Shown here: one piece after another, positions 1 to 64,000 of the stretch
How positions within the stretch are numbered: the first letter of the stretch is position 1
Layout of the letters: every line of letters starts with the position of its first letter
Origin: Candidatus Cloacimonadota bacterium
GTDB lineage: Bacteria > Cloacimonadota > Cloacimonadia > Cloacimonadales > TCS61
Assembly (NCBI GenBank): GCA_018645365.1
Contig: JABGOP010000003.1
Location: 3,967 to 67,966, forward strand
DNA: 64,000 nucleotides
Direction: 5' to 3'
Position numbers and translations under genes: made by a program
The notes under the pieces: model-generated
The model's database searches: none
What the model saw: the letters and a program-made list of their open reading frames with translations, nothing else
What the model was told of the DNA's origin: nothing

Positions 1-2423
1 TGTTAAAAAAAAATAATCCCACAAAAACTTTGGCTTGGATGAATTTGGAAGAACATTTTCAAAGAATGAAAAATGTTCAGATGACAGATTTGTTTGAAAA
101 TGATAAGAAAAGATTTAATAAATTTTCGCTGGTTTTGGAAGATATTCTGGTTGATTTCTCTAAAAATATCATCAATGATGAAACCATAAAATTATTCAAA
201 CAACTCGTTGAAGAAGTTGATTTAAAAGACGCGATTGAACAACAATTTTCTGGGAAAATCATTAACGAAACAGAAAATAGAGCCGTTTTGCACACCGCCC
301 TCCGAAATCGTGCAAACAGCCCCATTTTTGTCAACGAAGAAGATGTGATGCCACAAATTAATTCTGCCCTTAAAAAAATAGAAAATTTTTCTAATCAGAT
401 AACTTCTGGGCAAATTAAAGGTTTTTCTGGACGCACAATTACCGATATTGTTAACATTGGAATCGGCGGTTCAGATTTGGGACCGAAAATGGTGACCGAA
501 GCACTGAAATCTTACAAAAAAATAAACATCAACACCTATTTTGTGGCCAACATAGACGGTTCAGATATCGTCGATATATTGAAAAAACTGGATTCAGAAA
601 CTACACTTTTCATCATTGCCTCCAAGACTTTTTCGACCTTAGAAACAATGACAAACGCAGAAACTGCCAAAAAATGGTTTTTACTTCACGCGAAAGATGA
701 GAAACAAATCGCAAAACACTTTGTGGCAGTAACTGCCAATAAAATTTCGGCCGAAAATTTTGGTATCGATTCAAGTAACATTTTCCAATTTGCCGATTGG
801 GTAGGTGGCAGATATTCACTTTGGAGTTCAATTGGACTCTCAATTTCTTGTGCAATTGGTTACGAAAATTTTGCAGAAATTTTGGAAGGTGCATTCACGA
901 TGGACGAACATTTCAGAAATGAAAACTTCGAAAATAATATTCCTCAAATTTTAGCATTAATCAGCATTTGGTATCTCAATTTCTTTGGCACAATTTCCGA
1001 AGCCATATTACCTTATGATAACTATTTACACTTTTTGCCAAGCTATCTCCAACAAGTAAACATGGAAAGTAATGGTAAAAATGTCGATCGCGATGGACAA
1101 CTAATTTCATACCAAACAGCACCCATTATTTGGGGTGGCGTTGGCACAAACAGTCAACATTCGTTTTTTCAGCTACTTCATCAAGGTTCACAATTAATTC
1201 CGTGTGATTTTATCGTTCCGGCAATCACACACAACCCGATTGGCGACCATCATCAGAAATTGCTCTCAAATTTTTTCGCACAGACAGAAGCACTCATGGT
1301 CGGCAGTAAAAGCAATGAAAATGCATTCAAAAATTTTAATGGAAATCGCCCCACAAACTCTATCATTTTCAACAAAATAACGCCACGAAATTTGGGAAGT
1401 TTAATCGCAATGTACGAACACAAAATTTTTACGCAAGGTGTTATTTGGAATATATTTAGCTTCGATCAATTTGGAGTTGAATTGGGCAAAAAACTTGCCA
1501 AAACTATTTTGCCAGAACTCTCGGAAAAAACCAAAAGTTCCAAACATGATTCATCTACCAATGGTCTGATAAATTATTTCAAAAACATCAGCAAAACTGC
1601 TGAAAACCAGCATTATTTTCTGCAAAAAATTGGTGCAAATCGAAATTTAATCACGCTACCAACACTACCTGAAATTCAAATTAACATTTTACGCACTTGC
1701 TATAAAGAAGCACTTTCTAGCAAACAAATTGCTGAATTTTTAGGAAAAAAGCAAAAATCTGGTAATCTTAAGCGCGCGCTTTACGCTCTCAATAAGAAAA
1801 AACTTTTACACTACACAATTCCAGAAAAACCACATAGCTCCTTCCAAAAACACGAAATCACGGAAAAAGGAAAAGAAGTTTTGGCGTTTTATGAAGACAA
1901 GAAAAAAGAACTTTTAAATCGCATCCAAATAATCAAAGGCGACATTACCCAAATTGAAGTGGAAGCAGTTGTAAACGCAGCCAACAACTCACTTCTCGGT
2001 GGTAGCGGAGTGGACGGCGCAATTCATCGAGCCGCTGGCAGCGAATTAGTGCGTGAATGCAGATTAATCGGCCGTTGTGCCACTGGCGATGCAGTTATCA
2101 CAAAAGCCTATTCATTGTCCGCAAAAAACATCATTCACGCAGTCGGTCCCATTTGGCATGGTGGTTCAAATAATGAAGACAACTTATTGGCTTCATGCTA
2201 CAAAAAGAGTTTGGAAATTGCCACCGAAAATAATTTATCCACCGTTGCATTTCCAGCGATAAGCACTGGTGTTTATAGATTTCCACTCGAACGAGCCACC
2301 AAAATTGCCATCAAAATTGTGAAAGATTTTTTGGAAAATAACACCGCCATAGAAAAAGTTATTTTCGTCTGTTACCGCGATAAAACTTACGAAATTTATC
2401 AGAATTTTTTACGGGACAATTAA
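1..2423 (+). CDS. pgi: Glucose-6-phosphate isomerase fused to a winged-helix-like segment and a C-terminal YmdB-type macro domain (5' end clipped by window edge)
   Basis: The frame of ORF 30..2423 stays open to the window start. Upstream codons read LKKNNPTKT, which parallels the E. coli Pgi N-terminus MKNINPTQTAAW, so the ATG seems cut after its first base. On ORF-track numbering, aa 1-519 align collinearly with Pgi ([37 protein letters not shown]). aa ~545-618 look like a wHTH ([19 protein letters not shown]). aa 630-797 are a macro domain ([39 protein letters not shown]). Confidence 0.9.
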
Positions 2424-3055
2424 TGCCAAAATTTGTGCTAACGCAAGACGGTTCGTTTACCGCGTTCAACGAACAATTTTCGGAACATTACCATTCTATC
2501 AGTGGTGCTTTTGAAGAAGCACTCGAAAAACATGTAAATGCCCTTAAAGTTGAAGATGGCATGCACATTCTTGATTTCTGTTTTGGACTCGGTTACAACA
2601 GTTTCGTTGCCACTATAAACCACAAAAATTTACAAATTATCGGATTGGAAAATGATTTAAATATTTTAACGGCAATTAGCGAAATTGAAGCTCCCAAAAA
2701 ATTACAAAAATCATTTTATACATTTGCTAAAATTGCTGAAAAACAGACAATTACAGATGACAACAATAATCAAATTTCATTAAGAATTGGTGATGCAAAA
2801 AATACAGTTGCATTGTTAAATAGCAATCATTTTGATCGTGTGTTTTTCGATCCATTTTCACCCCAAAAACAACCAGAAATGTGGACTGTTGAAATTTTTA
2901 CAGAAATATTTCGCATCATGAAAAAAGGTGCTAAACTTTCCACTTACAGTTGTGCAAAAATTGTAAGAAAAAATATGGAAATAGCTGGATTTTCCATAAT
3001 TGACGGTCCAAAAATAGGTCGAAAAAGTCCAGCAACAATTGCAACAAAAAAATAA
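2423..3055 (+). CDS. MnmC-N-terminal-like SAM-dependent methyltransferase (DUF752 type)
   Basis: 210 aa. The C-terminal half resembles the E. coli MnmC methyltransferase domain ([14 protein letters not shown] versus FLDGFAPAKNPDMW), followed by a [10 protein letters not shown]... stretch. The start overlaps the pgi stop (TAATG). Confidence 0.7.
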
Positions 3056-3105
3056 CTTGCCTAAATTATCGACTTATTTTTTTTCTCAATCGAAAGGAGA
3101 ATTTT

Positions 3106-4134
3106 ATGTTAGAACGAATTTCTGATCCTGTTTCAAAATCAGAAGATAGAGATTTTGACCGTAGCTTACGCCCTAAAAAACTAGCCGATTTTATCGGTCA
3201 AAAAAAGATAAAAGAGATTTTGGACATCTCCATCAAAGCTGCTAAACTACGCCAAGAACCGCTTGACCATGTCTTGCTTTACGGTCCACCCGGTTTGGGC
3301 AAAACAACACTCGCGCACATCATCGCGAACGAACTTGATACAGACATCAAAATTAGTTCTGGTCCCGTTTTGGATAAAGCACCAGATTTAGCTGGAATTC
3401 TCACAAATCTGCAACGAAATGATGTTTTTTTCATAGATGAAATCCACCGTTTGAACCACATTGTAGAGGAATATATGTATCCCGCCATCGAAGATTTTGA
3501 AATGGAAATCATCATCGACAGTGGACCTTCTGCTCGTTCTTTGAATATCGAAATCGAACCTTTCACATTGATTGGTGCAACCACTCGTGCAGGCTTACTC
3601 ACATCGCCACTGCGAGCACGATTTGGCATTGTTTTACGACTCGATTATTACGATGTTGCGAGTATCAAAAAAATCATCAATCGTTCCGTAAAATTGATGA
3701 ATATTCCCATTGATAATGAGGGAGCGGACGAGATTGCACGGCGTAGCCGTGGCACACCTCGTGTGGCAAACAGACTTCTCCGCAGAGTGCGAGATTATGC
3801 CCAAATTAAGGGTGATGGAAAAATTACTTTTGAAATTGCTCAAAAAGCTCTTAAAATGCTCGATGTAGATCATGCGGGGCTAGATGAAATGGACAAAAGA
3901 CTGATTAAAACTGTCATTGAAAATTATGGCGGTGGACCAGTTGGCTTGAAAACTCTCGCCGTCGCAGTTGGTGAAGATGCTGGCACAATTGAGGAAATTT
4001 ACGAACCATATCTAATTCAGCAAGGTTTTTTGGACAGAACACCACAAGGAAGAAAAGTTACTCTAAAATCTTACCGACACTTCAAAATTTCACCATCACA
4101 AAAACAGATGGATATTTTCGAAAATTTCGAATAA
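3106..4134 (+). CDS. ruvB: Holliday junction branch migration helicase RuvB
   Basis: Walker [22 protein letters not shown] and Walker [10 protein letters not shown], with full-length RuvB collinearity. AAGGAG Shine-Dalgarno lies upstream of the ATG. Confidence 0.97.
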
Positions 4135-4140
4135 AATAAA

Positions 4141-4170
4141 ACAGCCCTCAAAATATTTGAGGGCTGTTTC
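4141..4170 (+). terminator. Hairpin terminator after ruvB
   Basis: Perfect 12-bp inverted repeat acagccctcaaa / tttgagggctgt (4141-4152 / 4156-4167), 7 nt after the ruvB stop. It is followed by a short T run (tttcc), so the T tract is weak. Confidence 0.55.
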
Positions 4171-4373
4171 CAATGGAAAACTGTAATTATTGGCATTACA
4201 GAAAGGATTTAAACTGCATCCAATTAATCACACGGTCCAATGGGGATCGACCGTTTTCCCAAAATCAGCAGAAGGCTTGTTATAGCCCTCTGCTCTTCGA
4301 ATGAAAGGACTGGAGATTAAATTACCATAAAAAAATGGAAACATAATCACCTCTCATTCGGTTTTGTGTTCGT

Positions 4374-4688
4374 TCACAAAATTTCAAAAACATAATTCCA
4401 CATAAAATAATTCACAAAAATACCCAAAAAAGATACCGTCATCAAAGCATAGATTTGCTTACGAAAACGATGATACAATAATTTATTCAAAAGTAATATA
4501 ATACTCAAAAACGGTCCGAAATATGGTATTAAAAATATGCACACAAAATATAAAAAATAATCTTCTATTTTCATTTTGATGTGGTGGAAATGTCGTTTTG
4601 GAACTTTGCCACAAAAAGGACAGACCATTGAAAATTCTGACTCAATTACAGCGTTACAATACGGACAAACAAATTCATTTCGTGACAT
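4374..4688 (-). CDS. Hypothetical zinc-ribbon membrane protein
   Basis: The maximal ORF is 4374..4733 with a TTG start. The ATG at 4688 is preceded by GGAGAG at good spacing. Two CxxC pairs (CPYC, CPFC) are followed by two hydrophobic helices. No family was recognised. Confidence 0.5.
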   Translation of the reverse strand: MSRNEFVCPYCNAVIESEFSMVCPFCGKVPKRHFHHIKMKIEDYFLYFVCIFLIPYFGPFLSIILLLNKLLYHRFRKQIYALMTVSFLGIFVNYFMWNYVFEIL

Positions 4689-4831
4689 TACATTACTCTC
4701 CATAATTGCATATACACGCAATTTCTGTTCCAAAATGAATTTTTTCTTAAAATATTTTTATTGTCTCGTGGCTATGTTATTATTTTGCAGTTTGTTATGA
4801 ATTTTTATTTTTACTATTTTCGGTGAAAAGG

Positions 4832-4898
4832 AAAAACCGAACTTTAAAATTCGGTTTTCAAATTCTCACTTTTGACACAATATGTCTCAAAAGTGAGA
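4832..4898 (-). terminator. Tandem hairpins after the sigma-54 response regulator gene
   Basis: Read on the minus strand, hairpin 4864-4898 (tctcacttttga / tcaaaagtgaga, 12 bp plus 3 inner bp) begins 11 nt after the stop. Hairpin 4833-4858 (aaaaccgaa / ttcggtttt) follows it and is trailed by tttttcctttt. Confidence 0.55.
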
Positions 4899-4909
4899 CA
4901 CATTATGAA

Positions 4910-6232
4910 TTATGCTAAATTATATTTTTCTCTTAATCTGTACAATGTGCTTCGTGGAATTCCAAGCAATTCTGCCGTTTTTGACTTATCAAAATTACAA
5001 GCATTTAATGCTTTTTGAATTGCATTTATCTCTGCGTTTTTGGTAATCTCTTTTAATGTTACTAAATTATCATTAGGGTAATCTAAATATTCAAAAGCTA
5101 AATGCCGTGAATGAATCATGTGATTTTCAGCCAATAAAACAGCTCGTTTAATCAAGTTTTTTAGCTCACGTACATTTCCGGGATATGGATAGTCCAATAA
5201 CTTTCTCATCGCTGATTTTGAGACTGTTTCCACTTGCTTTTTCAAAGTATCATTATTTTCACAGATAAAACATTTAATCAAGACTGGCAGATCATCTTTT
5301 CTTTGCAATAAAGTTGGTAATTCAATTTTAAATTCGTTCAAACGATGGTATAAATCATCTCTAAATTCACCCTTTTTCACTTTTTCAGCAAGGTCAACAT
5401 TGGAAGCTGCGATTATGCGTACATTAACCTCTGAACATTTTTCAGCACCAATCGGCTTGATTTTCTTATCTTGTAAAACACGCAAAAATTTTGCCTGCAT
5501 GTTAAGTAATAAATTGTTGATTTCATCTAAAAAAAGGGTGCCTCCATTGGCTTGTTCAAAAATCCCCTTTCTATCAAACTCTGCACCGGTAAAAGCACCT
5601 TTCTTATGACCAAACAGTTCACTTTCAAATAATGAATCTGGAATTGCACCACAATCCACTGGAATAAATGGAGATTTACGACACTCACTTCTATCGTGAA
5701 TCATATTGGCAAAAAGTTCTTTTCCAGTTCCACTTTTTCCTTGCAAAACTACCGAAAAAGGCGAAGATGCGACTATATTTATCTGCTGTAAAACTCTCTT
5801 TATCGCTTCACTATCACCCAAAATATGTTTGGTTTTCAATTGTTTTTGCAATTTCTCTACCGTTGAAATTAGTTCCATTTTCTCTAATGCTTTTTGGATA
5901 ACCAAGACTACTTCTTCATTATCAAATGGCTTGTTCAAATAGTCGTAAGCTCCTAGTTTAATGGCCTCCACAGCTGTTTTAGTGTCACTGTAAGCTGTCA
6001 TCATCACGACGGCAATATCGCTATTTTCTCGAATTATGGGTAACATTTCCATACCATCCGCATCGGGAAGTTTTATATCCAAAAGTACTAAATGAGGACG
6101 AAAAGAGGTTATTTTTTGAAAAGCAGTTTTGCCATCTTCAGCAGTTTCCACTTCAAAACCAGCCTTTGCAATAACTTTTGAGAGAATAAATCTGATGGGT
6201 TGTTCATCATCTACAATGAGAATTTTCTTCAT
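4910..6232 (-). CDS. Sigma-54-dependent response regulator (REC + AAA+ + Fis-type HTH, NtrC family)
   Basis: Receiver domain KKILIVDDEQ...LLDIKLPDADG. Walker A LQGKSGTGKELFA. Sigma-54 contact loop GAFTGA. C-terminal HTH ELLGIPRSTLYRLREKY. Confidence 0.93.
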   Translation of the reverse strand: MKKILIVDDEQPIRFILSKVIAKAGFEVETAEDGKTAFQKITSFRPHLVLLDIKLPDADGMEMLPIIRENSDIAVVMMTAYSDTKTAVEAIKLGAYDYLNKPFDNEEVVLVIQKALEKMELISTVEKLQKQLKTKHILGDSEAIKRVLQQINIVASSPFSVVLQGKSGTGKELFANMIHDRSECRKSPFIPVDCGAIPDSLFESELFGHKKGAFTGAEFDRKGIFEQANGGTLFLDEINNLLLNMQAKFLRVLQDKKIKPIGAEKCSEVNVRIIAASNVDLAEKVKKGEFRDDLYHRLNEFKIELPTLLQRKDDLPVLIKCFICENNDTLKKQVETVSKSAMRKLLDYPYPGNVRELKNLIKRAVLLAENHMIHSRHLAFEYLDYPNDNLVTLKEITKNAEINAIQKALNACNFDKSKTAELLGIPRSTLYRLREKYNLA

Positions 6233-6261
6233 TTTGAGTTCTCCAACATTTTTTTATGTCA

Positions 6262-8307
6262 TTACATCTTGCCATTTATCGGGAAAATCATAGTGAATTT
6301 GGAGCCTTTGCCAATTTCACTTTCAACTTCTATTTTACCGTTATGTGCTTCCATTATTTGATATACCAAGCTTAACCCCAAACCAGTTCCATTTTCTTTT
6401 GTAGTGTAAAACGGTTCAAAAACATTTGACAATTTATCTATTTCGATGCCAACTCCATTATCAATAATTTCTAAAATAATATTTCCATTTTGGACAAATG
6501 CTTTCACCTTCAATTTTCCACCATTTGGCATCGCATCGATTGCGTTGATAAACACATTGTACAGCACACCTTCTATCTTGACAAAGTCCAACAAAATTAG
6601 CGGTAATTCTGGTAAAATTTCTTTTTCTACTTCAATTTTTTGAGATTTGCAAATCACCTCAACCATCTGAAAAACTTTTTCCAAAACTTCAGAAATGTAA
6701 TTATCTTCAAAATCAGATTGATTATTTTTTGAGAAATTCAAAAGGGTTTGAATCGTCGAAGATGCTCTTTTTGTGGAGTGAATAATCGTATCAATCATCT
6801 TCGTAATTTCATCATTTTCTGGCAATTCTAACCGAATATATTGTGCGGTAGAACTAATGACAGCAAGTGGATTACGTATTTCGTGTGCAACACCAGATGC
6901 GAATTTCCCAATCCCACTCATTCGTTCGGAAAACATCAATTGTTTTTCCATTTTTTTTCGCATTTTCATCTCTTCTGCCAAAGTTTTATTTGCTTTTTCG
7001 ACTTCCTCAACTTTCTTTTTTAAATCAAAAGTTCTATCTTCAATTTGAATAGTTAAAATTTTATTCATATTTGATTTCATTCGATACATAAAATAATATG
7101 ATAAAATCACAATAAAACTCGAAACAAGGATAAATATTACGGCAATTTTATGCTTCATGTCATCAACCTCTTTTTGCTGATTCATCAAATGAATTCTATT
7201 TTCTTGTTCAGCAAAATTACGGTCTATTTCAAATTGATTTTTTATATCATCTTCGCCTAATTCCTGATATTTTGTTAAATACTCATCGGATAAACGAATA
7301 TAATAAACTGTCTTTTTATAATCTTTTTTAGCCTCATAGTAATGGGAAATCTTGTCGTAAATCTCGCCAATTAGCTTAATATGTTTCAGTTCTTCTGCAA
7401 TTTCAACAGCCTTAAAAAGCACCTTTTTCGCTTCTACTTTTTTATCTAATTTCAAATATATCTCGCCAATATTATATAAATTATTTGCAATCGTTAATCT
7501 TTCGCCAATAGCTTTAGCAATTTCATTGGATTTTCCTAAATAATTTAGTGCTAAATCATATTTTTTCAACGAAATATAGGTTGAAGCTATATTCGTTAAA
7601 TTCGTGGCAATATCACTTTTATTTTTAGATTTTTCATCAATTTTGAGAGAACGGTTATAGCATTCCAACGCTAAATCATATTTCCCTTGTTCATCGTAAA
7701 CCATCGCCAAATTAGTGAGTGCATTTGAAATTTGTTGCTTTGCTTCAATTTTTTCCGCCAATGCTAAACATCTTTCGTATATTTCTGCGGCGGCTGAAAA
7801 CTCAAGCAATTCATAATTAATATTAGCAATTGCATTGTAAATATCTATAATCATCGTTTCATCATGCAACTTTTCAGCAATTTTCAATGCCTTTTGAGCA
7901 TATTTAAATGCTGTATCGTAATGGGAATTTATGCGATAAAGTGTGGAAAGCACAACATAAGAATTCATTAAGCCAAATTCATCTTTAATCTCAGCTCTTA
8001 TTTTTGTGGCTTTTTGAACATTTTCTAATGCAGAACCGTATTGACTTAAATAGAAGCAAGATACTCCTATTTTATGAATCGCTTTTGCCCTATTTTTTTT
8101 ATTTTTTGTCAATCCCAAAATTTCTTCATAGTATAAAATCCCTTTTTCAGGATTTTCAGTTTGGAAAGATTCGCCAATTTGGAATAGAATTTCAATTTTT
8201 GATGACTTTGAAGAAGAATTTTCGAGAACATTTTTCAAGCTATCTACATTTGCAAATAAGTAAAAATTAAAGATTGAAACTAAAAAAAATAATCCAATTT
8301 TTTTCAT
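6262..8307 (-). CDS. Sensor histidine kinase with N-terminal signal peptide and TPR-repeat sensor region
   Basis: Signal-like N-terminus, about 330 aa of TPR-like repeats and one TM helix (IAVIFILVSSFIVILSYYF). H-box SGVAHEIRNPL, N-box NAIDAM, G-boxes DNGVGI and GTGLGLSLV. The track start 8310 is TTG; the ATG at 8307 follows GGAGGT. Confidence 0.9.
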   Translation of the reverse strand: MKKIGLFFLVSIFNFYLFANVDSLKNVLENSSSKSSKIEILFQIGESFQTENPEKGILYYEEILGLTKNKKNRAKAIHKIGVSCFYLSQYGSALENVQKATKIRAEIKDEFGLMNSYVVLSTLYRINSHYDTAFKYAQKALKIAEKLHDETMIIDIYNAIANINYELLEFSAAAEIYERCLALAEKIEAKQQISNALTNLAMVYDEQGKYDLALECYNRSLKIDEKSKNKSDIATNLTNIASTYISLKKYDLALNYLGKSNEIAKAIGERLTIANNLYNIGEIYLKLDKKVEAKKVLFKAVEIAEELKHIKLIGEIYDKISHYYEAKKDYKKTVYYIRLSDEYLTKYQELGEDDIKNQFEIDRNFAEQENRIHLMNQQKEVDDMKHKIAVIFILVSSFIVILSYYFMYRMKSNMNKILTIQIEDRTFDLKKKVEEVEKANKTLAEEMKMRKKMEKQLMFSERMSGIGKFASGVAHEIRNPLAVISSTAQYIRLELPENDEITKMIDTIIHSTKRASSTIQTLLNFSKNNQSDFEDNYISEVLEKVFQMVEVICKSQKIEVEKEILPELPLILLDFVKIEGVLYNVFINAIDAMPNGGKLKVKAFVQNGNIILEIIDNGVGIEIDKLSNVFEPFYTTKENGTGLGLSLVYQIMEAHNGKIEVESEIGKGSKFTMIFPINGKM

Positions 8308-8322
8308 CAAACCTCCAGAAAA

Positions 8323-8399
8323 TGGTGGGTGATACGGGATTCGAACCTGTGACCTCTACGATGTCAACGTAGCACTCTAACCAACTGAGCTAATCACCC
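8323..8399 (-). tRNA. tRNA-Val (anticodon GAC), CCA encoded
   Basis: The reverse complement reads GGGTGATTAGCTCAGTTGGTTAGAGTGCTACGTTGACATCGTAGAGGTCACAGGTTCGAATCCCGTATCACCCACCA. It folds as a cloverleaf with a 7-bp acceptor stem, anticodon stem CTACG/CGTAG, loop TTGACAT and T-loop TTCGAAT. There is one A-C mismatch in the T stem. Confidence 0.95.
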
Positions 8400-8536
8400 A
8401 TCAAATTTTGTACAAATTTATTTTTGACTGTATTTCGTCAAGTTTAGCTTTTTAGTATGAAAATTCACAAAAATATCTTTACGATAAAACTGAATTAAAA
8501 AGAGTTGTTTTGATGTTAACTTTGGAGAATTAATAA

Positions 8537-9523
8537 ATGGAAACTTTAGGGAAAATAATTGTTATCGGGTCTGGAAATTGGGGCACAGCTTTGGCCAAAA
8601 TTTTTTCGGAAAACAATAAAGTATATTTGTGGACAATTGATCAAAAAGAAGCTGATAAAATCAATAAAAAACATGAATCACCTTTTTTACCAAACATTAA
8701 ATTGCCAGAAAACATCATTGTTGAAGCAAAATTTTCACGCCAAGTTGAATCAAATGATGTGGTTGTAATCGCCATTCCATCTCGTTTTATCGAAAGTTTG
8801 ACCGACGAATTCACCGCAAATAAAATCACAAATTGCATTATCGTAAACGCTTCAAAAGGAGTGGAACACACAACTCTTAAAACGGTTTGGGAAACAATGA
8901 TGAACAAAATTCCCACTTTGAAATTTGCCAATTTATCGGGACCGACCATCGCGCGTGAAATCGCAGAAGATATTCCCGCAAAAGCCATCTTGGCTGCACG
9001 CGATGTTGCACTGCTATTTCAATTACAACAAAAATTAGAAAATAATCTATTGAAATTTGAATTTAGTCGTGATATAAAAGGAGTAGAATTAGCATCTGCT
9101 TTGAAAGGACTCATTGCAATTGCGGTTGGCATCGCAGATGGCGTTGGTTTCAAAACAAATATATTTGGCGTCATCATGACTTACGGTGTACACGAATTTG
9201 TGACAATTATGAAATTTCTTGGCGTCTATCACAAAACTGCATATAGTATTGCTGGCATGGGAGACTTGATTACAACTTGCATTTCGGAAAATAGTCGTAA
9301 TCGAAAATTTGGGAAATTATTGGGTTTGGGATATTCACGAGATGAAGCTTTGCAAGAAGTTGGTATGGTCGTGGAAGGTGTTTCGATGGCAAAAACTATC
9401 GATAAACTGGCAAAATTTAATCTTTCCATTCCGCTAATTTCGTGTGTCACACGCATTATTTTTGAAGACGTGAAAGATGTAAAAAAAGAACTTTTAACAA
9501 CATTAAATTCTATTTCTGGATAA
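8537..9523 (+). CDS. gpsA: NAD(P)H-dependent glycerol-3-phosphate dehydrogenase
   Basis: N-terminal Rossmann motif VIGSGNWGTALA and full-length GpsA-like organisation (…GVELASALKG…MGDLITTC…SRNRKFG…). Confidence 0.93.
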   Translation: METLGKIIVIGSGNWGTALAKIFSENNKVYLWTIDQKEADKINKKHESPFLPNIKLPENIIVEAKFSRQVESNDVVVIAIPSRFIESLTDEFTANKITNCIIVNASKGVEHTTLKTVWETMMNKIPTLKFANLSGPTIAREIAEDIPAKAILAARDVALLFQLQQKLENNLLKFEFSRDIKGVELASALKGLIAIAVGIADGVGFKTNIFGVIMTYGVHEFVTIMKFLGVYHKTAYSIAGMGDLITTCISENSRNRKFGKLLGLGYSRDEALQEVGMVVEGVSMAKTIDKLAKFNLSIPLISCVTRIIFEDVKDVKKELLTTLNSISG

Positions 9524-9538
9524 AATTATGGAGGAAAA

Positions 9539-9940
9539 ATGATTCAACAAACATTACTTTTAATTAAGCCAAATGCAACAAAAAAAAACAATATCGGTGC
9601 GATATTGAAGATGGTAGAAAGAAATAATTTTGTCATCGAAAAACTGAAAATGATGAAGATGGATGAGCCCCTCGCTGAAAAATTTTATGCTGAACATTTT
9701 GGAAGAGATTTTTATCCATTTTTATTGGAATTTATGCTTTCGGGAAAAATAGTTGCCGTTTTATTATCACGCGAAAATGCTATCCCAAAATTGCGCGAAT
9801 TAGTCGGTAACACTGATTTTGAAAAAGCAAACTTAGGAACTATTCGTTCACTTTATGCAGATTCTTATCGTGAAAATTCGGTACACGCATCCGATTCACC
9901 AGAAAGTGCAAAAAGAGAAATCTCACTCATTTTCTCTTAA
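9539..9940 (+). CDS. ndk: Nucleoside diphosphate kinase
   Basis: QQTLLLIKPNA and the active-site region NSVHASDS. 133 aa. GGAGGA Shine-Dalgarno. Confidence 0.95.
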   Translation: MIQQTLLLIKPNATKKNNIGAILKMVERNNFVIEKLKMMKMDEPLAEKFYAEHFGRDFYPFLLEFMLSGKIVAVLLSRENAIPKLRELVGNTDFEKANLGTIRSLYADSYRENSVHASDSPESAKREISLIFS

Positions 9941-9946
9941 TTTTTT

Positions 9947-10144
9947 ATGATCAAAATAAATGATACAAAAATTGAGTGGCAAGAGAATTTATCTGTCACT
10001 AATTTATTGATAAATAATAATTTCATTGTTAAATTAAGCGTCGTAAAAATTGACGGCAATTTTATTCTAAAAAAAGAATTTAATACAACTATCGTGGCTG
10101 ACAACGCAGATGTAAAAGTAATTCATCTCGTTGCCGGTGGGTAG
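9947..10144 (+). CDS. ThiS/MoaD-like small beta-grasp protein ending in Gly-Gly
   Basis: 65 aa with C-terminus ...VIHLVAGG, the same length and terminal GG as ThiS sulfur carriers. There is no obvious Shine-Dalgarno, so the call is tentative. Confidence 0.5.
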   Translation: MIKINDTKIEWQENLSVTNLLINNNFIVKLSVVKIDGNFILKKEFNTTIVADNADVKVIHLVAGG

Positions 10145-10160
10145 AATTTGAGGAGTTTTT

Positions 10161-11594
10161 ATGATAAAATATTTTGCGGTTTTAGGGTACGCACTTTTAG
10201 TAATCATCATTGGAGTCTTGGGTTCTAAAAAGACAAAATCACTCAATGATTTTATGCTCGGTGGTGGTAAAATTGGACCTTGGATGAGTGCTTTTTCCTA
10301 CGGGACTGCCTACTTTTCTGCGGTTCTTTTCATTGGTTTTGCTGGCAAAATAGGTTGGGCTTTTGGACTTTCTGGATTGTGGATAGCACTGTTTAATACG
10401 CTCATTGGTGTTTTGGGCGTTTGGCTAATTATGGGAAATAAAATCAAACAAGAAACCGCAAAATTTAGCGTTCAAACAATGCCAGAATTTTTGGAAGCTC
10501 GTTTCAACAGCCCTTTTTTAAAACTATTCACATCAATCGCGATTTTCATTTTTTTCATACCATACACAGCTGCCGTTTTTATGGGTCTCAGCTATTTATT
10601 TGAAACTATTTTCGCAATGCCATACACCTACATTTTATTATTTATGGGTATTTTCACAGGCATTTACCTTGTTCTCGGCGGTTATAAATCCATGGCAATG
10701 ATCGATGTAATCTTTGGAATTGTGATGGTTATTGGCGTTTCAATTTTATTGGCATTTGGATTGAAAGAAGGTGGCGGAATTTCAAATATTATCACAAACT
10801 TAAAAGAGATCAGCCCAAAACTTGTCGCTCCAGTTGGACCTCCTGGAATTATTCCACTTTTATCATTAATTTTCCTCACAAGCGTAGCCCCTTTTGCAAT
10901 GCCCCAATTGGTACAAAAATTTTATTCAATTAAAGATAAGAAATCTGTGAAAATTGGTGCAATCGCATCAACTATTTTTGCTTTATTAATAACCAGTATT
11001 GCCTATTTTACGGGTGCACTTACAAGAGTTTTCATTGTTCCAGAAAATAATCCTGCTAAATTTATCTTAAAATCAGGAAAATTAAATTTTGATGCTTTTA
11101 TGCCAGAAATATTAGCCACCATAATTCCAGAAACACTCACCGTAATTATCTTACTTCTTATCTTGGCTGCTTCAATGTCCACCCTGGCAGCCTTGGTTCT
11201 AATTTCAAGTTCCAGCATCACCAAAGACCTCTACAAAGGGTTTGTTAACAAAAATGCCTCGGATAAAAAACTCACAAAAATGATTCGTTTTAGCAGCATT
11301 TTCTTCATTTTACTTTCAATGGTTCTAGCTTATCAAAAACCAGCGGTAATCGTCACGATACTTTCAATTTCCTGGGGTGCAATTGCGGCAGTTTTTTTGG
11401 GACCATTTATTTGGGGTTTATTCTCACGCAAAGTCAATAAGTTCGGTGCCATCGTTGGGTCGGTCGGCGGTCTCTTTGTTTGCCTTATTTTATTTTTGGT
11501 TTGGGGAGCCAAAATGGTACCTCAAGCTGGCAGTATTGGAATGATTGCCTCTCTAATTTTAGTGCCTATTTTCAGTAAATTTAAGGAAGAATAA
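10161..11594 (+). CDS. Sodium:solute symporter family (SSF) transporter
   Basis: 477 aa and hydrophobic throughout (about 13 helices). The N-terminal region FMLGGGKIGPWMSAFSYGTAYFSA is typical of SSF/PanF/PutP-type carriers. GAGGAG Shine-Dalgarno. Substrate unknown. Confidence 0.85.
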   Translation: MIKYFAVLGYALLVIIIGVLGSKKTKSLNDFMLGGGKIGPWMSAFSYGTAYFSAVLFIGFAGKIGWAFGLSGLWIALFNTLIGVLGVWLIMGNKIKQETAKFSVQTMPEFLEARFNSPFLKLFTSIAIFIFFIPYTAAVFMGLSYLFETIFAMPYTYILLFMGIFTGIYLVLGGYKSMAMIDVIFGIVMVIGVSILLAFGLKEGGGISNIITNLKEISPKLVAPVGPPGIIPLLSLIFLTSVAPFAMPQLVQKFYSIKDKKSVKIGAIASTIFALLITSIAYFTGALTRVFIVPENNPAKFILKSGKLNFDAFMPEILATIIPETLTVIILLLILAASMSTLAALVLISSSSITKDLYKGFVNKNASDKKLTKMIRFSSIFFILLSMVLAYQKPAVIVTILSISWGAIAAVFLGPFIWGLFSRKVNKFGAIVGSVGGLFVCLILFLVWGAKMVPQAGSIGMIASLILVPIFSKFKEE

Positions 11595-12697
11595 TGCTGA
11601 ACTACGATAAAAAAGAAATTACTTTTTGCTCTGACAATTTAGAATTAATCATCGCAGACGATAAACTTTCTGCCCACATGATTATCAAAAATTCTGAAAA
11701 TGTTCTTGATGAAAACGAAATCTTGAAACTCATCGCGGACGCTGGTATAAAGTATGGTTTTGAAAATGCCACCAATTTCAATCATAAAAATTCATCGAAA
11801 AAAAGTTTTGACAAACCATTTTTAATCGCCAAAAGCAATTTGCCTGAAATTAAAATAAATCTTTTGCATCTCTTCGACACTGATAACTGCATTTCTGAAA
11901 ATTTTCAATTCTCTGAAATTGAAAATTTGGAAAATGCCAGAAAAAATCAAAATTTAGCCAAAGTGAAAATCACTAAAATCAACGAAACTGATGTTTTCGG
12001 AAATCAAATAGGCTTTTCTCAAATTTTAGAAAAACATTTAGGTAAAAATGTTTATTTCTCGGAGAGTGATGAAATGATAAAAGCTAATGAAAATGGTTAC
12101 CCATTCATCGATGAAAACAATAAAATTTGCTTAAAACATAACTTTATCATCAAGAAAAATGTAGCCGATTTGCACCTCAAACTTTTGGGTGACTTCCAAT
12201 TTGAAAATAAAATCAAAAACTCCTATTTTTTCGTGGATGGCAATGTCAAGTTAGACTCAATTGTCAATTCACGCCTCGTTGCAAAAGGCGATATTTTTAT
12301 CGACAAAAAGACTGTTAAATCTGTGTTGCAAGCAGATAATCAAATTATCGGAAGTGATGATTCATTTGCAGATGGTGGCATTTTACAAAGCGGAAAATCT
12401 ATCTCAATTTCAACAATTGGCAAATCGAAAAAATCATTTACCGAGGTAGAAATATGCGTTGCACCAGCATTAAAAGAAGAACTGAAAAACATTATAAACT
12501 CAGAAAAAAATGAGGAGTTGCAAAATCAGCTCTCAAATTTGCTCAATGAAAGCACAGATTCAAAAAATAAAATAATCATCAAAAACAAAATTTACAAAAA
12601 TTCTTTTTTCCGCATCAATAAATATGCAAAAATGGTTGACAAAAACACGGCAGATCCCGTTTTTTCTATCGAAAATAATGCACTTAAAATAAATTAA
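11594..12697 (+). CDS. FapA/DUF342-like protein (tentative)
   Basis: The N-terminus (LELIIADDKLSAHMII...ILKLIADAGIKYG) resembles the FapA N-domain. The middle has repetitive 'G-x-hydrophobic' beta-helix-like segments (VAKGDIFID..., ILQSGKSISISTIG). A short coiled coil sits near the C-terminus. The start overlaps the symporter stop by 1 nt. Confidence 0.45.
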   Translation: MLNYDKKEITFCSDNLELIIADDKLSAHMIIKNSENVLDENEILKLIADAGIKYGFENATNFNHKNSSKKSFDKPFLIAKSNLPEIKINLLHLFDTDNCISENFQFSEIENLENARKNQNLAKVKITKINETDVFGNQIGFSQILEKHLGKNVYFSESDEMIKANENGYPFIDENNKICLKHNFIIKKNVADLHLKLLGDFQFENKIKNSYFFVDGNVKLDSIVNSRLVAKGDIFIDKKTVKSVLQADNQIIGSDDSFADGGILQSGKSISISTIGKSKKSFTEVEICVAPALKEELKNIINSEKNEELQNQLSNLLNESTDSKNKIIIKNKIYKNSFFRINKYAKMVDKNTADPVFSIENNALKIN

Positions 12698-12719
12698 ACT
12701 AGGATAAATTAGAGGTAAT

Positions 12720-13514
12720 ATGTATTATGAAAAGCTATTAGAATCAGTGATTAAATCTGAACAAAATCCAATTAACAAGATGTATCTGCACGAAATTAAA
12801 ATGAAGTGGCTGAAATTCACAAAAATCCCCAAAAATGAAAATAATGATGAAATTATTCAATTTTTAAATGATTTTCTCAAAACATTGAAGCAACGAAAAT
12901 TTAATTTCGAAAAAAAATCTGGAAAAGGATTCAAAAAAAGTTCAGCGGTTTTTTCAGTTGATTATCTTAAAGATTTGCTTTCAATTTTCATAAATCGTAG
13001 TAAAATTTTGGATAATAACTCGGCAAAATGGGGCATACAATCGTTTAGCACAAATTTAAAATTTAACCCGACTGATTTGACTTCAATGAAAAACAATCCT
13101 TCTTTTGAAACATCAAATTCGCCCAATTTAATGCAATTGGTCCAACAAGTTGATGTCCAATTTCGCACTACCGGAAAACGCAATTTTTCCAAATATAACT
13201 TGAATTTACCACTCATTGTTTTCCACATTTTCAAATCTATTTCGGAAGATGAATTCATCAAATGCAATTATATCGCTAATTTGGCGAAATCTACTTTTGC
13301 AAAATCAAAAAATATCATCGTGGTTGAACATCTCGATTTTGTACCAAATATCCCAAAATCATCCATTGATGCAATGTTTATTTTGAAGAAAGACTTTCCG
13401 AAAAGTGACGAAATTTCAATTGATGTTGTGAACGCACTCGAAAAAAATATTTTGAAGTGCCTCACAAAAGATGAGAAAAGTTTAGATTATCAAAAAACTG
13501 GCATTTTAATTTAG
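12720..13514 (+). CDS. Hypothetical protein, no recognisable family
   Basis: 264-aa ORF with an AGAGGT Shine-Dalgarno and no TM helices or signal peptide. Only coding potential is supported. Confidence 0.5.
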   Translation: MYYEKLLESVIKSEQNPINKMYLHEIKMKWLKFTKIPKNENNDEIIQFLNDFLKTLKQRKFNFEKKSGKGFKKSSAVFSVDYLKDLLSIFINRSKILDNNSAKWGIQSFSTNLKFNPTDLTSMKNNPSFETSNSPNLMQLVQQVDVQFRTTGKRNFSKYNLNLPLIVFHIFKSISEDEFIKCNYIANLAKSTFAKSKNIIVVEHLDFVPNIPKSSIDAMFILKKDFPKSDEISIDVVNALEKNILKCLTKDEKSLDYQKTGILI

Positions 13515-13522
13515 AGGAATAT

Positions 13523-15553
13523 ATGGAAAAATTTAATATTTCAGATGCAATGAACATCAAACTAGATGCCATTTTACCGGAATATCCAAACTTTGAAAAA
13601 GAGATTAGAAGAGCACCGCGACGCGAAATGAATTTGAATAAAAATGAAATTAAACTCGCTCTCAAAAATGCTCTTCGCTACATTCCAAATGAGCTACACG
13701 AAAAAGTTGCACCAGAATTTTTGGATGAATTGCTAACTCATGGACATATCTATGGTTATCGATTTCGACCAAACGAAAAAATTTACGGACGACCCATTGA
13801 GCAATATAAAGGAAAATGTCTTGAAGGAAAAGCATTCCAGGTAATGATTGATAATAACCTCAGTCAAAAAATTGCTTTGTATCCTTACGAATTAGTTACC
13901 TATGGCGAAACTGGAGCTGTTTGCCAAAATTGGATGCAGTATCTTTTAATCAAAAAATATCTGGAAAATTTAACCCACGAAAATACGCTTGTCGTAATGA
14001 GTGGACATCCACTCGGTCTCTTCAAATCTTCACCAAATGCACCACGCGTCATCAACACAAACGGCTTAATGATTGGTCAATTTGATAACCAAGAAGATTT
14101 CAATCGAGCAAACGCTCTCGGTGTGGCAAATTACGGACAAATGACAGCTGGAGGCTGGATGTATATTGGGCCACAAGGTATTGTTCACGGCACTTACAAT
14201 ACCATTCTCATTGCTGGCAGAATGAAACTTGGCGTTTCAGAAGATGGTGATTTAAAGGGTAAAATGTTCGTTTCATCTGGGTTAGGTGGAATGAGTGGAG
14301 CTCAACCAAAAGCAGTAGAAATTGCCAACGGCGTGGGCATTTTTGCAGAAGTAGATTTATCTAGAATTGAAACTCGTCACAATCAAGGTTGGGTGATGGA
14401 AAAAACAGATTCTCCTAAAACAGCCTTTTCGCTCGCACAAAAATACCTCGAAAAAAAAGAAAAAATGTCGATTGCATATCATGGAAATATCATAGATTTA
14501 TTAGAATATGCCGTAAACAATAACATTCACATCGATTTACTCTCCGACCAAACTTCTTGCCACGCTGCTTATGAAGGTGGGTATTGTCCACAAAGTTTAA
14601 CTTTTGAAGAACGCACCGAAATGCTTGGAAATGACAGAAAAAAATTCAGTCAATTAGTCGATGAATCTTTGCAAAAACATTTTGAATTGATTAAAATTCT
14701 TTCAAGTCGTGGCACCTATTTCTTCGATTATGGCAACAGTTTTATGAAAGCAATTTACGACGCTGGGGTTACAGAAATTGCCAAAAATGGCGAAAACACT
14801 TTTGATGGCTTCATTTTTCCAAGTTATGTAGAAGACATTTTGGGACCAGAGCTTTTTGATTTTGGATACGGTCCATTCAGGTGGGTATGTCTTTCTGGCA
14901 AAGAAAAAGATCTCATAAAAACTGATAATGAAGCGGCGAATATCATTAAAAACTTGCGTGATGAACCGCGTTATCAAGATTTGGATAACTACAAATGGGT
15001 ACGCGATGCAATGAAAAATAGACTTGTCGTTGGAACGCAAGCTCGTATATTATATCAAGATACACCAGGCAGATTAGCGATTGCCCTAAAATTCAATAAA
15101 ATGGTACGAAATGGAGTAGTTGGACCAATTATGTTGGGCCGCGACCATCATGATACTGGCGGAACGGATTCACCATATCGTGAAACATCGAACATAAAAG
15201 ACGGCTCAAACATTATGGCAGAAATGAGTACTGAGTGTTACGCTGGCAATGCTGCTCGCGGAATGAGTATGGTTACTTTACACAATGGTGGTGGCGTTGG
15301 AATTGGAAAAGTTTCTAATAGTGGATTTGGAATGCTTCTCGACGGTTCTGAACGGGTTGATTTTATTCTGGAACGCGCTTTCCCGTGGGATGTCATGTGT
15401 GGTGTAGCTCGCAGAGCGTGGGCAAGAAACGAAAATTCCATCGAAACTTGCATCGAGTTTAATGAAGCAAACTCAAAAACAGACCACATCACATTGCCAT
15501 TTATTCCAAAAGCAAATTATATCGAAAATTTAGTCGATAAAAAGCTAAAATAA
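13523..15553 (+). CDS. hutU: Urocanate hydratase (long form)
   Basis: Collinear with urocanase, including GGWMYIGPQGIVHGTY and GRDHHDTGGTDSPYRET. At 676 aa it is the long type seen in Bacteroidota and animals. Confidence 0.95.
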   Translation: MEKFNISDAMNIKLDAILPEYPNFEKEIRRAPRREMNLNKNEIKLALKNALRYIPNELHEKVAPEFLDELLTHGHIYGYRFRPNEKIYGRPIEQYKGKCLEGKAFQVMIDNNLSQKIALYPYELVTYGETGAVCQNWMQYLLIKKYLENLTHENTLVVMSGHPLGLFKSSPNAPRVINTNGLMIGQFDNQEDFNRANALGVANYGQMTAGGWMYIGPQGIVHGTYNTILIAGRMKLGVSEDGDLKGKMFVSSGLGGMSGAQPKAVEIANGVGIFAEVDLSRIETRHNQGWVMEKTDSPKTAFSLAQKYLEKKEKMSIAYHGNIIDLLEYAVNNNIHIDLLSDQTSCHAAYEGGYCPQSLTFEERTEMLGNDRKKFSQLVDESLQKHFELIKILSSRGTYFFDYGNSFMKAIYDAGVTEIAKNGENTFDGFIFPSYVEDILGPELFDFGYGPFRWVCLSGKEKDLIKTDNEAANIIKNLRDEPRYQDLDNYKWVRDAMKNRLVVGTQARILYQDTPGRLAIALKFNKMVRNGVVGPIMLGRDHHDTGGTDSPYRETSNIKDGSNIMAEMSTECYAGNAARGMSMVTLHNGGGVGIGKVSNSGFGMLLDGSERVDFILERAFPWDVMCGVARRAWARNENSIETCIEFNEANSKTDHITLPFIPKANYIENLVDKKLK

Positions 15554-15555
15554 TC

Positions 15556-17478
15556 ATGAAGAAATATTTTTTATTCAGCATCTCTTTTTTGTTGTTCAAT
15601 TGTGCATATTATAACACTTTTTTTAATGCAAAAAAAGATTTTGAAGTAGCCCAAAAATTGGAACTTGCCGAGAATGGCAGACCGAAAACAATGGCGATTC
15701 AAAAATACACAAGTTCCATCAAAAAATGTAGTTATCTGCTGACGGAATACCCAGAGAGTAAGTATGTTGATGATGCACTATTTATGCTCGCAAAAGCAAT
15801 TTATTACAGTGGTTCGAACTATTCACAAACCATTGTGAAAATCAACGACTTGCTTAAATATTATCCTGAAAGTGAATTTATACCAGAAGCAAAATTATAC
15901 CTCGCAAAAGCAAAATATAAGACAAAAAACAAAGATGTAGCTTATCGAATTTTGCAAGATTTTTTATTGGTTGATGATTATAAAAAAATACACCCCGAAG
16001 CACTCAAAATTCTAGCAACGCTTCATTTGAAAGAGAAAAATTTCATTGAAGCTGAATACTACCTTAAAAAAATAATCGATGAATACCCAAAATCTGAAGA
16101 ATTTGAAAATGCTTTTTTCCTAAGAGGAAAAACACAATCTGACGCCGAAAATTACCAAAAAGCAAACGAAATTTTTACGGACTTATTGAGCTCAAATGTA
16201 ACACGAGGCATCAAATTTGATGCAAGATATTGCATCGCTCAAAACCATCTTTTGCTCAAAAATTACCAAAAAGCAAACGAGATTGCCACTCAACTTTTAA
16301 CAGATGAGTATCGTGAAAATACGATCTCAAAAACCAGATTGATTAAGGCACGTGCTTTGACAAAATTAGGAAACACAGACGAAGCAATCACTATTTTCGA
16401 AGCAATTTCAAACGATAACAAACGCACAAAAATTGCAGCAGAAGCTTCATTTTATTTGGCAGAATTATATTTCGAAATCATCAAAGATTATGAAAAAGCA
16501 ATTGAAAAATATAATCAAGTTAATAAAGAATTTCGACAATCAGAATTTGTGGAAACTGCATTAACACGCAGTTCTGTCGCCAGTCAAATTTTGCAATATC
16601 ACGGTTCTGGACAAAAAATAGACACAAAAGCACTCGTTATGCAAAACTTCAAATTAGCGGAATATTACATAGATATCTTGGAACAACCAGATTCGGCGAT
16701 TGTCGTTTATGATAAAGTTATCAATCATCAAACAAAGCTATTGCAAACAGTTGATTCACTTGATTTTACGATTTCCAACTTGAATTTAAAAATTGATTCG
16801 CTCACCGTTCAAAAAGAAATTTCAGATTCACTCGCAATTATTGATTCTACTTTCATTCCGCAAATTGATAATCAGCAAATTCAGGATTTAAAATTGCAAC
16901 TTCGCGACACAAAACAAACTTTACATTCAACCACCGAAATCGCACTGAAATACTCTGATGAGTTTGTTCCTTACGCAAAATTTGTCAAACTTTGGATTTA
17001 CCATACAATTAAAAATGATAGTCTTAAAGTCGATTCTATTTTCACTGATTTGAACGAAAATTTTGGCGAAAACAAATATACATTTGGTGCAAATCTGCTT
17101 TTGAAAAATGAGAAAGTTCTTATCATCACACCAAAAGAATTGACAGAAACAATCGCTTTTGACGAAGCATTTCGCATTTTGAAAAACGAAAATTCGGCAA
17201 TTAATGCAATGAAATTAATTGCTCAAAATGACGAACATCTTTTTGTAGAAAAAGCAAAATTTCTTTTGGGTGAAAACTACTATTTTTCATTAACCGACAG
17301 CGTCTCAGCAAAATTTTATTTTGATGATATTTTGCACAATTCACAAAATACCGAAATGAAACGAGCTATCAAAAAATATTACAATGGTGAAAATTTCATC
17401 ATTAAAACAAGATTACCTTTGTTAGAAAAATGGGAAGCTGAAGAAGAAAAAGAAGAAAAACCAACAATCAATGAATAA
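15556..17478 (+). CDS. TPR-repeat lipoprotein (BamD/YbgF-like repeats)
   Basis: Lipobox LLFNC after a signal peptide. Repeated 'YPxSxxxxxAxxxLAKA' units (YPESKYVDDALFMLAKA, YPESEFIPEAKLYLAKA, YPKSEEFENAFFLRGK). Confidence 0.7.
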   Translation: MKKYFLFSISFLLFNCAYYNTFFNAKKDFEVAQKLELAENGRPKTMAIQKYTSSIKKCSYLLTEYPESKYVDDALFMLAKAIYYSGSNYSQTIVKINDLLKYYPESEFIPEAKLYLAKAKYKTKNKDVAYRILQDFLLVDDYKKIHPEALKILATLHLKEKNFIEAEYYLKKIIDEYPKSEEFENAFFLRGKTQSDAENYQKANEIFTDLLSSNVTRGIKFDARYCIAQNHLLLKNYQKANEIATQLLTDEYRENTISKTRLIKARALTKLGNTDEAITIFEAISNDNKRTKIAAEASFYLAELYFEIIKDYEKAIEKYNQVNKEFRQSEFVETALTRSSVASQILQYHGSGQKIDTKALVMQNFKLAEYYIDILEQPDSAIVVYDKVINHQTKLLQTVDSLDFTISNLNLKIDSLTVQKEISDSLAIIDSTFIPQIDNQQIQDLKLQLRDTKQTLHSTTEIALKYSDEFVPYAKFVKLWIYHTIKNDSLKVDSIFTDLNENFGENKYTFGANLLLKNEKVLIITPKELTETIAFDEAFRILKNENSAINAMKLIAQNDEHLFVEKAKFLLGENYYFSLTDSVSAKFYFDDILHNSQNTEMKRAIKKYYNGENFIIKTRLPLLEKWEAEEEKEEKPTINE

Positions 17479-18100
17479 TTCGATATTTTACCAGCAAAAC
17501 TCACTACTTAAATTTTTTTTAGCAATTTTGGGTGCTTTCATCGCTATTTTTTTAACCATAAAATTATTGCTTTTTCTGTTTATTGTCACTTTTTTTTATC
17601 TCTATCAAGACACTAAAATAATCATAAAATGGCTTCAAACTTCGCTAAAAATCGTGCCATTATTCATCTCTATCTTTATTTTTGGCATAATTTTTAAAAT
17701 TGATTTTTTTACCCAACTAACACTTTCGCTACGAATTTTATTCATTTTATTTTTGTCTGTTTATCTCACATCTTCTACTTCAATAGATTTTTTTTTACAA
17801 GACACCGCATTCGTTTCACACTCTGTTTTATTGAATAAATTTCGATTTTTTGGAGTGGCAACCATCAATTTTTTACCGATTTTTTGGAATGAATATAAAA
17901 ATATCGAAAAAACAAATATCTTGGCGACAATTTCAAATTCTATTTCGAATAGTTTTAACAAAGTAAATTTAGTCGAAAAAGAGACGATTCAAAAAATGAA
18001 CTCGTATGCAAAAACAAAATTTCGAATAATTCCAAATCTATATTTAACTTTGTTAATCATAATTTACACTACCACATTTTGGGTTAATTTCAAAATATGA
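17471..18100 (+). CDS. Multi-pass membrane protein, weakly EcfT/CbiQ-like
   Basis: 209 aa with 4-5 hydrophobic helices. The segment GVATINFLPIFWNEYKNIEK resembles the EcfT 'RFIPxLxxExxxI' coupling region. It overlaps its neighbours by 8 nt and 4 nt. Confidence 0.4.
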   Translation: MNNSIFYQQNSLLKFFLAILGAFIAIFLTIKLLLFLFIVTFFYLYQDTKIIIKWLQTSLKIVPLFISIFIFGIIFKIDFFTQLTLSLRILFILFLSVYLTSSTSIDFFLQDTAFVSHSVLLNKFRFFGVATINFLPIFWNEYKNIEKTNILATISNSISNSFNKVNLVEKETIQKMNSYAKTKFRIIPNLYLTLLIIIYTTTFWVNFKI

Positions 18101-18822
18101 GATATTGTTTGCAAGTTGCGTACGATGGTACAAATTTTTCGGGATGGCAAATCCAAAAAGTCGGCAGAACCGTTCAAGAAGAGATTGAAAAAGCAATCAG
18201 CCAAATCGCTAAAACACCAATAAAAATTGTCGGTTCTGGCAGAACAGATGCCGGTGTACACGCGATGCGACAATATGCTCATTTCGATTTCCCGATTAAA
18301 ATGACGGTAGAACAGATAAAGTTTGCAATTCAAACAAAGCTTCCGCGTGATGTAAAAACATTAAAAGTGATTCTCAAAAATGACGATTTTCATGCTCGTT
18401 TCGATGCAACTTTGCGAACTTATAAATATTTTATCACCAAAAATCGTAATCCCTTCAATCGATATTATAGCAGTTATTTTCCAAAAATGAACATCAATAA
18501 AACCAAAATTAATAGTTGTTTACCTTATTTCTTGGGTGAGCATGATTTTTCGTCTTTTGCCAAATTTAATCCAGATGTAAAAAATTATGTCTGTAAAATT
18601 GAGGCATTTACCTTTGAGGAATTTGACGATAATTTTGTTTTCACCATTTCGGCAAATCGTTTTTTACACAATATGGTAAGACGAATTGTCGGAACTGTTA
18701 TCAACATCACAAATTCAACAGAAAAAGTTTCCATTATAGAAGAATTTTTTAAAATAAAAAACCACAAATTGGTTACAACCGCATCGACACAAGGTTTATA
18801 TCTATTTGACGTAAAATATTAA
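18097..18822 (+). CDS. truA: tRNA pseudouridine(38-40) synthase
   Basis: VAYDGTNFSGWQIQ and the catalytic GSGRTDAGVHA motif. 241 aa. Confidence 0.95.
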   Translation: MRYCLQVAYDGTNFSGWQIQKVGRTVQEEIEKAISQIAKTPIKIVGSGRTDAGVHAMRQYAHFDFPIKMTVEQIKFAIQTKLPRDVKTLKVILKNDDFHARFDATLRTYKYFITKNRNPFNRYYSSYFPKMNINKTKINSCLPYFLGEHDFSSFAKFNPDVKNYVCKIEAFTFEEFDDNFVFTISANRFLHNMVRRIVGTVINITNSTEKVSIIEEFFKIKNHKLVTTASTQGLYLFDVKY

Positions 18823-19604
18823 GCCGGCAATATTTCTAATTTGAACCGAATTTTGGCTTCCACGCTACCAATAATTATTGAATTTTCTTTTTCGGACAAT
18901 GACACTCGTGTTCGTTTGCCTCTACCACCAATTCTTTCACCATTTACCAAAGTGCCAAGATGGCTACCACGATCCAAAAAATAATAATCATTATCTTTTT
19001 TAGTGATAGCGAAATGTGACCTCGAAACAGAGTAAGGTGAATAGTCGGATAAGTAAAAATCATTACGGTGAAACAGCTTGTCTGATCTTCTGCGGGAGTG
19101 CCTGCCAATTTTGAATGGGAAATGTGATATGACAATTCTATCTAAATTACGCAACATTCTCTTCGCTTTCGATGTCGTTGGAATTAATGTTAATATCTTT
19201 TTTTCGGATCTTTTTGCAGTAGCAATTATGTCTCGAACGAAACCACCTTTTCCTTCAAGTTTGCTTTCGTAAAACCTAATTTCTTCGGCTAAACTCAATA
19301 AAATTGGTTTGATAAATTCAGCATTTTCACTTTCGTAAAGTTCTGTAAAAATACGAGGATCAATAATATCAATTTCTACATCCGTAACTGCAACTGCTGT
19401 AAAACGATATGGCTTTTCTAAAATAAAGTCAACCGTACCAAAAAGATCACCTTCATTTAATTCTACAAAGGACATTTTATTGGAATTTTTTAGTAATACT
19501 TTACCTTTGTTAATTTTATAAATATCGGTAGAATTATCGCCTTGTTTGACGATAATATCATTTTTTTCGTATTTTTTTTTGAAAATATTAATATTCATTT
19601 TCAA
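18819..19604 (-). CDS. Cyclic-nucleotide-binding domain / FHA domain fusion protein
   Basis: aa ~10-115 form a cNMP-binding-like beta-roll (IVKQGDNSTDIYKINKGKVLL...EGDLFGT...AVAVTDVEI). aa ~160-255 are an FHA domain (FPFKIGR...VSRSHFAI...FLDRGSHLGTLVNGERI). Confidence 0.8.
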   Translation of the reverse strand: MKMNINIFKKKYEKNDIIVKQGDNSTDIYKINKGKVLLKNSNKMSFVELNEGDLFGTVDFILEKPYRFTAVAVTDVEIDIIDPRIFTELYESENAEFIKPILLSLAEEIRFYESKLEGKGGFVRDIIATAKRSEKKILTLIPTTSKAKRMLRNLDRIVISHFPFKIGRHSRRRSDKLFHRNDFYLSDYSPYSVSRSHFAITKKDNDYYFLDRGSHLGTLVNGERIGGRGKRTRVSLSEKENSIIIGSVEAKIRFKLEILPA

Positions 19605-19675
19605 TCCTTTTTTTCATCATGTTACATGTTTACTAAATGCACTTTGTGTTCCATTCTATAAATTATTTTCACTTT

Positions 19676-20791
19676 TTAATTACCCAAAATTCCCAAAAGA
19701 ACACCTGCAGCCACCGCGGAGCCAATCACACCAGCGACATTTGGAGCCATTGCATGCATCAATAAAAAATTACTTTTATCGCATGTTTGTCCAACATGAT
19801 GCACCACTCTAGCACTATCTGGTACTGCTGAAACACCAGCGGCACCAATCATTGGATTTATTTTTGTTTTCAAAAACAAATTCATTAATTTAGCAAATAA
19901 AAGTCCTGTTGCTGTCGCGATACAAAAAGAAAATGCACCCAACATAAATATTTTTACAGAATCTACTTTCAAAAAAACATCTGCTTGCGTACTCGCACCA
20001 ACCGTTAAACCGAGCAAAACTGTGATTATGTCTATCAATGCATTGCGGGTAGAATTTGCAAGACGCTCTGTCACCCCACTTTCTTTCAAAAGATTTCCAA
20101 AAAACAGCATTCCCAAAAGAACAGAAGCACCAGGTGCTATCATAATCGTAACTAACGCACCAACAATCGGGAAAATTACTTTTTCCCGTTGAGTAACAAC
20201 ACGCGGTGTTTTCATCTTAATGATTCGTTCTTTTTTGGTAGTTAACAGTTTGATAATTGGCGGTTGAATCACTGGCACTAGTGCCATGTATGAATAAGCT
20301 GCAATCGCAATTGGGCCAACTAAATGTGGTGCAAGTTGTGATGAGAGAAAGATAGAAGTCGGACCATCCGCTCCACCAATAATGCCAATTGCACCTGCTT
20401 CACTGATGCTGAAACCCAATAAAATTGAACCAATAAATGTGGCGAAAATTCCAAACTGAGCCGCCGCTCCTAAAAGAATTAATTTTGGATTTGCAATAAG
20501 GGTAGAAAAATCTGTCATCGCGCCTAAACCCAAAAAAATGAGTGGCGGATAAACTCCCGCTTTTACTCCCCAGTACAATAAATTCATTACCGAATTTGGT
20601 TCGTAAACACCGAGAGTTCCAGGTATATTTCCCAAAATCACCCCAAATCCAATTGGCACTAAAAGTAATGGTTCATAATTTTTGGCAATACCTAAATAGA
20701 CAAAGCTCAAACCAATCACAATCATAATAAAATATGACCATTCAAATTGTGCTAAGCCGGTCGTCGAAAAAAACTGAAAAAATTCGCTCAT
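19676..20791 (-). CDS. mmdB: Na+-translocating decarboxylase beta subunit (methylmalonyl-CoA/oxaloacetate decarboxylase)
   Basis: Polytopic membrane protein with YEPLLLVPIGFGVILGNIP and overall OadB/MmdB collinearity. Confidence 0.92.
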   Translation of the reverse strand: MSEFFQFFSTTGLAQFEWSYFIMIVIGLSFVYLGIAKNYEPLLLVPIGFGVILGNIPGTLGVYEPNSVMNLLYWGVKAGVYPPLIFLGLGAMTDFSTLIANPKLILLGAAAQFGIFATFIGSILLGFSISEAGAIGIIGGADGPTSIFLSSQLAPHLVGPIAIAAYSYMALVPVIQPPIIKLLTTKKERIIKMKTPRVVTQREKVIFPIVGALVTIMIAPGASVLLGMLFFGNLLKESGVTERLANSTRNALIDIITVLLGLTVGASTQADVFLKVDSVKIFMLGAFSFCIATATGLLFAKLMNLFLKTKINPMIGAAGVSAVPDSARVVHHVGQTCDKSNFLLMHAMAPNVAGVIGSAVAAGVLLGILGN

Positions 20792-20794
20792 TGA

Positions 20795-21217
20795 TTACTC
20801 TCCAATTTCTAAAAGCGTTTGCTGCTCTTGCACGCTATCGCCTTCTTTCACACTGATTAATTTAATAATTCCAGTTACATTTGCAACAATTTCTGATTCC
20901 ATTTTCATCGCCTCCAAAATTAAAACAGGCTGTCCGCTGATTACTTTATCGCCCTCTTTTACTAAAAGTTTGAGCACTAAACCAGGAATTGGAGCCGCCA
21001 AAACACCCGTTTTTAAATTTTGTACAATCTTTTTCGGTACCGAAATTTGAGATGTTTTTTTAGGTGTACGAACCAATGACTTTTGCACTTGTTTTTCCTG
21101 CTCAATATCTATTTCATACTTGATGCCGTTCACTTCTACAATTGCACTATCGCCATGATATTCCACGATGCGTGTTTCATATTTTTCATTTTTTATGGTG
21201 AATTTATATTTTTTCAT
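20795..21217 (-). CDS. mmdC: Biotin carboxyl carrier subunit of the decarboxylase
   Basis: C-terminal biotinyl domain with LEAMKMESEI (AMKM biotinylation motif). Confidence 0.9.
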   Translation of the reverse strand: MKKYKFTIKNEKYETRIVEYHGDSAIVEVNGIKYEIDIEQEKQVQKSLVRTPKKTSQISVPKKIVQNLKTGVLAAPIPGLVLKLLVKEGDKVISGQPVLILEAMKMESEIVANVTGIIKLISVKEGDSVQEQQTLLEIGE

Positions 21218-21762
21218 TTTGACTCCTTAAAATATCTATTGTTTGGAAAATTATTGACATTGGAAGCACGCCACATATTCACTGGAGCACGCGTCCAAGT
21301 TACCAAAAGATTATTCTGTTGTTCTGCTTCTTTTTCGTGAAGATAGATGGTCATCATTGCAGCTATTTCATTATTGGAATGAGTTTTTTCATCTATTTTA
21401 GGAGACACTTTTTTACGTTCGAAAAGATGTAAATTCTGCAATTGACCAATCAAAAAACCAACTAACGACAAACTGATAAAAACAATCAACATCCCGACCA
21501 AAACAATACCTCTCAAAAAAGTTGATTTTGTTTCTTCGTATTTTTGCAAGCCAGTTACAAATTTCGTAGAATCAATTTGCAATTCTGCAAGCGTTTTTTG
21601 ATTTGAAATATCTTTCTCAATTTGCAAAACTTCCTTTAATTTTTTGATAGGAATAGCAGATTCTCTTGAAATGTCTATTAAACTTTTTTCAGTCGAATAT
21701 TCAACATTTGCAAAACAAAATGCCACCATCAAAAATATCAAAAATATCATTATTTTTTTCAT
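21214..21762 (-). CDS. OadG/MmdD-like small membrane subunit (enlarged)
   Basis: It sits between the carboxyltransferase and biotin carrier genes. It has a central TM helix GIVLVGMLIVFISLSLVGFLIG and a downstream IAAMMTIYLHE segment like OadG-family proteins. An extra N-terminal signal-like helix and about 70 aa are present. Confidence 0.55.
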   Translation of the reverse strand: MKKIMIFLIFLMVAFCFANVEYSTEKSLIDISRESAIPIKKLKEVLQIEKDISNQKTLAELQIDSTKFVTGLQKYEETKSTFLRGIVLVGMLIVFISLSLVGFLIGQLQNLHLFERKKVSPKIDEKTHSNNEIAAMMTIYLHEKEAEQQNNLLVTWTRAPVNMWRASNVNNFPNNRYFKESK

Positions 21763-21774
21763 AAATTTACCAAA

Positions 21775-23325
21775 TTACAATGGAATATTTCCGTGTTTTC
21801 GAGGTGGGTTAGAATCTTTTTTATTAGCTAACATTTCGAGTGCACGAATAATTCTAAAACGCGTGTCTGCTGGTTCAATCACATCATCTATATAACCTTT
21901 TTCTGCTGCTAAATATGGGTTAGCAAATTTTTCTTTATATTCTTTGATTTTAGCTGCCACAAATTTTTCCTTATCTTCTGCTTCAGCCACATCCTTGCGG
22001 AAAATTATTTCGACTGCACCTTTTGGTCCCATCACCGCAATTTCGGAAGATGGCCACGCGTAAACCATATCAGCACGCATGTGACGACTATTCATCACAC
22101 AATAAGCACCACCGTAAGCCTTTCTTAAAATCACTGTAATTTTGGGAACTGTTGCTTCCGCAAAAGCATAAAGTAATTTCGCACCGTGACGAATAATGCC
22201 ATTCCATTCTTGATTTGAACCTGGCAAAAATCCTGGTACATCCTCCAAAACGACGAGTGGAATATTGAAAGAATCACAAAAACGGACAAATCGAGCTGCT
22301 TTTACTGACGCATTAATGTCCAAAACGCCCGCTAAAAATTTTGGTTGATTTGCCACAATTCCAACACTTTGTCCGTTCATTCTGCAAAATCCAACCACTA
22401 TATTTTGAGCAAAATTTCTGGCAATTTCCAAAAATTCACCATTATCAACGATGCTCTCAATCACATCTAAAATGTCATAGGGCTTATGTGCGTTTTCAGG
22501 AATAATTTCATTCAATTCATCACAATTTCTTTCAGCAATATCTGTCGAAGCTTTCACAGACGGTCCTTCCATGTTATTGGAGGGAATGTAATCTATCAAT
22601 TGGCGAATAAGCTGAAGTGTTTCTTCTTCATCCTCAGTAACAAATTGTGCAACTCCACTTTTGGAAGCGTGCATAAGTGCACCACCCAAATTTTCCGTTG
22701 TAATATCTTCATTTAATACAGTTTTCACAACTTTCGGACCAGTCACAAACATATAGCTCGATTGTTTATTCATAATAATAAAATCGGTAATCGCAGGCGA
22801 ATAAACCGCACCACCAGCACAGGGTCCCATTATCGCTGAAATTTGAGGAACAACACCACTAGCCATCACATTCCGCAGAAAAATATCGGCGTATCCAGCA
22901 AGTGCATCTACTCCTTCTTGAACGCGTGCTCCACCAGAATCATTTAAGCCGATTAGAGGTGCACCAACTTTCATAGCTAAATCCATTATTTTGCAAATTT
23001 TTGCGGAATGAGTTTTGGATAATGAACCGCCGACAACGGTGAAATCTTGGGCGTAAACATAGACCAATTTGCCATCAATCGTCCCACAACCAGTAACCAC
23101 GCCATCACCCAAAAATCTTTGTTTCTCCATTCCCAAGTTGGTACATTGATGTTTCACAAATGCATCAAATTCTTCGAAACTATCTGGGTCCAAAAGTATA
23201 TTTAATCGCTCACGCGCTGTCAATTTTCCTTTTTTATGTTGTGCTTCGATTCGTTTTTCGCCACCACCCAAACGTGTTTCAGTACGTTTTTCACGCAATT
23301 CTTTAATTTTAGCTAAATTTGACAT
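21775..23325 (-). CDS. mmdA: Methylmalonyl-CoA decarboxylase alpha subunit / acyl-CoA carboxyltransferase
   Basis: Carboxyl transferase domains with [12 protein letters not shown] and [13 protein letters not shown]. The track start 23328 is GTG; the ATG at 23325 follows GGAGGT. Confidence 0.93.
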
Positions 23326-23384
23326 CACACCTCCAAATATGTAAATTACTTATTTATTTCATTATTTTTGAGTCAATGAAAAAA

Positions 23385-24674
23385 TCATTTTTTCATTTTT
23401 TCCCACCAATCGAGTCTCTTTTGAATCTCTTTTTCAAAACCAAATTTTGATGGTTGGTAATACTTTTTTTCTCCCATTTTTTCGGGAAAATATTTCTGTT
23501 TTGAAACACTGTTTTCACAATCTGGGTCATACTGATAATTTTTCCCATAATTCAAATCTTTCATCAATTTTGTGGGTGCATTTCGGATGTGTAACGGAAC
23601 TCCAAGATGGCTTGTTTTGTGTGCATCTGCGGCAGCTTTACTGTAAGCTGAATAGATTGCATTGCTTTTCGGAGCGGTTGCCAAATAGACCACCAGTTGA
23701 GCAAGAGCATTATTTGCTTCTGGCATACCAACAAAATGGACGGTCTCTTTTACCGCGATCGCTTGAACGAGTGCATTTGGATCAGCAAGTCCAATATCTT
23801 CTGATGCAAAACGAATTAATCTACGCGTGATATAAAGTGGGTCTTCGCCTGCTTCCAACATGAGTGCTAACCAATATAATCCGGCTTGTGCATCGCTACC
23901 GCGTAACGATTTGTGCAATGCCGAAATCACATTGTAATGTTCTTCGCTATTTTTATCATAAAACATTGCTTTCTTCGTCAAAATTTTAGAAAGAAATTCG
24001 ACATCTACTTTTTCATTTTTCTTTAGATTCTTCAAGACACTTTCGAGGTAATTTAATGCTTTTCTACCATCACCGCCACTTTGAGTCGCCAGAAACAAGA
24101 GACTATCGTCAGGAAAATTAACTTTATATTTTGAAACTGCCCGCTTCAAAATTTGCATAATTTCATCATCAGCCAATTTTTGTAAGACAAAAACCTGACA
24201 ACGCGAAAGAAGTGCTGAAATGATTTCAAATGATGGATTCTCGGTTGTCGCACCGATTAACACAACGGCTCCAGATTCAACAAATGGCAAAAAAGCATCT
24301 TGTTGAGATTTATTGAAACGATGAATCTCATCAATAAAAATAATGGTCGTTTTATTTTGAGTTTGGAGCGTAAATTCCGCTTCTTTCATAACGCTTTTGA
24401 CATCTTTTATACTCGACAAAACCGCGCTAAAAGCAATGTACCTACTCTTTGTTTTTTGTGCTATAATGCGTGCAATCGTGGTTTTCCCAGTTCCTGGTGG
24501 TCCCCACAAAATGAATGAGCTAAAATCATCATTTGCCACCATATTTTGCAATAAACCGTTTTTCTTGAGAAGTTCCTTTTGACCGATAATTTCAGATAAA
24601 TTTTGCGGTCTTATTTTTTCGGCGAGCGGAATTTTGGTAGCTTTATTTTCAAATAATGAAATTTGGTCTAACAT
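23385..24674 (-). CDS. rarA: Replication-associated recombination protein A (MgsA/RarA)
   Basis: [12 protein letters not shown], Walker [29 protein letters not shown], and a C-terminal MgsA helical domain ([23 protein letters not shown]). Confidence 0.95.
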
Positions 24675-25570
24675 TATTTTACAATCAATTTAATTTGTTG
24701 TGGAATGACTTCAATTCCCACTTTTTTCGTATCTTTTAAAATGGGAATTTCACCATCATAGTAGAGCGGTAAATCATTTTCCGAAGTTATCTCAATTGAT
24801 TTTACAAGTTTTGTTGAAACTTCCGCATAATCGAGGTGTTTACCTGGAATTACAGTTGGCAATAATTTCATAATACGACGACGATTTATAAATTTAATCA
24901 TACAAACATCGAGAAGTCCATCATCGGCAATTGCAGCTGGTGTAACCTGAAATCCGCCACCACAAAAACGCCCGTTTCCTACTGAAAACATCAACAATTC
25001 ATCGCTAATTTCTTCACCATCAAGTCTCATTTTCAGCTTATACGGCTTGTTGGTAAAAAGGGTAATTAAAATTGCAGAATAATATCGCAAAAGCCCGTTT
25101 AAATATTTGATTTTACTCGCATTTATTGCTGCTTTTGCATCAAAACCAACTCCGAGCGAATTGATAAAATAGGTGTCATCAAATTTGCCAACATCCACGA
25201 TTTTGATACGATTTGCTTCCAAAAGTTGAACTGCTTTTTCGATATTTTGGGGAATGTGAAAATTTTTAGCAAAATCATTTCCGCCACCTTCCGGGATTAT
25301 CGCAAATGTAATTTCAGCTTGCTTTTCTGAACTCATAATGCCATTCACAATTTCGTTGATAGTACCATCTCCACCAACCGCTGCAATTTTACGATATCCT
25401 TTTTTAATTGCATCAATTGTCAATTCGGTGGCATGTTTGGGTGTTTTTGTTAATTCAATTTCGTAATCCAAATTGTGTTTTCGTAAAACTTCAACTAAAC
25501 GGTTAATCTTCTTTCCCGTTTTTCCTCGACCAGCGGCAGCGTTAACGATAAATAACCATTTTTTTTTCAT
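24674..25570 (-). CDS. Diacylglycerol/lipid kinase (YegS/DagK family)
   Basis: DAGK catalytic domain with NAAAGRGK and AAVGGDGTINEIVNG. Confidence 0.88.
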   Translation of the reverse strand: MKKKWLFIVNAAAGRGKTGKKINRLVEVLRKHNLDYEIELTKTPKHATELTIDAIKKGYRKIAAVGGDGTINEIVNGIMSSEKQAEITFAIIPEGGGNDFAKNFHIPQNIEKAVQLLEANRIKIVDVGKFDDTYFINSLGVGFDAKAAINASKIKYLNGLLRYYSAILITLFTNKPYKLKMRLDGEEISDELLMFSVGNGRFCGGGFQVTPAAIADDGLLDVCMIKFINRRRIMKLLPTVIPGKHLDYAEVSTKLVKSIEITSENDLPLYYDGEIPILKDTKKVGIEVIPQQIKLIVK

Positions 25571-26259
25571 CTGAATATCCTTTTTTCTTTTTTTAAAATA
25601 AAGACAAATTCACCTTTCGATAAATCTTTCGTCATCAATATCAGTTCTTTAATATTACCCCAAAATATCTTTTCTTCTGGCTGAGTAAGCTTATACGCCA
25701 ATATCACTTCTCGTCTTTCTCCACAAACTTTTCGGAAATCTCGGAGTAAAGAATTTAATCTGTAAGGTGCTTCCAAAAAAACAATATCATAATCTCGTGG
25801 AAGTTTTTTAAGTTCGAAAATACGCGATTCTCGATTTGCAGATAAAAATCCGTAGTAAAGAAATTTTTCTAATTTGAGACCACTTACCATCAAAGCTGAA
25901 AGAAGTGAAGATGCACCCGGCACGGGCACAACTTTTATTCCATTTTGGTGACATTGCCAAACCAAATTATTGCCCGGATCTGCAAAAAGTGGAGTACCAG
26001 CATCGCTGATAAGAGCAGCAGTTTCACCGTTTTCTAACAATCGTTTTAACAATTCAAACGATTGTTCTTTTTCATTGTGCTCATTCAATAATTCAAGTGG
26101 TTTTTGAATGCCATAACTCTTCAGCAATTTGCTTCCCATCTTGTATTCTTCACAAATCACAAAATCTACTTTTTCCAGAATTTTAAGGGCACGAAGCGTG
26201 ATGTCATCTTTATTTCCAATCGGTGTAGCAACTACAAAAAGTTTGCTATTCAATGACAT
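25567..26259 (-). CDS. rsmI: 16S rRNA (cytidine1402-2'-O)-methyltransferase
   Basis: Tetrapyrrole-methylase fold N-terminus LFVVATPIGNKDDITLRAL and ISDAGTPLFADPG. Confidence 0.92.
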   Translation of the reverse strand: MSLNSKLFVVATPIGNKDDITLRALKILEKVDFVICEEYKMGSKLLKSYGIQKPLELLNEHNEKEQSFELLKRLLENGETAALISDAGTPLFADPGNNLVWQCHQNGIKVVPVPGASSLLSALMVSGLKLEKFLYYGFLSANRESRIFELKKLPRDYDIVFLEAPYRLNSLLRDFRKVCGERREVILAYKLTQPEEKIFWGNIKELILMTKDLSKGEFVFILKKEKRIFR

Positions 26260-28666
26260 AATCTATCTTCCCTTGATAATTTTTTTTGTAATAAATTATG
26301 CTGCCAATGACTAAAATTAGAAGCGTTATTAGGATGCCCGTCAAACTTAAAATTAAGCTCAACTTATATGATTTTGGTGCAAATTTCATTTCGAGAATGT
26401 GTTCGCCTTCTGGAATTACGACACCTCGCAAAATGTAATTTGTAGCATAAATTTCTGTTTTAACACCATCGATGAATGCTTCCCAACCAGCAGGATAGTA
26501 GATTTCACTAACCGTTAAAAATGCTATTTCATCTGTTTCTAGTTTGAATTTTAGATTGTGAATATCAAATTTCAAAAGTTTAACTTTTGTATTTTGGGGA
26601 ATTTTCACATTTCCAATTTCAACTTCCACAATTGCTGTTTCAACAGGTTTGAATTCTGTTTGATTCAATCGTTTCCAAATATCTTTTTTATCTTTAATTA
26701 TTTCAATATTTTTCACAAACCACGCGCGTGGTAATTTTTCCAAATTTTCGTAAATTGATAATTTCGAATTTCTATCATAAAAAGAAAATCGTAAATTTTC
26801 AAGTGGCAATTTTTGTCCAAAAACAATGTATTTTACATTCAACATATTGACAACATTCCAATTTATTGGCACTCGATTTTTTAACTCAAAATGCAAGCAA
26901 TTTTCGATAATATCTTGATATCTTTGCAGTTTTACGGCGTGATATCCACCGATAGATTGGTGGTAATAAGACCACTGATTTTGCCCAAAATTTCCACCGA
27001 GAGGGTAAATACGAAAATCTTCGTCATCGCTTAATAAAAATTTATCAGCATCCGTTTTTTGATAGGTTTTATCTATTGTTTTTTGTGGCTCTATATTTTG
27101 TAAAAACCGTTTATCCACATTGACTAAATCTACAATTATGAATAATGATATCAACATTAAAAACGGATATTTTGCAAGTTTATTTTTGTTAAACAGAAAA
27201 ATAGTTCCGAACAATAAAATCAACAATCCAAAAGAAAAATATCCATCTTTGAGAAGCAAATTATGGCGTTTTGTTTTCAGAGTTTTTAAATAATTCGATG
27301 CGTATTTTAAACCATCTACCCTGCCGTATTCAGAAACAAGTTGCTGCTTAATTTTTGCAATTTCTGTGGCATTTGTATATTGCATTTTTTGGAGAATAGC
27401 TGCTGAAATAATGAATAAAAATCCTAAAATCAGAATTAAGTAAAATGCTATTTTCATATTTTTTTTGAAGTTTTCATCATTGTTTTTGGTAACAATTGTT
27501 TTCAAACCAAAGCCAGCCAAAATTACCGCAGAAAATTGGAGCAAAATCAGAATCATTGTCGGAACACGAAACTTATTAAAAAATGGTAAGTAATTTAAAA
27601 GTAAGTTAGATAATGGTGAAAAATACCTTCCAAATGAAATTAATAACGCCACAATTGAAACTGTCATTAAAAGTTTAATGAACCGTTTTTTACAGAAAAT
27701 AAGAGCGATAAAAGCAAGTGTGAAAATGGTTATCCCAAAATACATTGATGTTTGGGTGAATGGCATCCACCCCCAATAATCTGGAGAAGTTCCACCAAAA
27801 AAATTAGGTATCAAAAAAGTGAGAATTTCAGCAGGATGAAACGACCAACTGGTGGCATATTCTTTACCAACGCCTTCCGTGCCACCACGAATGGTATATT
27901 CCCCATATTCGTAAGTCGATAAATAGGGCTGAGCTATTGCGATTAGTGCAACTACAATGGTAAATAACAACATCAATGAAAAAATAATATGCGATTTTAT
28001 CTTTTTATCTTTTATTGACCAAATAAGCTGAAATGCCCAATAAATTCCGATTAAAATAAAAGTATAATAAGAAATTTGAGCGTGATTTTCGCGTAATTGT
28101 CCTATCAACATTAATGCTAAAAAACCAGTTGCCAAAATGCTTTTGCGTTCTTTCAAATAATGAATGGCGAGAAAAATCCAAGGTAAGTAGATTATTGCTT
28201 TGAATTTGGAATTGTGACCAATTTCGAGTAATCCTAAAAGATGGGTGGAAAGTGCAAATGCAATCGCAACGGTAAAAGCAATAATCGGTTCAAATTTCAA
28301 AAAAATCATCAATAAATAAATACCAACAGCTGCTGAAAACAATAACAAAATACGCCAATTTATCAGTTTATTCGAAAATTTCAAAATTGTATTTATAAAA
28401 GGATATTTTGAACCAAATGAGATGAGATAACCCGGCATACCGGCAAAAACATTACTGTTCCAAATTGCTTGTTCAGAATTGTGTTTATTATAGGAAATCA
28501 TACACTCGGCTGATGAACGCCATTGCAGTGTATCACTTGCTTTAGGCACATAATTTAAGAATGCTATTTTAAAAAATAGAGTCACTAGAATCAGGAACAT
28601 AAGACTGATAAAAATGAAATGTTTAAAGCGTCCATTTAATATTTTTGTTAAAAAATCCATTCGCAT
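26246..28666 (-). CDS. YfhO-family polytopic membrane protein (putative glycosyl transfer/envelope glycosylation)
   Basis: 806 aa with many N-terminal TM helices, a large C-terminal extracytoplasmic region and one final TM helix. This is the YfhO-like architecture. Family assignment is from memory. Confidence 0.6.
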   Translation of the reverse strand: MRMDFLTKILNGRFKHFIFISLMFLILVTLFFKIAFLNYVPKASDTLQWRSSAECMISYNKHNSEQAIWNSNVFAGMPGYLISFGSKYPFINTILKFSNKLINWRILLLFSAAVGIYLLMIFLKFEPIIAFTVAIAFALSTHLLGLLEIGHNSKFKAIIYLPWIFLAIHYLKERKSILATGFLALMLIGQLRENHAQISYYTFILIGIYWAFQLIWSIKDKKIKSHIIFSLMLLFTIVVALIAIAQPYLSTYEYGEYTIRGGTEGVGKEYATSWSFHPAEILTFLIPNFFGGTSPDYWGWMPFTQTSMYFGITIFTLAFIALIFCKKRFIKLLMTVSIVALLISFGRYFSPLSNLLLNYLPFFNKFRVPTMILILLQFSAVILAGFGLKTIVTKNNDENFKKNMKIAFYLILILGFLFIISAAILQKMQYTNATEIAKIKQQLVSEYGRVDGLKYASNYLKTLKTKRHNLLLKDGYFSFGLLILLFGTIFLFNKNKLAKYPFLMLISLFIIVDLVNVDKRFLQNIEPQKTIDKTYQKTDADKFLLSDDEDFRIYPLGGNFGQNQWSYYHQSIGGYHAVKLQRYQDIIENCLHFELKNRVPINWNVVNMLNVKYIVFGQKLPLENLRFSFYDRNSKLSIYENLEKLPRAWFVKNIEIIKDKKDIWKRLNQTEFKPVETAIVEVEIGNVKIPQNTKVKLLKFDIHNLKFKLETDEIAFLTVSEIYYPAGWEAFIDGVKTEIYATNYILRGVVIPEGEHILEMKFAPKSYKLSLILSLTGILITLLILVIGSIIYYKKNYQGKIDYVIE

Positions 28667-28723
28667 AAACTTCCTTTAAAAAATTTTCTTTTAAAAATTT
28701 ATTTTATAGCAAAATAGTCAAAT

Positions 28724-28750
28724 AAAAAAAGCCCACAAAATTTTGTGGGC
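28724..28750 (-). terminator. Rho-independent terminator ending the kor-hdr-frd-suc-fum-mae operon
   Basis: Perfect 10-bp stem gcccacaaaa/ttttgtgggc (28731-28750), 8 nt after the malic enzyme stop. On the minus strand it is followed by a run of 7 T (28724-28730). Confidence 0.8.
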
Positions 28751-28758
28751 TTCGATTT

Positions 28759-30210
28759 TTATACATTTTCAATCGCAAATTTTAGTGCATTTTGCAACAT
28801 TTCGTCGGGCGGAGTATCTATCAATCCGCTTTCCGTCATCATTTTAAGTGTTTTTTCACTCATCGAAATATCTTTCTTGGCAAGGTTATAAACTTCATCC
28901 CAGCTCATCTCAATTCGTGCCACGCCATCTTCGATGGCTTGCATTGCCACATCAGCTGCTTCTCTCGGAAACACATCCATTTCATCCATTTTTGGTACGA
29001 TATTTTCTGTATTTATACCGCGTTTTTCAGCAAATTTCGCCAAAGATTTAGCGGCGGTAATCGCCATATTATCGGTAATTTTTTTAGCTCGAACCAAAAG
29101 TGCACCTTTCAAAATACCAGGAAAACCAACAGAGTTATTAACCTGATTTGGGAAATCACCACGACCAGTTGCCACAATAAAAGCACCCGCCTCTTTGGCA
29201 GCGTAAGGATAAATTTCTGGAATTGGATTTGCACAAGTAAACACGATAGACTTTTCTGCCATTGAAGCAATCCATTCGGGCTTAACCGTTTCTGGACCTG
29301 GTCTAGAAAGTGCAATCATCACATCTGCGTTTTTACAAGCTTCCGCAAATGTATCAATTTTTTGTGGATTTGTAGTTTCACAAAGTTCCCATTTTCGATA
29401 AAATCGTTCGTCAGTTTCGATGTCTTTCCTATCCAAATGCAAACCACCTTTTGAATCAAACAAGGCAAGATTTTTTGGGTTTCCACCAGCCTTGATAATT
29501 AATCTAGCAATTGTTGTATTGGAAGCACCTGCACCCAAAAGAACAATTTTCACATCTTCAATTTTTTTCTCAACTAATTTGAGAGCATTAATTAAACCTG
29601 CTAAGGTAACGCAAGCTGTGCCTTGTGCATCATCGTGCCAAACTGGAATATCGCACTCTTCGCGCAGAGTATCCAAAACTTTGTAACAGTTTGGTTGAGA
29701 AATATCTTCCAAATTAACAGCACCAAAACTCGGTTGCAACATTTTCACAAATTCGATAATTTTATCTGGATCTTTTTCACCGTTTTCATTTGTACTATCA
29801 ATGCATAATGCCGTGGCATCTACACCACCTAAACATTTCATTAGGAATGCTTTACCTTCCATCACACCGAGCCCTCCCGGTGGCGTGCAATCACCATCGC
29901 CGAGAACACGAGTAGAATCACTAACCACTGCCACATAATTTCCGCGATTGGAAAGCTCGAAACTCGTATCGTTATTGTCACGAATGGTTGTGGAAACCTT
30001 AGAAACGCCCGGCGTGTACCAAACATTAAACCAGTTAAATCCAAAAACACCCGCCTTTGGAGCAGTTTGAACTTTACCACCGTAAAACTTATGAGCTGAA
30101 AACGACAATTCCTTTAGGAATATAGTTTTAGCTTTCGCTATTTGCTCTTTTGTAAAATTTTTTGGGAATACTTCATCTAAGTTTGATAGATCAAGTTTTA
30201 TTTTTCTCAT
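28759..30210 (-). CDS. NAD(P)-dependent malic enzyme
   Basis: VVSDSTRVLGDGD, GVMEGKAFLMK and the Rossmann motif LGAGASNTTIA, collinear with short prokaryotic malic enzymes. Confidence 0.9.
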   Translation of the reverse strand: MRKIKLDLSNLDEVFPKNFTKEQIAKAKTIFLKELSFSAHKFYGGKVQTAPKAGVFGFNWFNVWYTPGVSKVSTTIRDNNDTSFELSNRGNYVAVVSDSTRVLGDGDCTPPGGLGVMEGKAFLMKCLGGVDATALCIDSTNENGEKDPDKIIEFVKMLQPSFGAVNLEDISQPNCYKVLDTLREECDIPVWHDDAQGTACVTLAGLINALKLVEKKIEDVKIVLLGAGASNTTIARLIIKAGGNPKNLALFDSKGGLHLDRKDIETDERFYRKWELCETTNPQKIDTFAEACKNADVMIALSRPGPETVKPEWIASMAEKSIVFTCANPIPEIYPYAAKEAGAFIVATGRGDFPNQVNNSVGFPGILKGALLVRAKKITDNMAITAAKSLAKFAEKRGINTENIVPKMDEMDVFPREAADVAMQAIEDGVARIEMSWDEVYNLAKKDISMSEKTLKMMTESGLIDTPPDEMLQNALKFAIENV

Positions 30211-30211
30211 T

Positions 30212-30769
30212 TTAAAAGCCCTCTTTTTTATATTTTTTTACGCCTTCTTTGTAAATATCATTACCCTGCACATCATTTGCTACAATACATGGGAAATTTT
30301 CCACTTTCATTTCGCGAATTGCTTCTGGACCCAAGTCTTCATAAGCAATAATTTTTGCTTCTTTGATGGAATCTGCCATAACTACTGCTGCCCCACCAAT
30401 TGCTGCCAAATAAACAGCATTATTTTTTTGCATTGAAGCAATTACTTCTTCACTTCGCGGACCTTTCCCAATCATTGCCTTTAAGCCAACATTCAAAAGA
30501 GCCGGTGCATACGGGTCCATTCTGTAGCTTGTGGTTGGCCCCGCTGAACCGATAGGACGACCAGGTGGTGCTGGTGCTGGTCCAACATAGTAGATAATCT
30601 GACCTTCTACATCAAATGGCAATTCTTTACCATTTTCGAGAAGCTCTACTAATCTTTTATGAGCCGCATCTCGTCCACTATAAATAGTCCCAGAAATAAA
30701 TACTTTGTCACCAATTTTCAATTTTTCCAAATCGGTTGTTTTGAGAGGAGTTTCTAAATATATTTCCAT
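30212..30769 (-). CDS. fumB: Class I (Fe-S) fumarate hydratase, beta (C-terminal domain) subunit
   Basis: GTIYSGRDAAHKRL and GPAPAPPGRPIGSAGPTTS, typical of Fe-S hydro-lyase beta subunits. A tartrate dehydratase beta subunit cannot be excluded from sequence alone. Confidence 0.88.
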   Translation of the reverse strand: MEIYLETPLKTTDLEKLKIGDKVFISGTIYSGRDAAHKRLVELLENGKELPFDVEGQIIYYVGPAPAPPGRPIGSAGPTTSYRMDPYAPALLNVGLKAMIGKGPRSEEVIASMQKNNAVYLAAIGGAAVVMADSIKEAKIIAYEDLGPEAIREMKVENFPCIVANDVQGNDIYKEGVKKYKKEGF

Positions 30770-30781
30770 TCTACATCCCTC

Positions 30782-31627
30782 CTAAATTATGATGCTTTTG
30801 TGGCGAGCCGCATGGCATTGCACATTCACAGCTACTGGCATCGACGCAATGTGGCAAGGTTTCGTGAGAATGTGGACAGCGAGAGCTGTCGTATTTCCAC
30901 CTAAACCTTGTGGACCAATGCCGAGATTATTGATTTTTCCCAAGATTATTTTCTCAATTTCCGCCCATTTTGGGTCAGGATTTTCTTCATCTAAATTGCG
31001 TAATAACGATTTTTTTGAAAGAAGGGCACTTTGCTCAAAATTACCACCCAAACCAACACCTACGATAATTGGTGGACAAGGATTTCCGCCTGAACGTGCG
31101 ATTCTATCCACCACAAAATCGATAACACCTTCGATTCCATCAGCAGCTTTCATCATTTTGACTTCGCTCATATTCTCGGAACCACCACCTTTTGGAGCAA
31201 CCGTAATCTTCAAATCTTCACCCGCTACGATTTCGGTATAAATAATAGCTGGCGTATTATCGGTCGTATTTTTCCGTTCTATGATTGGATCATTCACCAT
31301 CGATTTTCGCAAATAACCAGCTTCATAACCTTGTTTAACACCTTCATTTATCGCGGTTGTAAAATCTCCGCCAACAATATGAACATCTTGCCCAATCTCC
31401 ACAAAAATTACCGCAATTCCAGTATCTTGACAAATGGGCATTCTGTTTTCGGCAGCAAGTTCATAATTTTTGAGAAGAATATCCAAAACATCTTTTGCGG
31501 TTGGAGAAGTTTCTTTCACATAAAACTCTTTGATTTTTGCCACCAAATCTTTTCCGATAAAATAATTTGCATCGATACACAAATTTTTCACAATTGGAAT
31601 GATTTCATTTACATTAATTTCTCGCAT
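30782..31627 (-). CDS. fumA: Class I (Fe-S) fumarate hydratase, alpha (N-terminal domain) subunit
   Basis: MPICQDTGIAVIFVE and PCPPIIVGVGLGG with conserved Cys ligands. Confidence 0.88.
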   Translation of the reverse strand: MREINVNEIIPIVKNLCIDANYFIGKDLVAKIKEFYVKETSPTAKDVLDILLKNYELAAENRMPICQDTGIAVIFVEIGQDVHIVGGDFTTAINEGVKQGYEAGYLRKSMVNDPIIERKNTTDNTPAIIYTEIVAGEDLKITVAPKGGGSENMSEVKMMKAADGIEGVIDFVVDRIARSGGNPCPPIIVGVGLGGNFEQSALLSKKSLLRNLDEENPDPKWAEIEKIILGKINNLGIGPQGLGGNTTALAVHILTKPCHIASMPVAVNVQCHAARHKSIII

Positions 31628-31633
31628 AATTCC

Positions 31634-32509
31634 TCATTTTTTGAAAAGCACCTTGGCTACTGTTTCACCAATCTGTGCTGGAGTTTCCGAAACCGTTACG
31701 CCCGCATTTTGAAGAGCTACTATTTTCTCTTGTGCGGTGCCTTTACTGCCAGCAATAATTGCACCAGCATGCCCCATTCTTTTACCTTTTGGTGCAGTTT
31801 GCCCCGCGATAAATGCTACCACTGGCTTGGAAATATTTTCTTTAATAAATTCGGCAGCTTTAATCTCTAATTCGCCACCAATTTCACCGATTAAAACAAT
31901 CGCTTCTGTTTCATTATCGGCTTCAAAAAGTTGTAAAAGTTCAATGTATGAAGCTCCAATAATTGGGTCACCACCAATTCCAACTGCAGTGGTGATGCCA
32001 AATCCAGCTTGTACAATTTGATTCGCCGCTTCGTAAGTAAGTGTGCCCGATTTAGAGATGAGCCCCACATTTCCTTTTTTGAAAACATAGCCCGGCATAA
32101 TCCCAATTTTTGTCTCTTCAGCGGTGATAATTCCTGGACAATTCGGACCAATAAGAGTTGCACCTTTATCCTTCACAAAGCGTTTCGCAATTACCATATC
32201 ACTCACTGGAATGCCCTCTGTAATACAGACAATTATTTCGATACCAGCATCTGCCGCTTCCATTATTGCTTCTGCGGCAAAAGCAGGTGGTACAAAAATA
32301 AGGCTGACATTTGCTCCCGTGGCGATAACTGCTTCAGATACAGAATCGAATACTGGCTTAGCCAAATGAGTGGTTCCCCCTTTTTTGGGAGTAACACCGC
32401 CCACAATATTTGTGCCATACTCTAAACATTGTTCCGCGTGAAAACTACCCTCTTTTCCAGTAAAGCCCTGCACAATTATTTTTGAATTTTTATTCACTAA
32501 AATACTCAT
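31634..32509 (-). CDS. sucD: Succinyl-CoA synthetase alpha subunit
   Basis: [17 protein letters not shown] and the phosphohistidine region MGHAGAII. I prefer the ATG at 32509 (MSILVNK...), which follows GAGAGG and lies 1 nt after the sucC stop. The track extension to 32548 would overlap sucC. Confidence 0.95.
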
Positions 32510-32510
32510 T

Positions 32511-33677
32511 TTAACCTCTCGCAGCAGCCACGACTTTTTTGGCGCCATCGCTCATACTTTCTGCAGTTATGATATTTTGAATGTTTGCTTTTTTGAGAAT
32601 TTCGGATGCTTCTTTCGCATTTGTTCCATCTAATCGAATCACGAGTGGAACATTCACATTTATTTTTTGAGTCGCTTCCAAAATTCCATTCGCAATACGG
32701 TCACAACGCACAATGCCACCAAAAATATTCACAAAAATTGCTTTTACATTTGGGTCTTTCAAAATAATTTCGAAACTTTTGGCGACTGTTTCGGCTGTTG
32801 CTTTTCCACCTACATCAAGAAAATTTGCTGGCTCACCGTTTTCGTGTTTGACAATATCCATCGTGGACATCGCCAAACCAGCCCCATTCACCACACAACC
32901 TACATTTCCATCTAGTTTTACATAACTCAAACCATATTTATCAGCTTCTAATTCAGTTGGTTCTTCTTCGTCAAAATCACGCATTGCGGCAATTTCTTTG
33001 TGTTTGAACATCGCGTTATCATCGAATCCTACTTTTGCGTCGAGAGCGATAAATTCATCATCATCGGTTAATACAAGCGGATTAACTTCAATCATATTCG
33101 CATCTTTTTGCACATATATTTGGTATAAAGATGCGACTAAGTTGGTTACTTTTTTGGTTAAATCTGCGTTCAAACCAAAAGTTTTTGCAATCATTCTGCC
33201 GTGAAAACTGCGAAAACCGATAAGTGGATTTATTTGAATTTTAACGATTTTTTCTGGCATTTCTGCCGCCACTTTTTCGATGTCCATTCCACCTTCTGCC
33301 GATGCAATAATGACTGGCATTTCGGTAGCTCTATCTAAAAGGATACTCAAATAATATTCCTCTTTGATGTCCACCGCTTCCACAATATACACTTTTTGAA
33401 CCAATTTTCCTTCTGGTCCAGTTTGGTGCGTAACAAGATTCATACCCAAAATTTCGTGAGCATATTTTCCTACAGCTTCCAAGTCTTTGGCAAATTTCAC
33501 ACCACCGCCTTTACCTCTACCACCAGCGTGAATTTGTGCTTTCACTACCCAACTTTTTCCGCCAATTTCTTTGGCAGCGGAAATTGCATTTTCTGCATTT
33601 TCGATAATTTTCCCATTTTGAACTGGAATGCCAAAATCGGCAAAAATCTGCTTCGCTTGATATTCGTGAATATTCAT
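32511..33677 (-). CDS. sucC: Succinyl-CoA synthetase beta subunit
   Basis: [12 protein letters not shown], the ATP-grasp region and a C-terminal ligase-CoA domain (GGIVRCD). Confidence 0.96.
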
Positions 33678-33686
33678 ATTCCCTCT

Positions 33687-35357
33687 TTAATAAAGCGTAC
33701 CTTGATAGATCGTTGTCAATTGCTTTGCTTTTACATGATTTGGAATGTAATCTGGCAACAAAATCGGTGAAATTCGTTTTTTATCAATGCCCAATTTTTC
33801 CACCTCTTTCGCGTATTCATCTGCGTGTTTTATTGAAAGTTCACCCAATTCAACTCCATTCAAAACTTTTTCTGCTGCGTTTTTTCCAGCTCTTCTGCCA
33901 AACACAATAATGTCGAGTTGGGAATTGCCCATCAGTCTATTTCTACCGTGAATACCACCAGCTGCTTCGCCAGCTACATAAAGTCCAGGAATGGAAGTTT
34001 CTGATTTCGCATTAATTTCCAATCCACCGTTTTGATAATGCAAAGTTGGGAAAACCAACATCGGATATTCACGAATATCGATGTCAAATCTACTGTATTG
34101 ACGCAACATTGCTGGCAATACACTTTCGATTGTACCTTCACCACTTAATTCTTCGATGAGGGGAGTATCGAGCCAAATTCCTTTCAAACCAGTTGGAGTG
34201 GAAACACCTTTATCATCTTCACATTCACGAATGAAAGCTGATGCTTCGATGTCGCGCGGTTCGAGCGGAAACACAAAAAGTTCACCGTCTTTATTTACCG
34301 GTTGAGCACCCAAAGCACGAATTTTTTCAGTACATAAAAAGCCAACAATTTGTTCTGGAAAAACTGCGCCGGTCGGATGATATTGAACTGAATCCATATA
34401 AAGTAAATTTGCACCAGCACGATAACCCATCACGAGACCATCAGCAGTTGCACCATAATGATTTGTGGTTTCGAAATCACGAATGTGCAATCTACCGAAG
34501 CCACCAGTAGCAATAATCACAGTTTTCGCTTTGACGATAAAATATTCTTTCAATTCCATGTGATACAAAATAGCACCAGCTACTTGCCCTTTGTCATCTT
34601 TGATGAGTTCTGTGGCGGAAGTGTATTCCAAAATATTAATTCCATCAGGGTGACTTTGCACTTCATCACGCAGAACACGGCAAATCCCAGCACCGGTATA
34701 GTCACGAGTCGAGTGCATTCTGTTACGACAAGTTCCACCACCTGGTTTCACCATCATCGAACCGTCTTCGTTTTTATCGAACATTACGCCCAATTCTTCC
34801 AGCCATTTGATAGATTGCGGTGCATCCATTACAAGTGCCTCAACCAAATCTTTTTTATTATCGAAATGACCGCCACCAACTACATCGAGGTAGTGTAAAT
34901 AAGGGTTGTCATCTGTTTGATCTGCCGCCTGAATTCCACCTTGTGCCATCATCGAGTTAGCATCACCGAGACGCAATTTCGTTACCAACATTGTTTCCAC
35001 ACCTTTTTTGGAAGCTTCCAATACTGCTGAAAGTCCTGCGGAACCAGCTCCAATTACGAGAACATCGGTTTCGTAATCTATTTTTGAAAGATCAAAAGTT
35101 GACGATGAATTTCGCGGATAAGCTTCTATAATATCTGCAACTTCATTGATCATTTTGTCGCCTTTATTTGGTCCAATTCGCACTTCTTTGAGAGCATCGT
35201 CCTTGTAATCTGGATGATAAGTATTTAAAATATCTGCGCGTTCTTGTTCACTCATTGCCGGAAAAACTTTTTTACCGTATTTTCTGGCTATTTCGAGTCG
35301 TTTTGCTCGCGTCTCCGCCACTTTCTTGATAGATTCCATCATATATTCTGGATACAT
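33687..35357 (-). CDS. Fumarate reductase/succinate dehydrogenase-family flavoprotein (soluble type, non-covalent FAD predicted)
   Basis: FAD motif DVLVIGAGSAGLSA, VQYHPTG, TEKIRALGA (compare TEGxRGEGG) and GEAAGGIHGRNRLMGNS. At the position of the covalent-FAD His (SHT in SdhA/FrdA) it reads ANSMMAQGG. It has an N-terminal extension of about 95 aa and a short C-terminus. Confidence 0.8.
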   Translation of the reverse strand: MYPEYMMESIKKVAETRAKRLEIARKYGKKVFPAMSEQERADILNTYHPDYKDDALKEVRIGPNKGDKMINEVADIIEAYPRNSSSTFDLSKIDYETDVLVIGAGSAGLSAVLEASKKGVETMLVTKLRLGDANSMMAQGGIQAADQTDDNPYLHYLDVVGGGHFDNKKDLVEALVMDAPQSIKWLEELGVMFDKNEDGSMMVKPGGGTCRNRMHSTRDYTGAGICRVLRDEVQSHPDGINILEYTSATELIKDDKGQVAGAILYHMELKEYFIVKAKTVIIATGGFGRLHIRDFETTNHYGATADGLVMGYRAGANLLYMDSVQYHPTGAVFPEQIVGFLCTEKIRALGAQPVNKDGELFVFPLEPRDIEASAFIRECEDDKGVSTPTGLKGIWLDTPLIEELSGEGTIESVLPAMLRQYSRFDIDIREYPMLVFPTLHYQNGGLEINAKSETSIPGLYVAGEAAGGIHGRNRLMGNSQLDIIVFGRRAGKNAAEKVLNGVELGELSIKHADEYAKEVEKLGIDKKRISPILLPDYIPNHVKAKQLTTIYQGTLY

Positions 35358-35369
35358 AATTCTCTCCGT

Positions 35370-36053
35370 TTAGGTAATTTTTATTTCACGATCGTAATAT
35401 ACTTTCGATAATTCATCACGATCCATTTTGTTTAATTTTTCGATATCAGCATCATATTTCCCGTTTTTAACTTCTTCAACCCGATTATCCAATTCTGGGC
35501 TTTTCTTCGCTAAATATTTGCCGTAAAGTCGGCGTGCTAAAATGCCATTATCATATTGAACTATTTCCGCTGGACAACGCATTGCACACAATCCACAACG
35601 AATACAATCGAACGAAATATTTGCCGCAGATTCCAAATCGCCACGAATTATGGACTGAATATAGTCCATCACTTGAATATCTTGTGGGCACGCTTTTGTG
35701 CAAGTATTGCAAGCGACACATCGGAAAACTGACGGAAATAAATTTGTGAAAGTTCCCACATCTGGCGTTAATGTTTCCAATTCATACAGCGGTTTTTCGG
35801 CTGGTACAAATGGAATTTGCGTAATCGCCATTCCTTCTGTAACAACGGTTTGACAGCCCAACCCACCTTTCAATTTGTAATCGCCTTTTTCACGATAAAC
35901 AGTAGCACAAGCACCACAATATCCCTCTCGACAGCCAACACCTCTTTTTAATTGAAATCCAGCATATTCGAGCGCCATAATAATCGTTGAACCTTCTGGT
36001 ACTTTGAAAAGTTCACCAGACAGATAAACAGTTACCATCTTCTTTTCCATCAT
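35370..36053 (-). CDS. Iron-sulfur subunit ([2Fe-2S] + two [4Fe-4S] motifs), SdhB/FrdB/TfrB-N-like
   Basis: CREGYCGAC...C (plant-type 2Fe-2S) followed by CVACNTCTKACP and CIRCGLCAMRCP. Confidence 0.8.
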   Translation of the reverse strand: MMEKKMVTVYLSGELFKVPEGSTIIMALEYAGFQLKRGVGCREGYCGACATVYREKGDYKLKGGLGCQTVVTEGMAITQIPFVPAEKPLYELETLTPDVGTFTNLFPSVFRCVACNTCTKACPQDIQVMDYIQSIIRGDLESAANISFDCIRCGLCAMRCPAEIVQYDNGILARRLYGKYLAKKSPELDNRVEEVKNGKYDADIEKLNKMDRDELSKVYYDREIKIT

Positions 36054-36949
36054 TTTGCTCCCTTTATTTTTTCATATTTTTTTAAAATTTCATTTGGATT
36101 TATGGCGTTAAATTCCAATCCCAAATCACTTTTTTCTAAACCTAATGCAATTCCCAAAAGTTGAGTAAAATAGAAAATTGGCATTGTTTGAAAATCAGAA
36201 TTTTTCACTGCCATCTCTTTTTGACGAACATCAAGGTTAAAGGCACAAAGTGGACAAGATGTAATGATTGCTTCCGCTCCATTTTCGCGTGCATCATTAA
36301 TGATACCACTCACTAATTTTTTCACTAAATCAATATTTTTGACAGTGTGATAACTGCCACAACAACGGCTTTTAGCATCCCATTCTACACTTTCTGCGCC
36401 CATTGCGGTTACTAATTTTTCCATAATTTGCGGTGCTTCTGGATCATCGATGCCAACCTCTTTCGGACGCAAAAGCATACAGCCATAATAGGACGCAACT
36501 TTTAGATTTTTAAGTGGATTTTCAATTTTTAATTTATCAAAACCCCATTCATCTAAAATGGAAAGAAAGTGAACAACATCGACGCTACCTGCATAATTTT
36601 CATCCTCGCGGTGCATAAAATCATTAATTTTCTGAAGTTCATCTGCATTTTCTTTCATTCTGTTATTCGTCAAACTAAGCGTATTGTAGCACATCGAACA
36701 GAGTGTAAGCAGTCGATTCTCGCTCACGGCTTCTGCCTTATTCATCTCTTGAACACGCAGGAAATTACGAACTGGTGCGAGGTGTTTCATTAAATCGTCA
36801 CTTGTCAAAGAAGAGACAACACCGCAGCAATTCCAACGCGGAATTTCCACAAATTCAATGCCAATTTTTTTGGCAGATGCAATTGCCGACATCTCAAAAT
36901 TTTTGGCTGTTGTTTTCATTGTGCAACCTGGAAAATATGGTATTTTCAT
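36050..36949 (-). CDS. HdrB/SdhE-like subunit with two CCG domains
   Basis: Two cysteine-rich CCG units: YFPGC...WNCCG...LCSMC and YYGC...RCCGS...SCPLC. No TM helix. Confidence 0.85.
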   Translation of the reverse strand: MKIPYFPGCTMKTTAKNFEMSAIASAKKIGIEFVEIPRWNCCGVVSSLTSDDLMKHLAPVRNFLRVQEMNKAEAVSENRLLTLCSMCYNTLSLTNNRMKENADELQKINDFMHREDENYAGSVDVVHFLSILDEWGFDKLKIENPLKNLKVASYYGCMLLRPKEVGIDDPEAPQIMEKLVTAMGAESVEWDAKSRCCGSYHTVKNIDLVKKLVSGIINDARENGAEAIITSCPLCAFNLDVRQKEMAVKNSDFQTMPIFYFTQLLGIALGLEKSDLGLEFNAINPNEILKKYEKIKGAK

Positions 36950-36965
36950 CTATTTTTCTCCTCTT

Positions 36966-37370
36966 CTATCCAGTAAATTTTCGGAAATTCCCAACGAGTG
37001 CAATTGTTGGTAATTTCACAGCTTCAGCTGCATCAATTTCTGCAATATCTATGTTATCAACCGCTTCGCGTAATTTAACTTGTCTAAGTGCTTCCGACAC
37101 TTTAGAAAGGTCGAGTTTACGCGGGCAACGAATAGTGCAAGTGTAACAAGAAGCACAAAGCCACATTGTTTGAGATTCCATCACCTCTTCTTGACCGAGC
37201 ATCACGAGACGCATTATTTGAGAAGGATTTATGTCCATCTCTTCCACAAATGGACAACCACCAGAGCAGGTTCCACATTGTTCACAAAGAGTAACTTGCT
37301 CGCCGCTCAAATCCATTATTTTTTCGAGAAATTTGGTTGTTTTGTCGGTAAATTTAATTTTTTTAGCCAT
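36966..37370 (-). CDS. HdrC-like 4Fe-4S dicluster protein
   Basis: CEQCGTCSGGCP and CASCYTCTIRCP in a 134-aa protein, matching the size and spacing of HdrC. Confidence 0.8.
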   Translation of the reverse strand: MAKKIKFTDKTTKFLEKIMDLSGEQVTLCEQCGTCSGGCPFVEEMDINPSQIMRLVMLGQEEVMESQTMWLCASCYTCTIRCPRKLDLSKVSEALRQVKLREAVDNIDIAEIDAAEAVKLPTIALVGNFRKFTG

Positions 37371-37372
37371 CG

Positions 37373-39754
37373 TTATCTCTCCAATTTAGCTTTTTGCTCA
37401 TCAGAAAGTGAGCCCAATTTATCTATCAATTCAGCAAGTTTGTTGATTTCAGAAATAAATTTCATCAAATCTTTTGCTTCAAATTGTGAAAAAATTAGTC
37501 TATCAGTTTCGATGTTTAGTTTCTTGAGTTTCTCGGCAACCACTTCCATATTTTTGCGAGTTACCGCATTTGCCCATTCGAAACGAGATGCTTTGACGGG
37601 ACTATCACCCAAAAATACAGCATCTGCACCTTTTGCAAAAGCATATTCGATCAAGCTTGGCGTAATTCTACTTACACTTGGCACTCTGAAAACGCGTGCG
37701 TAATTAGTGTATTTCATTTTACGCACACCGCACGCATCGATGAGGCGATAAGTAGTGTTGTCATCCGCAAAAACGATAATCCGTTTTTCATTATCTTTTT
37801 TGAATTTTAGTGCTGCTGAAACTTCTGCATAGAGTTGCTCATTTGTGTAATAATGCAAATCGAGAGCTTCCACGGGACAGCTTTCTAAACACGAGCCACA
37901 CCCCAAACAGAGTGCTTCGTTTACTTCCGCTTTTCCGTCTGCATTGATTGAAATCGCTTTTGGTGGACAAGCATTCAAACACTTTTGACAACCATCACAA
38001 ATATCTTGGTGAACGAACGCTAAAATTGGATCTATCGGCACTTCTTTTTGGGCCAAAGTTGCGATAACTCGTGCTGCTGCTGCACTTGCTTGTGTAACAG
38101 TATCTGGAATATCTTTCGGACCTTGTGCCACACCAGCTAAGAAAACGCCTTCCACTAATGTATCGACTGGCTTATATTTCGGATGAGCTTCTTTGAAAAA
38201 CCCATCATCAGATTTTGCTAATTTCAAAGTATCGGCGACTATTTCGGACGCTTTATTCGGCTCCAAACCGTTCGCCAAAACCACCAAATCAAAATCAGAT
38301 TCGATAATATTACGCGAGAGAGTATCTTCCACCGTTACGGTTACTTTTTTGTTAATTTTATTTTCCACAAAATGGGAAGGCTTGCCACGCACAAATTTGA
38401 TTCCCATATTCTGGGCACGTTTATAATATTCTTCGTAACCTTTGCCAAATGCTCTCAAGTCCGTGTAGAAAATATAGATATCTTTTTCTGGTTTTGCTTG
38501 TTTGAGGAGCGATGCTAATTTTACCGAATACATACAGCAAACGCGCGAGCAATATTCGTTTCCAATTTGTTCATCACGCGAGCCAACGCATTGCACAAAA
38601 GCAATTCTTTTCCCTATTTTTCGAGGTGGCTCCGCTTCCGAAATGTGATCGACAATGCGTTCCATCTCCAAAGCCGTAACCACATTTTTGAATTTACCAT
38701 AGCCAAAAACAGGTTTACGCATCGCATCAAAAATATCGTAACCTGTTGCCACCACAACGCTATCTACTGCTACATCAACGATTTTTTCTTCTTGCGTAAA
38801 ATCTATTGCTTGTTGAGGGCAAATATCCACACATTTTGAACACGAGTTATCGATAAAATGAGAGCAATTTTCAGTATCCAAAATATAGCGATATGGAATT
38901 GCGTGCGGTGCTGGAATGTAAATTGCTTTACGGTCGATGACACCTTGCTCCCAATAATTCGGCTGAGAAACTGGGCAAACTTCTGTACATTTATTGCAAA
39001 TCAAACATTGATCCATATCAATATCACTTTTTATGTAACGCGGATGTATTTTCACTTTTGCTTCAAAATGAAGACGATGTCCGGCAATGTCCAAAATTTC
39101 TGCATTCGTGTAAAGTGTGATGTTCGGATGGTCGGTAACTGCCGCCATTTTAGGTGAAATAATGCACGCTGCACAATCTTCTGTTGGAAAAGTTTTGGTA
39201 AGCACCGCCATCATCCCACCGAGAGTTGGCAATTTTTCTACAAGTGTAACTTTTTTGCCAGAATCAGCTAAATCGAGCGAAGTTTGAATACCAGCAATTC
39301 CACCACCAATAACGAGAATTTCATTACCAAGTTGCATTTTTTTCTCTTGTAAAGCAAAATCTAATTCTGCTTTTGAATGAGATGCATCGACAATATCTTT
39401 TGCTTTTTCGGTAGCAATTTCGGGGATATCTTTATGAATCCACGAACAGTGTTCACGCAGATTGGCAATCTCCAAAACATATGGATTCAAACCTGCTTTT
39501 TTCAAAGCTCCACGAAATGTTTTTTCGTGAAAATGAGGTGAACAAGAAGCGACAACTATTTTTTTTAATCCGTGTTTCTTTACATCGTCGATGATAAGTT
39601 GCTGTCCTTTTCCAGAACACATATGGCTATATTCTTGCACCAAAATATCATCATTATTTTTTTTCAGATGCTCTGTTACTTTTGGTAAATCTACCGTATT
39701 AGAGATGTTCCCGCCACACTGACAGAGATAAATTCCAGTCTTTTTAGTTTCCAT
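37373..39754 (-). CDS. HdrA-like FAD/Fe-S oxidoreductase fused to a C-terminal MvhD-like domain
   Basis: N-terminal Cys-rich domain (IYLCQCGGN...HMCSG...ASCSPH). FAD motif ILVIGGGIAGIQTSL. Inserted ferredoxin CLICNKCTEVCP/CSKCVDICP. C-terminal ferredoxin CDGCQKCLNACP/CLGCGSCLESCP. aa ~657-765 are MvhD-like (IIVFADDNTTY...RVPSVSRI...GADAVFLGDSP). Confidence 0.88.
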   Translation of the reverse strand: METKKTGIYLCQCGGNISNTVDLPKVTEHLKKNNDDILVQEYSHMCSGKGQQLIIDDVKKHGLKKIVVASCSPHFHEKTFRGALKKAGLNPYVLEIANLREHCSWIHKDIPEIATEKAKDIVDASHSKAELDFALQEKKMQLGNEILVIGGGIAGIQTSLDLADSGKKVTLVEKLPTLGGMMAVLTKTFPTEDCAACIISPKMAAVTDHPNITLYTNAEILDIAGHRLHFEAKVKIHPRYIKSDIDMDQCLICNKCTEVCPVSQPNYWEQGVIDRKAIYIPAPHAIPYRYILDTENCSHFIDNSCSKCVDICPQQAIDFTQEEKIVDVAVDSVVVATGYDIFDAMRKPVFGYGKFKNVVTALEMERIVDHISEAEPPRKIGKRIAFVQCVGSRDEQIGNEYCSRVCCMYSVKLASLLKQAKPEKDIYIFYTDLRAFGKGYEEYYKRAQNMGIKFVRGKPSHFVENKINKKVTVTVEDTLSRNIIESDFDLVVLANGLEPNKASEIVADTLKLAKSDDGFFKEAHPKYKPVDTLVEGVFLAGVAQGPKDIPDTVTQASAAAARVIATLAQKEVPIDPILAFVHQDICDGCQKCLNACPPKAISINADGKAEVNEALCLGCGSCLESCPVEALDLHYYTNEQLYAEVSAALKFKKDNEKRIIVFADDNTTYRLIDACGVRKMKYTNYARVFRVPSVSRITPSLIEYAFAKGADAVFLGDSPVKASRFEWANAVTRKNMEVVAEKLKKLNIETDRLIFSQFEAKDLMKFISEINKLAELIDKLGSLSDEQKAKLER

Positions 39755-39758
39755 ATTT

Positions 39759-40298
39759 TCACTCTTTATCTGCTAATTTAAAACCGATTTTTAATGCTTT
39801 TATATTCATTTCGTGAAATCTCGGTTTGATTGAATTTTTTACTGCTTTTTTCAAGGATGCTTCACTCACAACACCTGTTTTTCTCACCAAAAATCCGAGT
39901 GACATAATGTTTGTTGGAAGCACACTTCCTAATTTTTCCATTGCTATGTTTGTAAATGGAATTTCATAAATTGTAGAATCCATTACCGAAACATTTTTTA
40001 CATTTGAACTGTCTGCAATCAAAATTCCATCTGCTTTCAAGTCGTCACTATATTTATCGCAAGCTTCTTGAGTTAATGCCAAAAGCACATCAAAACTTGT
40101 CGCTTCTGGGAAATAGAATTTTTTATCACTAATTATCACATCAGCACGGCTAGCTCCACCGCGAGATTCGGGACCATAACTCTGTGTTTGTGTTACGATT
40201 GCATTGTCTATTACAGCGGCGCGTGCCAAAATAATCCCAGCTGTAATAAGCCCTTGTCCGCCGCTTCCACTGAGACGAATTTCATTCATTCCATTCAT
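39759..40298 (-). CDS. korC: 2-oxoacid:ferredoxin oxidoreductase gamma subunit
   Basis: LSGSGGQGLITAG at the N-terminus; 179 aa. Gene order is delta-alpha-beta-gamma. Confidence 0.88.
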   Translation of the reverse strand: MNGMNEIRLSGSGGQGLITAGIILARAAVIDNAIVTQTQSYGPESRGGASRADVIISDKKFYFPEATSFDVLLALTQEACDKYSDDLKADGILIADSSNVKNVSVMDSTIYEIPFTNIAMEKLGSVLPTNIMSLGFLVRKTGVVSEASLKKAVKNSIKPRFHEMNIKALKIGFKLADKE

Positions 40299-41143
40299 TA
40301 TTTTTCTCCATCTTCAGGCTTGAGAGAATCGATAAGTTTATCGTATACTGCTGTATATTCCGGCTTAATTTCTTTACGGAAAATACCGCGTTTAAGCTTG
40401 TTTTCTCTTTCATTCTCAGTGAGAGCTTCAAAAGATTTTACTGGAATAATGTTTTCTTTCATTTGACGCATCATCTTAGAAGCATCGCCTTTTTTATTCA
40501 ATTTTCCATAAATTACCGGACACGCGCTAATCACTTCTATTAAAGCAAATCCTTTGTGTTCCAAACCTTGCTTAATGAAAGATTGAGTTTCAACAGCGTG
40601 ATACGCCGAGGTTCTCGCTACAAAAGTTGCACCAGCACCCATGGCAAGTTCACAAATATCAAAAGTTGGGTCTAAATTTCCGTAAGGTGTAGTTGTGGCT
40701 TTATCACCAGTGGGGGTGGTTGGAGAATATTGCCCACCTGTCATTCCATAGATGTTGTTATTTATCAAAATAACTGTTAAATTTATGTTACGACGAGCGG
40801 CGTGAATAAAATGATTTCCGCCAATTGCAGTTGCATCACCATCACCAGTTACCACCATCACATCCATTTTTGGTTTATACATTTTGATACCTGTCGCATA
40901 CGCTATTGCTCTACCGTGAAGCGAATGTAATGTATTGAAATCCACATAAACTGGCATTCGACTGGAACATCCAATTCCAGAAACCATCGTTGTGTTTGTA
41001 CGACGCCATTCCAATTCACCAACTGCACGCATAATCGCACCCATCACGATGCCGTTACTACAACCCGGGCACCAAACATGAGGAAATTTTTTCTTCTGTC
41101 TCAAATATTTATTATGAATGTGTTTTTGTTTGATTTTTGACAT
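40298..41143 (-). CDS. korB: 2-oxoacid:ferredoxin oxidoreductase beta (TPP-binding) subunit
   Basis: VWCPGCSNG and the TPP motif VVTGDGDATAIGGNH...NNNIYGMTGGQ. Confidence 0.92.
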   Translation of the reverse strand: MSKIKQKHIHNKYLRQKKKFPHVWCPGCSNGIVMGAIMRAVGELEWRRTNTTMVSGIGCSSRMPVYVDFNTLHSLHGRAIAYATGIKMYKPKMDVMVVTGDGDATAIGGNHFIHAARRNINLTVILINNNIYGMTGGQYSPTTPTGDKATTTPYGNLDPTFDICELAMGAGATFVARTSAYHAVETQSFIKQGLEHKGFALIEVISACPVIYGKLNKKGDASKMMRQMKENIIPVKSFEALTENERENKLKRGIFRKEIKPEYTAVYDKLIDSLKPEDGEK

Positions 41144-41144
41144 T

Positions 41145-42308
41145 TTACCGAACCTCCTTCACTTTATTTACTATATCATCCGGCGTAATCAACTCTCCGT
41201 TACATTTCTGAATTGGAATAATTCTTTTTGTTTTACTTGTGTTTATGTTCCAAATACCACCCATCACTCTTTGAATTTCACCAAGCATCTGACCTTGGCT
41301 CAATTCCGGCACGATTATTGTGTTCACATCTTTGAAATATTCTTTAATTGCTTCATCTGGAAATGGCCAAATTGTGAGTGGACGAATCAGTCCAATTTTC
41401 TTGCCCGATTTGCGTAATTTTTCTACCGCTGTTTTAGCCGCACGAGCTGTAATTCCGGCTGCAAAAATAGCAGTTTTTGCGTCTTCCATTTGGAAATTTT
41501 CCACTTGAATTAAATCCTTCAAATGATGCGTGATTTTCTTACGCAGGCGATCCATCATAATTTTTACTTCATCAGCACGATTGGTTGGAAAACCGCAAGC
41601 ATCGTGTGCCAAACCAGTAACATGGAAACGATAACCCTCACCGTAACTTGCCATTGGATGGATATATTTTGGTTTGTCTTGATAATGTTTGTACCATTCT
41701 GGTGGAACCGTTGGTTTGATTCGATTGACGATTTTCACTTTTTCCAAATCAGGAAGCACCACTGCCTCACGCATATGACCTAAAACTTCATCGAGTAGTA
41801 AAACCACGCAAGTTCTATATTTTTCAGAAAGATTGACCGCCCGAATTGTCAGTTCATAAATTTCTTTCACAGAATCTGGATAGAGAACGATAGCTGGTGC
41901 ATCACCGTGATTTCCCCAACGCGACTGCATAATATCACTTTGTGAAGGTTTGGTCGGCAAACCAGTACTCGGTCCACCACGCATCACATTGACGACTACG
42001 CAAGGTGTTTCTGTTATTTTAGCAAAACCAATCCCTTCCATCATCAAAGAAAATCCGGGACCACTTGTTGCTGTCATCGCTTTTGCACCAGCAAGAGAAG
42101 CACCAATTATTGAAGAAATACCCGCAATTTCATCTTCCATTTGAATAAATTTTCCACCTATTTTGGGTAACTCTGCCGAAAGGATTTCTGCAATTTCGGT
42201 AGATGGAGTAATGGGATAGCCTCCAAAAAAATCTACTCCCGCATCGATAGCTCCACGGGCTACCGCTTCATTGCCTTGCATCAAAATCATTTTATCTGAA
42301 CTTTTCAT
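41145..42308 (-). CDS. korA: 2-oxoacid:ferredoxin oxidoreductase alpha subunit
   Basis: GNEAVARGAIDAGVDFFGGYPITPSTEI and MTATSGPGFSLM. 2-oxoglutarate specificity is inferred from the adjacent sucCD, not from sequence. Confidence 0.92.
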   Translation of the reverse strand: MKSSDKMILMQGNEAVARGAIDAGVDFFGGYPITPSTEIAEILSAELPKIGGKFIQMEDEIAGISSIIGASLAGAKAMTATSGPGFSLMMEGIGFAKITETPCVVVNVMRGGPSTGLPTKPSQSDIMQSRWGNHGDAPAIVLYPDSVKEIYELTIRAVNLSEKYRTCVVLLLDEVLGHMREAVVLPDLEKVKIVNRIKPTVPPEWYKHYQDKPKYIHPMASYGEGYRFHVTGLAHDACGFPTNRADEVKIMMDRLRKKITHHLKDLIQVENFQMEDAKTAIFAAGITARAAKTAVEKLRKSGKKIGLIRPLTIWPFPDEAIKEYFKDVNTIIVPELSQGQMLGEIQRVMGGIWNINTSKTKRIIPIQKCNGELITPDDIVNKVKEVR

Positions 42309-42317
42309 AATCTTCCT

Positions 42318-42638
42318 CTATTTTTCCTTCGCACCAGTTATGGCAAAATCAGGGCATAACCTGTCGCACATTTCGCAATGAATGCATTTTTCTGGATGTT
42401 TCACATAAGGTGAACCATCTGGTTTACTTGCCAAAGTTCCAGTTGGGCAAAATGAGACACAAATGCCACACTTTTTACACCAATCGTGGTAAATATAAAC
42501 CGGAGATTCTCGATAATCACCTTCCGATTTAACCTCTGTTTCTTCCACTTCCATCTTCGCCGCAGAACCATCACCGTGAATTACAGTGCCAGTTTTAAGC
42601 TTTTCTACTTCACCATTTTTCAATGTCTTCGACATCAT
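42318..42638 (-). CDS. korD: 2-oxoacid:ferredoxin oxidoreductase delta (ferredoxin) subunit
   Basis: CKKCGICVSFCP and CIHCEMCDRLCP, preceded by an acidic N-terminal extension of about 45 aa. AAGGAG Shine-Dalgarno. Confidence 0.85.
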   Translation of the reverse strand: MMSKTLKNGEVEKLKTGTVIHGDGSAAKMEVEETEVKSEGDYRESPVYIYHDWCKKCGICVSFCPTGTLASKPDGSPYVKHPEKCIHCEMCDRLCPDFAITGAKEK

Positions 42639-42761
42639 TTCTCCTTGTTTTTGGATACTATTATCCCGTTTATAATCGCGTGTATTTTATACAATAATTG
42701 TTTGTTTGAATAACTAAATTTGGATAACTCTAAAGAGTCCATTTCTGGTATCAATAACCTC

Positions 42762-44759
42762 TTATTTAAGCTCGCTTAACTCAAAAATCCTATCTCTGAG
42801 TTGTGCTGCCTTTTCAAATTCCAAGTTTTCTGCTGCTTTTTCCATCTCTTCCTTTAACAAATCGACCACCGCTTCTTTTGAGTCTAACTCTAAATACTTC
42901 AAGAAGTTATCTCTCTCCGATTTCCCCTTTTTCCCTTCAGATTTACGATATCCGTCTGCCACGCTTGTAGAGAGCATAATGTCGTCAACATTTTTTTTGA
43001 TTGTTTTTGGCACAATTTTATTTTGCTGATTATAAGCCGCTTGTTTTACTCTTCGGCGATTCGTTTCATCAATTGTTTCACGCATTGCTGGCGTCATTTT
43101 ATCAGCATAAAAAATTACTTTTCCATCTACATTTCGAGCCGCCCGTCCCGCTGTTTGAATCAACGATCTCGTTGAACGCAAAAAACCTGCTTTATCTGCA
43201 TCAAGAATAGCAACAAGGGACACTTCCGGCAAATCTAGCCCTTCACGCAGTAGATTAATGCCAACTAAAACATCAAATTTATCCAAACGAAAATCACGAA
43301 TTATTTGAGAACGCTCAATCGTGTTAATTTCGCTGTGAAGATAACGCACGCGAATCCCAGCTTTTTCTAAATATTTACTTAAATCTTCCGCCATTTTCTT
43401 GGTTAAAGTTGTCACTAAAACCTTCTGCTTTTGGGGAGTTCTAACCCGAATTTGTTCCAATAAATCATCAACTTGGGTAGCAATCGGCAAAACCTCAATC
43501 TTGGGGTCCAAAAGCCCTGTAGGGCGAATAACTTGTTCAACGACTACACCTTCTGTTTTTTCCATTTCAAAAGGCCCAGGCGTCGCAGAAAGATAGATAA
43601 CTTGCTTGATTTTTTTCTCAAATTCAGGAAATTTTAATGGTCGATTATCAAATGCAGATGGTAATCTAAAACCGAAATCAATCAGATTTTTTTTCCGCGT
43701 AAAATCACCACCGTACATCGCATTTACTTGTGGAATTGTAGCGTGAGATTCATCTAGAACCATCAAAAAATCATCGGGAAAATAATCTAGCAAACAGTTG
43801 GGTGGATCGCCTTTTTTAGCACCAGTTAAGTGGCGTGAATAATTTTCAATACCAGAACAAAAACCAATTTCAGCAAGCATTTCCAAATCAAAATTGGTGC
43901 GTTGTTCGATGCGTTGAGCTTCCACAAGTTTATTATTTTTCTCAAAATATTGGATACGATCTTTTAGCTCAGACTTAATCGCTTTTGTGGCACGCTTCAA
44001 AGATTGTTTAGTGGTGATAAAATGGTTGGCTGGATAAATTGGGTATTCCTTAACTTCCCCCAAAATTCTGTTATCAAGCGGATTTATCCGAGTTATTCGC
44101 TCAATTTCATCACCAAAAAATTCCACTCGAATCGAATTTTCCAAATAGGCTGGATAAATTTCGACAATATCACCTTTCACACGAAAAGTGCCGCGTTGAA
44201 ACTCGATGTCGTTCCTTCCATAATGAATGCCAATGAGCTGTTTTAAAAGTTGATTTCGCTCAATATTTACACCAACTTTTAGATGGATGAGTGCATCACG
44301 ATATTCTTGCGGAGTTCCCAAACCATAAATACAAGAAACGCTCGCAATCACGATTACATCTTGCCTTTCCATCAAACTCATCGTGGCATGCAATCGCAAT
44401 TTTTCGATTTGATTATTAATATCGACATCTTTTTCAATGTAAATATCCTTTCCTGGAATATACGCTTCTGGCTGATAATAATCGTAATAACTGATGAAAA
44501 AATCGACCGCATTTTCAGGGAAAAGTTGTTTCAATTCACCGTAAAGTTGAGCAGCCAAGGTTTTATTGTGCGAAAGAATAAGCGTTGGTTTGTTAATTTT
44601 TTCGATGACATTTGCAATCGTAAAAGTTTTTCCAGAACCTGTAACACCCAAAAGCGTTTGGTGCTTTTCGCCAGCCATAATGCCATTTACCAGCTCATTA
44701 ATTGCCGCTGGCTGATCACCTTTCGGTTGATAATTTGAAACTATTTTAAATTTCTTCAT
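42762..44759 (-). CDS. uvrB: Excinuclease ABC subunit B
   Basis: [10 protein letters not shown], helicase motifs and the C-terminal UVR domain ([13 protein letters not shown]). The track start 44762 is GTG; the ATG is at 44759. Confidence 0.97.
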
Positions 44760-44860
44760 CACTGTCTTTCTAAAAATAACACATTTTTACGCAAGATATT
44801 TTTCACATATTTCTTGACATAAAAAACGCCAAAAAGAACTAAACGCAAATGGAGAAAGTT

Positions 44861-47824
44861 ATGAAAAAAATATTATTTGTTTCAATTTTAATGCTCAGTT
44901 TACACTTGTTTGCCACTGAAAAAGGAAAAATCGCCGGCAGAATTGTTTTTGAAAATTCTGATCAACCCATCGAAAATGTCGCAGTTTCACTCGAAACTTT
45001 AGAAAAAGGAACTTATTCAAAAGAAAACGGAACTTACATTTTGCGAGATGTTCCCGCTGGAAATTACCTACTCAAATTCAGTTTACTGGGATTTCAAACA
45101 AAATTGCTGGAAATTACTGTAAGTAAAGATGAAACAACCATCGCAAATGTGGAACTTGCTCAAAAAGCCATCAAAATTGAAAACATCAATGTTTCGGCAA
45201 ATCGTGCCACAAAAAGGGAGACACCGATTGCGTTTACTAACATTTCTGAAGATGAAATCTCCGATAAATACACAACCGAAGATATGCCACAACTTTTGGA
45301 CGATGTGCCAGGTTTGTTTGCGAACACGACCGGCTTGGGTGATGCACAAATCACAATGCGCGGTTTTGAAGCCGATAAAATACAAGTGTTAATTAACGGA
45401 ATTCCAGTGAATGACCCCGAAAGCCAAAAAGTATATTGGTCAAATTGGACGGGACTAACTTCAAATGTAAAAACTGTTCAAGTACAAAAAGGTGCGGGCT
45501 CATCACTTTACGGTTCGGGTGCCTTTGGCGGTTCGCTAAACATCGAAACAATGGGCTCAACGCCCCAAAGTGAAATTACCGTTCGCTCATCTTACGGCTC
45601 TTATGCAACAGACGGAAATACAGCTGATGGCAAAGGTGAAATTGTAAATTACGAACCGTTTAACTACAACGTTTTAACGCGTTACAACTCTGGAAATTTA
45701 CTGGGCGGAAAATTTAATTACAGCCTTATGTTGGAAAGAAAAATCGGCGACTATTACATAAATGGTACCAATTATCGCGGTTATTCGTTTGGCTTAGAAG
45801 CACAACACATTTTGGAAAACCACACCTTCAATTACAGCTTTTTGGGTGCACCTCAATCACACAACCAAGTTTATGCTAAATCTGACCCCAAATTATTTGA
45901 AACTTTGGGTAGATCATACAGTCGTAATAACCACGAGTACCAAGAAAATTACTACTTCAAACCACAGTTTTCTGTTCGCGATGAATGGAAAATTTCCGAC
46001 GATAAAGTGATGATGACAAACATCTTCATCACCAAAGGAACCGGTGGCGGAAAATATCTTTCCAACGATAAATTTGACATCGAAACTGGCGAAGTTATGT
46101 TTCACGATGGATTTCTTGACAGTGATGATCCAGCGAACGCAGAATGGTCAGATTTTTCCAGACACGCCCTCTATCTTTACGAAAATTATGGTTTGGAAGT
46201 GGAAGGATTTAACCCACAAGATACTATTTGGTTTGGCTCGATACCAGTAGTAAAACCATCCTATCATGGCACTCACATTTATAGCACTGGCTACGATTTT
46301 TGGCGAAGCCGATACGATTACAGTTGGCGTAACAACCGCATCAGCGACCACCTTCAAATGGGTGCAAACACCTATTTTGAAAATAAATTTAATGATAATT
46401 TAAACATTGTTTTGGGTGGAGAAATTCGCAAATGGCACGCGGACCACATCGGTGAACGAGAAAATTTCAGACATTATAATGCAGATTCATTAGCTTTTCC
46501 AAATTTTGTGGAAACCTACGAAACAATGCAAAAAACTTACGACTACACTTCTGATGTTGCAAATATGTCCACTTTTGCACGGTTCCAAATAAAACCAATC
46601 GAACAAATAAATATTATGATTGACGGGCAATATGGTTATTACACTTCCTCAGTATCGGAAAATCCGATTGAAATCTATGATTTGGGAACTGGCGAACCAA
46701 CTGGACATTTTTTCTACTCCACCAAAGAAATTACAAACGCAGATTCAACCTTGAAATTTTCGACAGAAGACTATTCAAAAGCATATAGTTTTTTCTCACC
46801 TAAATTTGGCGTAAACTATAATATCTCAGAATATTTTAATATTATTGCTAACTATTCCATTGCCTACAAAGAACCACGCACAAAAGAGTGGTACGATGGT
46901 TACAACGGTCCAGACGGAAACCAAATGTACACAAAAAATATCGTTATCTATGATGATTTGGGAAACCCAATTGACAACCAAGATGAAGAACATTTTTACG
47001 GTGAATTGGTACCCGAAAAAATTAACACAATTGAGTTTGGAATTGGCTACGATGGAATTGTTTTTGATTTTGATGCAAACTACTACATCAGCGATTATAC
47101 GGACAAAATCGAATATGTAAATCTGCCTGTCATCGAAGAATATTATGATGCGGAAAATGATTCGATCGGCATCAATGAATATGATACAAATCTCACATTA
47201 AATGCTGGTCAAGCACGCCATCAAGGCTTGGAATTGACCACTAAATTCAAGTATGATAACTTCGATGCAAGCAATTCTGTTACCCTTTCTCAAAACAGAT
47301 GGACAGAGATGAATGTGGAAGAAATTTTTGGTGGTTCTGCCGATGATATAGTGGGAAATGTCGTACCATTTTCACCTGAAACAATAATCAATTTTTCAGC
47401 GGGTTACACTTTCGAAAAATTACCGCTCGATGGTAAATTTCGTTTTGGCGTTTCGGGGAAATATTGGGACGGATATTACGCAAATCACCAAAACGAATAC
47501 GAATGTGTAGAAGATTTGGACGGTGACCATATCGCAGATTTAACATCTACAAAAAGCAGTAAAATACCGTACTTTGCGGAATTGGGAGTTGACTTCAAAT
47601 ACAGCTTCAAAATTGGTGGAAAAGGTGCGTTTGTAAAGTTTGCATTCAACAACATTACTAATCGCGAAAATTTTTCTTCTGCCAACATTCGCAAAGATTA
47701 TAATCGCGGTTATTTCAATGAAGATGGCATATTTGTGGACGATTATTTGACGGCGGTTGAAAACTTATCTTTCACGCCATCACCTTTATTTAATATGTTT
47801 ATGACAATGGAAGTGAAATTCTAA
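44861..47824 (+). CDS. TonB-dependent outer-membrane receptor with N-terminal carboxypeptidase-regulatory-like domain
   Basis: Signal peptide MKKILFVSILMLSLHLFA and a CarboxypepD_reg-like domain (GRIVFENSDQPIENVAVSL...GNYLLKFSLLGF). Plug domain (ITMRGF...QVLINGIPVND), a long beta-barrel and a terminal ...MEVKF. The first ATG (44849) supplies the GGAG Shine-Dalgarno for the ATG at 44861. Confidence 0.9.
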   Translation: MKKILFVSILMLSLHLFATEKGKIAGRIVFENSDQPIENVAVSLETLEKGTYSKENGTYILRDVPAGNYLLKFSLLGFQTKLLEITVSKDETTIANVELAQKAIKIENINVSANRATKRETPIAFTNISEDEISDKYTTEDMPQLLDDVPGLFANTTGLGDAQITMRGFEADKIQVLINGIPVNDPESQKVYWSNWTGLTSNVKTVQVQKGAGSSLYGSGAFGGSLNIETMGSTPQSEITVRSSYGSYATDGNTADGKGEIVNYEPFNYNVLTRYNSGNLLGGKFNYSLMLERKIGDYYINGTNYRGYSFGLEAQHILENHTFNYSFLGAPQSHNQVYAKSDPKLFETLGRSYSRNNHEYQENYYFKPQFSVRDEWKISDDKVMMTNIFITKGTGGGKYLSNDKFDIETGEVMFHDGFLDSDDPANAEWSDFSRHALYLYENYGLEVEGFNPQDTIWFGSIPVVKPSYHGTHIYSTGYDFWRSRYDYSWRNNRISDHLQMGANTYFENKFNDNLNIVLGGEIRKWHADHIGERENFRHYNADSLAFPNFVETYETMQKTYDYTSDVANMSTFARFQIKPIEQINIMIDGQYGYYTSSVSENPIEIYDLGTGEPTGHFFYSTKEITNADSTLKFSTEDYSKAYSFFSPKFGVNYNISEYFNIIANYSIAYKEPRTKEWYDGYNGPDGNQMYTKNIVIYDDLGNPIDNQDEEHFYGELVPEKINTIEFGIGYDGIVFDFDANYYISDYTDKIEYVNLPVIEEYYDAENDSIGINEYDTNLTLNAGQARHQGLELTTKFKYDNFDASNSVTLSQNRWTEMNVEEIFGGSADDIVGNVVPFSPETIINFSAGYTFEKLPLDGKFRFGVSGKYWDGYYANHQNEYECVEDLDGDHIADLTSTKSSKIPYFAELGVDFKYSFKIGGKGAFVKFAFNNITNRENFSSANIRKDYNRGYFNEDGIFVDDYLTAVENLSFTPSPLFNMFMTMEVKF

Positions 47825-48157
47825 TTAGTTTTTTTCTGACATAGCGGAAATTTTTATTTTAAGCTTTTCCACTTTGAACATCGGGTAAAAATCTTTGAGA
47901 TAATCTCTGACAATTTGCTCGATGTTTTCATTTTCATCGATAATTCTTTGAGAAAATACTATCTCTATACTAGTTCCAGAAAACTCTAAATTAACATTAA
48001 ATGATGTCGGTTTTTCGCCCAATAAATTTTCCAAATATTGCGGCAAGGTTTTATCCAATTCGATGGCGGCTTTTATTTTTCGATAAATCTGAAAAGCAAA
48101 ATAGCTTATTCCAACCACAATTGAAAACCCCAAAAAATTATTCATCTTTCTGTTCAT
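47825..48157 (-). CDS. Hypothetical small membrane-anchored protein
   Basis: 110 aa with one N-terminal TM helix (FLGFSIVVGISYFAFQIY). No family was recognised. Confidence 0.45.
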   Translation of the reverse strand: MNRKMNNFLGFSIVVGISYFAFQIYRKIKAAIELDKTLPQYLENLLGEKPTSFNVNLEFSGTSIEIVFSQRIIDENENIEQIVRDYLKDFYPMFKVEKLKIKISAMSEKN

Positions 48158-48171
48158 TTTTTCTCCTCAAC

Positions 48172-48200
48172 AAAAAAACCGTCCCGAAATATCGAGACGG
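48172..48200 (-). terminator. Rho-independent terminator after the T9SS cargo gene
   Basis: The minus strand reads ccgtctcg-atattt-cgggacgg (8-bp stem with one G-U pair) followed by ttttttt. It lies 23 nt after the stop at 48224. Confidence 0.75.
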
Positions 48201-48223
48201 CTAATTATAAAATTTTACATCTC

Positions 48224-49753
48224 TTATTTCAAAAGAATCATTTTCTTTGTCGATGTGTATCTGCCATTCGATTTCATCTTGTAAAGATAAACGCCAGAAG
48301 CTTGATTCTCAGCATTCCAAGTAACCGAATTTTGATTTGAATTAAGGTTAAATTGTTCAATAAGCTGTCCCTTCAAATTGAAAATCTCAATCGAAGCGTT
48401 TGTATTTTCACTCATCGAAAAACTAATTGTAGTTTTAGCATTAAATGGATTTGGATAGTTGTTCAAACCAACGACATCAATTTGATTTTCATCGGCAGAA
48501 CCACCCGCAGCAACCATATCATCAGTCGAACGAGGATGTAAACCATATTCTGCGTAACTGTAATCTACAACTCCAGTTATAGAAGACCACACATCGCCAA
48601 TATTCAGAACGATACCTTCATCATCGAGATAGAAAAAACCATCATCAACTTGGCATTGACCACTACCGTCATTCACAAACCATTGTCCATTTTCGTCTTG
48701 AATTGCGGCAACCGTAGCATCAATAATTTTAACTAAAACACCTTCGTATTCTTCACTATTTGAAAGTGATAAAGTTGAAATTTCAACAGCGTTTGGCAAA
48801 GTATTTCCGACGCTCAATATTTCAAAACCAAAAACATCGGTTAATTCGGTTAAACCGTAATATTCAGAAATTTTTCCCATAATTTCCACTTCGTCACCAA
48901 CAGCTGGAGTGTTTACTGAATCGTAAATATAAAGCCCGTTCCAAGCACCACCATCTGGATCAGAAATGAAGTATCTTTCGCCTACAAAGCCAGTTGCCGT
49001 AACAATGCCCTCCACAGTTACATTCTCTCCATCATAATCGGATGGATAAGTTCCATCTTCACCAGCATTCTGAGTATATTGAACATCAAAAATGTTTACT
49101 AATGGAGGTGGCTCAATCTCTGCGCCAATATCAGTAGCTGAACGAGGATTCACACCGTATTCATCATAAGAATAATCTACGATTCCAATAATGAAATCAA
49201 TCTCTTCGTATAATGTTGCTTCATAGGAAAACATACTATCATCAATTTGACAAGGGACTCCCGAAGTATCAGTTACATACCACTGTCCGTGCTCATCAGC
49301 CTCTTGAGTTACAACAACTGCGTTTAATTCCACTAAACAACCTTCAAATCCTTCTGCATCTGCACCATCAACCAATTCTTCGGTTGTAACAGAAAGCGGT
49401 ACTGGAACCTGATTATCAGAACTAATTAAGGTCATCGTTGCATAACCTATTTCAGTTAATCCATAATATTCGGTAATTGTACCAAATACCTCCACTTCAT
49501 CACCTACACTCGGGTTATAATCATAACTGTAAACATAAATCCCGTGCCATGCTCCACCTTCTGGGTCGCTCATGTAAAACCCTTGCGATGAATTCCCTGT
49601 AACAATCCCTGTAACTGTTACATCTTCGTCATTCATTGGAGATGGATAAGTTCCATCACCCGCGTTAGTTGTAAACTGAATGTCGTAAATTGTTGTTGCA
49701 GACAATCCCACAACCATCAAACCTAAAACAAAAATCACCAAATTTCTTTTCAT
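48224..49753 (-). CDS. Secreted repeat protein with C-terminal T9SS sorting domain
   Basis: Signal peptide MKRNLVIFVLGLMVVGLSA and two homologous modules of about 190 aa. The C-terminal ~80 aa carry the type-A T9SS sorting signature (NNYPNPFNAKTTISF...IEIFNLKGQLI...SGVYLYKMK...TKKMILLK). Confidence 0.85.
   Translation of the reverse strand: MKRNLVIFVLGLMVVGLSATTIYDIQFTTNAGDGTYPSPMNDEDVTVTGIVTGNSSQGFYMSDPEGGAWHGIYVYSYDYNPSVGDEVEVFGTITEYYGLTEIGYATMTLISSDNQVPVPLSVTTEELVDGADAEGFEGCLVELNAVVVTQEADEHGQWYVTDTSGVPCQIDDSMFSYEATLYEEIDFIIGIVDYSYDEYGVNPRSATDIGAEIEPPPLVNIFDVQYTQNAGEDGTYPSDYDGENVTVEGIVTATGFVGERYFISDPDGGAWNGLYIYDSVNTPAVGDEVEIMGKISEYYGLTELTDVFGFEILSVGNTLPNAVEISTLSLSNSEEYEGVLVKIIDATVAAIQDENGQWFVNDGSGQCQVDDGFFYLDDEGIVLNIGDVWSSITGVVDYSYAEYGLHPRSTDDMVAAGGSADENQIDVVGLNNYPNPFNAKTTISFSMSENTNASIEIFNLKGQLIEQFNLNSNQNSVTWNAENQASGVYLYKMKSNGRYTSTKKMILLK
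48518..49693 (-). repeat. Internal tandem duplication (two ~190-aa modules) inside the T9SS cargo gene
   Basis: aa 21-208 (TIYDIQFTTNAGDGTYPSP...GDEVEVFGTITEYYGLTEI...DYSYDEYGVNPRSATDI) parallel aa 220-412 (NIFDVQYTQNAGEDGTYPSD...GDEVEIMGKISEYYGLTEL...DYSYAEYGLHPRSTDDM). The repeat is diverged at DNA level. Confidence 0.75.
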
Positions 49754-49926
49754 AAATTCCTCCTTTTTTCTTGGTTTTGTTTTTGAAAAATATCTACATT
49801 AAAATGTCAAGTGAATTTTCAAATTAATTAAATGCTTGACACCAAAGTCGTTTGTCAAAGTTTTGATGCATTCACTTACAGAAGTGTTGAAATCCTTTTA
49901 TAAAAGGACAATTTTAGGAGAATACT

Positions 49927-51189
49927 ATGGCTGATAAAAGTAATAATCTGTTTCAAGAAAATGTAAAAGATTTGAAAAAAATCGCAAAAAAACTCGAAAT
50001 CTCAAATTTAGAAACATTAAAAAAAAATGAGTTAATTCATAAAATTTTAGAGGTTAAATCCAACCAAGAAGGACTCTCGTTTGTGAGTGGTTGCTTGGAA
50101 ATCATGCAAAATGGTTATGGTTTTTTACGATTTGCAAAAAACAATTACACAGCTGGCAGAAGTGATGTTTACATCTCAACTTCCCAGATAAAATTATTCG
50201 GATTAAAAAGAGGAAATGTTATTTCGGGTCCAGTTCGTGCACCCAAAAAAGATGAAAAATATTATGCGCTCATTCGTGTTGACTCGGTAAATTATGATGA
50301 TCCAAAGGTAAATCAACGTGCCAGATCATTCGAAAAACTTACTCCATATTACCCAGAAGAACGATTGGTCTTGGAATCTAAAAAAGACGACTTCACCGCT
50401 CGTACAATTGACCTTTTCACACCAATTGGAAAAGGACAAAGAGGGCTTATTGTGGCAGCACCTCGAACTGGAAAAACGGTCATTATGCAAAAAATTGCCA
50501 ATGCCATTCTTTCCAATCACAAAGAAGTTTACCTCATCGTGCTTTTGGTTGATGAAAGACCAGAAGAAGTTACCGAAATGAGAAAAATTTTAATTCCTGA
50601 AAATTCGGAAGTTATAAGCTCTACTTTTGATGAAAAACCAGAAAACCACATCAAGGTTGCCGAAATGGCAATTGAAAAAGCAAAACGAATGGTAGAACTA
50701 GGTAAAGATGTCGTCATTATGCTAGACAGCATCACGCGTTTGGCGCGCGCCTACAACATGAACCAACCTTCAAGTGGCAGAGTACTTTCTGGTGGTCTTG
50801 ACGCTGGCTCATTACATCGACCCAAGAAATTTTTCGGTTCGGCAAGAAATACCTTGGAATCTGGTAGTTTATCGATTATCGCAACGGCACTTGTCGACAC
50901 TGGCAGTAGAATGGATCAAGTCATTTTCGAAGAATTCAAAGGAACGGGAAATATGGAATTAGTCTTAGACCGCTCCATCAGCGATATGCGAATTTATCCC
51001 GCTATCGACCTCGTTAAATCTGGCACTCGTAGAGAAGAATTACTCCTTTCCGAATTGGAAATTCAACGAATGTTCGTGTTGCGTAAATTCTTGCGCGAGA
51101 TGAGTCCTTTCAAAGCAATTGAAATGTTGAAAAACAAAATGAAAGTTACCGAAAATAATCAAGAATTTTTGAATTTAATGAGTAAATAA
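49927..51189 (+). CDS. rho: Transcription termination factor Rho
   Basis: Rho N-terminal domain (LKKIAKKLEISNL...ELIHKILE), cold-shock-like RNA-binding domain (GYGFLR) and Walker A AAPRTGKTV. Confidence 0.97.
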   Translation: MADKSNNLFQENVKDLKKIAKKLEISNLETLKKNELIHKILEVKSNQEGLSFVSGCLEIMQNGYGFLRFAKNNYTAGRSDVYISTSQIKLFGLKRGNVISGPVRAPKKDEKYYALIRVDSVNYDDPKVNQRARSFEKLTPYYPEERLVLESKKDDFTARTIDLFTPIGKGQRGLIVAAPRTGKTVIMQKIANAILSNHKEVYLIVLLVDERPEEVTEMRKILIPENSEVISSTFDEKPENHIKVAEMAIEKAKRMVELGKDVVIMLDSITRLARAYNMNQPSSGRVLSGGLDAGSLHRPKKFFGSARNTLESGSLSIIATALVDTGSRMDQVIFEEFKGTGNMELVLDRSISDMRIYPAIDLVKSGTRREELLLSELEIQRMFVLRKFLREMSPFKAIEMLKNKMKVTENNQEFLNLMSK

Positions 51190-51205
51190 ATATCTCTTTT
51201 AAATA

Positions 51206-52396
51206 ATGGAAATACTCTCCCCCGCTGGAAATTTTGAAAAATTAAAGTTCGCCGTGATGTACGGTGCTAACGCGGTTTACGCAGCTGGTAAAATGTTTGG
51301 TTTGCGAGCAAAAAGTGCAAATTTCTCGCATGAAGAGTTAGTTGAAGCAGTAAGCTTTTGTCACGAAAATAGTGCCAAAATTTATATCACTGTAAATATT
51401 TTTGCACATAATTCTGACATTGATAAAATCTCTAATTATCTACAATTTCTGCAAAAAATCGGAGTTGACGCCCTCATTATTTCCGATCCAGCTATCTTTA
51501 ATTTGGCAAAACAATTTGCCCCAAAAATCCCAATTCACATAAGCACACAAGCTAATGTCGTATCGTGGAAATCAGCAGAGTTTTGGCAAAAATTGGGGGC
51601 AGAGAGAATTATTTTGGCGCGCGAACTTTCCATAAATGAGATTCGCGAAATCAAAGAAAAAGTGCAGGGAATAGAGCTTGAAATGTTCGTTCACGGAGCG
51701 ATGTGTATGTCCTATTCTGGACGCTGCTTACTCAGCTCGTTTCTGAACAAACGCGACGCAAACAAGGGTGAATGCACCCAACCTTGCCGCTGGGAATACA
51801 AATTAACCGAAAAAACACGCCCAAACGAACAGTTTCCAATCGAAGAAGACCATTATGGCACCTACATTTTGAATTCAAAAGACCTTTCACTTTTCGATAA
51901 AATCCAACAAATAATTGCTGCCGGAATTGATAGTATAAAAATTGAAGGACGTATGAAAAGTTTGTATTATGTCGCAAATGTAACGCGTGTTTACAAGCAA
52001 GCTATCAATGACTTAACTGCACATAATTCTGTTCTTTTGAAGAATGAATTGAACAAAATAAGCCACCGTGAATATTCGGAAGGTTTTTTTGAAAATTTCA
52101 ATTCTGATGATATGCAAAACCACGAATCTTCTGCATACATTCGCGAATACCAATTTCTCGGAGAAGTGGTTGATATTGATGGTAATTTTGCCACAATTAA
52201 AGTCCGTTCGAAATTTGCAGTTGGTGAAAATATTGAGCTGATTTTCCCAAATTTAGAAGATGATTTTAAAATAAAAGTTACTCAAATTAACGATGAAAAT
52301 AATGAACCAATATTGTTCACAAAACCGAACACAAAAATCAAACTTTTTGTGGGCAAATCAATTCCACACAATGGAATTTTAAGAAAGAAAAAATGA
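51206..52396 (+). CDS. Peptidase U32 family protein
   Basis: EILSPAGNFEKLKFAVMYGANAVY and the Cys-rich ...GAMCMSYSGRCLLSS...ECTQPCR segment typical of the U32 family. Confidence 0.88.
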   Translation: MEILSPAGNFEKLKFAVMYGANAVYAAGKMFGLRAKSANFSHEELVEAVSFCHENSAKIYITVNIFAHNSDIDKISNYLQFLQKIGVDALIISDPAIFNLAKQFAPKIPIHISTQANVVSWKSAEFWQKLGAERIILARELSINEIREIKEKVQGIELEMFVHGAMCMSYSGRCLLSSFLNKRDANKGECTQPCRWEYKLTEKTRPNEQFPIEEDHYGTYILNSKDLSLFDKIQQIIAAGIDSIKIEGRMKSLYYVANVTRVYKQAINDLTAHNSVLLKNELNKISHREYSEGFFENFNSDDMQNHESSAYIREYQFLGEVVDIDGNFATIKVRSKFAVGENIELIFPNLEDDFKIKVTQINDENNEPILFTKPNTKIKLFVGKSIPHNGILRKKK

Positions 52397-53325
52397 TGAA
52401 ACATCTCATCCTATTTTTTATCTTCAGTGTTAGTGGCTTGTGTGCCGACTTAGCACAAGAATTTACTAACTTAAAGAATGCAACCACTCATATTAATGAT
52501 AGTTATCTTACTTTTGCAGAAAACAATAGTGAACATATTTGGGGACAATTAGCATTCTTAGAATTGGCTAAAATAAATATTTTAACAGAAAACTTTAACA
52601 AAGCAAACGATTATTTAGTCAAAATCACTCTGCCCAAAATTTCGGAAAAATATTTTTGGGAAACACAAATAAATTTAGCCCAAAACAATTATCGAGAGGC
52701 GATTATTTCAGCCCAAAAATTCATCATGAAATCGGATGATTTTGACAAAATTGAAATCGCTTACTTTTTCATCGCAGAAGGATATTTTCAACAAAAAATG
52801 TTCAAACGTGCCCTCAATACTTTAGAATCGCTCCGAACCTCCGAATACATCAAAAATGAAATTCCTTTTCTCTACTATAACATGGGGAACTGTTACGAAT
52901 TTATGGGAAGTTTTTCCGATGCCGACAATTGCTACAAAAAAGTGAAACAAGTCGCACCTCACTCAGATGTTTGCAGTTTAGCAGATGAACGAATTTTCCA
53001 ATTACAGAAAAATAATTCGCTAAAATTTGAGGAAAAACCTGAAATTAAATTTGAAAAAATTGAAACGCTAAAAACTAAATTACCTATTCCAACTGATGGA
53101 AAAATTTATTACCAAATTGGTGCGTTTGGCGTGGAAAAAAACGCAAAAAACATGTGGAAAAAAATGAAAGATTTTAAACTAAATTCAATCATGTTCACTA
53201 AAACAAAAAATGGCACGAAACTGTTTGTTGTTGCGGTTGGACCTATCGAAAATGATTTAAAATTAAAAGAAATTTCCGACCAACTCAAGCAAATAAATAT
53301 CAATGGTAATCGCATCGTTAGATGA
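52393..53325 (+). CDS. TPR-repeat protein with C-terminal SPOR domain
   Basis: N-terminal signal or anchor helix and TPR-like helical repeats. The C-terminal SPOR-like domain is YYQIGAFGVEKNAKNMWKKM...FVVAVGPIEN. Confidence 0.75.
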   Translation: MMKHLILFFIFSVSGLCADLAQEFTNLKNATTHINDSYLTFAENNSEHIWGQLAFLELAKINILTENFNKANDYLVKITLPKISEKYFWETQINLAQNNYREAIISAQKFIMKSDDFDKIEIAYFFIAEGYFQQKMFKRALNTLESLRTSEYIKNEIPFLYYNMGNCYEFMGSFSDADNCYKKVKQVAPHSDVCSLADERIFQLQKNNSLKFEEKPEIKFEKIETLKTKLPIPTDGKIYYQIGAFGVEKNAKNMWKKMKDFKLNSIMFTKTKNGTKLFVVAVGPIENDLKLKEISDQLKQININGNRIVR

Positions 53326-53326
53326 T

Positions 53327-55942
53327 ATGAAAAATCGCAAATTAACCCCGATGTTGAAACAGTTTATGGAGATTAAAAATCAACATCCAGATAAAATTAT
53401 TTTATTCAGAATGGGTGATTTTTACGAAACTTTTTTTGACGATGCCAGTGAAGCCTCAAAAATTTTAGGAATCACCCTGACAGCACGCGATAAAAAAGCT
53501 GACAACCCCATTCCGCTCGCAGGTTTTCCGTATCACGCTTTGGAAAATTATTTGGGAAAACTAGTCAAAGCTGGACGAAAAGTGGTGATTTGCGAGCAAC
53601 TCGAAAATCCAAAAGATGCGAACGGTTTAGTAAAACGCGGAATTGTAGATATCATCACGCCTGGTTCTATCATCGACGGCAAATTTATCAGCAAAAATGA
53701 CCATAACTTCTTAGTAGCAATTTGTGAAATTGAAAATAAAGTTGGACTTTCAGCAATTGATGTTTCAACCGGTGATTTCACAACTACTGAATTAAAAACA
53801 TCGCAAATTTACAGTGAAATTGAAAGATTAAAACCAGCAGAAATTATCGTTCAAAACGAGGAAACAAAAAAAAAACTGCTAAATTTCAAACTAAACTATG
53901 AACTGAACATCACTATTTTTGATAGCTGGTTTTTCGAACCAAAAGAAGCCATTCAAACACTAAAAACTCATTTTGGAACTGCTACTTTAGAAGGTTTCGG
54001 CACCAAAAATAAAAAAGCGGCAACAACTGCTGCCGGAGCCGCGTTATCATACATCAAGTCACTGAAAAATAATGAGTTAAACCACATTATAAATTTACAA
54101 GTTTATTCACTAGAAAATTTTCTGCAACTTGATGAGATTTCCAGACGCAATTTAGAATTAACTAAATCCATTCGTTATGGCACAAATTTTGGCACCCTCA
54201 TTTCTATTTTAGATAACACAAAAACACCGATGGGTAGCCGCAAAATCCAAGATTGGATGCTAAATCCACTGTTGGATGTTCACCAAATTGAAGAACGATT
54301 AAATGCCGTTACTGAACTCATCGAACATTATCATTTAACTTCTGATTTACGCAATATTTTTTCATCCGTCGGAGATTTAAGCCGAATTCTCAGTAAAATT
54401 GGTTCACTTCGTACCACTCCGCGTGACGCCATCGCGCTTTATAATTATTTGCAAACTGCTCCTCAAATTTCTGAAATTCTGCAAAAGTTTGAAACTAAAT
54501 TATTGCAAAATCTCGCTGAAAATATCGAAAATTATGATGACATCTTGGCATTAATCGACAACTCAATCCAAGATGAACCACCGCTTCAAATTACAGATGG
54601 AAACATCATTAAAACTGGCTTTAATCAAAATTTAGATGAATTGCGAGAAGTCAGTAAAAATGGGAAAAGTTGGATTGCAAAACTGGAACAAAGTGAACGC
54701 GAAAAAACAGGCATAAATTCACTAAAAGTCAACTATAATAAAGTTTTCGGCTATTATATCGAAATCACAAAAGCACACAAAAATGAAGTACCAGAATATT
54801 ACATTCGCAAGCAAACTTTGGTAAATGCGGAACGCTACATCAGTCCCGAGTTGAAAGAATACGAAGCAAAAGTTTTGGGTGCGGAAGAACGCATCAAAAA
54901 TTTAGAATATGAACTTTTTCTTGAAATTCGGCAAAAACTTTTTGAAAAAGTACAAACAATGCAAACATTCGTGTCTGTTTTAAGCAGTGCAGATGTGCTC
55001 ACAAACCTTGCTTTTATCGCGCATAATCGCAATTATACTCGCCCAAAATTCAATGATAAAAATCTCGTTGAAATAAAAAGTTGCCGACACCCCGTTATTG
55101 AAAGATTATTGGAAAATGAAGATTTCATTCCGAACGACGTTAAAATGGATCAGCAAAATCTAATTTCACTCATTACAGGACCAAATATGGCTGGTAAATC
55201 AACCTATTTACGACAAATCGGGCTACTCGTAATTATGGCTCAAATGGGTAGTTTCGTGCCAGCAGAAAAAGCAAATTTGCAAATTTTCGACAAAGTATTT
55301 ACGCGGGTTGGCGCTTCCGATAATTTAGCAATGGGGCAAAGTACTTTTTTAGTAGAGATGATTGAAACCGCCAATATTTTGAATTCTGCCACCCCAAAAT
55401 CACTCATTTTACTCGATGAAATCGGACGCGGCACTAGCACCTTTGATGGACTAAGCTTGGCATGGTCAATTGTGGAATTCATTCACAATAATCCTAAAAT
55501 ATCAGCAAAAACCCTCTTCGCAACTCATTACCACGAACTTACTGAATTAGAAAACATTTTACCAAAAGTAAAAAATTACAATGTTGTCGTAAAAGAATGG
55601 AACGATAAAATTATCTTTTTACGAAAAATTGAACGGGGTAGTGCAGACCAAAGTTATGGAATTCAAGTAGCAAGGTTAGCTGGCGTTCCTCAAAAAGTAA
55701 TCAACCGTGCCAAGGAAATTTTGGCAAACCTAGAAGAACACGAGCTCAGTCCACAGGGATTGACCGCAAAAGCAAAAAAAAAACTAGGAAAACCTTCCAA
55801 TCAAATGGATATTTTCGATGCTATTTTTGAAAAAGCAGACGAAAAAAATAAAATTTTAGACGAAATTAAAAATTTGGACTTAAATAATTTAACACCGCTT
55901 CAAACATTAAATTATTTAGCCGAACTTAAAAAAAGATTATGA
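53327..55942 (+). CDS. mutS: DNA mismatch repair protein MutS
   Basis: TPMLKQFMEIK...FRMGDFYE and Walker A GPNMAGKSTYLRQ. The ATG at 53327 lies 1 nt after the upstream stop; the track start 53303 would overlap the SPOR gene. Confidence 0.97.
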   Translation: MKNRKLTPMLKQFMEIKNQHPDKIILFRMGDFYETFFDDASEASKILGITLTARDKKADNPIPLAGFPYHALENYLGKLVKAGRKVVICEQLENPKDANGLVKRGIVDIITPGSIIDGKFISKNDHNFLVAICEIENKVGLSAIDVSTGDFTTTELKTSQIYSEIERLKPAEIIVQNEETKKKLLNFKLNYELNITIFDSWFFEPKEAIQTLKTHFGTATLEGFGTKNKKAATTAAGAALSYIKSLKNNELNHIINLQVYSLENFLQLDEISRRNLELTKSIRYGTNFGTLISILDNTKTPMGSRKIQDWMLNPLLDVHQIEERLNAVTELIEHYHLTSDLRNIFSSVGDLSRILSKIGSLRTTPRDAIALYNYLQTAPQISEILQKFETKLLQNLAENIENYDDILALIDNSIQDEPPLQITDGNIIKTGFNQNLDELREVSKNGKSWIAKLEQSEREKTGINSLKVNYNKVFGYYIEITKAHKNEVPEYYIRKQTLVNAERYISPELKEYEAKVLGAEERIKNLEYELFLEIRQKLFEKVQTMQTFVSVLSSADVLTNLAFIAHNRNYTRPKFNDKNLVEIKSCRHPVIERLLENEDFIPNDVKMDQQNLISLITGPNMAGKSTYLRQIGLLVIMAQMGSFVPAEKANLQIFDKVFTRVGASDNLAMGQSTFLVEMIETANILNSATPKSLILLDEIGRGTSTFDGLSLAWSIVEFIHNNPKISAKTLFATHYHELTELENILPKVKNYNVVVKEWNDKIIFLRKIERGSADQSYGIQVARLAGVPQKVINRAKEILANLEEHELSPQGLTAKAKKKLGKPSNQMDIFDAIFEKADEKNKILDEIKNLDLNNLTPLQTLNYLAELKKRL

Positions 55943-56361
55943 TTATCGTGAGTGCTTGTTTAACGGGAATAAATTGCAGGTATGATGGCAAGAATAACCT
56001 CAATGAAAAAATAATAAAACTCGTTCAAAATGGTGATGCAATTCCAATTTGCCCCGAACAACTTGGCGGTCTTACAACTCCGCGAACGCCAGCTGAAATT
56101 TCAGGCAATAAAGTCATTACTAGAAGTGGAAATGATGTCACTATTCAATTTCAAAAAGGTGCAATAGAAACTCTTAAAATAGCTAAATTATTGAATTGTA
56201 AAACTGCTATCTTTAAAGAAAATTCACCATCTTGCGGATCTAAAAATATTTATGATGGCACATTTAGCGACAATCTAATAAAAGGTGAAGGAATCACGAC
56301 GAAATTATTAAAACAAAATGGAATCGTCGTTTACAGCGAAAAAATAAAAAAAGCCACTTGA
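55939..56361 (+). CDS. DUF523 family protein (TudS-like)
   Basis: IIVSACLTGINCRYDG and ...ICPEQLGGL...SPSCG conserved Cys pattern. It overlaps the mutS stop by 4 nt. Confidence 0.8.
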   Translation: MIIVSACLTGINCRYDGKNNLNEKIIKLVQNGDAIPICPEQLGGLTTPRTPAEISGNKVITRSGNDVTIQFQKGAIETLKIAKLLNCKTAIFKENSPSCGSKNIYDGTFSDNLIKGEGITTKLLKQNGIVVYSEKIKKAT

Positions 56362-56375
56362 AGTGGCTTTTTAAA
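56347..56375. terminator. Bidirectional hairpin terminator between convergent genes
   Basis: aaaaagccact-tga-agtggcttttt. The stem spans the DUF523 stop codon and is flanked by an A run and a T run. It lies 6 nt beyond the stop of the minus-strand 31-codon ORF. Confidence 0.75.
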
Positions 56376-56380
56376 TTTAT

Positions 56381-56476
56381 CTATTTACCTTTCTTTTTAT
56401 GGCGATTCTTACGAAGGCGTTTTTTTCTTTTGTGAGTTGTAATCTTCTTTCTTTTTTTCTTTTTTCCGCTCGGCAT
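56381..56476 (-). CDS. 31-aa highly basic protein, bS22/AURKAIP1-COX24-like (putative tiny ribosomal protein)
   Basis: Not in the ORF track because it is too short. Hand translation gives MPSGKKKKRKKITTHKRKKRLRKNRHKKKGK followed by TAG. AGGAGA sits 5 nt upstream of the ATG. It lies 13 nt downstream of hup and is followed by a terminator. Confidence 0.5.
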   Translation of the reverse strand: MPSGKKKKRKKITTHKRKKRLRKNRHKKKGK

Positions 56477-56489
56477 TTTTTCTCCTAAA

Positions 56490-56774
56490 TTATTTATTTG
56501 CGTCGTTTACTTCTTGCTTAAATCCACGAGAAAATTTGAAAGTTGGCACTATTCTTTCTGGCACCGTTACTTTTTCTTCCGTTTTTGGATTTCTACCAAT
56601 TCGTGCTTTGCGTGTTTTTAATTTATAAGTTCCAAAACCACGAATCTCAATATGTTTTCCCTCTTTAAGTGTATCTCTCACCGCTTCCAAAAATGCGTCA
56701 ACTGCCAAAGACACATCCTTTCTTACAATCCCTGTATCGTCTGAAACAATCCTTACTAAATCTGCTTTTGTCAT
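56490..56774 (-). CDS. hup: HU/IHF-family DNA-binding protein
   Basis: MTKADLV... and the beta-arm RGFGTYKLKTRKARIGRNPKT. 94 aa. Confidence 0.93.
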   Translation of the reverse strand: MTKADLVRIVSDDTGIVRKDVSLAVDAFLEAVRDTLKEGKHIEIRGFGTYKLKTRKARIGRNPKTEEKVTVPERIVPTFKFSRGFKQEVNDANK

Positions 56775-57024
56775 ATGATTAACTCCTTTTTAATTTTTTC
56801 AACGGTGGACTTTGTTTAAATTGGGGTTTTATCTGTCAAGAGCTTTTTGCGTAACTTGTATATTTTTCTAACTTTACACAGTTTCATATATCTTTTCACA
56901 TTTGGTTTTGAATGAATTCCATCCAACCCTCAAAATGGTATTTTCAACAGTTATCGCCATTTTATCATTGACAATAAAGTGGAACATTTATTTAAGTAAA
57001 CTTTTAAAAATCGGGAGAAATATT

Positions 57025-58050
57025 ATGAATAAAATTAAGTTCGGACTCATCGGATGCGGACGAATTTCCGCGAAGCATTTTGAAGCAATTGCAGAAATTG
57101 AAAACGCTAATATCATTTGCTGTGCTGACATTATCGCAGAACGCGCCAACGACGCGGCAGAAAAATATCAAATCCCAAAATTTTATACTGATTATAAAAA
57201 AATGCTCGATAATGAAAAAATCGATTGCGTAATTATCTGCACACCAAGCGGAATGCATCCAGAAATGGGAATCGAAACTACCAAAAGAAAAATAAATGTT
57301 GTTACCGAAAAACCAATGGCAATTGATTTAGAATCTGCTGACGCGCTCATCGACGCGTGTGAAGAAAATGGTGTTCGCCTTTTTGTAGTCAAGCAAAATC
57401 GACTAAACTCCACTATTCAAATGTTAAAAAAAGCAATAGATAAAAATCGTTTTGGAAAACTATTTAGTGCTAACATTACCGTTCGGTGGACACGTCCACA
57501 GAGTTATTATGATTTGGCATCGTGGCGTGGAACCTGGAAATATGACGGCGGTGCTTTCATGAATCAGGCTTCACACTATTTCGATTTGATTCAATGGATG
57601 ATGGGACCAATCGAATCGGTAATGTCTTTTACTGCCACAATGGACAAACAAATCGAAGCTGAAGATCAAGGTGGTGGATTGATTAAATTCAAAAATGGAG
57701 CCATTGGAGTTGCCGATATTTCAATGAACATTTTCCCGAAAAATTATGAAGGTTCAATTACTATTATGGGAAAAAACGGAACCGTCAAAATCGGTGGAAT
57801 TGCCGTTAATAAAATCGAACATTGGGAATTCAAAGAATATGACGATGACGACAAATTAGTGGAAAAAGTTTCCACCAATCCAACCAGTGTTTACGGCTTT
57901 GGGCATCAAGCCTATTTGCAAAATGTAGTGGATGTTTTGCACGGAATTGCAGTGCCAAAAACAGATGGTAAAAGCGGTAGAAAATCACTCGAATTAATTT
58001 TGGCGATGTATGAATCTGCTCGCACTGGCAAATTAGTGAAATTATTATAA
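57025..58050 (+). CDS. Gfo/Idh/MocA-family NAD(P)-dependent oxidoreductase
   Basis: Rossmann N-terminus KFGLIGCGRISAKH with the following EKP motif (VVTEKPMA). The ATG at 57025 follows GGGAGA; the 41-codon upstream extension (TTG at 56902) is unlikely to be real. Confidence 0.88.
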   Translation: MNKIKFGLIGCGRISAKHFEAIAEIENANIICCADIIAERANDAAEKYQIPKFYTDYKKMLDNEKIDCVIICTPSGMHPEMGIETTKRKINVVTEKPMAIDLESADALIDACEENGVRLFVVKQNRLNSTIQMLKKAIDKNRFGKLFSANITVRWTRPQSYYDLASWRGTWKYDGGAFMNQASHYFDLIQWMMGPIESVMSFTATMDKQIEAEDQGGGLIKFKNGAIGVADISMNIFPKNYEGSITIMGKNGTVKIGGIAVNKIEHWEFKEYDDDDKLVEKVSTNPTSVYGFGHQAYLQNVVDVLHGIAVPKTDGKSGRKSLELILAMYESARTGKLVKLL

Positions 58051-58062
58051 AAAGGAGATAAA

Positions 58063-58950
58063 TTGTTAGTTCAAGAATATTTTAAATCACGAACCGATCT
58101 GTTCGAAGCATCAATGAAAATCTTTATGGATCCAATCGATACTTATCCCAAAAAATTAAATGAAGCGATGCATTACAGCATTTTTAATAGAGGCAAAAGA
58201 TTGCGTCCAATTCTATTTTTAGCAACTTATGAGATGCTTATTGGCAGGAAAAACTTAAAGCGTTTAGACCGTTTGCTTCCAGCAGCCTGTGCACTCGAAA
58301 TGGTTCACACAGCTTCGCTTATTCACGATGATTTGCCGAGTGCAGATAACTCTGATGAACGAAGAGGGCTGCCGAGTTGTCATAAAAAATTTGGAGACGC
58401 AACTGCAATTTTAGCCGGCGATGCACTCATTACCAAAGCAATCGAAACTCTAACAAAGCTGAAAAGCAAAAAAGAAGCAATTGATGCTATTTCCATTCTT
58501 ACACATGCTGTTTCTACGCACGGCATGATCGGTGGACAGGCAGTTGACATCGTTTCTGCAAAGAAAAAAGCAAACAAAAATACGCTTCACTATATTCATT
58601 TGAAAAAAACTGGTTCACTTCTGCTTGCTTCAACAGAATTAGCTTGTATTTTCGCAAAAACAGAAGAAAACACACGCATCAAACTTGGGAATTTCGCATT
58701 AAATCTTGGACTTGCCTACCAAATTGTTGATGATATTTTGGATGAAATTGGCAGTTTTGAAGTTTTAGGCAAAGAACCAGGTGGCGATTCAAAAAATATG
58801 AAAGCAACCTATCCATCTGTTTTTGGATTGGAAACTTCAAAAGATAAAGCAGAAAAACTTTTGCGAGATTGCTATAATATCGTCAAAAATATGGAACACA
58901 ATGAAATTATGATTGAGTTTATCAATATGGTGAAAGAGCGGCTTCCATAA
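58063..58950 (+). CDS. Short-chain (E)-polyprenyl diphosphate synthase (FPP/GGPP synthase type)
   Basis: First Asp-rich motif LIHDDLPSADNSDERRG and second QIVDDILD. The TTG start lies 5 nt after AAGGAG. Confidence 0.9.
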   Translation: MLVQEYFKSRTDLFEASMKIFMDPIDTYPKKLNEAMHYSIFNRGKRLRPILFLATYEMLIGRKNLKRLDRLLPAACALEMVHTASLIHDDLPSADNSDERRGLPSCHKKFGDATAILAGDALITKAIETLTKLKSKKEAIDAISILTHAVSTHGMIGGQAVDIVSAKKKANKNTLHYIHLKKTGSLLLASTELACIFAKTEENTRIKLGNFALNLGLAYQIVDDILDEIGSFEVLGKEPGGDSKNMKATYPSVFGLETSKDKAEKLLRDCYNIVKNMEHNEIMIEFINMVKERLP

Positions 58951-58951
58951 A

Positions 58952-59776
58952 ATGTCATTTTTGAAAATTACGCGACCATTAAATTGCTTATTTGTCGCAA
59001 TCACTATAGTTTTTGGAGCAGTGATTGGAACAGAAAACATAGATTTACTGCCAATTATTTTCGCCACGATTTCTGCTACACTAATAGCGGCAGCAGGTTA
59101 TGTTATCAACGATTATTTTGATTTTGCCATTGATAAAATTAACCGACCAAACCGTGTTCTGCCAGCCGGCAAAATAACACCAAAAAGTGCTTATATTTAC
59201 AGCATTACCCTCTTTACTTTTGGTATTTTTTTCTCGTTTTTCACAAATAATATTTACTGCATTTTTTTGGCATTTATCAACGCAATTATTCTATTTTTGT
59301 ACGCAAAATATTTCAAACTAACACCTTTTTTTGGCAATTTAATCGTGGCATATATCGCAACAAGCACCTTTCTTTACGGTGCTTTTAGTAACGCAAACTT
59401 GGTAAATATTTGGATGATTGCCACTTTCGCATTTTTGCTCACATTAATCCGAGAATTAATCAAAGATTGCGAAGATATCGAAGGTGATGCGAAACTGAAA
59501 GCAAAAACCTTGGCTCTCATTTTTGGTATAAAAAAAACGATTCAAATAGCTTTCATCGTGGCAACTATAATGATTTTGTTCGTGCTATTTTTGTGGTGGC
59601 AAGCTTATATTTCTAACTCTACGATTATCCTTTTGAACGCATTTGTCATTCTGCCGACACTCCTATTCTTCGCATCTTTAAAACAAAATTTTGAGAAAAA
59701 CAATCTTGCTCGAATTTCAAAATTCGTCAAAATAGATATGCTGATTTTACTAATAATTTTAGGATTGAAAATATGA
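58952..59776 (+). CDS. UbiA-family prenyltransferase, digeranylgeranylglyceryl phosphate synthase (DGGGPS)-like
   Basis: About 8 TM helices. NDYFDFAIDKINRPNRVLPAGKI and KDCEDIEGD...KTLALIFG match the DGGGPS-type versions of the two UbiA Asp-rich motifs (from memory). It is directly coupled to GGGPS. Confidence 0.8.
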   Translation: MSFLKITRPLNCLFVAITIVFGAVIGTENIDLLPIIFATISATLIAAAGYVINDYFDFAIDKINRPNRVLPAGKITPKSAYIYSITLFTFGIFFSFFTNNIYCIFLAFINAIILFLYAKYFKLTPFFGNLIVAYIATSTFLYGAFSNANLVNIWMIATFAFLLTLIRELIKDCEDIEGDAKLKAKTLALIFGIKKTIQIAFIVATIMILFVLFLWWQAYISNSTIILLNAFVILPTLLFFASLKQNFEKNNLARISKFVKIDMLILLIILGLKI

Positions 59777-60519
59777 AAACTTATGAAAAACTAATCGCAC
59801 TTAAAAAAGAAAGAGCCAATTACTTTTGTTTGATAGATCCTGACAAATTGGATGAAATTCAAGCGGCAGAAACTGCTCTAAAATGTGAAGAAAACGGTGC
59901 TGACGGCATTTTAGTAGGTGGTAGCATTATGCTCAAAAACAACTTCGAGCAAAATCTCAAAATCATCAAAGAAAATGTGAAAATTCCAGTTTTAATTTTT
60001 CCTGGAATTTTCAATTTCGTCTCACCATTTGCAGATGCTCTTTTGCTTCTCAGCGTCATCACAAGTCGCAATCCACAAATGCTCATTGGCGAACAAGTGC
60101 GTGCGGCACCGCTCATCAAACACCACAATTTGGAAACCATCGGAACTGGCTACATGCTGATAGAATCTGGCGAAACAACATCCGTTCATTTTATGAGTGG
60201 AAGCATGCCACTACCGCGCACTAAAAATGACATTGCCGTAGCACACGCTTTGGCTGGGCAATATCTCGGTATGAAAATCATCTATTTAGACGCTGGAAGT
60301 GGTGCAAAATACCCCGTTCCAGATGAGATGATTACGGCAATTCGCCAAAATGTTGACTTGCCAATTATTCTCGGTGGTGGAATTAATACACCAGAAATAG
60401 CTGCTCAGAAAGCAAAAGCTGGGGCAGATTTTATCGTAACTGGAAATATCCTGGAAAAAAATAATAATCCACAATTGATTCGAGAATTCGCCGATGCCAT
60501 TCATAGCGTAAAAAAATAA
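59773..60519 (+). CDS. pcrB: Geranylgeranylglyceryl phosphate synthase (GGGPS/PcrB family)
   Basis: TIM-barrel PcrB/GGGPS motifs GADGILVGGS, LLLSVITSRNPQMLIGEQV, IYLDAGSGA, ILGGGI and FIVTGN. It overlaps the DGGGPS-like gene by 4 nt. Confidence 0.88.
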   Translation: MKTYEKLIALKKERANYFCLIDPDKLDEIQAAETALKCEENGADGILVGGSIMLKNNFEQNLKIIKENVKIPVLIFPGIFNFVSPFADALLLLSVITSRNPQMLIGEQVRAAPLIKHHNLETIGTGYMLIESGETTSVHFMSGSMPLPRTKNDIAVAHALAGQYLGMKIIYLDAGSGAKYPVPDEMITAIRQNVDLPIILGGGINTPEIAAQKAKAGADFIVTGNILEKNNNPQLIREFADAIHSVKK

Positions 60520-61244
60520 TGATCGACATTCACACCCACATTTTACCTGAAATTGATGACGGCTCAAAAAGTTTGGAAAATTCCATTGAGCAAGTAAAAT
60601 TCATGGCGAAAAATGGCGTCACCGATATTGTCTGCACACCTCATTTTATTCGGAATTATTGGCACAACACAGCCGAAATTATTTCTGAAAAATTTAAACA
60701 ACTTCAAAAAGCAGTCAAAGATGAAAACATCAAACTACATCAAGGTTGTGAAGTTTATCTTGATGAAAATTCACTACAAACAATTCAAAATCAAAAACTA
60801 AATATCGGCAACACAAATTATGTTTTAGTGGAAACAATGATGACTGAATTTCCCGTCAATTTATTCGACATTTTGTATCAACTTGTAAAAGCAAATTTCA
60901 AACCAATCCTCGCTCATCCCGAACGATATTTACCCATTATTGCAAATTTTGAATTGGCAGAAAATTTTATGTTTCGCGATATTTATTTACAAGTAAATGC
61001 AGGTAGTCTTTTTGGGAAATATGGCAAAAAATCACAAAAAACCGCTTTCAAGATGATCGATTATGGATTTGCACATTTCGTAGCGTCGGATAATCATTGT
61101 CGTAACTTTCACTACCCTTTGCCCGCCGCCTTTGAAGTAATTTCAAACCAATTTGATGAATATACCGCAAATTTATTAACCCAAGTAAATCCCGCAAAAA
61201 TGTTACAAAATGAGAACATACCTATTTTTTATTTGGAAAAATAA
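60519..61244 (+). CDS. PHP-family metal-dependent phosphoesterase (CpsB/YwqE-like)
   Basis: MIDIHTHILPEIDDGS, TPHF, AHPERY and SDNH histidine/aspartate metal ligand pattern. Confidence 0.85.
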   Translation: MIDIHTHILPEIDDGSKSLENSIEQVKFMAKNGVTDIVCTPHFIRNYWHNTAEIISEKFKQLQKAVKDENIKLHQGCEVYLDENSLQTIQNQKLNIGNTNYVLVETMMTEFPVNLFDILYQLVKANFKPILAHPERYLPIIANFELAENFMFRDIYLQVNAGSLFGKYGKKSQKTAFKMIDYGFAHFVASDNHCRNFHYPLPAAFEVISNQFDEYTANLLTQVNPAKMLQNENIPIFYLEK

Positions 61245-62209
61245 TGAAAATTCTGATAACTGGAATTAGCGGTTTTATCGGCAAAAATGTTGCTCGAAAT
61301 TTATTGAAAAAAAATGTTCAAATTACTGCAATTGTCAGACCAAACACCAATTTTAAACGAATAGCAGAATTTGAAAACAAGGTAAAATTTATCGAAATAG
61401 ATTTAACTAATATAGCCACATTGCGTAACTTTCTTTCCGAAAATGCTTTTGTCCAAATCATTCACATTGGAGCAATTCGCGGTGGTAGAAAATTCACAAA
61501 ACAGCAATATTTTGATGCGAATGTAAATGCGACCGAACAACTAATTATCAACGCAAAAAAACACAATTCAAAATTCATTTTTTGCTCTTCGGTAGGAGTT
61601 TTCGGAGCAATCCCAAAAGAATTACCCGCAAATAATTTCACCGAAAGACAAGAAGACAACTATTATCATTTCACCAAGATTTACGCTGAAAAAATCATCC
61701 AAAAGCACGTCCTAAATGGGTTGAGTGCCGCAATTGTACGCCCTGCAATAACTTACGGCGAAGGTGATTTTGGTTTCCCTTTCACACTCACAAAACTCGT
61801 AGATAAAAATTTGATGTTTCTACCAAATCACGAAGTTAAGATTCACCTCACAAATATCGAGCTAATCGTGCAAGCTTTTAACAAGCTTTCCGAAATTGAC
61901 TTTAAATCTGGAACTGCTTACAATGTAGCAGATTTACATCCCGTGAAATTGACAGAAATTGTTGATTTTATCAATCAAGAATTGCATCAAAAAAAATATT
62001 CGCGTCATAAAATTATTAATGTTAAATTTTTCGATTTTGGAGAAAAAATTGCCCGATTTCTAAAAAATGAACTTTGGGTTTCTCGTTTTGAATTAATTTC
62101 CAAAAGTTGGTATTATAACACTCAAAACAGTTACACCAATCTCGGTTTGAAACACATTGAAACGATTCCAAATTTCAAAATTGTCACAAATTGGTACAAA
62201 GGTTTGTAA
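61244..62209 (+). CDS. NAD-dependent epimerase/dehydratase-family SDR
   Basis: KILITGISGFIGKN Rossmann motif and a YxxxK-like segment (YHFTKIYAEK). Confidence 0.85.
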   Translation: MKILITGISGFIGKNVARNLLKKNVQITAIVRPNTNFKRIAEFENKVKFIEIDLTNIATLRNFLSENAFVQIIHIGAIRGGRKFTKQQYFDANVNATEQLIINAKKHNSKFIFCSSVGVFGAIPKELPANNFTERQEDNYYHFTKIYAEKIIQKHVLNGLSAAIVRPAITYGEGDFGFPFTLTKLVDKNLMFLPNHEVKIHLTNIELIVQAFNKLSEIDFKSGTAYNVADLHPVKLTEIVDFINQELHQKKYSRHKIINVKFFDFGEKIARFLKNELWVSRFELISKSWYYNTQNSYTNLGLKHIETIPNFKIVTNWYKGL

Positions 62210-63043
62210 ATGGCAATTCCGATTTTAAAAACTTGGAAAAACTATTTTTCAAATTACGATGAAGGCTTAGGCTCATCCTACGAACGCATTATTTTGAACA
62301 ATAAAATTGTTGAAATTTGTGCAAAATTTAGAGTAAAATCTGTTTTGGAAGCCCCAAGTTTTGGCTTTACTGGACTTTCCGGTATCAACAGTTTACAACT
62401 CGCAAAAAGCGGTTGTGAAATCACTCTGTTCGACCATGATAAAGAGCGAATTGAATTAATAAAATCTATTTGGAATGAGGTAAATTATCCTCTTAAAATT
62501 GAATTTTCAAAAAACTATAATTCACTTCCATTTACAGATAATCATTTTGATTTCAGTTGGAATTTTTCAGCACTTTGGTTTGTTGATAATTTACAAAAAT
62601 TTCTCTCTGAATTAACTCGTACTACCGAAAAAGCAATTTTAATCTGCGTTCCAAATCGGACTGGAATCGGCTATCTTTCCCAAAAATTCCTTGGTAAACA
62701 AGATTTAAAAAAATTATTGAAAGAAAAAAATATTTTACCTAAAAATATCCAAAATGAAATGCACAAACTAAATTGGGAGCTAGTAGAAACAAATTACATT
62801 GATGTGCCTTGGTGGCCAGATATTGGCATGCCAAAAGATAAATTTGCTAAAATTTTAAAACTCGATTGGCTTCTCAAAAAAGAAAAAAGAAAACCAATTT
62901 CCATTATGGATTTTTACAAAAATAAAGACAATGAATTTCCTGAAAAAATGATGAAACATTTTTGGTTTGAAAAATTTGCACCAAAAATAATAAAAAAAAT
63001 TTGGGCACATCATAAATATTTTCTATTTGTTCCCAAAAAATAA
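62210..63043 (+). CDS. Putative class I SAM-dependent methyltransferase
   Basis: Motif-I-like VLEAPSFGFTG, acidic LFDHD after beta-2 and FDFSWNFSALWFV (motif II/III-like). The assignment is weak. Confidence 0.5.
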   Translation: MAIPILKTWKNYFSNYDEGLGSSYERIILNNKIVEICAKFRVKSVLEAPSFGFTGLSGINSLQLAKSGCEITLFDHDKERIELIKSIWNEVNYPLKIEFSKNYNSLPFTDNHFDFSWNFSALWFVDNLQKFLSELTRTTEKAILICVPNRTGIGYLSQKFLGKQDLKKLLKEKNILPKNIQNEMHKLNWELVETNYIDVPWWPDIGMPKDKFAKILKLDWLLKKEKRKPISIMDFYKNKDNEFPEKMMKHFWFEKFAPKIIKKIWAHHKYFLFVPKK

Positions 63044-63059
63044 AAAATAGGAGGAAATA

Positions 63060-63254
63060 ATGAAAACCAAACTTTTTTTGAGATTTTTCTTATCATTCGC
63101 AGTAATCTATTTTCTTGTAATTAAATTTGTCCCATTCCTGAAAATAGAGAAACTCTTAAGTTACTTAATTATTCAAACTTTAATTATCAGTGTTTTTTAC
63201 GCTATTTTCATGACTTGGTTCTCACTTCGCAAAAAAAAGAATGAAGAAAAATAG
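63060..63254 (+). CDS. Hypothetical small two-helix membrane protein
   Basis: 64 aa with a strong AGGAGG Shine-Dalgarno and two hydrophobic helices. Confidence 0.5.
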   Translation: MKTKLFLRFFLSFAVIYFLVIKFVPFLKIEKLLSYLIIQTLIISVFYAIFMTWFSLRKKKNEEK

Positions 63255-64000
63255 CATCAATTGGATTGTCGGTATAATTCTCGGAGCCACATTCTTAATG
63301 GTGTGGCTCCACCTTATCGACTGGCAAGAATTTCTACAATATTTCCAAAAATTCGATTTAACGGTAATGTTATTTTTTTCGATTTTTTATGTTTTCGCCT
63401 ATTTTTTACGAGCGTTACGTTGGAAAATCATTCTCAATCCGATTTACAAAATGAACATTGGGGAAAGTTTTGCTATTTTCATGAGTGGTCTTTTAGTAAA
63501 TTACATCATTCCAATTCGAGCGGGTGAAGTGGCAAAATCAGTCATTCTCAAAACCAGAAATCATCTCAAAATTTCACAAACATTACCAACAGTTTTTATC
63601 GATAAAATCACTGATCTTTTCCCAATTTTACTAATTATGCTACTTATTCCTCTCGTTTCAATAAAGCTAAATTTCACACTTTATTTCATCATTCTACTAC
63701 TCTTTATTATTTTATTATTTTTTGTTTGGTTTCTATATTTTGCGATAAATCATCAGAAAAAAGCATTCAAATTCCTTCACCTATTTTTGAAAATAATACC
63801 CTTCAAATATCGTGCAAAACTTGAAGTTTTTTTTGCTAATTTTGTGGATGGAATGGGAATTTTAAATAGAAGATGGAAAGCAATAACGCTCATTTATCTG
63901 CTCACATTTTGGGCGGTAATTTCAGAAGCACTCTACATTTTTATGGTATTCAAAGCATTTGGTGCAGAAATTTCCTATCTCAAAATTCTTTTCGGCTACA
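63241..64000 (+). CDS. Flippase-like membrane protein (LPG-synthase-TM / UPF0104 family), 3' end outside the window
   Basis: Frame-1 ORF from the ATG at 63241, open to the window end, so it is absent from the ORF track. Hand translation gives MKKNSINWIVGIILGATFLMVWL...LRALRWKIIL...IPIRAGEVAKS..., the family's R-x-x-RW and P-x-R-x-GE signatures. Multiple TM helices. Confidence 0.7.
   Translation, partial: MKKNSINWIVGIILGATFLMVWLHLIDWQEFLQYFQKFDLTVMLFFSIFYVFAYFLRALRWKIILNPIYKMNIGESFAIFMSGLLVNYIIPIRAGEVAKSVILKTRNHLKISQTLPTVFIDKITDLFPILLIMLLIPLVSIKLNFTLYFIILLLFIILLFFVWFLYFAINHQKKAFKFLHLFLKIIPFKYRAKLEVFFANFVDGMGILNRRWKAITLIYLLTFWAVISEALYIFMVFKAFGAEISYLKILFGY

Follow-up and report, generated by a model that had tools for sequence, protein, structure and literature searches.

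Why should the gene for a central glycolytic enzyme run on, without a stop codon, into a winged helix and a macrodomain, is the resulting protein real, and do its parts act together? These questions are raised by the left end of the window, a stretch of 64,000 nucleotides from a Candidatus Cloacimonadota bacterium. The sequence-only reading of this DNA had described a single open reading frame (ORF) at nt 1-2423 that joins phosphoglucose isomerase (Pgi), a winged helix-turn-helix (wHTH) segment and a macrodomain, and had weighed a regulatory link or metabolite channelling against a recent stop-codon loss and an assembly error. The single frame itself stands: frame 3 is open on the forward strand from nt 3 to the TAA at nt 2421-2423, and all peptide strings quoted in that reading are found in its translation. 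Its start, however, is truncated by the window edge, as the ATG begins 1 nt further to the left and nt 1-2 of the window are its 'TG'. In six longer contigs this ATG is preceded by GAGGTAATCT, and the start codon together with a GAGG Shine-Dalgarno-like sequence is visible in L001-L005 and L007. The ORF comprises 807 codons and encodes, in this order, Pgi, a spacer of ~27 aa, a basic winged helix of the Fic-like_C family (PF21247), and a macrodomain of the YmdB/MacroD type (Table 1).

The fusion gene is found in the neighborhood of glpK, an α/β-hydrolase gene, a gene for an MnmC-like methyltransferase (Methyltransf_30, MT30), whose ATG overlaps the fusion stop codon (TAATG), and ruvB; the order of the latter two genes 3' of the fusion recurs in L095, L098, and L099. 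An Rfam scan of the window returned a single tRNA and nothing at the fusion junction. While the JGI and ENA gene callers both report an 807-aa product with PGI and Macro domains, the NCBI annotation of two metagenome-assembled genomes (MAGs) lists only a 180-aa 'O-acetyl-ADP-ribose deacetylase' starting from a TTG at nt 1881, and no full-length CDS. Public labels of the family differ accordingly between 'glucose-6-phosphate isomerase', 'hypothetical protein', and the split 180-aa deacetylase, an inconsistency that affects metabolic reconstructions of Cloacimonadota.

Table 1. Features of the fusion locus (nucleotide positions in the window; residues in full-length numbering).
Feature	Position (nt)	Strand	Basis or remark
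pgi::wHTH::macro ORF	1..2423	+	frame, start codon in longer contigs, gene callers
Class I PGI domain, double SIS fold	1..1589	+	Pfam, NCBIfam, 3NBU alignment
Pgi Lys209	624-626	+	catalytic residue
Pgi Arg271	810-812	+	catalytic residue
Pgi Glu356	1065-1067	+	catalytic residue
Pgi His387	1158-1160	+	catalytic residue
18-residue Pgi deletion	1320..1325	+	window lineage only; between ...SKSNEN and AFKNF..., alignments
Pgi Lys497	1488-1490	+	catalytic residue
Spacer, ~27 aa	1590..1670	+	basic, predicted disordered, length and sequence vary between lineages
Fic-like_C wHTH (H1-H2-H3 and two-strand wing)	1671..1862	+	homology, model, charge
Long connector helix, wing to first macrodomain strand	1863..1922	+	AF2 models (H93-111; H69-88)
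In-frame TTG, NCBI start of the 180-aa product	1881..1883	+	AAGGA upstream; TTG not conserved in other lineages
MacroD/YmdB-type macrodomain	1923..2420	+	Pfam, NCBIfam, 5CB3 homology, model
Macrodomain Asn662	1983-1985	+	catalytic residue
Macrodomain Asp672	2013-2015	+	catalytic residue
Macrodomain His676	2025-2027	+	catalytic residue
Macrodomain Tyr759	2274-2276	+	catalytic residue, GVY motif
MnmC-like methyltransferase domain gene (Methyltransf_30), 3' of the fusion	2423..3055	+	
ruvB, after the Methyltransf_30 gene	3106-4134		

The domain searches that the sequence-only reading had proposed as a check placed both PGI and Macro above the Pfam and NCBIfam cut-offs. For the N-terminal part, Pfam PF00342 matches aa 51-523 over its whole profile (1-486 of 486; E 3e-212, 705.9 bits, cut-off 22), and the NCBIfam Pgi equivalog NF001211 matches aa 3-529 (profile 3-542 of 544; 787.4 bits, cut-off 492). 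This part shares 60% identity with E. coli Pgi (3NBU), whose residues 2-545 of 549 align with residues 2-527 of the query; the motifs VELGK and GIGGSDLGP are present, and the catalytic and phosphate-binding Ser/Thr motifs align with 3NBU. The Pgi part is thus full-length and, judged by its residues, catalytically intact. In the window lineage it is 18 residues shorter at a position that corresponds to about residues 439-460 of E. coli Pgi, a segment kept in E. coli and in all other fusion lineages. These missing residues belong to a surface segment. By contrast, a bifunctional transaldolase/Pgi (NF007080) was rejected as a model for the fusion, as it reached only 69.5 bits (cut-off 712) and matched in the Pgi part only.

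That the Pgi homology ends near nt 1586, as had been proposed, agrees with the 3NBU alignment, which terminates at query residue 527; ordinary Pgi proteins terminate 5-12 residues beyond ...STNGLINxYK, and the junction coincides with this stop position. For the first 23 residues that follow, the AlphaFold2 (AF2) pLDDT is below 50. The spacer probably represents the former pgi stop codon and intergenic region. It contains no in-frame ATG, GTG, or TTG in the window lineage and, since no canonical in-frame start separates Pgi from the wHTH, the latter can only be produced there as part of the fusion; a conserved in-frame start before the wHTH was likewise sought across the lineages and not found. 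Hairpins resembling terminators occur at nt 1588-1612, immediately behind the Pgi part, but their folding (-12 kcal/mol, z = -1.9) was taken to be a chance result.

The middle segment had been read as a wHTH of the kind seen at the C-termini of Fic and AlbA_2-type proteins, and several lines of evidence bear this out. Its predicted structure has a pLDDT of 94.5 and the topology H-H-H-β-β-H. In Foldseek, the model resembles MarR/PadR wHTH domains (TM 0.7-0.8, with E-values of only ~1e-3) and the domain at the C-terminus of the Fic protein 4RGL, onto which 68 residues superpose with an rmsd of 1.7 Å. An exhaustive phmmer search with the wHTH gave 561 matches at E <= 1e-3, the best of them (E 8e-24) being PF21247 domains of SLFN_AlbA_2 + HATPase_c_4 proteins. 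PF21247 lies above its cut-off in all ten top homologues that were scanned, none of which has a Macro or PGI domain, and wherever the coordinates permit comparison, the match lies on or directly beside a PF21247 copy. The window segment itself scores weakly against this profile (aa 562-620, 16.4-20.6 bits, gathering cut-off 27). Its orthologues reach 18-26 bits, and the related segments of L010 and L091 score 29.0 and 27.4 bits, above the cut-off. For every segment but that of L091, where HTH_45 comes first and PF21247 second, PF21247 ranks highest, and profile coverage is mostly ~5-64 of 64 (13-64 in L091). By its orthologues and pairwise homology, the window wHTH is hence assigned to Fic-like_C, although its own score lies below the Pfam gathering threshold. 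The family signature (KSGNLKRA, from nt 1755) is accompanied by a strongly basic character: the net charge is +8 over a 74-residue block (columns 595-668 of alignment A3, ~nt 1674-1895, slightly longer than the wHTH coordinates in Table 1) and ranges from +8 to +12 over 74 residues in every lineage.

YmdB-type macrodomains bind or hydrolyze ADP-ribose derivatives such as O-acetyl-ADP-ribose and mono-ADP-ribosylated substrates. The C-terminal part of the fusion matches Pfam Macro (PF01661; aa 657-769, E 3e-44, 150 bits, cut-off 22) and the O-acetyl-ADP-ribose deacetylase model NF001664 (aa 640-804, 214.2 bits, cut-off 200), while the sister model NF001663 (226.6 bits) stays below its cut-off of 285. 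Along its entire length it shares ~50% identity with YmdB (5CB3, E 1.7e-49), and its model, with blockwise AF2 pLDDT values mostly >90, superposes on 5CB3 and 5CMS (Foldseek against YmdB: rmsd 0.9 Å, TM 0.95, E 6e-20). The segments VNAAN, GVDGAIH, and GVYRFP align to 5CB3 and are invariant in 9/9 wHTH-macro sequences, with the catalytic Asn and Asp matching N25 and D35 of YmdB. The earlier description of a YmdB-like macrodomain with intact catalytic residues is therefore upheld, except that the domain measures ~166 rather than 168 aa. Other macrodomain types fit less well. For the Zn-macrodomain or SauMacro-type protein-ADP-ribose hydrolases, which are marked by an N-terminal helical Zn-binding extension, NF003163 gave 158.8 bits (cut-off 272), and full-length superpositions on 5KIV, 8RSL, and 8RSM had an rmsd of ~21 Å; no GcvH-L, SirTM, or LplA2 gene was found near the fusion. 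A DarG-type antitoxin macrodomain was rejected as no DarT gene is adjacent, a judgement based on the neighboring genes, and the AAA ATPase-macro model NF009880 matched only partially (136 against 891 bits).

The ORF is intact in at least six independent full-length assemblies made by different assemblers, and in three partial ones, with 99.7-100% identity and no indels. Within the ORF, eleven distinct sites vary among these assemblies. Nine are synonymous, and those around the junction, in the wHTH, and in the macrodomain (nt 1586, 1832, 1985, 2378, and 2411) are among them. The search of related genomes that had been suggested revealed orthologous continuous fusions of 828-839 aa, ~61% identical and with conserved gene order, in at least five further Cloacimonadota lineages. 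For example, the GTDB representative MAG L011 encodes an 831-aa fusion within the order glpK-hydrolase-fusion...MT30-ruvB as in the window (RuvB 79% identical), and L092-L099 carry continuous fusion ORFs of 828-839 aa, of which that of L097 reaches the contig end after at least 804 aa. In the fragment P0162, the Pgi C-terminus, spacer, and wHTH share one frame. Among the public records of the fusion are MDP8201290.1, an 828-aa protein of Tenebribacter burtonii, and the 839-aa RLC57698.1. Each of the three folded domains is intact, and purifying selection on them is apparent from Nei-Gojobori dN/dS ratios of 0.07-0.10 (Pgi), 0.06-0.22 (wHTH), and 0.02-0.10 (macrodomain), with 0.06-0.28 in the spacer. 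An assembly chimera, a stop-removing sequencing error, or a recent neutral stop loss on the way to pseudogenization, ideas that arose from the unusual architecture and the missing full-length NCBI CDS, thus have no support left and are exceedingly improbable: the identical frame across independent assemblies speaks against an assembly error, and the diverged lineages with the same continuous ORF and dN/dS well below 1 in every part speak against a recent loss of the stop codon. The fusion is a genuine three-domain protein of one Cloacimonadota clade, to which Candidatus Tenebribacter burtonii belongs along with the window organism and relatives. The bacteria that carry it are uncultured and marine.

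Beyond this clade, no macrodomain was found within ~6 kb of 79 other pgi loci, among them another Cloacimonadota and a Neomarinimicrobiota genome, and those pgi genes end normally. The wHTH-macro pair, in turn, occurs without Pgi in L010 and beside glpK in L091. Word-indexed protein searches with linker plus macrodomain and with the A2 profile returned nearly exclusively stand-alone macrodomains, plus P0002 and P0162, and the linker alone gave no match. As these searches missed full-length fusion clusters that are present in the collection, the distribution given here was taken from contig scans, and protein databases give no usable frequency for the rarity of the fusion. A description of a Pgi-macrodomain fusion was not found in the literature, and the text of the Tenebribacter paper does not contain it (PMC8542988). 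Pgi-wHTH-macro is a new architecture assembled from known domains and, among the sequences searched, confined to one clade.

As an explanation of the whole, we favor, as a reasonably probable though by no means assured scenario, an origin by stop loss that yielded a dimeric bifunctional enzyme with probably independent halves. An ancestral pgi stop codon would have been lost, and readthrough of a short intergenic stretch, now the disordered spacer, would have reached a downstream gene that already encoded the winged helix and the macrodomain. The N-terminal part would be the ordinary dimeric glucose-6-phosphate isomerase of the cell, and the C-terminal part a YmdB/MacroD-type hydrolase that may cleave the ester bond joining an acyl group or a substrate to ADP-ribose, with O-acetyl-ADP-ribose, mono-ADP-ribosylated acidic residues, and nucleic-acid ends as candidates. 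The basic Fic-like_C winged helix, known elsewhere as an appendage of Fic AMPylases and AlbA_2 ATPases, may serve as targeting module of the macrodomain, most likely toward nucleic acid or a conserved partner. As Pgi functions as an obligate homodimer, a pair of flexibly tethered wHTH-macro arms would project from the fusion. The two enzymatic halves are predicted most likely to work independently; the fusion would then persist because co-expression and dimeric presentation come free of cost, not because the chemistries are linked. Its long-term retention in every lineage found could nevertheless reflect selection for the linkage itself, contrary to fully independent halves.

The latter thought leads to a Rosetta-stone reading, in which the macrodomain would control Pgi, either by de-ADP-ribosylating it in cis or allosterically via ADP-ribose or O-acetyl-ADP-ribose (OAADPr), or in which both enzymes would join NAD+ turnover to hexose-phosphate flux. 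We regard it as unlikely. The conservation of the fusion with all of its parts under purifying selection across lineages of only ~61% identity argues for such a link, as does, by analogy only, the human PARP14-PGI interaction (see below), but in L010 wHTH-macro is found without Pgi, and the variable, disordered tether is typical of beads on a string. Moreover, a rough, regex-only search across the 64 kb picked up no sirtuin, Nudix, or ADP-ribosyltransferase motif, the Pfam families of the flanking genes include no ADP-ribosyltransferase, and we know of no metabolite that directly connects the two reactions. A different form of coupling would make the protein a trigger enzyme, the Pgi dimer dimerizing the winged helix for DNA-binding regulation by hexose phosphates and/or ADP-ribose. 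DNA-binding wHTH proteins usually function as dimers, as Pgi does, and the conserved signature residues, the basic charge in every lineage, and the resemblance of the model to DNA-binding MarR/PadR domains are consistent with this idea. It is nonetheless very improbable in our view, as the wHTH travels with the macrodomain and without Pgi (L010, L091), the long flexible spacer would couple poorly to the geometry of the Pgi dimer, and to our knowledge operator binding has been demonstrated for no Fic-like_C member. Overall, we see only a small chance that ADP-ribose/NAD+ signaling is tied to the first reversible step of glycolysis, be it through ADP-ribosylated Pgi or through a nucleic-acid-binding trigger enzyme.

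Alternatively, one frame might give rise to separate products, either by internal initiation at the TTG, yielding the 180-aa macrodomain, or by proteolysis within the spacer, with the fusion as a minor species. The NCBI annotation, the AAGGA upstream of the TTG, and the predicted disorder of the spacer would fit this picture. However, neither the TTG nor its purine-rich leader is conserved in other lineages, a start there would remove a wHTH that is under purifying selection, translation of Pgi must run on into wHTH-macro as no stop codon intervenes, and the JGI and ENA gene callers predict the full 807 aa; we consider such a split quite unlikely.

A conserved fusion is a classic indication that its parts are functionally associated, and here a core glycolytic enzyme is joined to an ADP-ribose-processing domain. 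Should a signaling link or a trigger enzyme prove true, this would constitute a new regulatory principle and an echo of the PARP14-PGI interaction, whereas truly independent halves would make the locus a tidy case of gene fusion via stop-codon loss and little more.

Compared with known systems, the N-terminal part shares the catalytic and phosphate-binding motifs of E. coli Pgi and other class I enzymes along its full length but lacks the stop after ...LINxYK and continues with a C-terminal extension of ~280 aa. E. coli YmdB and human MacroD1/MacroD2 (O-acetyl-ADP-ribose deacetylase/mono-ADP-ribosylhydrolase) are the closest systems for the macrodomain, in which their N-x(9)-D-x(3)-H and GVY motifs are kept. 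YmdB, however, is a stand-alone protein of ~177 aa, whereas the fusion macrodomain forms the C-terminus of an 807-aa protein behind Pgi and wHTH, and the catalytic Tyr is followed by Arg (GVYRFP) instead of Gly (GVYGYP); this Arg is common to the close stand-alone homologues that were inspected, which are annotated as deacetylases. Pgi and macrodomains are each joined to unrelated bacterial enzymes in the NF007080 and NF009880 families, with partners that differ from those in the fusion. RpiR/MurR-type regulators likewise combine a helix-turn-helix with a sugar-phosphate-binding SIS fold; in these, the helix-turn-helix belongs to another family and precedes a SIS domain that has no catalytic role, while the SIS module of the fusion is a complete enzyme. 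A macrodomain-containing protein in physical association with phosphoglucose isomerase is also known from humans, where PARP14 binds and stabilizes PGI, as summarized in two reviews citing Yanagawa 2007 (PMC13224862, PMC6501648). PARP14, however, is an ADP-ribosyltransferase of animals with three macrodomains and a non-covalent interaction, and no evolutionary kinship is implied. With the Fic-like_C domains of Fic proteins such as 4RGL and of SLFN_AlbA_2 + HATPase_c_4 proteins, the winged helix shares the fold and the signature SGNLK/RKAL ... TIPxKPxSxxQKYxxT. Usually, these domains form the C-terminus of Fic or AlbA_2-HATPase_c_4 proteins, whereas the fusion wHTH is internal and single-copy between Pgi and macrodomain, a difference of architecture that leaves the homology untouched. 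After Fic AMPylases and AlbA_2 ATPases, the macrodomain represents a third type of nucleotide-modification partner for the poorly understood Fic-like_C, which supports the view of this winged helix as a general targeting module.

Frame 3 of the window is free of stop codons from nt 3 to the TAA at 2421-2423, and nt 1-2 are the final two bases of the true ATG, which is visible in six longer contigs of the same population (...GAGGTAATCT-ATG-TTA...); the fusion protein is therefore 807 aa long. E. coli Pgi (3NBU, 549 aa) aligns to it over residues 2-545 with 60% identity, the complete set of Pgi motifs including VELGK is found, and eight ordinary Pgi proteins from other genomes end 5-12 residues past ...STNGLINxYK. 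Judged by this alignment and these stop positions, the Pgi homology thus stops at the very place given in the sequence-only reading, with an open frame beyond. Domain HMM searches likewise recovered the proposed terminal parts, PGI and Macro with Pfam and, over their cut-offs, the Pgi equivalog and NF001664 with NCBIfam (see table).

Features of the fusion and its surroundings (nt, window positions; aa, residues of the fusion protein; dN/dS after Nei-Gojobori, non-saturated pairs only)
Feature	Position	Strand	Score	dN/dS
Fusion ORF	nt ~1-2423	+		
Pgi				0.07-0.10
PGI (Pfam)	aa 51-523		E 3e-212	
Pgi equivalog (NCBIfam)	aa 3-529		787 bits (cut-off 492)	
Spacer				0.06-0.28
Winged helix				0.06-0.22
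Fic-like_C (Pfam)	aa 562-620		below threshold	
Macrodomain				0.02-0.10
Macro (Pfam)	aa 657-769		E 3e-44	
O-acetyl-ADP-ribose deacetylase NF001664 (NCBIfam)	aa 640-804		214 bits (cut-off 200)	
Site of 18 missing Pgi residues	nt 1320-1325			
Overlapping hairpins	nt 1588-1612			
Fusion stop/Methyltransf_30 start	nt 2420-2426			
Small ORF	nt 4374-4733	-		
tRNA gene	nt 8326-8399	-		

Pgi of the window lineage lacks 18 residues (...SKSNEN/AFKNF...) from a segment, approximately E. coli residues 439-460, that E. coli Pgi and every other fusion lineage retain. We take this segment to belong to the surface 'hook' with which each subunit in PGI structures embraces the other, so dimer contacts may differ in the window lineage. 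Immediately past the Pgi homology lie two overlapping hairpins of 5-6 bp (CAGCA/TGCTG/CAGCA) followed by a T-rich stretch; they might be the vestige of an old pgi terminator, but their folding is weak (only -12 kcal/mol, z = -1.9) and they are thus probably due to chance.

E. coli YmdB (5CB3/1SPV; E about 1e-49) and human MacroD2 and MacroD1 are the closest matches of the macrodomain, whose model superposes on YmdB at 0.9 Å. Asn662, Asp672, His676, and Tyr759 are present and invariant among relatives, which agrees with the earlier description of an intact-looking, YmdB-like domain. The catalytic Tyr is directly followed by Arg, not Gly, as in those stand-alone 'O-acetyl-ADP-ribose deacetylase' homologues whose sequences were inspected, except for the search entry P0001.

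The sequence-only reading had taken the middle segment for a winged helix of the Fic/AlbA_2 type, and correctly so. An exhaustive phmmer search with aa 530-643 against 1.84 billion representatives returned 561 matches at E <= 1e-3 (best 8e-24), nearly all of them C-terminal in proteins of varied length. PF21247 (Fic-like_C) is present in all ten top matches scanned, frequently as tandem copies, and several have SLFN_AlbA_2 and/or HATPase_c_4 domains besides; Macro or PGI occurs in none of these ten. PF21247 also ranks first among Pfam families for the window segment and for five of six orthologous segments, mostly covering about profile positions 5-64 of 64, while in the locus L091 it ranks second after HTH_45. 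The 27-bit cut-off is reached by two loci without Pgi, L010 (29.0 bits) and L091 (27.4 bits); the window segment stays below (16-21 bits). AlphaFold, provided with an alignment of family members, predicts H1-H2-H3 followed by a two-strand wing and then a long C-terminal helix (pLDDT 94.5). Foldseek, with E-values of only about 1e-3, matches this model to DNA-binding winged helices of the MarR/PadR type at TM 0.7-0.8 and, at rmsd 1.7 Å across 68 residues, to the C-terminal domain of the Fic protein 4RGL. When linker and macrodomain are modeled together, the 23 residues directly past Pgi come out disordered and the long helix runs directly into the first strand of the macrodomain. The winged helix bears a net charge of +8 to +12 over 74 residues in all nine sequences and conserves the signatures KSGN(L/F)KRA and P-x-(K/R/N)-P-x-S-S-x-Q-K-(Y/H)-x-I-T.

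An assembly error, which the sequence-only reading had considered, is scarcely credible. Exact-sequence look-up of the downstream 210-aa protein located 22 contigs in JGI, ENA, NCBI, and Logan assemblies; nine of these with DNA against window nt 1-3100 align gap-free at 99.7-100% identity, and the six that span the entire gene share an identical 807-codon frame. Nine of the eleven distinct variable sites inside the ORF are synonymous in the fusion frame, including sites at the junction/wHTH and in the macrodomain (nt 1586, 1832, 1985, 2378, 2411). Gene calls by JGI and ENA give an 807-aa product with PGI + Macro. For two NCBI MAGs of 'Candidatus Cloacimonetes bacterium' (GCA_018693745.1, GCA_018669435.1), the annotation lists only a 180-aa 'O-acetyl-ADP-ribose deacetylase' starting at a TTG (window nt 1881) and no pgi CDS; their DNA is free of stop codons and keeps the 807-codon frame intact, so this record is an annotation difference.

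Recent loss of a stop codon, also left open before, is contradicted by related genomes, in which the fusion was indeed found. When the whole protein was compared with one genome per GTDB species and the 80 best pgi loci were retained, only one, the Cloacimonadota MAG locus L011, matched across residues 1-805. It encodes an 831-aa ORF of the same domain order, preceded as in the window by glpK and an α/β-hydrolase gene and followed by the MnmC-like methyltransferase gene and ruvB (79% identity); the remaining 79, including Cloacimonadota L023 and Neomarinimicrobiota L016, all lack a macrodomain within about 6 kb of pgi. Scanning metagenomes with a profile built on the winged-helix segment added eight loci (L092-L099), seven with pgi, linker, and macrodomain in a single continuous ORF of 828-839 aa and one (L097) open across 804 codons until cut by the contig end. 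By exact look-up, one equals MDP8201290.1 ('glucose-6-phosphate isomerase [Candidatus Tenebribacter burtonii]') and another RLC57698.1 ('hypothetical protein', Cloacimonadota MAG). Clusters of orthologues at 90% identity hold 3-13 members, and the fragment P0162 joins the Pgi end, spacer, and wHTH of yet another variant in one frame. The dN/dS values are low in all four segments, and each part is therefore maintained as protein. The gene is a single ORF whose three parts are all intact and under purifying selection, and the fusion is older than the split of lineages now about 61% identical. In the window lineage, no canonical in-frame start lies between Pgi and winged helix, so that the latter can be made only within the fusion.

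Winged helix and macrodomain are also paired without Pgi. In L091 (Ga0255447_1106, 1-2287), such an ORF, open to the contig edge, is directly followed with stop/start overlap by a glpK 66% identical to that of the window lineage, where glpK instead precedes the fusion; the module thus keeps its proximity to glpK but in differing order. In L010 (ENA ERZ23498405, 891-bp contig), an unrelated ORF in a different frame precedes the pair. The frame of the pair has no canonical start before helix 1 and overlaps the end of the upstream ORF (nt ~100-150) at CG-A_AAA_AAA-TTC, where seven A stand in the phase of a -1 slippery heptamer. Both proteins would be joined there by a -1 slip or an indel of one base; a homopolymer error, a pseudogene, and a second kind of fusion are all possible explanations. 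Bearing on the route of fusion are the junction at the normal Pgi stop, the variable disordered spacer, and an in-frame Met that some lineages keep just ahead of helix 1 (DPMNLTELH...). In the simplest history, a lost pgi stop codon would have allowed read-through into a neighboring wHTH-macro gene; a genome with both unfused in tandem was not found.

Downstream, the ATG of a 210-aa MnmC-like gene consisting of a stand-alone Methyltransf_30 domain overlaps the fusion stop (TAATG), as also in L095, L098, and L099, which suggests translational coupling of the two genes; ruvB comes next. L011 and L096 have two ABC transporter genes inserted between the fusion and the methyltransferase gene. A small ORF between ruvB and a sigma-54 response regulator (104 or 109 aa depending on assembly) has no Pfam match and combines an N-terminal zinc-ribbon-like CxxC...CxxC motif with subsequent hydrophobic segments. 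A single tRNA gene is the sole Rfam match across the 64-kb window.

Based on family knowledge, the N-terminal part would act as dimeric glycolytic and gluconeogenic isomerase and the C-terminal part would hydrolyze ADP-ribose esters, while the strongly basic winged helix most likely directs the macrodomain to a nucleic acid or to a shared partner; a Pgi dimer would then display two wHTH-macro arms. We consider it probable that the halves work independently and that their fusion is kept for co-expression and dimeric presentation. Genuine regulatory or metabolic coupling of the halves is a minor possibility. Separate products from the single frame are unlikely. A DNA-binding trigger enzyme appears very unlikely.

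Fusion proteins are already public under inconsistent labels ('glucose-6-phosphate isomerase', 'hypothetical protein', 180-aa deacetylase), and no mention of a Pgi-wHTH-macro architecture was found in the literature searched, including the Tenebribacter paper (PMC8542988). In that literature, macrodomain proteins were seen linked to PGI only through the interaction of human PARP14 with PGI (PMC13224862, PMC6501648), for the fusion an analogy and not evidence. Summed up, the fusion is a new arrangement of known domains, confined to one clade across everything searched. Its moderate interest lies in a Rosetta-stone hint, to a so far hypothetical mechanistic meaning of the linkage, and in a third type of partner for the Fic-like_C winged helix, which is common to Fic AMPylases and AlbA_2 ATPases.

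What the first reader, a model, noticed from the sequence alone, without database searches (positions are those of the whole stretch)
28724..42638. 14-gene operon encoding five consecutive steps linking pyruvate/malate to 2-oxoglutarate
Seen in sequence: korD-korA-korB-korC, hdrA(mvhD)-hdrC-hdrB, the FeS and flavoprotein subunits, sucC-sucD, fumA-fumB and malic enzyme all lie on the minus strand. Intergenic distances run from a 4-nt overlap to a 16-nt gap. An AAGGAG-led first gene opens the array and a strong terminator (28724-28750) closes it.

Established knowledge: these enzymes catalyse contiguous reactions, namely malate/pyruvate, fumarate, succinate, succinyl-CoA and 2-oxoglutarate.

Inference: having the whole C4-C5 branch plus its redox module as one transcription unit is unusual. 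It places the ferredoxin-producing or consuming Kor directly next to the Hdr-like module, which suggests a dedicated ferredoxin electron circuit. Direction (reductive or oxidative) cannot be read from sequence. KorD also carries an acidic N-terminal extension of about 45 aa.
Basis: partly seen in the sequence, partly recalled or inferred. Interest (0 to 1): 0.6.

Follow-up and report, generated by a model that had tools for sequence, protein, structure and literature searches.

The report
Hdr-wired fumarate reductase TCA-branch operon
A Cloacimonadota bacterium packs the five enzymes linking pyruvate/malate to 2-oxoglutarate into one 14-gene array, built around a soluble fumarate reductase wired to a methanogen-type electron-splitting (heterodisulfide reductase) module, a design already predicted from other genomes but never tested biochemically.

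Summary
Fourteen minus-strand genes (42638 to 28759) are separated by -4 to +16 nt. Each has a Shine-Dalgarno-like site, and the only strong terminator lies at 28753-28728. They encode KorDABC, HdrA fused to MvhD, HdrC, HdrB, a [2Fe-2S]+2x[4Fe-4S] subunit, an SdhA/FrdA-like flavoprotein, SucCD, FumAB and malic enzyme. None has a membrane helix.

My reading is that HdrB plus the FeS subunit form a split TfrB. Fumarate would then be the high-potential acceptor of flavin-based electron bifurcation at HdrA, which yields low-potential electrons for ferredoxin or Kor.

Direction is partly readable from sequence. The histidine that binds FAD covalently is Asn in all 77 family members, while the catalytic residues are invariant. 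This favours fumarate reduction.

No electron-donor gene lies in the window. Relatives carry MvhAG there instead.

The frdBA-hdr link recurs across MAGs labelled as about seven phyla. Kor adjacency in this lineage looks like a cassette insertion into a variable slot.

Similar clusters have been published (Williams 2021, Rubin-Blum 2019, Koendjbiharie 2020), so this is a variant of a predicted kind that has not been characterised biochemically. KorD's "N-terminal extension" is normal for delta subunits.

The parts
42639..42761 (-). uvrB-korD intergenic region holding a candidate promoter (TTGATA-16 nt-TAGAGT, 42754-42727) and the AAGGAG ribosome-binding site
   Evidence: Consensus scan and sequence. 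About 26 nt just after the uvrB stop are conserved in L012 and L052. Promoter function is not shown, and no terminator separates this region from uvrB.
42318..42638 (-). korD, delta (2x[4Fe-4S] ferredoxin-like) subunit of a four-subunit 2-oxoacid:ferredoxin oxidoreductase, 106 aa
   Evidence: Fer4 domains. Best NCBIfam hits are OorD (54.7 bits, cutoff 93) and OGOR_delta. It has 8 Cys.
41145..42308 (-). korA, alpha subunit, 387 aa
   Evidence: POR_N and PFOR_II domains. NF006412 scores 543 bits, above its cutoff of 411. The 2-oxoglutarate synthase alpha model scores 425, below its cutoff of 579. PDB hits: 8ys5_A (2-oxoglutarate synthase) 295 bits and 6n2n_A 250 bits, against 75 bits for a pyruvate enzyme.
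40298..41143 (-). korB, beta (TPP-binding) subunit, 281 aa
   Evidence: TPP_enzyme_C domain. Best NCBIfam hit is the 2-oxoglutarate ferredoxin oxidoreductase beta model, 314 bits against a cutoff of 364.
39759..40298 (-). korC, gamma subunit, 179 aa
   Evidence: POR domain. NF006323 scores 183 bits against a cutoff of 235.
37373..39754 (-). hdrA fused to mvhD, 793 aa: full-length bifurcating-type HdrA (residues 1-650) plus an MvhD [2Fe-2S] domain (656-782)
   Evidence: 666 bits to methanogen HdrA 8rvu_a and 5odc_A over the whole length, with all Cys motifs aligned. The MvhD part matches 5odc_D and Pfam FlpD (85.7 bits). Best NCBIfam hit is HdrA2, 862 bits against a cutoff of 1100.
36966..37370 (-). 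hdrC-like subunit, 134 aa, with two CxxCxxCxxxCP motifs; shorter than methanogen HdrC
   Evidence: Fer4_17/Fer4_8 domains. TIGR03290 scores 73.8 bits against a cutoff of 160. Sequence; 8 Cys.
36050..36949 (-). hdrB-like subunit, 299 aa, with two complete CCG motifs. Exactly 10 Cys: C9..C41C42..C84xxC87 and C156..C195C196..C231xxC234
   Evidence: CCG domain present twice. 157 bits to HdrB 8rvu_b over residues 1-295. Aligns to the C-terminal half (positions 262-476) of the TfrB profile. Sequence.
35370..36053 (-). frdB, FeS subunit, 227 aa, with one plant-type [2Fe-2S] motif (C41, C46, C49, C67) and two CxxCxxCxxxCP motifs. No CCG domain. Its start overlaps the hdrB stop by 4 nt
   Evidence: Fer2 and Fer4 domains. 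Weak hits to TfrB, SdhB and dhsB. 12 Cys. Always adjacent to frdA in relatives.
33687..35357 (-). frdA, soluble fumarate reductase flavoprotein, 556 aa. It has a conserved 95-aa N-terminal extension and Asn134 in place of the covalent-FAD histidine
   Evidence: FAD_binding_2 domain at residues 98-479. Best NCBIfam hit is TfrA, 323 bits against a cutoff of 718. The alignment to E. coli SdhA shows the catalytic His, Thr, Glu, Arg, His and Arg conserved and His45 replaced by Asn. All of these positions are invariant in 77 family members. The AF2 model matches E. coli FrdA 1kf6_A.
32511..33677 (-). sucC, ADP-forming succinate-CoA ligase beta subunit, 388 aa
   Evidence: NF001913 scores 573 bits, above its cutoff of 370.
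31634..32509 (-). sucD, succinate-CoA ligase alpha subunit, 291 aa from the corrected start
   Evidence: NF004230 scores 447.5 bits, above its cutoff of 336, with the alignment starting at residue 14 of the longest ORF. Gene calls of 291 aa in L001 and L003.
30782..31627 (-). fumA, class I (Fe-S) fumarate hydratase alpha subunit, 281 aa
   Evidence: NF004885 scores 403 bits, above its cutoff of 276.
30212..30769 (-). fumB, fumarate hydratase beta subunit, 185 aa
   Evidence: NF005310 scores 284 bits, above its cutoff of 238.
28759..30210 (-). Malic enzyme (decarboxylating malate dehydrogenase), 483 aa
   Evidence: malic and Malic_M domains. 727 bits over the full length to malic enzyme 3nv9_A.
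28720..28753 (-). Intrinsic terminator closing the array
   Evidence: 11-bp stem with 5 GC pairs and a 4-nt loop, followed by TTTTTATTT.

Best explanation
The array is a single, probably co-transcribed, cytoplasmic pathway block for the C4-C5 part of the TCA cycle. Its steps are malic enzyme, fumarase, fumarate reductase, succinyl-CoA synthetase and a 2-oxoglutarate-type ferredoxin oxidoreductase.

Its core is a soluble fumarate reductase with non-covalent FAD. The enzyme has no membrane anchor and no quinone partner. Instead it is wired through iron-sulfur clusters in the order FrdA(FAD), FrdB ([2Fe-2S] + 2x[4Fe-4S]), HdrB (two non-cubane CCG clusters), HdrC (2x[4Fe-4S]) and HdrA(FAD).

HdrB plus FrdB together equal the two halves of methanogen TfrB. 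The methanogen loop (Hdr reduces CoM-S-S-CoB, and Tfr re-oxidises the thiols with fumarate) is therefore short-circuited into one complex.

In this model fumarate (E0' about +30 mV) is the high-potential acceptor of flavin-based electron bifurcation at HdrA. A mid-potential donor, not encoded in the window, would dock at the fused MvhD domain. In relatives the donor is the MvhAG hydrogenase, that is, H2. The second electron leaves at low potential through HdrA's ferredoxin domains to ferredoxin. It can then drive Kor as a 2-oxoglutarate synthase, or feed Rnf or a hydrogenase.

**Shown here:** gene content, cofactor motifs, absence of membrane helices, loss of the covalent-FAD histidine, and conserved synteny.

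**Inferred:** physical complex formation, bifurcation itself, the donor, and the direction of the Kor, SucCD and malic-enzyme steps.
For: - **Operon structure.** Gaps run from -4 to +16 nt, every gene has an SD-like site, and there is one strong terminator.
- **HdrA is the canonical bifurcating type.** It scores 666 bits against methanogen HdrA over its whole length, all Fe-S Cys motifs are aligned, and MvhD is fused to it.
- **Complete cofactor motifs.** HdrB has exactly the 10 Cys of two CCG motifs, HdrC has 8 Cys and FrdB has 12 Cys in 2Fe2S + 2x4Fe4S motifs.
- **Split TfrB.** HdrB-like and FrdB map colinearly onto the C- and N-terminal halves of the TfrB profile. hdrB and frdB overlap by 4 nt.
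- **Only one CCG-domain protein** was found among the ORFs of the window that were scanned.
- **FrdA active site.** All fumarate/succinate catalytic residues are present, but Asn replaces the FAD-binding His, and both features are invariant in 77 of 77 family members. Homologues with non-covalent FAD reduce fumarate only (PMC9557727).
- **Soluble.** None of the 14 proteins has a transmembrane segment.
- **Synteny.** frdBA is adjacent to hdr genes in at least 38 of 53 informative loci, in MAGs labelled Cloacimonadota, Marinimicrobia/Fidelibacterota, Delongbacteria, Spirochaetes, Sumerlaeota, Aminicenantes and Clostridia.
- **All three arms in one cluster in relatives.** L013, L042 and L058 have kor'(D)ABC-hdrC-hdrB-hdrA-mvhD-frdB-frdA followed by a hydrogenase gene pair. 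Pfam confirmed this pair as MvhG-like and MvhA-like in L013 only; in L042 and L058 it is inferred from ORF sizes and sequences. In the Aminicenantes locus L067, korDABC sits between hdrB and hdrA.
- **Independent published proposals of the same coupling:** PMC6315080, PMC7282089, PMC8542988.
Against: - No biochemical or structural data exist for any member of this family that I could find.
- No donor module (Mvh, Flx, Fdh or Nfn) is encoded in the 64-kb window, so the third arm of the bifurcation is missing here.
- About a quarter of relatives have frdBA with no hdr nearby (L015, L021, L022, L027, L054). FrdBA can therefore be encoded, and perhaps work, apart from Hdr.
- The Kor next to Hdr in this window is not the paralogue that is conserved next to Hdr in other phyla.
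- Malic enzyme and an ATP-forming SucCD would fit an oxidative, catabolic flow equally well. The window also holds a methylmalonyl-CoA-decarboxylase-type Na+ pump and urocanase, which point to amino-acid fermentation rather than CO2 fixation.
- The rule that non-covalent FAD means reduction only is an extrapolation from other subfamilies.
Confidence: 0.55

Rival explanations
1. Thiol-shuttle model, as drawn for Cloacimonadota in PMC8542988. HdrABC reduces a soluble heterodisulfide or disulfide, and a separate thiol:fumarate reductase re-oxidises the thiols. The two enzymes communicate through a diffusible thiol, as in methanogens.
For: The flavoprotein's best NCBIfam hit is TfrA and sources name it "fumarate reductase (CoM/CoB) subunit A". 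HdrB keeps both CCG motifs, which form the disulfide-reducing site in methanogens.
Against: There is only one CCG protein in the cluster and FrdB has no CCG domain, so there is no second thiol-oxidising site. The TfrA and TfrB equivalog cutoffs are missed by a wide margin: 323 against 718 for TfrA, and 48 and 33 against 385 for TfrB. CoM and CoB are not known in these bacteria (own knowledge; not testable here).
Confidence: 0.08
2. Oxidative, confurcating succinate dehydrogenase. The operon runs 2-oxoglutarate or propionate, via succinyl-CoA, succinate, fumarate and malate, to pyruvate. Hdr would combine low-potential electrons from Kor (ferredoxin) with succinate electrons to reduce a mid-potential acceptor. 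This would solve the uphill succinate oxidation step of syntrophic or amino-acid-oxidising metabolism.
For: Apart from the succinyl-CoA synthetase genes, which follow the hdr-frd genes, gene order runs along the oxidative pathway. SucCD would yield ATP in this direction, and malic enzyme usually decarboxylates. Urocanase (histidine to glutamate) and a methylmalonyl-CoA-type decarboxylase are nearby. Cloacimonadota are discussed as propionate and amino-acid oxidisers (PMC12590816).
Against: Asn replaces the covalent-FAD histidine in all 77 family members. Such enzymes do not oxidise succinate (PMC9557727). The mean potential of succinate plus ferredoxin electrons (about -210 to -235 mV) is still too positive to reduce NAD+ or protons, except at extreme ratios (own calculation from standard potentials). 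Relatives put an H2-oxidising MvhAG into the same cluster.
Confidence: 0.12
3. Linear 2-oxoglutarate:fumarate oxidoreductase without bifurcation. Kor is itself the donor, passing electrons through KorD, the MvhD domain, HdrA, HdrC, HdrB and FrdB to FrdA.
For: Kor is the only possible donor encoded in the operon, and it lies directly upstream of the MvhD-fused HdrA. Kor-like genes are interleaved with hdr genes in the Aminicenantes locus L067.
Against: Thirteen of the fifteen other loci with this Hdr type (hdrA-mvhD fusion in the order A-C-B) have no kor within 10 kb; in the other two (L019, L032) the contig ends at hdrA, so the upstream side is unseen. Clusters that do carry kor' also carry MvhAG as a donor. 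Keeping a complete bifurcating HdrA would serve no purpose in a strongly downhill transfer of about 550 mV.
Confidence: 0.1
4. Co-located but functionally independent modules. Kor, Hdr, Frd and the suc-fum-mae genes are merely packed together, and Hdr serves another partner.
For: The blocks move independently in relatives. sucCD-fumAB lies upstream of hdr in Marinimicrobia and on the opposite strand in L007 and L010. frdBA stands alone in L015 and L022. A variable slot separates korC from frdB.
Against: The hdr-frdBA linkage recurs in MAGs labelled as about seven phyla, in two different hdr gene orders. hdrB and frdB overlap by 4 nt. The split-TfrB logic also argues for coupling.
Confidence: 0.1

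Closest known systems
Cloacimonadota (Ca. Celaenobacter) TFR-OGOR-fumarase-succinyl-CoA synthetase-Mvh-Hdr gene cluster (Williams et al. 2021, PMC8542988)
   Same: Same phylum and the same FrdBA family (L042, 68% identity). In both, Hdr, an OGOR-type enzyme, fumarase and SCS are clustered.
   Different: Celaenobacter has a separate HdrA and MvhD in the order hdrC-hdrB-hdrA-mvhD, a different Kor paralogue (about 45% identity), and a pair of hydrogenase-sized genes after frdA, reported as the group 3c hydrogenase Mvh by PMC8542988. The window has an HdrA-MvhD fusion in the order A-C-B and no hydrogenase, and it ends with malic enzyme. The paper interprets the cluster as a thiol-mediated rTCA cycle; the anatomy here argues for direct wiring.
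korABCD / tfrAB interspersed with flxABCD-hdrABC in tubeworm symbionts and Thioflavicoccus mobilis (Rubin-Blum et al. 2019, PMC6315080)
   Same: Four-subunit OGOR, Tfr-like fumarate reductase and HdrABC are in one cluster. The authors already proposed that these form a complex that shuttles electrons to both OGOR and fumarate reductase.
   Different: There the donor module is FlxABCD (NADH), and the cluster sits with ATP-citrate lyase in an autotroph. No Flx or ACL is seen in this window. The hosts are Gammaproteobacteria.
"Succinate operon" of Pseudoclostridium thermosuccinogenes: fumarase, Flx-Hdr, fumarate reductase (Koendjbiharie et al. 2020, PMC7282089)
   Same: A fermentative anaerobe in which fumarate reduction is proposed to drive ferredoxin reduction through Hdr. 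The operon was reported as about 4-fold more highly expressed as a block under CO2 limitation, although not significantly for every subunit.
   Different: It uses an Flx donor and has no Kor, SucCD or malic enzyme in the operon. Whether its Frd belongs to the same subfamily was not tested here.
Methanogen thiol:fumarate reductase TfrAB together with MvhAGD-HdrABC (PDB 5odc, 8rvu; Heim et al. 1998 as cited in PMC8542988)
   Same: The same cofactor inventory. The same incomplete reductive TCA branch ending at 2-oxoglutarate is known from methanogens (own knowledge). HdrA, HdrB and MvhD are clear homologues.
   Different: TfrB is split into FrdB and HdrB, and that single HdrB is shared with HdrA/C. 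There is no CoM/CoB loop. The equivalog scores fall below the cutoffs.
Hdr-formylmethanofuran dehydrogenase supercomplex (PDB 7bkb; function from own knowledge)
   Same: It is a precedent for the low-potential branch of HdrA feeding a CO2-fixing enzyme directly through a polyferredoxin. This is the analogy for Hdr to KorD to 2-oxoglutarate synthase. Chains 7bkb_A, 7bkb_B and 7bkb_K appear among the hits.
   Different: A different CO2-fixing enzyme. A Kor-Hdr contact is purely hypothetical here.
Membrane-bound complex II (SdhABCD/FrdABCD) and type E SdhABEF / MFR
   Same: The flavoprotein fold and active site match. HdrB-like scores about equally against the SdhE CCG subunit model (186.6 bits).
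   Different: There is no membrane anchor, no covalent-FAD His and no 3Fe-4S motif in FrdB. HdrA and HdrC are present.

Membership tests
Thiol:fumarate reductase TfrAB (methanogen type) | Flavoprotein reaches the TfrA equivalog score (NF004900, cutoff 718 bits) | tested here: not met
   323 bits. The alignment covers only profile positions 6-424 of 546. The protein has an extra 95-aa N-terminus and a short C-terminus.
Thiol:fumarate reductase TfrAB (methanogen type) | TfrB is one polypeptide carrying [2Fe-2S], two [4Fe-4S] and two CCG motifs | tested here: not met
   The same motif set is present but split over two genes. FrdB carries 2Fe2S + 2x4Fe4S, and HdrB-like carries two CCG motifs. They align to TfrB profile positions 181-206 and 262-476 respectively.
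Thiol:fumarate reductase TfrAB (methanogen type) | Uses CoM-SH plus CoB-SH as electron donor | not testable with these tools
   This needs an enzyme assay or a whole-genome search for cofactor biosynthesis.
SdhA/FrdA flavoprotein superfamily (fumarate/succinate active site) | Catalytic residues equivalent to E. coli SdhA H242, T254, E255, R286, H354 and R399 | tested here: met
   All are conserved in the window protein and invariant in 77 of 77 family members. The fold matches 1kf6_A.
Complex II (bidirectional, membrane-bound) | Histidine for the 8-alpha-N3-histidyl covalent FAD link (E. coli SdhA H45) | tested here: not met
   Asn134 occupies this position, and Asn is found there in 77 of 77 members.
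Complex II (bidirectional, membrane-bound) | Membrane anchor subunit(s) / quinone site | tested here: not met
   None of the 14 products has a hydrophobic segment typical of a transmembrane helix. No anchor gene is present in the array.
Bifurcating HdrABC (methanogen type) | Full-length HdrA with FAD domain, N-terminal cluster, inserted ferredoxin domain and C-terminal ferredoxin domain | tested here: met
   666 bits over residues 1-650 against 8rvu_a, with all Cys motifs aligned. However, it falls below the NCBIfam equivalog cutoffs (862 against 1100).
Bifurcating HdrABC (methanogen type) | HdrB with two complete CCG motifs, and HdrC with two [4Fe-4S] motifs | tested here: met
   10 Cys in HdrB in CX31CC..CXXC and CX38CC..CXXC arrangements. 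8 Cys in HdrC. HdrC is truncated (134 aa) relative to the 144-198-position profiles.
Bifurcating HdrABC (methanogen type) | Substrate is the CoM-S-S-CoB heterodisulfide | not testable with these tools
   Context (FrdBA fused to the module by a 4-nt overlap) argues for fumarate as the terminal acceptor instead. This is an inference.
Mvh-Hdr (H2-dependent) | MvhD present, together with MvhA/MvhG [NiFe] hydrogenase | tested here: not met
   The MvhD domain is present, fused to HdrA. No hydrogenase gene was found among the window ORFs scanned. MvhG/MvhA-like genes are present in relative L013 and, judging by ORF sizes and sequences, in L042 and L058.
Flx-Hdr (NADH-dependent) | flxABCD genes next to hdrABC | tested here: not met
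   No Flx-like genes lie in the array or elsewhere among the window ORFs scanned.
Sulfur-oxidising sHdr system | Short HdrA (about 350 aa, no ferredoxin domains), duplicated hdrC/hdrB, lipoate-binding proteins | tested here: not met
   HdrA is the long methanogen type. sHdrA 6tjr_A matches only residues 331-564, at 156 bits. hdrC and hdrB are single-copy.
Four-subunit 2-oxoglutarate:ferredoxin oxidoreductase (KorDABC/OorDABC) | Delta, alpha, beta and gamma subunits encoded together | tested here: met
Four-subunit 2-oxoglutarate:ferredoxin oxidoreductase (KorDABC/OorDABC) | Specificity for 2-oxoglutarate | tested here: inconclusive
   OGOR models are the best specific hits but fall below their cutoffs (alpha 425/579, beta 314/364, delta 55/93). 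The closest named structures are OGORs (8ys5, 6n2n), far ahead of the pyruvate and oxalate enzymes. Context with sucCD fits. No assay is available.
Succinyl-CoA synthetase, class I two-subunit fumarase, malic enzyme | Reach curated family cutoffs, or show a full-length match to a solved enzyme | tested here: met
   SucC 573 (cutoff 370), SucD 447 (336), FumA 403 (276), FumB 284 (238). Malic enzyme scores 727 bits to 3nv9_A.

The most novel reading that the evidence does not exclude
Kor, HdrA(MvhD)CB and FrdBA assemble into one soluble supercomplex. A single bifurcation event at HdrA sends one electron downhill to fumarate and the other uphill directly into KorD and Kor, with no free ferredoxin. 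Reducing one fumarate would then supply exactly the two low-potential electrons needed to carboxylate the succinyl-CoA made from it into 2-oxoglutarate. Two non-adjacent steps of a reductive TCA branch would be energetically coupled inside one machine, by analogy with the Hdr-formylmethanofuran dehydrogenase complex of methanogens.
Probability: 0.2. Interest if true: 0.75.

Novelty: new variant of a known kind. Interest (0 to 1): 0.45.

Why it matters
If the wiring is as inferred, fumarate reduction is a further exergonic "driver" reaction for flavin-based electron bifurcation. It would operate in MAGs assigned to several widespread uncultured anaerobic phyla, including Cloacimonadota, Marinimicrobia, Delongbacteria, Aminicenantes and Sumerlaeota.

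That would explain how organisms without quinone-linked fumarate reductase run the fumarate step. It would also explain how they gain low-potential ferredoxin, either for 2-oxoglutarate synthesis (CO2 assimilation) or for Rnf- or hydrogenase-linked energy conservation. It would change carbon and energy budgets inferred for these groups in sediments and digesters.

The compact 14-gene version here contains no hydrogenase. It offers a convenient, self-contained gene set for heterologous expression to test a hypothesis that has been in the literature since 2019 without biochemical proof.

Tried and rejected
- **Internal signals.** I scanned for internal promoters and terminators. The counts equal the shuffle expectation, so the scan neither supports nor excludes internal signals.
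- **Regulatory RNA.** An Rfam search of the whole window found only one tRNA and no riboswitch or leader upstream of korD.
- **Electron donor.** I scanned 50 of the 55 window ORFs of at least 90 aa for Mvh, Flx, Fdh or Nfn genes and found none.
- **sHdr reading.** The sulfur-oxidation interpretation used for some Cloacimonadota in PMC8542988 is rejected, because HdrA is the long methanogen type with MvhD.
- **Qmo reading.** Rejected: the qmoC model scores 56.6 bits against a cutoff of 300, and there is no membrane domain.
- **L-aspartate oxidase reading of the flavoprotein.** Rejected: the nadB model scores 264 bits against a cutoff of 453, and the gene is obligatorily paired with an SdhB/TfrB-like FeS subunit.
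- **KorD "acidic extension".** Rejected as a special feature.
- **AF2 model of FrdA.** The model (pLDDT 75) and a PDB fold search only confirmed the FrdA/SdhA fold. They gave no function for the 95-aa N-terminal extension.
- **Literature.** Six of the seven full-text searches run looked for biochemical characterisation of an Hdr-coupled fumarate reductase and found only genomic or transcriptomic proposals. The Koendjbiharie and van Kranenburg 2019 preprint is not in the library.
- **Whole-genome questions.** Presence of ATP-citrate lyase, citrate synthase, IDH, methylmalonyl-CoA mutase, Rnf and hydrogenases could not be addressed from a 64-kb window.

Full report

Yes. The minus strand between 42638 and 28759 carries 14 consecutive ORFs.
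- korD, korA, korB and korC encode a four-subunit 2-oxoacid:ferredoxin oxidoreductase.
- A 793-aa protein is HdrA with MvhD fused to its C-terminus.
- A 134-aa protein is HdrC-like, and a 299-aa protein is HdrB-like with two CCG domains.
- A 227-aa protein is an Fe-S subunit, and a 556-aa protein is an SdhA/FrdA-like flavoprotein.
- sucC, sucD, fumA, fumB and a malic enzyme complete the array.

Junctions run from a 4-nt overlap (hdrB/frdB) to a 16-nt gap (hdrC/hdrB). This holds once sucD is started at 32509, which is Met14 of the longest ORF. That start is supported by the profile alignment and by public gene calls of 291 aa. Every gene is preceded by a GGAG/GAGG-type site.

The only convincing minus-strand terminator in 28000-45000 is the 11-bp stem at 28753-28728, followed by a T-run. 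Weak internal promoter- and terminator-like matches occur at the frequency seen in shuffled sequence, so they carry no information.

There is one caveat. uvrB lies 123 nt upstream on the same strand with no terminator between. A 26-nt element just after the uvrB stop, containing the predicted -35 box TTGATA, is conserved in two related genomes.

**2. Organism and public status**

The flavoprotein sequence is already public. It is listed as [quoted passage not shown], and JGI names it succinate dehydrogenase/fumarate reductase or "fumarate reductase (CoM/CoB) subunit A". The same array occurs on contigs from several metagenomes. The closest genomes are Cloacimonadota MAGs, at 79-84% identity.

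**3. Anatomy of the redox module**

*HdrA.* It is a complete, methanogen-type bifurcating subunit. It scores 666 bits over residues 1-650 against the HdrA chains of solved Mvh-Hdr complexes, with every cysteine motif aligned. Residues 656-782 match MvhD.

*HdrB, HdrC and FrdB.* HdrB-like has exactly ten cysteines, arranged as two full CCG motifs. HdrC-like has two CxxCxxCxxxCP motifs. The Fe-S subunit has a plant-type [2Fe-2S] motif plus two CxxCxxCxxxCP motifs, and no CCG domain.

*Relation to TfrB.* Against the NCBIfam model of methanogen TfrB, the Fe-S subunit aligns to the N-terminal half. HdrB-like aligns to the C-terminal half, positions 262-476. The pair is therefore a split TfrB. Its CCG half is at the same time the HdrB of an HdrABC set.

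*Thiol loop.* This is the only CCG protein found in the cluster or among the window ORFs scanned. A methanogen-style loop through a soluble thiol needs two CCG sites, one reducing a disulfide and one oxidising thiols. With only one CCG protein, direct cluster-to-cluster electron transfer from HdrA to FrdA is the simpler reading.

*Solubility.* None of the 14 proteins has a transmembrane segment, so the system is soluble and independent of quinones.

**4. The flavoprotein**

Its alignment to E. coli SdhA shows the catalytic His, Thr, Glu, Arg, His and Arg all conserved. The histidine that carries covalent FAD (SdhA His45) is Asn134. In an alignment of 77 family members from about seven phyla, these seven positions are invariant, including the Asn.

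Characterised homologues with non-covalent FAD are the soluble fumarate reductases and L-aspartate oxidase. They reduce fumarate but cannot oxidise succinate, because the covalent link is what raises the flavin potential (PMC9557727). Direction is therefore partly readable, and the fumarate/succinate step is predicted to run reductively.

The protein also carries a conserved 95-aa N-terminal extension with no Pfam match, and a shortened C-terminus. An AF2 model (pLDDT 75) confirms the FrdA/SdhA core but does not explain the extension.

**5. Comparative genomics**

Across the 80 related loci retrieved from species-representative genomes:
- frdB-frdA are adjacent in 68 of 73 cases.
- Hdr genes lie immediately upstream in at least 38 of 53 loci with enough flank.
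- The loci come from MAGs labelled Cloacimonadota, Marinimicrobia/Fidelibacterota, Delongbacteria, Spirochaetes, Sumerlaeota, Aminicenantes and Clostridia.

Two architectures recur.
- **Type 1**, as in the window: hdrA(mvhD fusion)-hdrC-hdrB-frdB-frdA. It usually sits with sucCD, fumAB and malic enzyme, and never with a donor gene nearby.
- **Type 2**: korD'A'B'C'-hdrC-hdrB-hdrA-mvhD-frdB-frdA followed by a hydrogenase gene pair, seen in Cloacimonadota L013 and L042 and in Sumerlaeota L058. Pfam confirmed FlpD, Oxidored_q6 and NiFeSe_Hases domains in L013. In L042 and L058 the hydrogenase genes are inferred from ORF sizes and sequences.

In the Aminicenantes locus L067, korDABC sits between hdrB and hdrA.

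Type 2 clusters therefore encode all three arms of a bifurcating system:
- the donor, H2 through Mvh;
- the high-potential acceptor, fumarate through FrdAB;
- a candidate low-potential acceptor, an OGOR-type enzyme working as a 2-oxoglutarate synthase.

**6. How specific is the Kor-Hdr adjacency in this window?**

It is less specific than it looks. Cloacimonadota share the frame uvrB-korDABC-[slot]-frdBA-sucCD-fumAB. The slot holds different inserts in different genomes:
- a glyoxalase-family, methylmalonyl-CoA-epimerase-like gene in L009, L011, L012 and L052;
- the type 1 hdr cassette in the window;
- a decayed epimerase remnant followed by the kor'-hdrCBA-mvhD cassette in L013.

The window's Kor is the orthologue (79-84% identity) of the frame Kor. 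It is not the Hdr-associated Kor' paralogue, which is about 45% identical.

The window's HdrA is also closer to Delongbacteria HdrA (66%) than to type 1 HdrA in another Cloacimonadota (60%). The reverse holds for FrdA. This hints that the cassette was acquired laterally.

The full set of kor, hdr, suc, fum and mae within 10 kb is found in only 1 of 29 relatives with long flanks on both sides (L013). The complete consolidation is rare, while its building blocks are common.

**7. Mechanism**

The best-supported model (confidence about 0.55) has fumarate (E0' about +30 mV, textbook value) replacing the heterodisulfide as the exergonic acceptor of flavin-based bifurcation at HdrA.
- Electrons enter from a mid-potential donor at the MvhD domain.
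- One electron runs through HdrC, HdrB and FrdB to the FrdA FAD and on to fumarate.
- The other electron leaves at low potential through HdrA's ferredoxin domains.

The donor is unknown for this organism, because no Mvh, Flx, Fdh or Nfn gene was found among the window ORFs scanned.

The flow through Kor, SucCD and malic enzyme is unresolved, and two schemes fit.
- **(a) Reductive branch to 2-oxoglutarate.** This is the methanogen-like "horseshoe", or part of an rTCA cycle as proposed for relatives in PMC8542988. It has an attractive stoichiometry: each fumarate reduced yields the two low-potential electrons needed to carboxylate the resulting succinyl-CoA.
- **(b) Convergent fermentation.** Here 2-oxoglutarate from glutamate or histidine is oxidised to succinyl-CoA, and malate or fumarate is reduced to succinate. 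This scheme is favoured by three context features: urocanase; an Na+-translocating methylmalonyl-CoA-type decarboxylase 5 kb downstream; and the epimerase-like gene in the slot of relatives.

A fully oxidative, confurcating succinate dehydrogenase is disfavoured. The missing covalent-FAD histidine and the energetics both argue against it.

**8. What is already known?**

The idea is not new.
- Williams et al. 2021 described a Cloacimonadota cluster with TFR, OGOR, fumarase, SCS, Mvh and Hdr, and inferred a functional link.
- Rubin-Blum et al. 2019 noted korABCD and tfrAB interspersed with flxABCD-hdrABC. They proposed a complex shuttling electrons to both enzymes.
- Koendjbiharie et al. described a fumarase/Flx-Hdr/fumarate reductase "succinate operon" in P. 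thermosuccinogenes. They reported it as about 4-fold more highly expressed as a block under CO2 limitation, although not significantly for every subunit, and proposed ferredoxin reduction coupled to fumarate reduction.

I found no biochemical or structural characterisation. What is specific to this window is the type 1 module (MvhD fused to HdrA, no donor gene) inserted seamlessly between korDABC and frdBA. This gives a 14-gene array that ends with malic enzyme.

**9. Membership**

The proteins work like, but do not qualify as, methanogen TfrAB.
- The TfrA cutoff is missed (323 bits against 718).
- TfrB is split into two genes.

They also do not qualify as complex II.
- There is no covalent-FAD His.
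- There is no membrane anchor.

They do have the defining cofactor motifs of bifurcating HdrABC/MvhD, but they lack its hydrogenase and, presumably, its substrate.

Kor is of the OGOR clade by best hits and by the closest solved structures, but it falls below the specific cutoffs. Its specificity therefore remains an inference.

**10. Verdict**

This is a real, well-delimited operon-like array. It is a new variant of a predicted kind that is known from the literature and has not been characterised experimentally. It is moderately interesting, mainly as a compact test system for fumarate-driven electron bifurcation.

Noticed in passing
window 19676-23328 (-): Four-gene set for an Na+-translocating biotin decarboxylase. 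It comprises an mmdA-like carboxyltransferase (TIGR01117, 839 bits against a cutoff of 999), a 182-aa ORF with no family match, a biotin carrier, and the Na+-pumping beta subunit (TIGR01109, 490 bits). It lies 5 kb downstream of the operon and links succinyl-CoA to propionate metabolism.
   Followed up: partly
window 58063-60519 (+), with a GFO/IDH/MocA oxidoreductase at 56902-58050: Archaeal-type ether-lipid genes in a bacterium: a short-chain prenyl diphosphate synthase, a UbiA-type enzyme like geranylgeranylglycerol-phosphate geranylgeranyltransferase (212 bits against a cutoff of 296), and a GGGP synthase (TIGR01769, 217 bits, above its cutoff of 161.6). From my own knowledge, such genes have been reported for FCB-group bacteria including Cloacimonadota. 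I did not check the literature here.
   Followed up: partly
window 30-2423 (+): A 797-aa protein that fuses a complete phosphoglucose isomerase (residues 42-514) to a C-terminal Macro (ADP-ribose-binding) domain (648-760).
   Followed up: no
L009 5650-6700, L011 950-1850, L012 8570-8974, L052 6000-7050; L013 2150-2900: In related Cloacimonadota the slot between korC and frdB holds a 134-aa glyoxalase-family gene (methylmalonyl-CoA-epimerase-like) followed by about 330 nt of non-coding DNA, instead of hdr. L013 keeps only a frame-shifted remnant of this gene ahead of an inserted kor'-hdrCBA-mvhD cassette. The slot is variable.
   Followed up: partly
window 33687-35357 (-), residues 1-95 of the flavoprotein: A conserved N-terminal extension (MYPEYM..S...V..TR..R...G..FP.M...ER...L...HPDY) is present in all 77 family members. 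It has no Pfam match. In the AF2 model it forms two long helices plus a small sheet. Its role is unknown; it may be a docking surface for FrdB or HdrB.
   Followed up: partly
window 42735-42762 (-): An element of about 26 nt directly after the uvrB stop codon (AGAGGTTATTGATACCAGAAATGGACTC) is conserved in L012 and L052, although the rest of the intergenic region is not. It may be a promoter or an operator for the kor operon.
   Followed up: partly
window 13523-15553 (+): A urocanase of 676 aa with an N-terminal extension of about 87 aa ahead of the Urocanase_N domain. It points to histidine (and hence glutamate) catabolism in this organism.
   Followed up: no
window 37373-39754 compared with L017 and L007: The window's HdrA is more similar to Delongbacteria HdrA (66%) than to type 1 HdrA of another Cloacimonadota (60%). 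FrdA shows the opposite pattern (72% against 82%). This suggests the hdr cassette was acquired laterally.
   Followed up: no
window 44849-47824 (+) and 48224-49753 (-): A TonB-dependent receptor with a CarboxypepD_reg N-terminal domain, and a protein with a type IX secretion C-terminal sorting domain. Both are typical FCB-group cell-envelope features and are consistent with the taxonomic assignment.
   Followed up: no

Follow-up and report, generated by a model that had tools for sequence, protein, structure and literature searches.

The window analysed here, a stretch of 64,000 nucleotides from a Candidatus Cloacimonadota bacterium, contained five consecutive minus-strand open reading frames between positions 33687 and 39754 (Table 1), with successive spacings, in order of position, of 12 nt, −4 nt (an overlap), 16 nt and 2 nt. 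The coordinates and spacings obtained from the ORF list reproduced those of the first-pass annotation. The five genes form the middle of a larger predicted operon of 14 minus-strand genes that extends from 42638 to 28759 with gaps of no more than 16 nt, and which combines part of the citric acid cycle with FrdA-like and HdrABC-type genes. The upstream korDABG genes end 4 nt before hdrA; KorA scored above the PRK08659 cut-off (543 > 411), and the best model for KorB was the 2-oxoglutarate ferredoxin oxidoreductase beta subunit. The downstream genes, encoding SucCD, fumarase and malic enzyme, have intergenic gaps of 12 nt or less throughout. A terminator-like hairpin 6 nt past the malic enzyme stop codon was the strongest such site within 28-45 kb. 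The promoter-like site in the uvrB-korD spacer is a weak candidate for the operon promoter, as sites of this kind are no more numerous here than expected by chance. The five-gene arrangement itself is not accidental, given that dozens of genomes in several phyla share it.

Table 1. Positions of the genes and sites of the operon within the window.
Feature	Position	Strand	Basis
korD-korA-korB-korG, four-subunit 2-oxoacid:ferredoxin oxidoreductase (most like 2-oxoglutarate)	39759..42638	-	Pfam Fer4, POR_N/PFOR_II, TPP_enzyme_C, POR
HdrA fused to cluster-less MvhD-like domain, 793 aa	37373..39754	-	Pfam HdrA + FlpD/MvhD
HdrC-like dicluster ferredoxin, 134 aa	36966..37370	-	Pfam Fer4_17/Fer4_8
HdrB-like protein, two CCG domains, 299 aa	36050..36949	-	Pfam CCG x2
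FeS, SdhB-like [2Fe-2S] domain + two [4Fe-4S] motifs, 227 aa	35370..36053	-	Pfam Fer2 + 4Fe-4S dicluster
FP, FrdA/SdhA-fold fumarate reductase catalytic subunit, 556 aa	33687..35357	-	Pfam FAD_binding_2, E 3.5e-71
sucC-sucD-fumA-fumB-malic enzyme, downstream part of operon	28759..33677	-	Pfam ATP-grasp_2/Ligase_CoA, CoA_binding, Fumerase, Fumerase_C, malic/Malic_M
Promoter-like site, 123-nt uvrB-korD spacer	42727..42754	-	Consensus match only: TTGATA-16-TAGAGT, 9/12
Intrinsic terminator-like hairpin	28728..28753	-	11-bp stem, 5 GC pairs, then TTTTTATTT

The flavoprotein (FP) had been assigned to the SdhA/FrdA family, and this was borne out by its FAD-binding domain, its conserved catalytic residues and the match of its AF2 model to E. 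coli FrdA (1kf6_A; Foldseek, E 1.7e-29). The description required one correction, in that the C-terminal helical domain Succ_DH_flav_C is missing and a conserved 95-aa N-terminal extension is present instead. Placement against TfrA and NadB, which had been proposed as a check, gave TfrA as the best NCBIfam model, yet the score of 323 bits lay under the equivalog cut-off of 718 and the protein was placed outside the TfrA clade. The alignment of the FP (alignment A1) showed conservation of H327, T343/E344, R368, H440 and R474; the four His and Arg residues are predicted to form an intact fumarate-binding and catalytic set, with T343-E344 as the hinge. The Glu specific to NadB (E121) is replaced by G206. 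The position of the covalent-FAD histidine, H44 of FrdA, is occupied by N134, and the same exchange of His for Asn was found in every family member examined; a bona fide TfrA representative also lacks this histidine. The FP is thus predicted to bind FAD non-covalently. Enzymes of the FrdA/SdhA family with non-covalent FAD are known to reduce fumarate and to be very poor at oxidizing succinate. The intact binding residues, the Asn at the FAD position and the missing NadB Glu together point to fumarate reduction rather than succinate oxidation as the probable activity of the FP.

The iron-sulfur subunit (FeS) contains exactly 12 cysteines (4+4+4), in agreement with its initial description as a [2Fe-2S]+2x[4Fe-4S] protein. 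The [2Fe-2S] ligands are C41/46/49/67 in the motif CREGYCGAC...C, and CxxCxxCxxxCP motifs are located at 112 and 150. BLASTP gave a collinear alignment with E. coli SdhB (E 3e-5); SdhB chains of the PDB were matched with an E value of 3e-6. The FeS gene adjoins that of the FP in 71/72 loci, the remaining locus (L076) also giving an FeS match by tblastn, and the two are naturally fused in P0122. This adjacency and fusion identify FeS and FP as an obligate pair, present in at least 8 phyla. In the window, as in about 20 related loci, the pair has fumarase and SucCD genes on its flanks, which, with the retained catalytic residues, upholds the earlier view of FeS-FP as a fumarate reductase-type catalytic core.

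The remaining three proteins resemble the subunits of HdrABC, although all of them, like the FP, fall under the NCBIfam equivalog cut-offs. The HdrA-MvhD fusion matched the HdrA2 model over its full length with 862 bits. Residues 1-650 gave 666 bits (E 6e-199) against methanogen HdrA 8rvu_a, a structurally solved bifurcating HdrA, and residues 656-782 matched MvhD 5odc_D. The motif count provides cysteines enough for six [4Fe-4S] clusters, which HdrA is predicted to carry together with FAD. Because HdrA has a single dinucleotide-binding motif, NAD(P)H, if used, would need to react directly at the FAD. The first-pass annotation had described a complete HdrABC with MvhD; the fusion was recovered, but its MvhD-like domain has 0/5 of the cysteines conserved in stand-alone MvhD (n=37) and is predicted to be unable to bind its own [2Fe-2S] cluster. 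The HdrB-like protein scored with both the SdhE and the HdrB model (187 and 183 bits, respectively), and matched methanogen HdrB 8rvu_b over its full length (E 7e-45). As annotated, it contains two CCG domains; all 10 CCG cysteines are kept (9, 41, 42, 84, 87, 157, 196, 197, 232 and 235), providing predicted sites for two non-cubane [4Fe-4S] clusters. The HdrC-like dicluster ferredoxin, likewise correctly assigned, gave 74 bits with HdrC model TIGR03290 and has CxxCxxCxxxC motifs at 29 and 72.

All five proteins are predicted to lack TM helices, because the Kyte-Doolittle maximum (19-residue window) was ≤1.33 in each. When all genes called across the 64-kb window were annotated with Pfam, none encoded SdhC/D or cytochrome b, in agreement with the first reading, and none a hydrogenase, Flx, NuoF or Fdh. 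A two-electron donor module (Mvh, Flx, Fdh or NuoF) was absent from all 15 window-type loci. The window also encodes urocanase and a methylmalonyl-CoA decarboxylase-type (MmdA-like) Na+ pump; the pump is in keeping with a reductive pathway leading from succinate to propionate.

The neighbourhood was conserved across phyla when related loci were compared. Among the 52 informative loci, defined as those of the 79 with at least 5.5 kb upstream, Hdr genes adjoin FeS-FP in 41 (HdrA in 41, HdrB in 39). These Hdr-linked loci belong to Cloacimonadota, Marinimicrobia, Delongbacteria, Aminicenantes, Sumerlaeota, Spirochaetes, Bacteroidales and Clostridia, and their gene order varies. The kor genes abut hdrA in the window, whereas in Aminicenantes they stand between hdrB and hdrA. 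The FeS-FP genes immediately follow Hdr or MvhD, on the downstream side, in most Hdr-containing loci. Ten of the 52 have no Hdr genes nearby, which suggests that the pair can also use other partners, or ferredoxin directly. They include close relatives with 82-84% identical FP (L009, L011, L012 and L052). The absence of Hdr genes from relatives that retain the Frd-like pair, named at the outset as evidence against a functional link, is only partial, because Hdr genes are reported elsewhere in the genera concerned (PMC8542988).

The donor module beside FeS-FP differs among relatives. MvhG/MvhA/HycI adjoin Hdr-MvhD-FeS-FP in 14/52 informative loci (19-21/79 of all loci), Aminicenantes have an Flx-like Fer4_22 protein with a PyrK-like NAD-binding protein, and Gammaproteobacteria have a three-gene FeS-FP-NuoF operon. 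These adjoining Mvh [NiFe] hydrogenase, Flx-like NAD(P)H or NuoF modules show FeS-FP as a putative acceptor module for soluble reductants, and the versions with Mvh or the Flx-like module are composed as one would expect of a bifurcating complex whose predicted high-potential acceptor is fumarate. The proposal of electron bifurcation is strengthened by these relatives; for the window variant, which has a cluster-less MvhD domain and no two-electron donor module anywhere in the window, it is weakened to a putative mode.

Judged from sequence and synteny, the chances are somewhat better than even that the product of the five genes is a fumarate reductase of the cytoplasm that is independent of quinones, works in the reductive direction and most likely bifurcates at HdrA. 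The catalytic core would consist of the FP with non-covalent FAD and the FeS subunit with its [2Fe-2S] cluster and two [4Fe-4S] clusters, and would receive electrons from the FAD of the HdrA2-type subunit through the two HdrC clusters and the non-cubane clusters of HdrB. In flavin-based bifurcation, the most likely mode, HdrA would split electron pairs supplied by a soluble donor of mid potential, one electron passing downhill to fumarate (E0' +33 mV) and the other uphill to ferredoxin, which could then feed the co-encoded Kor, Rnf or hydrogenases. Each C4 molecule would require two high-potential electrons at Frd and two low-potential electrons at Kor, matching the 1:1 output of bifurcation. 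In view of the cluster-less MvhD domain and the lack of an encoded donor module, the donor would probably be NAD(P)H reacting directly at the HdrA FAD, or reduced ferredoxin.

A non-bifurcating ferredoxin:fumarate oxidoreductase, in which ferredoxin reduced by Kor or PFOR would pass electrons through HdrA, HdrC/HdrB and FeS to fumarate, the electron sink of a fermentation of amino acids or malate to succinate and propionate, is a less probable but serious alternative. The location of Kor, oxidizing 2-oxoglutarate, directly upstream, the cluster-less MvhD domain and the lack of a mid-potential donor module in the window or any window-type locus are consistent with it, as are the MmdA-like decarboxylase and urocanase, which point to fermentation of amino acids to propionate, and the relatives whose FeS-FP without Hdr may take ferredoxin directly. 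HdrA2B2C2 provides a precedent for a ferredoxin-dependent reductase (PMC5296606). Such a route would however cost an energy-limited anaerobe some 0.5 V for each electron, a plain wire needs no complete HdrA so strongly conserved with the bifurcating enzyme, and the pairing with H2- or NAD(P)H-oxidizing modules in relatives is a hallmark of bifurcating complexes. Thiol-mediated coupling of the methanogen type, where HdrABC reduces a low-molecular-weight or protein disulfide and a separate Tfr-like FeS-FP with a CCG protein re-oxidizes the thiols with fumarate, seems quite improbable. We know of no CoM or CoB in bacteria of this kind; each cluster encodes one CCG protein, which would make the disulfide-reducing and thiol-oxidizing sites identical, and both the position of the FP relative to TfrA and the FeS lacking the CCG domain fused in TfrB argue against it. 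It is favoured by the complete disulfide-reducing site of HdrB, by the KEGG/JGI label of the family, 'fumarate reductase (CoM/CoB) subunit A', and by the published Cloacimonadota scheme, which names the family TFR and draws CoM/CoB as thiol coupling carriers (PMC8542988).

The first-pass annotation had also considered confurcation, in which high-potential electrons from succinate and low-potential ones from reduced ferredoxin would merge at the HdrA FAD and pass to a mid-potential acceptor; if true, succinate oxidation would become feasible in syntrophic propionate or amino-acid oxidation. This now appears very unlikely, given the Asn in place of the covalent-FAD histidine in every family member examined, a trait of very poor succinate oxidizers (in line with which the TfrA representative also lacks the histidine), the direction suggested by the Na+ pump and the lack of a mid-potential acceptor module in the window. 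Bifurcating Hdr chemistry is nevertheless reversible in principle, hydrogenase-linked versions exist in relatives, and Cloacimonadota are discussed as syntrophic propionate oxidizers without recognizable Sdh (PMC13082233, PMC12590816). Least credible is that the Hdr genes serve an unrelated function, for instance in the metabolism of disulfides or sulfur, and simply happen to share a central-metabolism operon with FeS-FP. The Hdr-less loci and the occurrence of some Cloacimonadota Hdr genes in sulfur-related clusters (PMC8542988) would agree with this, but the adjacency recurs in at least 8 phyla despite rearranged gene order, FeS-FP usually follows Hdr/MvhD directly, and the genes in the window are separated by 2 to 16 nt or overlap by 4 nt.

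The link between Frd and HdrABC is less novel than the first-pass annotation suggested, the idea having already been published from genomes. Hdr-linked "TFR" clusters were reported from Cloacimonadota (PMC8542988), from tubeworm symbionts (PMC6315080) and from a Clostridium; Hdr-linked fumarate reductase clusters were also described in PMC13147460 and in PMC7282089, the latter citing a 2019 preprint. No biochemical characterization of such a cluster was found in the literature.

A precedent on the donor side is HdrA2B2C2, which also contains an HdrA-MvhD fusion and works with ferredoxin or a free hydride carrier, no dehydrogenase being docked to it; it has ferredoxin-dependent reductase activity, and NADH was suggested for its bacterial homologs (PMC5296606). 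Fe2S2 binding is predicted in the MvhD domain of the characterized HdrA2, while the Cloacimonadota fusion is without those ligands. On the acceptor side the enzyme would in effect be a methanogen thiol:fumarate reductase (TfrAB) divided among separate genes and joined directly to HdrAC, with the difference that TfrB is fused to a CCG domain and the Cloacimonadota FeS is not. Electrons in TfrAB reportedly (Heim 1998, cited in PMC8542988) run from the CCG clusters through the FrdB-like chain to FAD.

The five minus-strand open reading frames of the cluster were reproduced by the ORF list, and encode the FrdA/SdhA-type flavoprotein (FP), the iron-sulfur subunit (FeS) and the three Hdr-like proteins given in the table below. 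From FP to hdrA, the first junction is a gap of 12 nt, the second an overlap of 4 nt, and the last two are gaps of 16 and 2 nt. The first-pass annotation had described these proteins as free of TM helices and without an encoded membrane anchor, and this was borne out: none of the five contained a 19-residue window hydrophobic enough for a transmembrane helix, and no Pfam family for SdhC/D, FrdC/D or cytochrome b was found among all called genes of the window. The five genes form the centre of a 14-gene block with the order korD-korA-korB-korG, hdrA-hdrC-hdrB, FeS, FP, sucC-sucD, fumA-fumB and malic enzyme, in which every gap is 16 nt or less. A 123-nt spacer lies upstream of the block, after uvrB, and the strongest terminator-like hairpin of the region is found 6 nt past the last stop codon of the block, while the promoter scan gave a number of promoter-like sites equal to the shuffle expectation. 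KorA scored above the curated cut-off for 2-oxoacid:acceptor oxidoreductases and the best model for KorB was the 2-oxoglutarate enzyme (2-oxoglutarate:ferredoxin oxidoreductase, Kor). The window comes from a Candidatus Cloacimonadota MAG, and identical proteins are present on several metagenome contigs. The longest ORF for sucD overlaps sucC by 38 nt; on sister contigs the start is placed 13 codons later (291 aa), giving a near-abutting sucC/sucD junction.

Features of the window and of related loci (L numbers), with domain assignments of the five core proteins from Pfam and NCBIfam
Feature	Sequence	Positions	Strand	Length	Assignment
FP	window	33687-35357	-	556 aa	FAD_binding_2
FeS	window	35370-36053	-	227 aa	Fer2 + dicluster
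HdrB-like	window	36050-36949	-	299 aa	two CCG domains
HdrC-like	window	36966-37370	-	134 aa	HdrC-type dicluster protein
HdrA-MvhD fusion	window	37373-39754	-	793 aa	HdrA + C-terminal FlpD/MvhD domain
14-gene block	window	42638 to 28759	-		
sucD, longest ORF	window	31634-32548	-		
Decarboxylase cluster	window	19676-23328	-	four genes	
Urocanase	window	13523-15553	+		
Isomerase-Macro ORF	window	30-2423	+	797 aa	
Prenyl-lipid gene trio	window	58063-60519	+		
FeS-FP-NuoF operon	L089/L090	9366-12891			Complex1_51K, NADH_4Fe-4S
Inserted small gene	L016	9509-9877			
Inserted small gene	L029	9592-9945			
Glyoxalase-fold gene	L009	5726-6133		134 aa	Glyoxalase_4
Glyoxalase-fold gene	L012	8570-8974		134 aa	Glyoxalase_4

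Elsewhere in the window are genes for an MmdA-like carboxyltransferase, the beta subunit of a Na+-pumping decarboxylase and urocanase, and the gene content would be compatible with a fermentation of amino acids or C4 compounds to succinate and propionate. The carboxyltransferase (839 bits) belongs to a four-gene cluster with a 182-aa protein that had no Pfam match, a biotin carrier and the Na+-translocating beta subunit; the cluster probably encodes a sodium pump of the methylmalonyl-CoA (or glutaconyl-CoA) decarboxylase type, compatible with a succinate-to-propionate route. The urocanase gene, for the degradation of histidine to glutamate, lies among genes without a Pfam assignment. The ORF near the start of the window has an unusual combination of a full phosphoglucose isomerase domain and a C-terminal Macro (ADP-ribose-binding) domain. 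Near the other end lie neighbouring genes for a polyprenyl synthase, for a UbiA-family prenyltransferase and for a protein of the PcrB family (GGGP synthase-like); the trio resembles the archaeal-type ether-lipid genes reported in bacteria of the FCB group.

The identity of FP was examined by alignment with FrdA, SdhA and NadB of Escherichia coli and with 25 representative sequences. The FAD_binding_2 domain spans residues 98-479 (E 3.5e-71), and the residues H327, T343/E344, R368, H440 and R474, equivalent to H232, T244/E245, R287, H355 and R390 of E. coli FrdA, are invariant in both alignments. The fold of the superfamily and its full set of dicarboxylate-binding and catalytic residues are thus present, in agreement with the original description of a fumarate reductase/succinate dehydrogenase-like flavoprotein. 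The histidine that binds FAD covalently (FrdA H44) is replaced by Asn134; this position is Asn in all close family members examined and Asn or Lys in distant short-FP representatives. The alignment stops about 130 residues short of the FrdA and SdhA C-termini, FP had no Pfam match to Succ_DH_flav_C, and the C-terminal helical domain common to SdhA, FrdA, NadB and TfrA is missing. At its N-terminus FP has instead a conserved extension of 95 aa, and its C-terminus ends in a short tail. The AF2 model had a pLDDT of 74.8, of moderate confidence and low around the FAD-site loops. Foldseek matched it to 1kf6_A and 7d6x_A (E about 1e-29, roughly 450 columns) and otherwise only to the expected FrdA/SdhA/Fcc3 folds, with nothing informative for the N-terminal extension.

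FP fell below the cut-off of every curated NCBIfam model, those for SdhA and FrdA included. The best model was that of TfrA (NF004900; cut-off 718), on which FP scored 323 bits over model positions 6-424 of 546; a true TfrA representative scored 765 and lay outside the group of the window FP. In a neighbour-joining tree with 200 bootstraps the window FP grouped with proteins of Marinimicrobia, Aminicenantes and Clostridia at 100% support, while the deep nodes had 8-45% support and the TfrA, SdhA and short-FP groups were not ordered by the tree. Membership of TfrA is excluded by the cut-off, the tree position and the architecture. L-Aspartate oxidase is likewise excluded: the NadB glutamate that binds the substrate amino group (E. 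coli E121) corresponds to Gly206, the TIGR00551 score was 264 bits against a cut-off of 453, and neither nadA nor nadC was found in the FP neighbourhood. An APS reductase was rejected as FP has no similarity to AprA; the 53 PDB sequences that FP matched with E <= 1e-10 included no APS reductase chain, no such model occurred among the 25 best NCBIfam models, and neither aprB nor sat was found in the window. The first-pass annotation had named a clustering of FP with either of these two enzyme families as a refuting outcome, and neither identity was upheld. The residues, the missing C-terminal domain, the sub-cut-off scores, the tree and the model fold together place FP, as judged from its sequence, in a distinct, short branch of the fumarate reductase superfamily, with FAD predicted to be non-covalent. 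In the FrdA/SdhA superfamily non-covalent FAD is known to go with fumarate reduction only, and a TfrA representative (P0192) also lacks the covalent-FAD histidine, with Gly at this position, consistent with this rule. Succinate oxidation by confurcation, which had been suggested as the reverse function of the enzyme, is disfavoured because the FAD of FP is predicted to be non-covalent.

The FeS subunit contains exactly 12 cysteines, arranged as CREGYCGAC...C followed by two CxxCxxCxxxCP motifs, and is collinear with E. coli SdhB (E 3e-5) and with SdhB chains of the PDB, with which it has the 2Fe-2S motif in common. By this comparison FeS is a distant relative of SdhB. No CCG domain was found on its 227 residues; these domains are carried by the separate HdrB-like gene. 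FeS adjoins FP in 71 of 72 related loci, and a tblastn match to FeS was also obtained in the remaining one (L076). A metagenomic protein of 727 aa (P0122) is a natural FeS-FP fusion, in which residues 1-216 form the FeS part and match the window FeS along its full length with 34% identity. The gene pairing identifies FeS as an obligate partner of FP.

The HdrA-like protein matched the solved bifurcating HdrA (8rvu_a/5odc_A) with 666 bits over residues 1-650, has the FAD motif, and contains cysteines sufficient for six [4Fe-4S] clusters. Its tail matches MvhD (Pfam FlpD at residues 659-781), and its best NCBIfam model was HdrA2, with 862 bits over query residues 5-783 and a cut-off of 1100. A search of HdrA for a second nucleotide-binding motif found only the single dinucleotide-binding motif. 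The HdrB-like protein gave a full-length match to methanogen HdrB with all ten CCG cysteines (183 bits on the HdrB model, cut-off 345; 187 bits on the SdhE model, far under its 500-bit cut-off), and the HdrC-like protein has two CxxCxxCxxxC dicluster motifs (74 bits, cut-off 160). The complete HdrA-HdrC-HdrB set described originally was thus confirmed with all its cofactor motifs, but the MvhD domain fused to it lacks the cluster ligands. None of the five conserved cysteine columns is Cys in this domain, which has a single cysteine in its whole length; of 37 stand-alone MvhD proteins of related loci, 31 have Cys in all five columns and five others in four of them.

The FP family is widespread: 291 relatives were obtained when one genome was scanned for each species. 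The best 80 of these were 62-84% identical to the window FP, bar one partial match at 87%, and came from Cloacimonadota, Marinimicrobia, Delongbacteria, Fidelibacterota, Spirochaetes, Bacteroidales, Sumerlaeota, Armatimonadota, Aminicenantes, WOR-3 and Clostridia. Synteny was determined by tblastn and ORF clustering, and neighbours were counted on the 52 loci that had 5.5 kb or more upstream. FeS was found in 51 of these loci, HdrB in 39, Kor in 21 and MvhA/G in 14. The association of the pair with Hdr was conserved in most loci: HdrA adjoined it in 41 of the 52, and no Hdr gene was nearby in 10. The arrangements are listed in the table below. The 15 window-type loci had no further conserved gene. 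The hydrogenase-type loci gave Pfam matches to Oxidored_q6, NiFeSe_Hases and HycI, often with Kor upstream. The recurrence of the pair in these architectures indicates, at the level of gene content, that FeS-FP is a portable fumarate-reducing acceptor module, which receives electrons from different donor modules of the cytoplasm and usually does so by way of HdrABC.

Gene arrangements around the FeS-FP pair in related loci
Type	Arrangement
I, window type	HdrA (about 790-810 aa, degenerate MvhD fused)-HdrC-HdrB-FeS-FP; also fumarase, SucCD and malic enzyme
II, hydrogenase type	HdrC-HdrB-HdrA (about 650 aa)-MvhD-FeS-FP; also MvhG, MvhA and HycI protease
III, Aminicenantes	Kor genes between hdrB and hdrA
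IV, Flx-like type, some Aminicenantes	Fer4_22 protein and PyrK-like NAD-binding protein replacing MvhD
V, GlcD-like type	GlcD-like FAD oxidase, ferredoxin and MvhD
VI, NuoF type, marine Gammaproteobacteria	three-gene FeS-FP-NuoF operon; FP 45% identical
VII, pair alone	FeS-FP, or Kor-glyoxalase-fold protein-FeS-FP-SucCD; some close Cloacimonadota (L009, L011, L012, L052)

Several loci showed further features. The tight FeS-FP-NuoF operon of Thiotrichales-like MAGs is a candidate simple soluble NADH:fumarate reductase. Small genes of the 23S_rRNA_IVP/bAvd-like four-helix and PDDEXK_3 nuclease families are repeatedly inserted among, or next to, the Hdr, FeS and FP genes of otherwise tight operons (L016, L029, L034, L035, L036 and L044-L046). 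In the Cloacimonadota without Hdr, the Glyoxalase_4 protein lies between korG and FeS (L009 and L012; also L011 and L052) and may be a methylmalonyl-CoA epimerase. Tandem HdrA genes were observed in L036, L042 and L046, with a degenerate-MvhD fusion of roughly 795 aa and an HdrA of roughly 650 aa followed by an intact stand-alone MvhD. In L029 it is the HdrC-HdrB set that occurs twice, in one case following an MvhD-like ORF that is truncated at the edge of the contig. A 542-aa protein of Prochlorococcus sp. MIT 1201 (P0285) was in a 90%-identity cluster with a short-FP representative of 41% identity.

Electrons would pass from the FAD of HdrA through the HdrC clusters and the non-cubane clusters of HdrB to the 2Fe-2S and two 4Fe-4S clusters of FeS, and from there to the FAD of FP and fumarate. 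TfrAB provides a precedent for a route on which CCG clusters feed FAD along an FrdB-like chain. We infer that fumarate would replace the heterodisulfide as the high-potential acceptor of bifurcation. The relatives that contain Mvh or Flx have the make-up of a classical bifurcating Hdr complex, and each C4 unit would require two high-potential electrons at the fumarate reductase and two low-potential electrons at 2-oxoglutarate synthase, a stoichiometry compatible with bifurcation; the same argument was made earlier for tubeworm symbionts (PMC6315080). The coupling of fumarate and ferredoxin reduction suggested by the first-pass annotation is therefore reasonable and was strengthened by the comparative data, but is not new, having been published for sister clusters.

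Neither FlxABCD nor MvhAG was found in the window or in the 15 window-type loci, and we infer that the donor of this variant must be a soluble carrier. HdrA2B2C2 draws directly on ferredoxin or F420H2, and for the homologs in bacteria NADH was suggested by the authors of that study (PMC5296606); on these two grounds bifurcation driven by NAD(P)H is tentatively favoured for the window variant. The enzyme could then possibly be a self-contained five-subunit complex, in which NAD(P)H would transfer hydride to the HdrA flavin without a dehydrogenase module and bifurcation to fumarate and ferredoxin would supply a co-transcribed 2-oxoglutarate synthase at an exact 1:1 ratio. The main rival is a plain wire from ferredoxin to fumarate, which we consider somewhat less likely. 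The direct use of ferredoxin by HdrA2B2C2 is compatible with such a wire; the bifurcating make-up of the Mvh- and Flx-containing relatives, and the paired electron demand of each C4 unit, accord with bifurcation.

The physiological high-potential acceptor of bacterial HdrABC is a long-standing question, for which the FP/FeS family offers a concrete candidate, fumarate, reached through a dedicated two-subunit module. Should the five-subunit NAD(P)H reading be true, this would be the first such acceptor to be defined, and fumarate would join the list of substrates that drive bifurcation. A bifurcating enzyme would conserve energy in fumarate reduction without quinones or membranes and pay for the ferredoxin-dependent CO2 fixation by 2-oxoglutarate synthase, which would bear on the efficiency of the reductive TCA cycle and on succinate and propionate fermentations. 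The pair is annotated merely as 'FAD-binding protein' or mis-assigned to TfrA, and as a result the fumarate/succinate step is scored as missing in Cloacimonadota, where other papers report Sdh/Frd as mostly absent, and in Marinimicrobia, Aminicenantes and others (e.g. PMC12590816, PMC13082233). Recognition of FeS-FP would fill this gap in models of the TCA branch of these phyla. As the donor module beside this one acceptor core varies (H2, Flx-type NAD(P)H, NuoF or none), the family also forms a natural series for studies of the assembly of bifurcating complexes.

Hdr-linked fumarate reductases have been proposed in several organisms. Williams et al. 2021 (PMC8542988) described in Ca. Celaenobacter a cluster with 'TFR' (thiol:fumarate reductase), OGOR, fumarase, SCS, Mvh and Hdr, from which an H2-driven reductive TCA cycle was inferred; Ca. 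Celaenobacter antarcticus (Cloacimonadota) is among our related loci (L042), with an FP 69% identical to that of the window. A bifurcating Flx-Hdr-TfrAB-Kor complex was proposed for Ca. Endoriftia by Rubin-Blum et al. 2019 (PMC6315080) and in a 2026 survey (PMC13147460), and Thioflavicoccus is also among the proposed Hdr-linked clusters (PMC6315080, PMC13147460). Koendjbiharie and colleagues (PMC7282089) proposed a ferredoxin-coupled Frd with Flx-Hdr for the 'succinate operon' of Pseudoclostridium thermosuccinogenes. Like the window, these clusters combine an Frd pair with HdrABC, in some cases together with Kor, fumarase and SCS, and bifurcation to fumarate and ferredoxin was likewise proposed; the Endoriftia and Clostridium clusters are compared with the window by gene content. 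In all of these clusters the donor module is explicit (Mvh hydrogenase or FlxABCD), whereas the window has none and carries the fused cluster-less MvhD domain instead. In the literature searched, there was no report of an Hdr-linked fumarate reductase having been purified or assayed. Two things appear not to have been described previously: a modular acceptor formed by the short FP/FeS family with its non-covalent FAD, and an HdrA2-type variant that lacks a hydrogenase and whose MvhD domain is cluster-less.

Methanogen TfrAB, which together with Kor serves the reductive branch to 2-oxoglutarate, resembles the window enzyme in being soluble and free of a membrane anchor, in having a flavoprotein without the covalent-FAD histidine, and in its FrdB-like Fe-S chain fed by HdrB-type CCG clusters. 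It differs in that FP forms a separate clade without the C-terminal domain and with an N-terminal extension, and in that FeS and CCG domains, joined in one polypeptide as an FrdB-like domain and two CCG domains in TfrB, are on separate genes. HdrC and HdrA are also added in the window cluster, so that thiols are probably not the donor. In type E SdhABE/MFR an HdrB-like CCG protein also accompanies the A and B subunits, but the window enzyme lacks a Tat signal, has non-covalent FAD, includes HdrA and HdrC and does not implicate quinone. The five-subunit fumarate reductase of Hydrogenobacter thermophilus has been characterised (Miura 2008 as cited in PMC13147460) and, by that description and not by sequence, is likened to the window enzyme as a soluble, multi-subunit, irreversible enzyme of a reductive TCA context; it is reported there as NADH-dependent, with no ferredoxin coupling demonstrated in that account.

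HdrA2B2C2 of Methanosarcina acetivorans shares the HdrA-MvhD fusion with the window and uses ferredoxin or a free hydride carrier with no docked dehydrogenase (PMC5296606). Its MvhD domain is predicted to hold Fe2S2 (PMC5296606), whereas that of the window has none of the five cysteines, and the acceptors differ. A further close system is MvhADG-HdrABC of hydrogenotrophic methanogens (PDB 5ODC, 8RVU), to which HdrA, HdrB and HdrC match over their full length with all cofactor motifs; in related loci, MvhA/G/D and a HycI protease are encoded within the cluster. To our knowledge F420 is not expected in the bacterium of the window. Compared with MvhADG-HdrABC, the window enzyme has no hydrogenase and an MvhD domain without cluster ligands, and its acceptor would be fumarate, reached through FeS-FP, in place of CoM-S-S-CoB.
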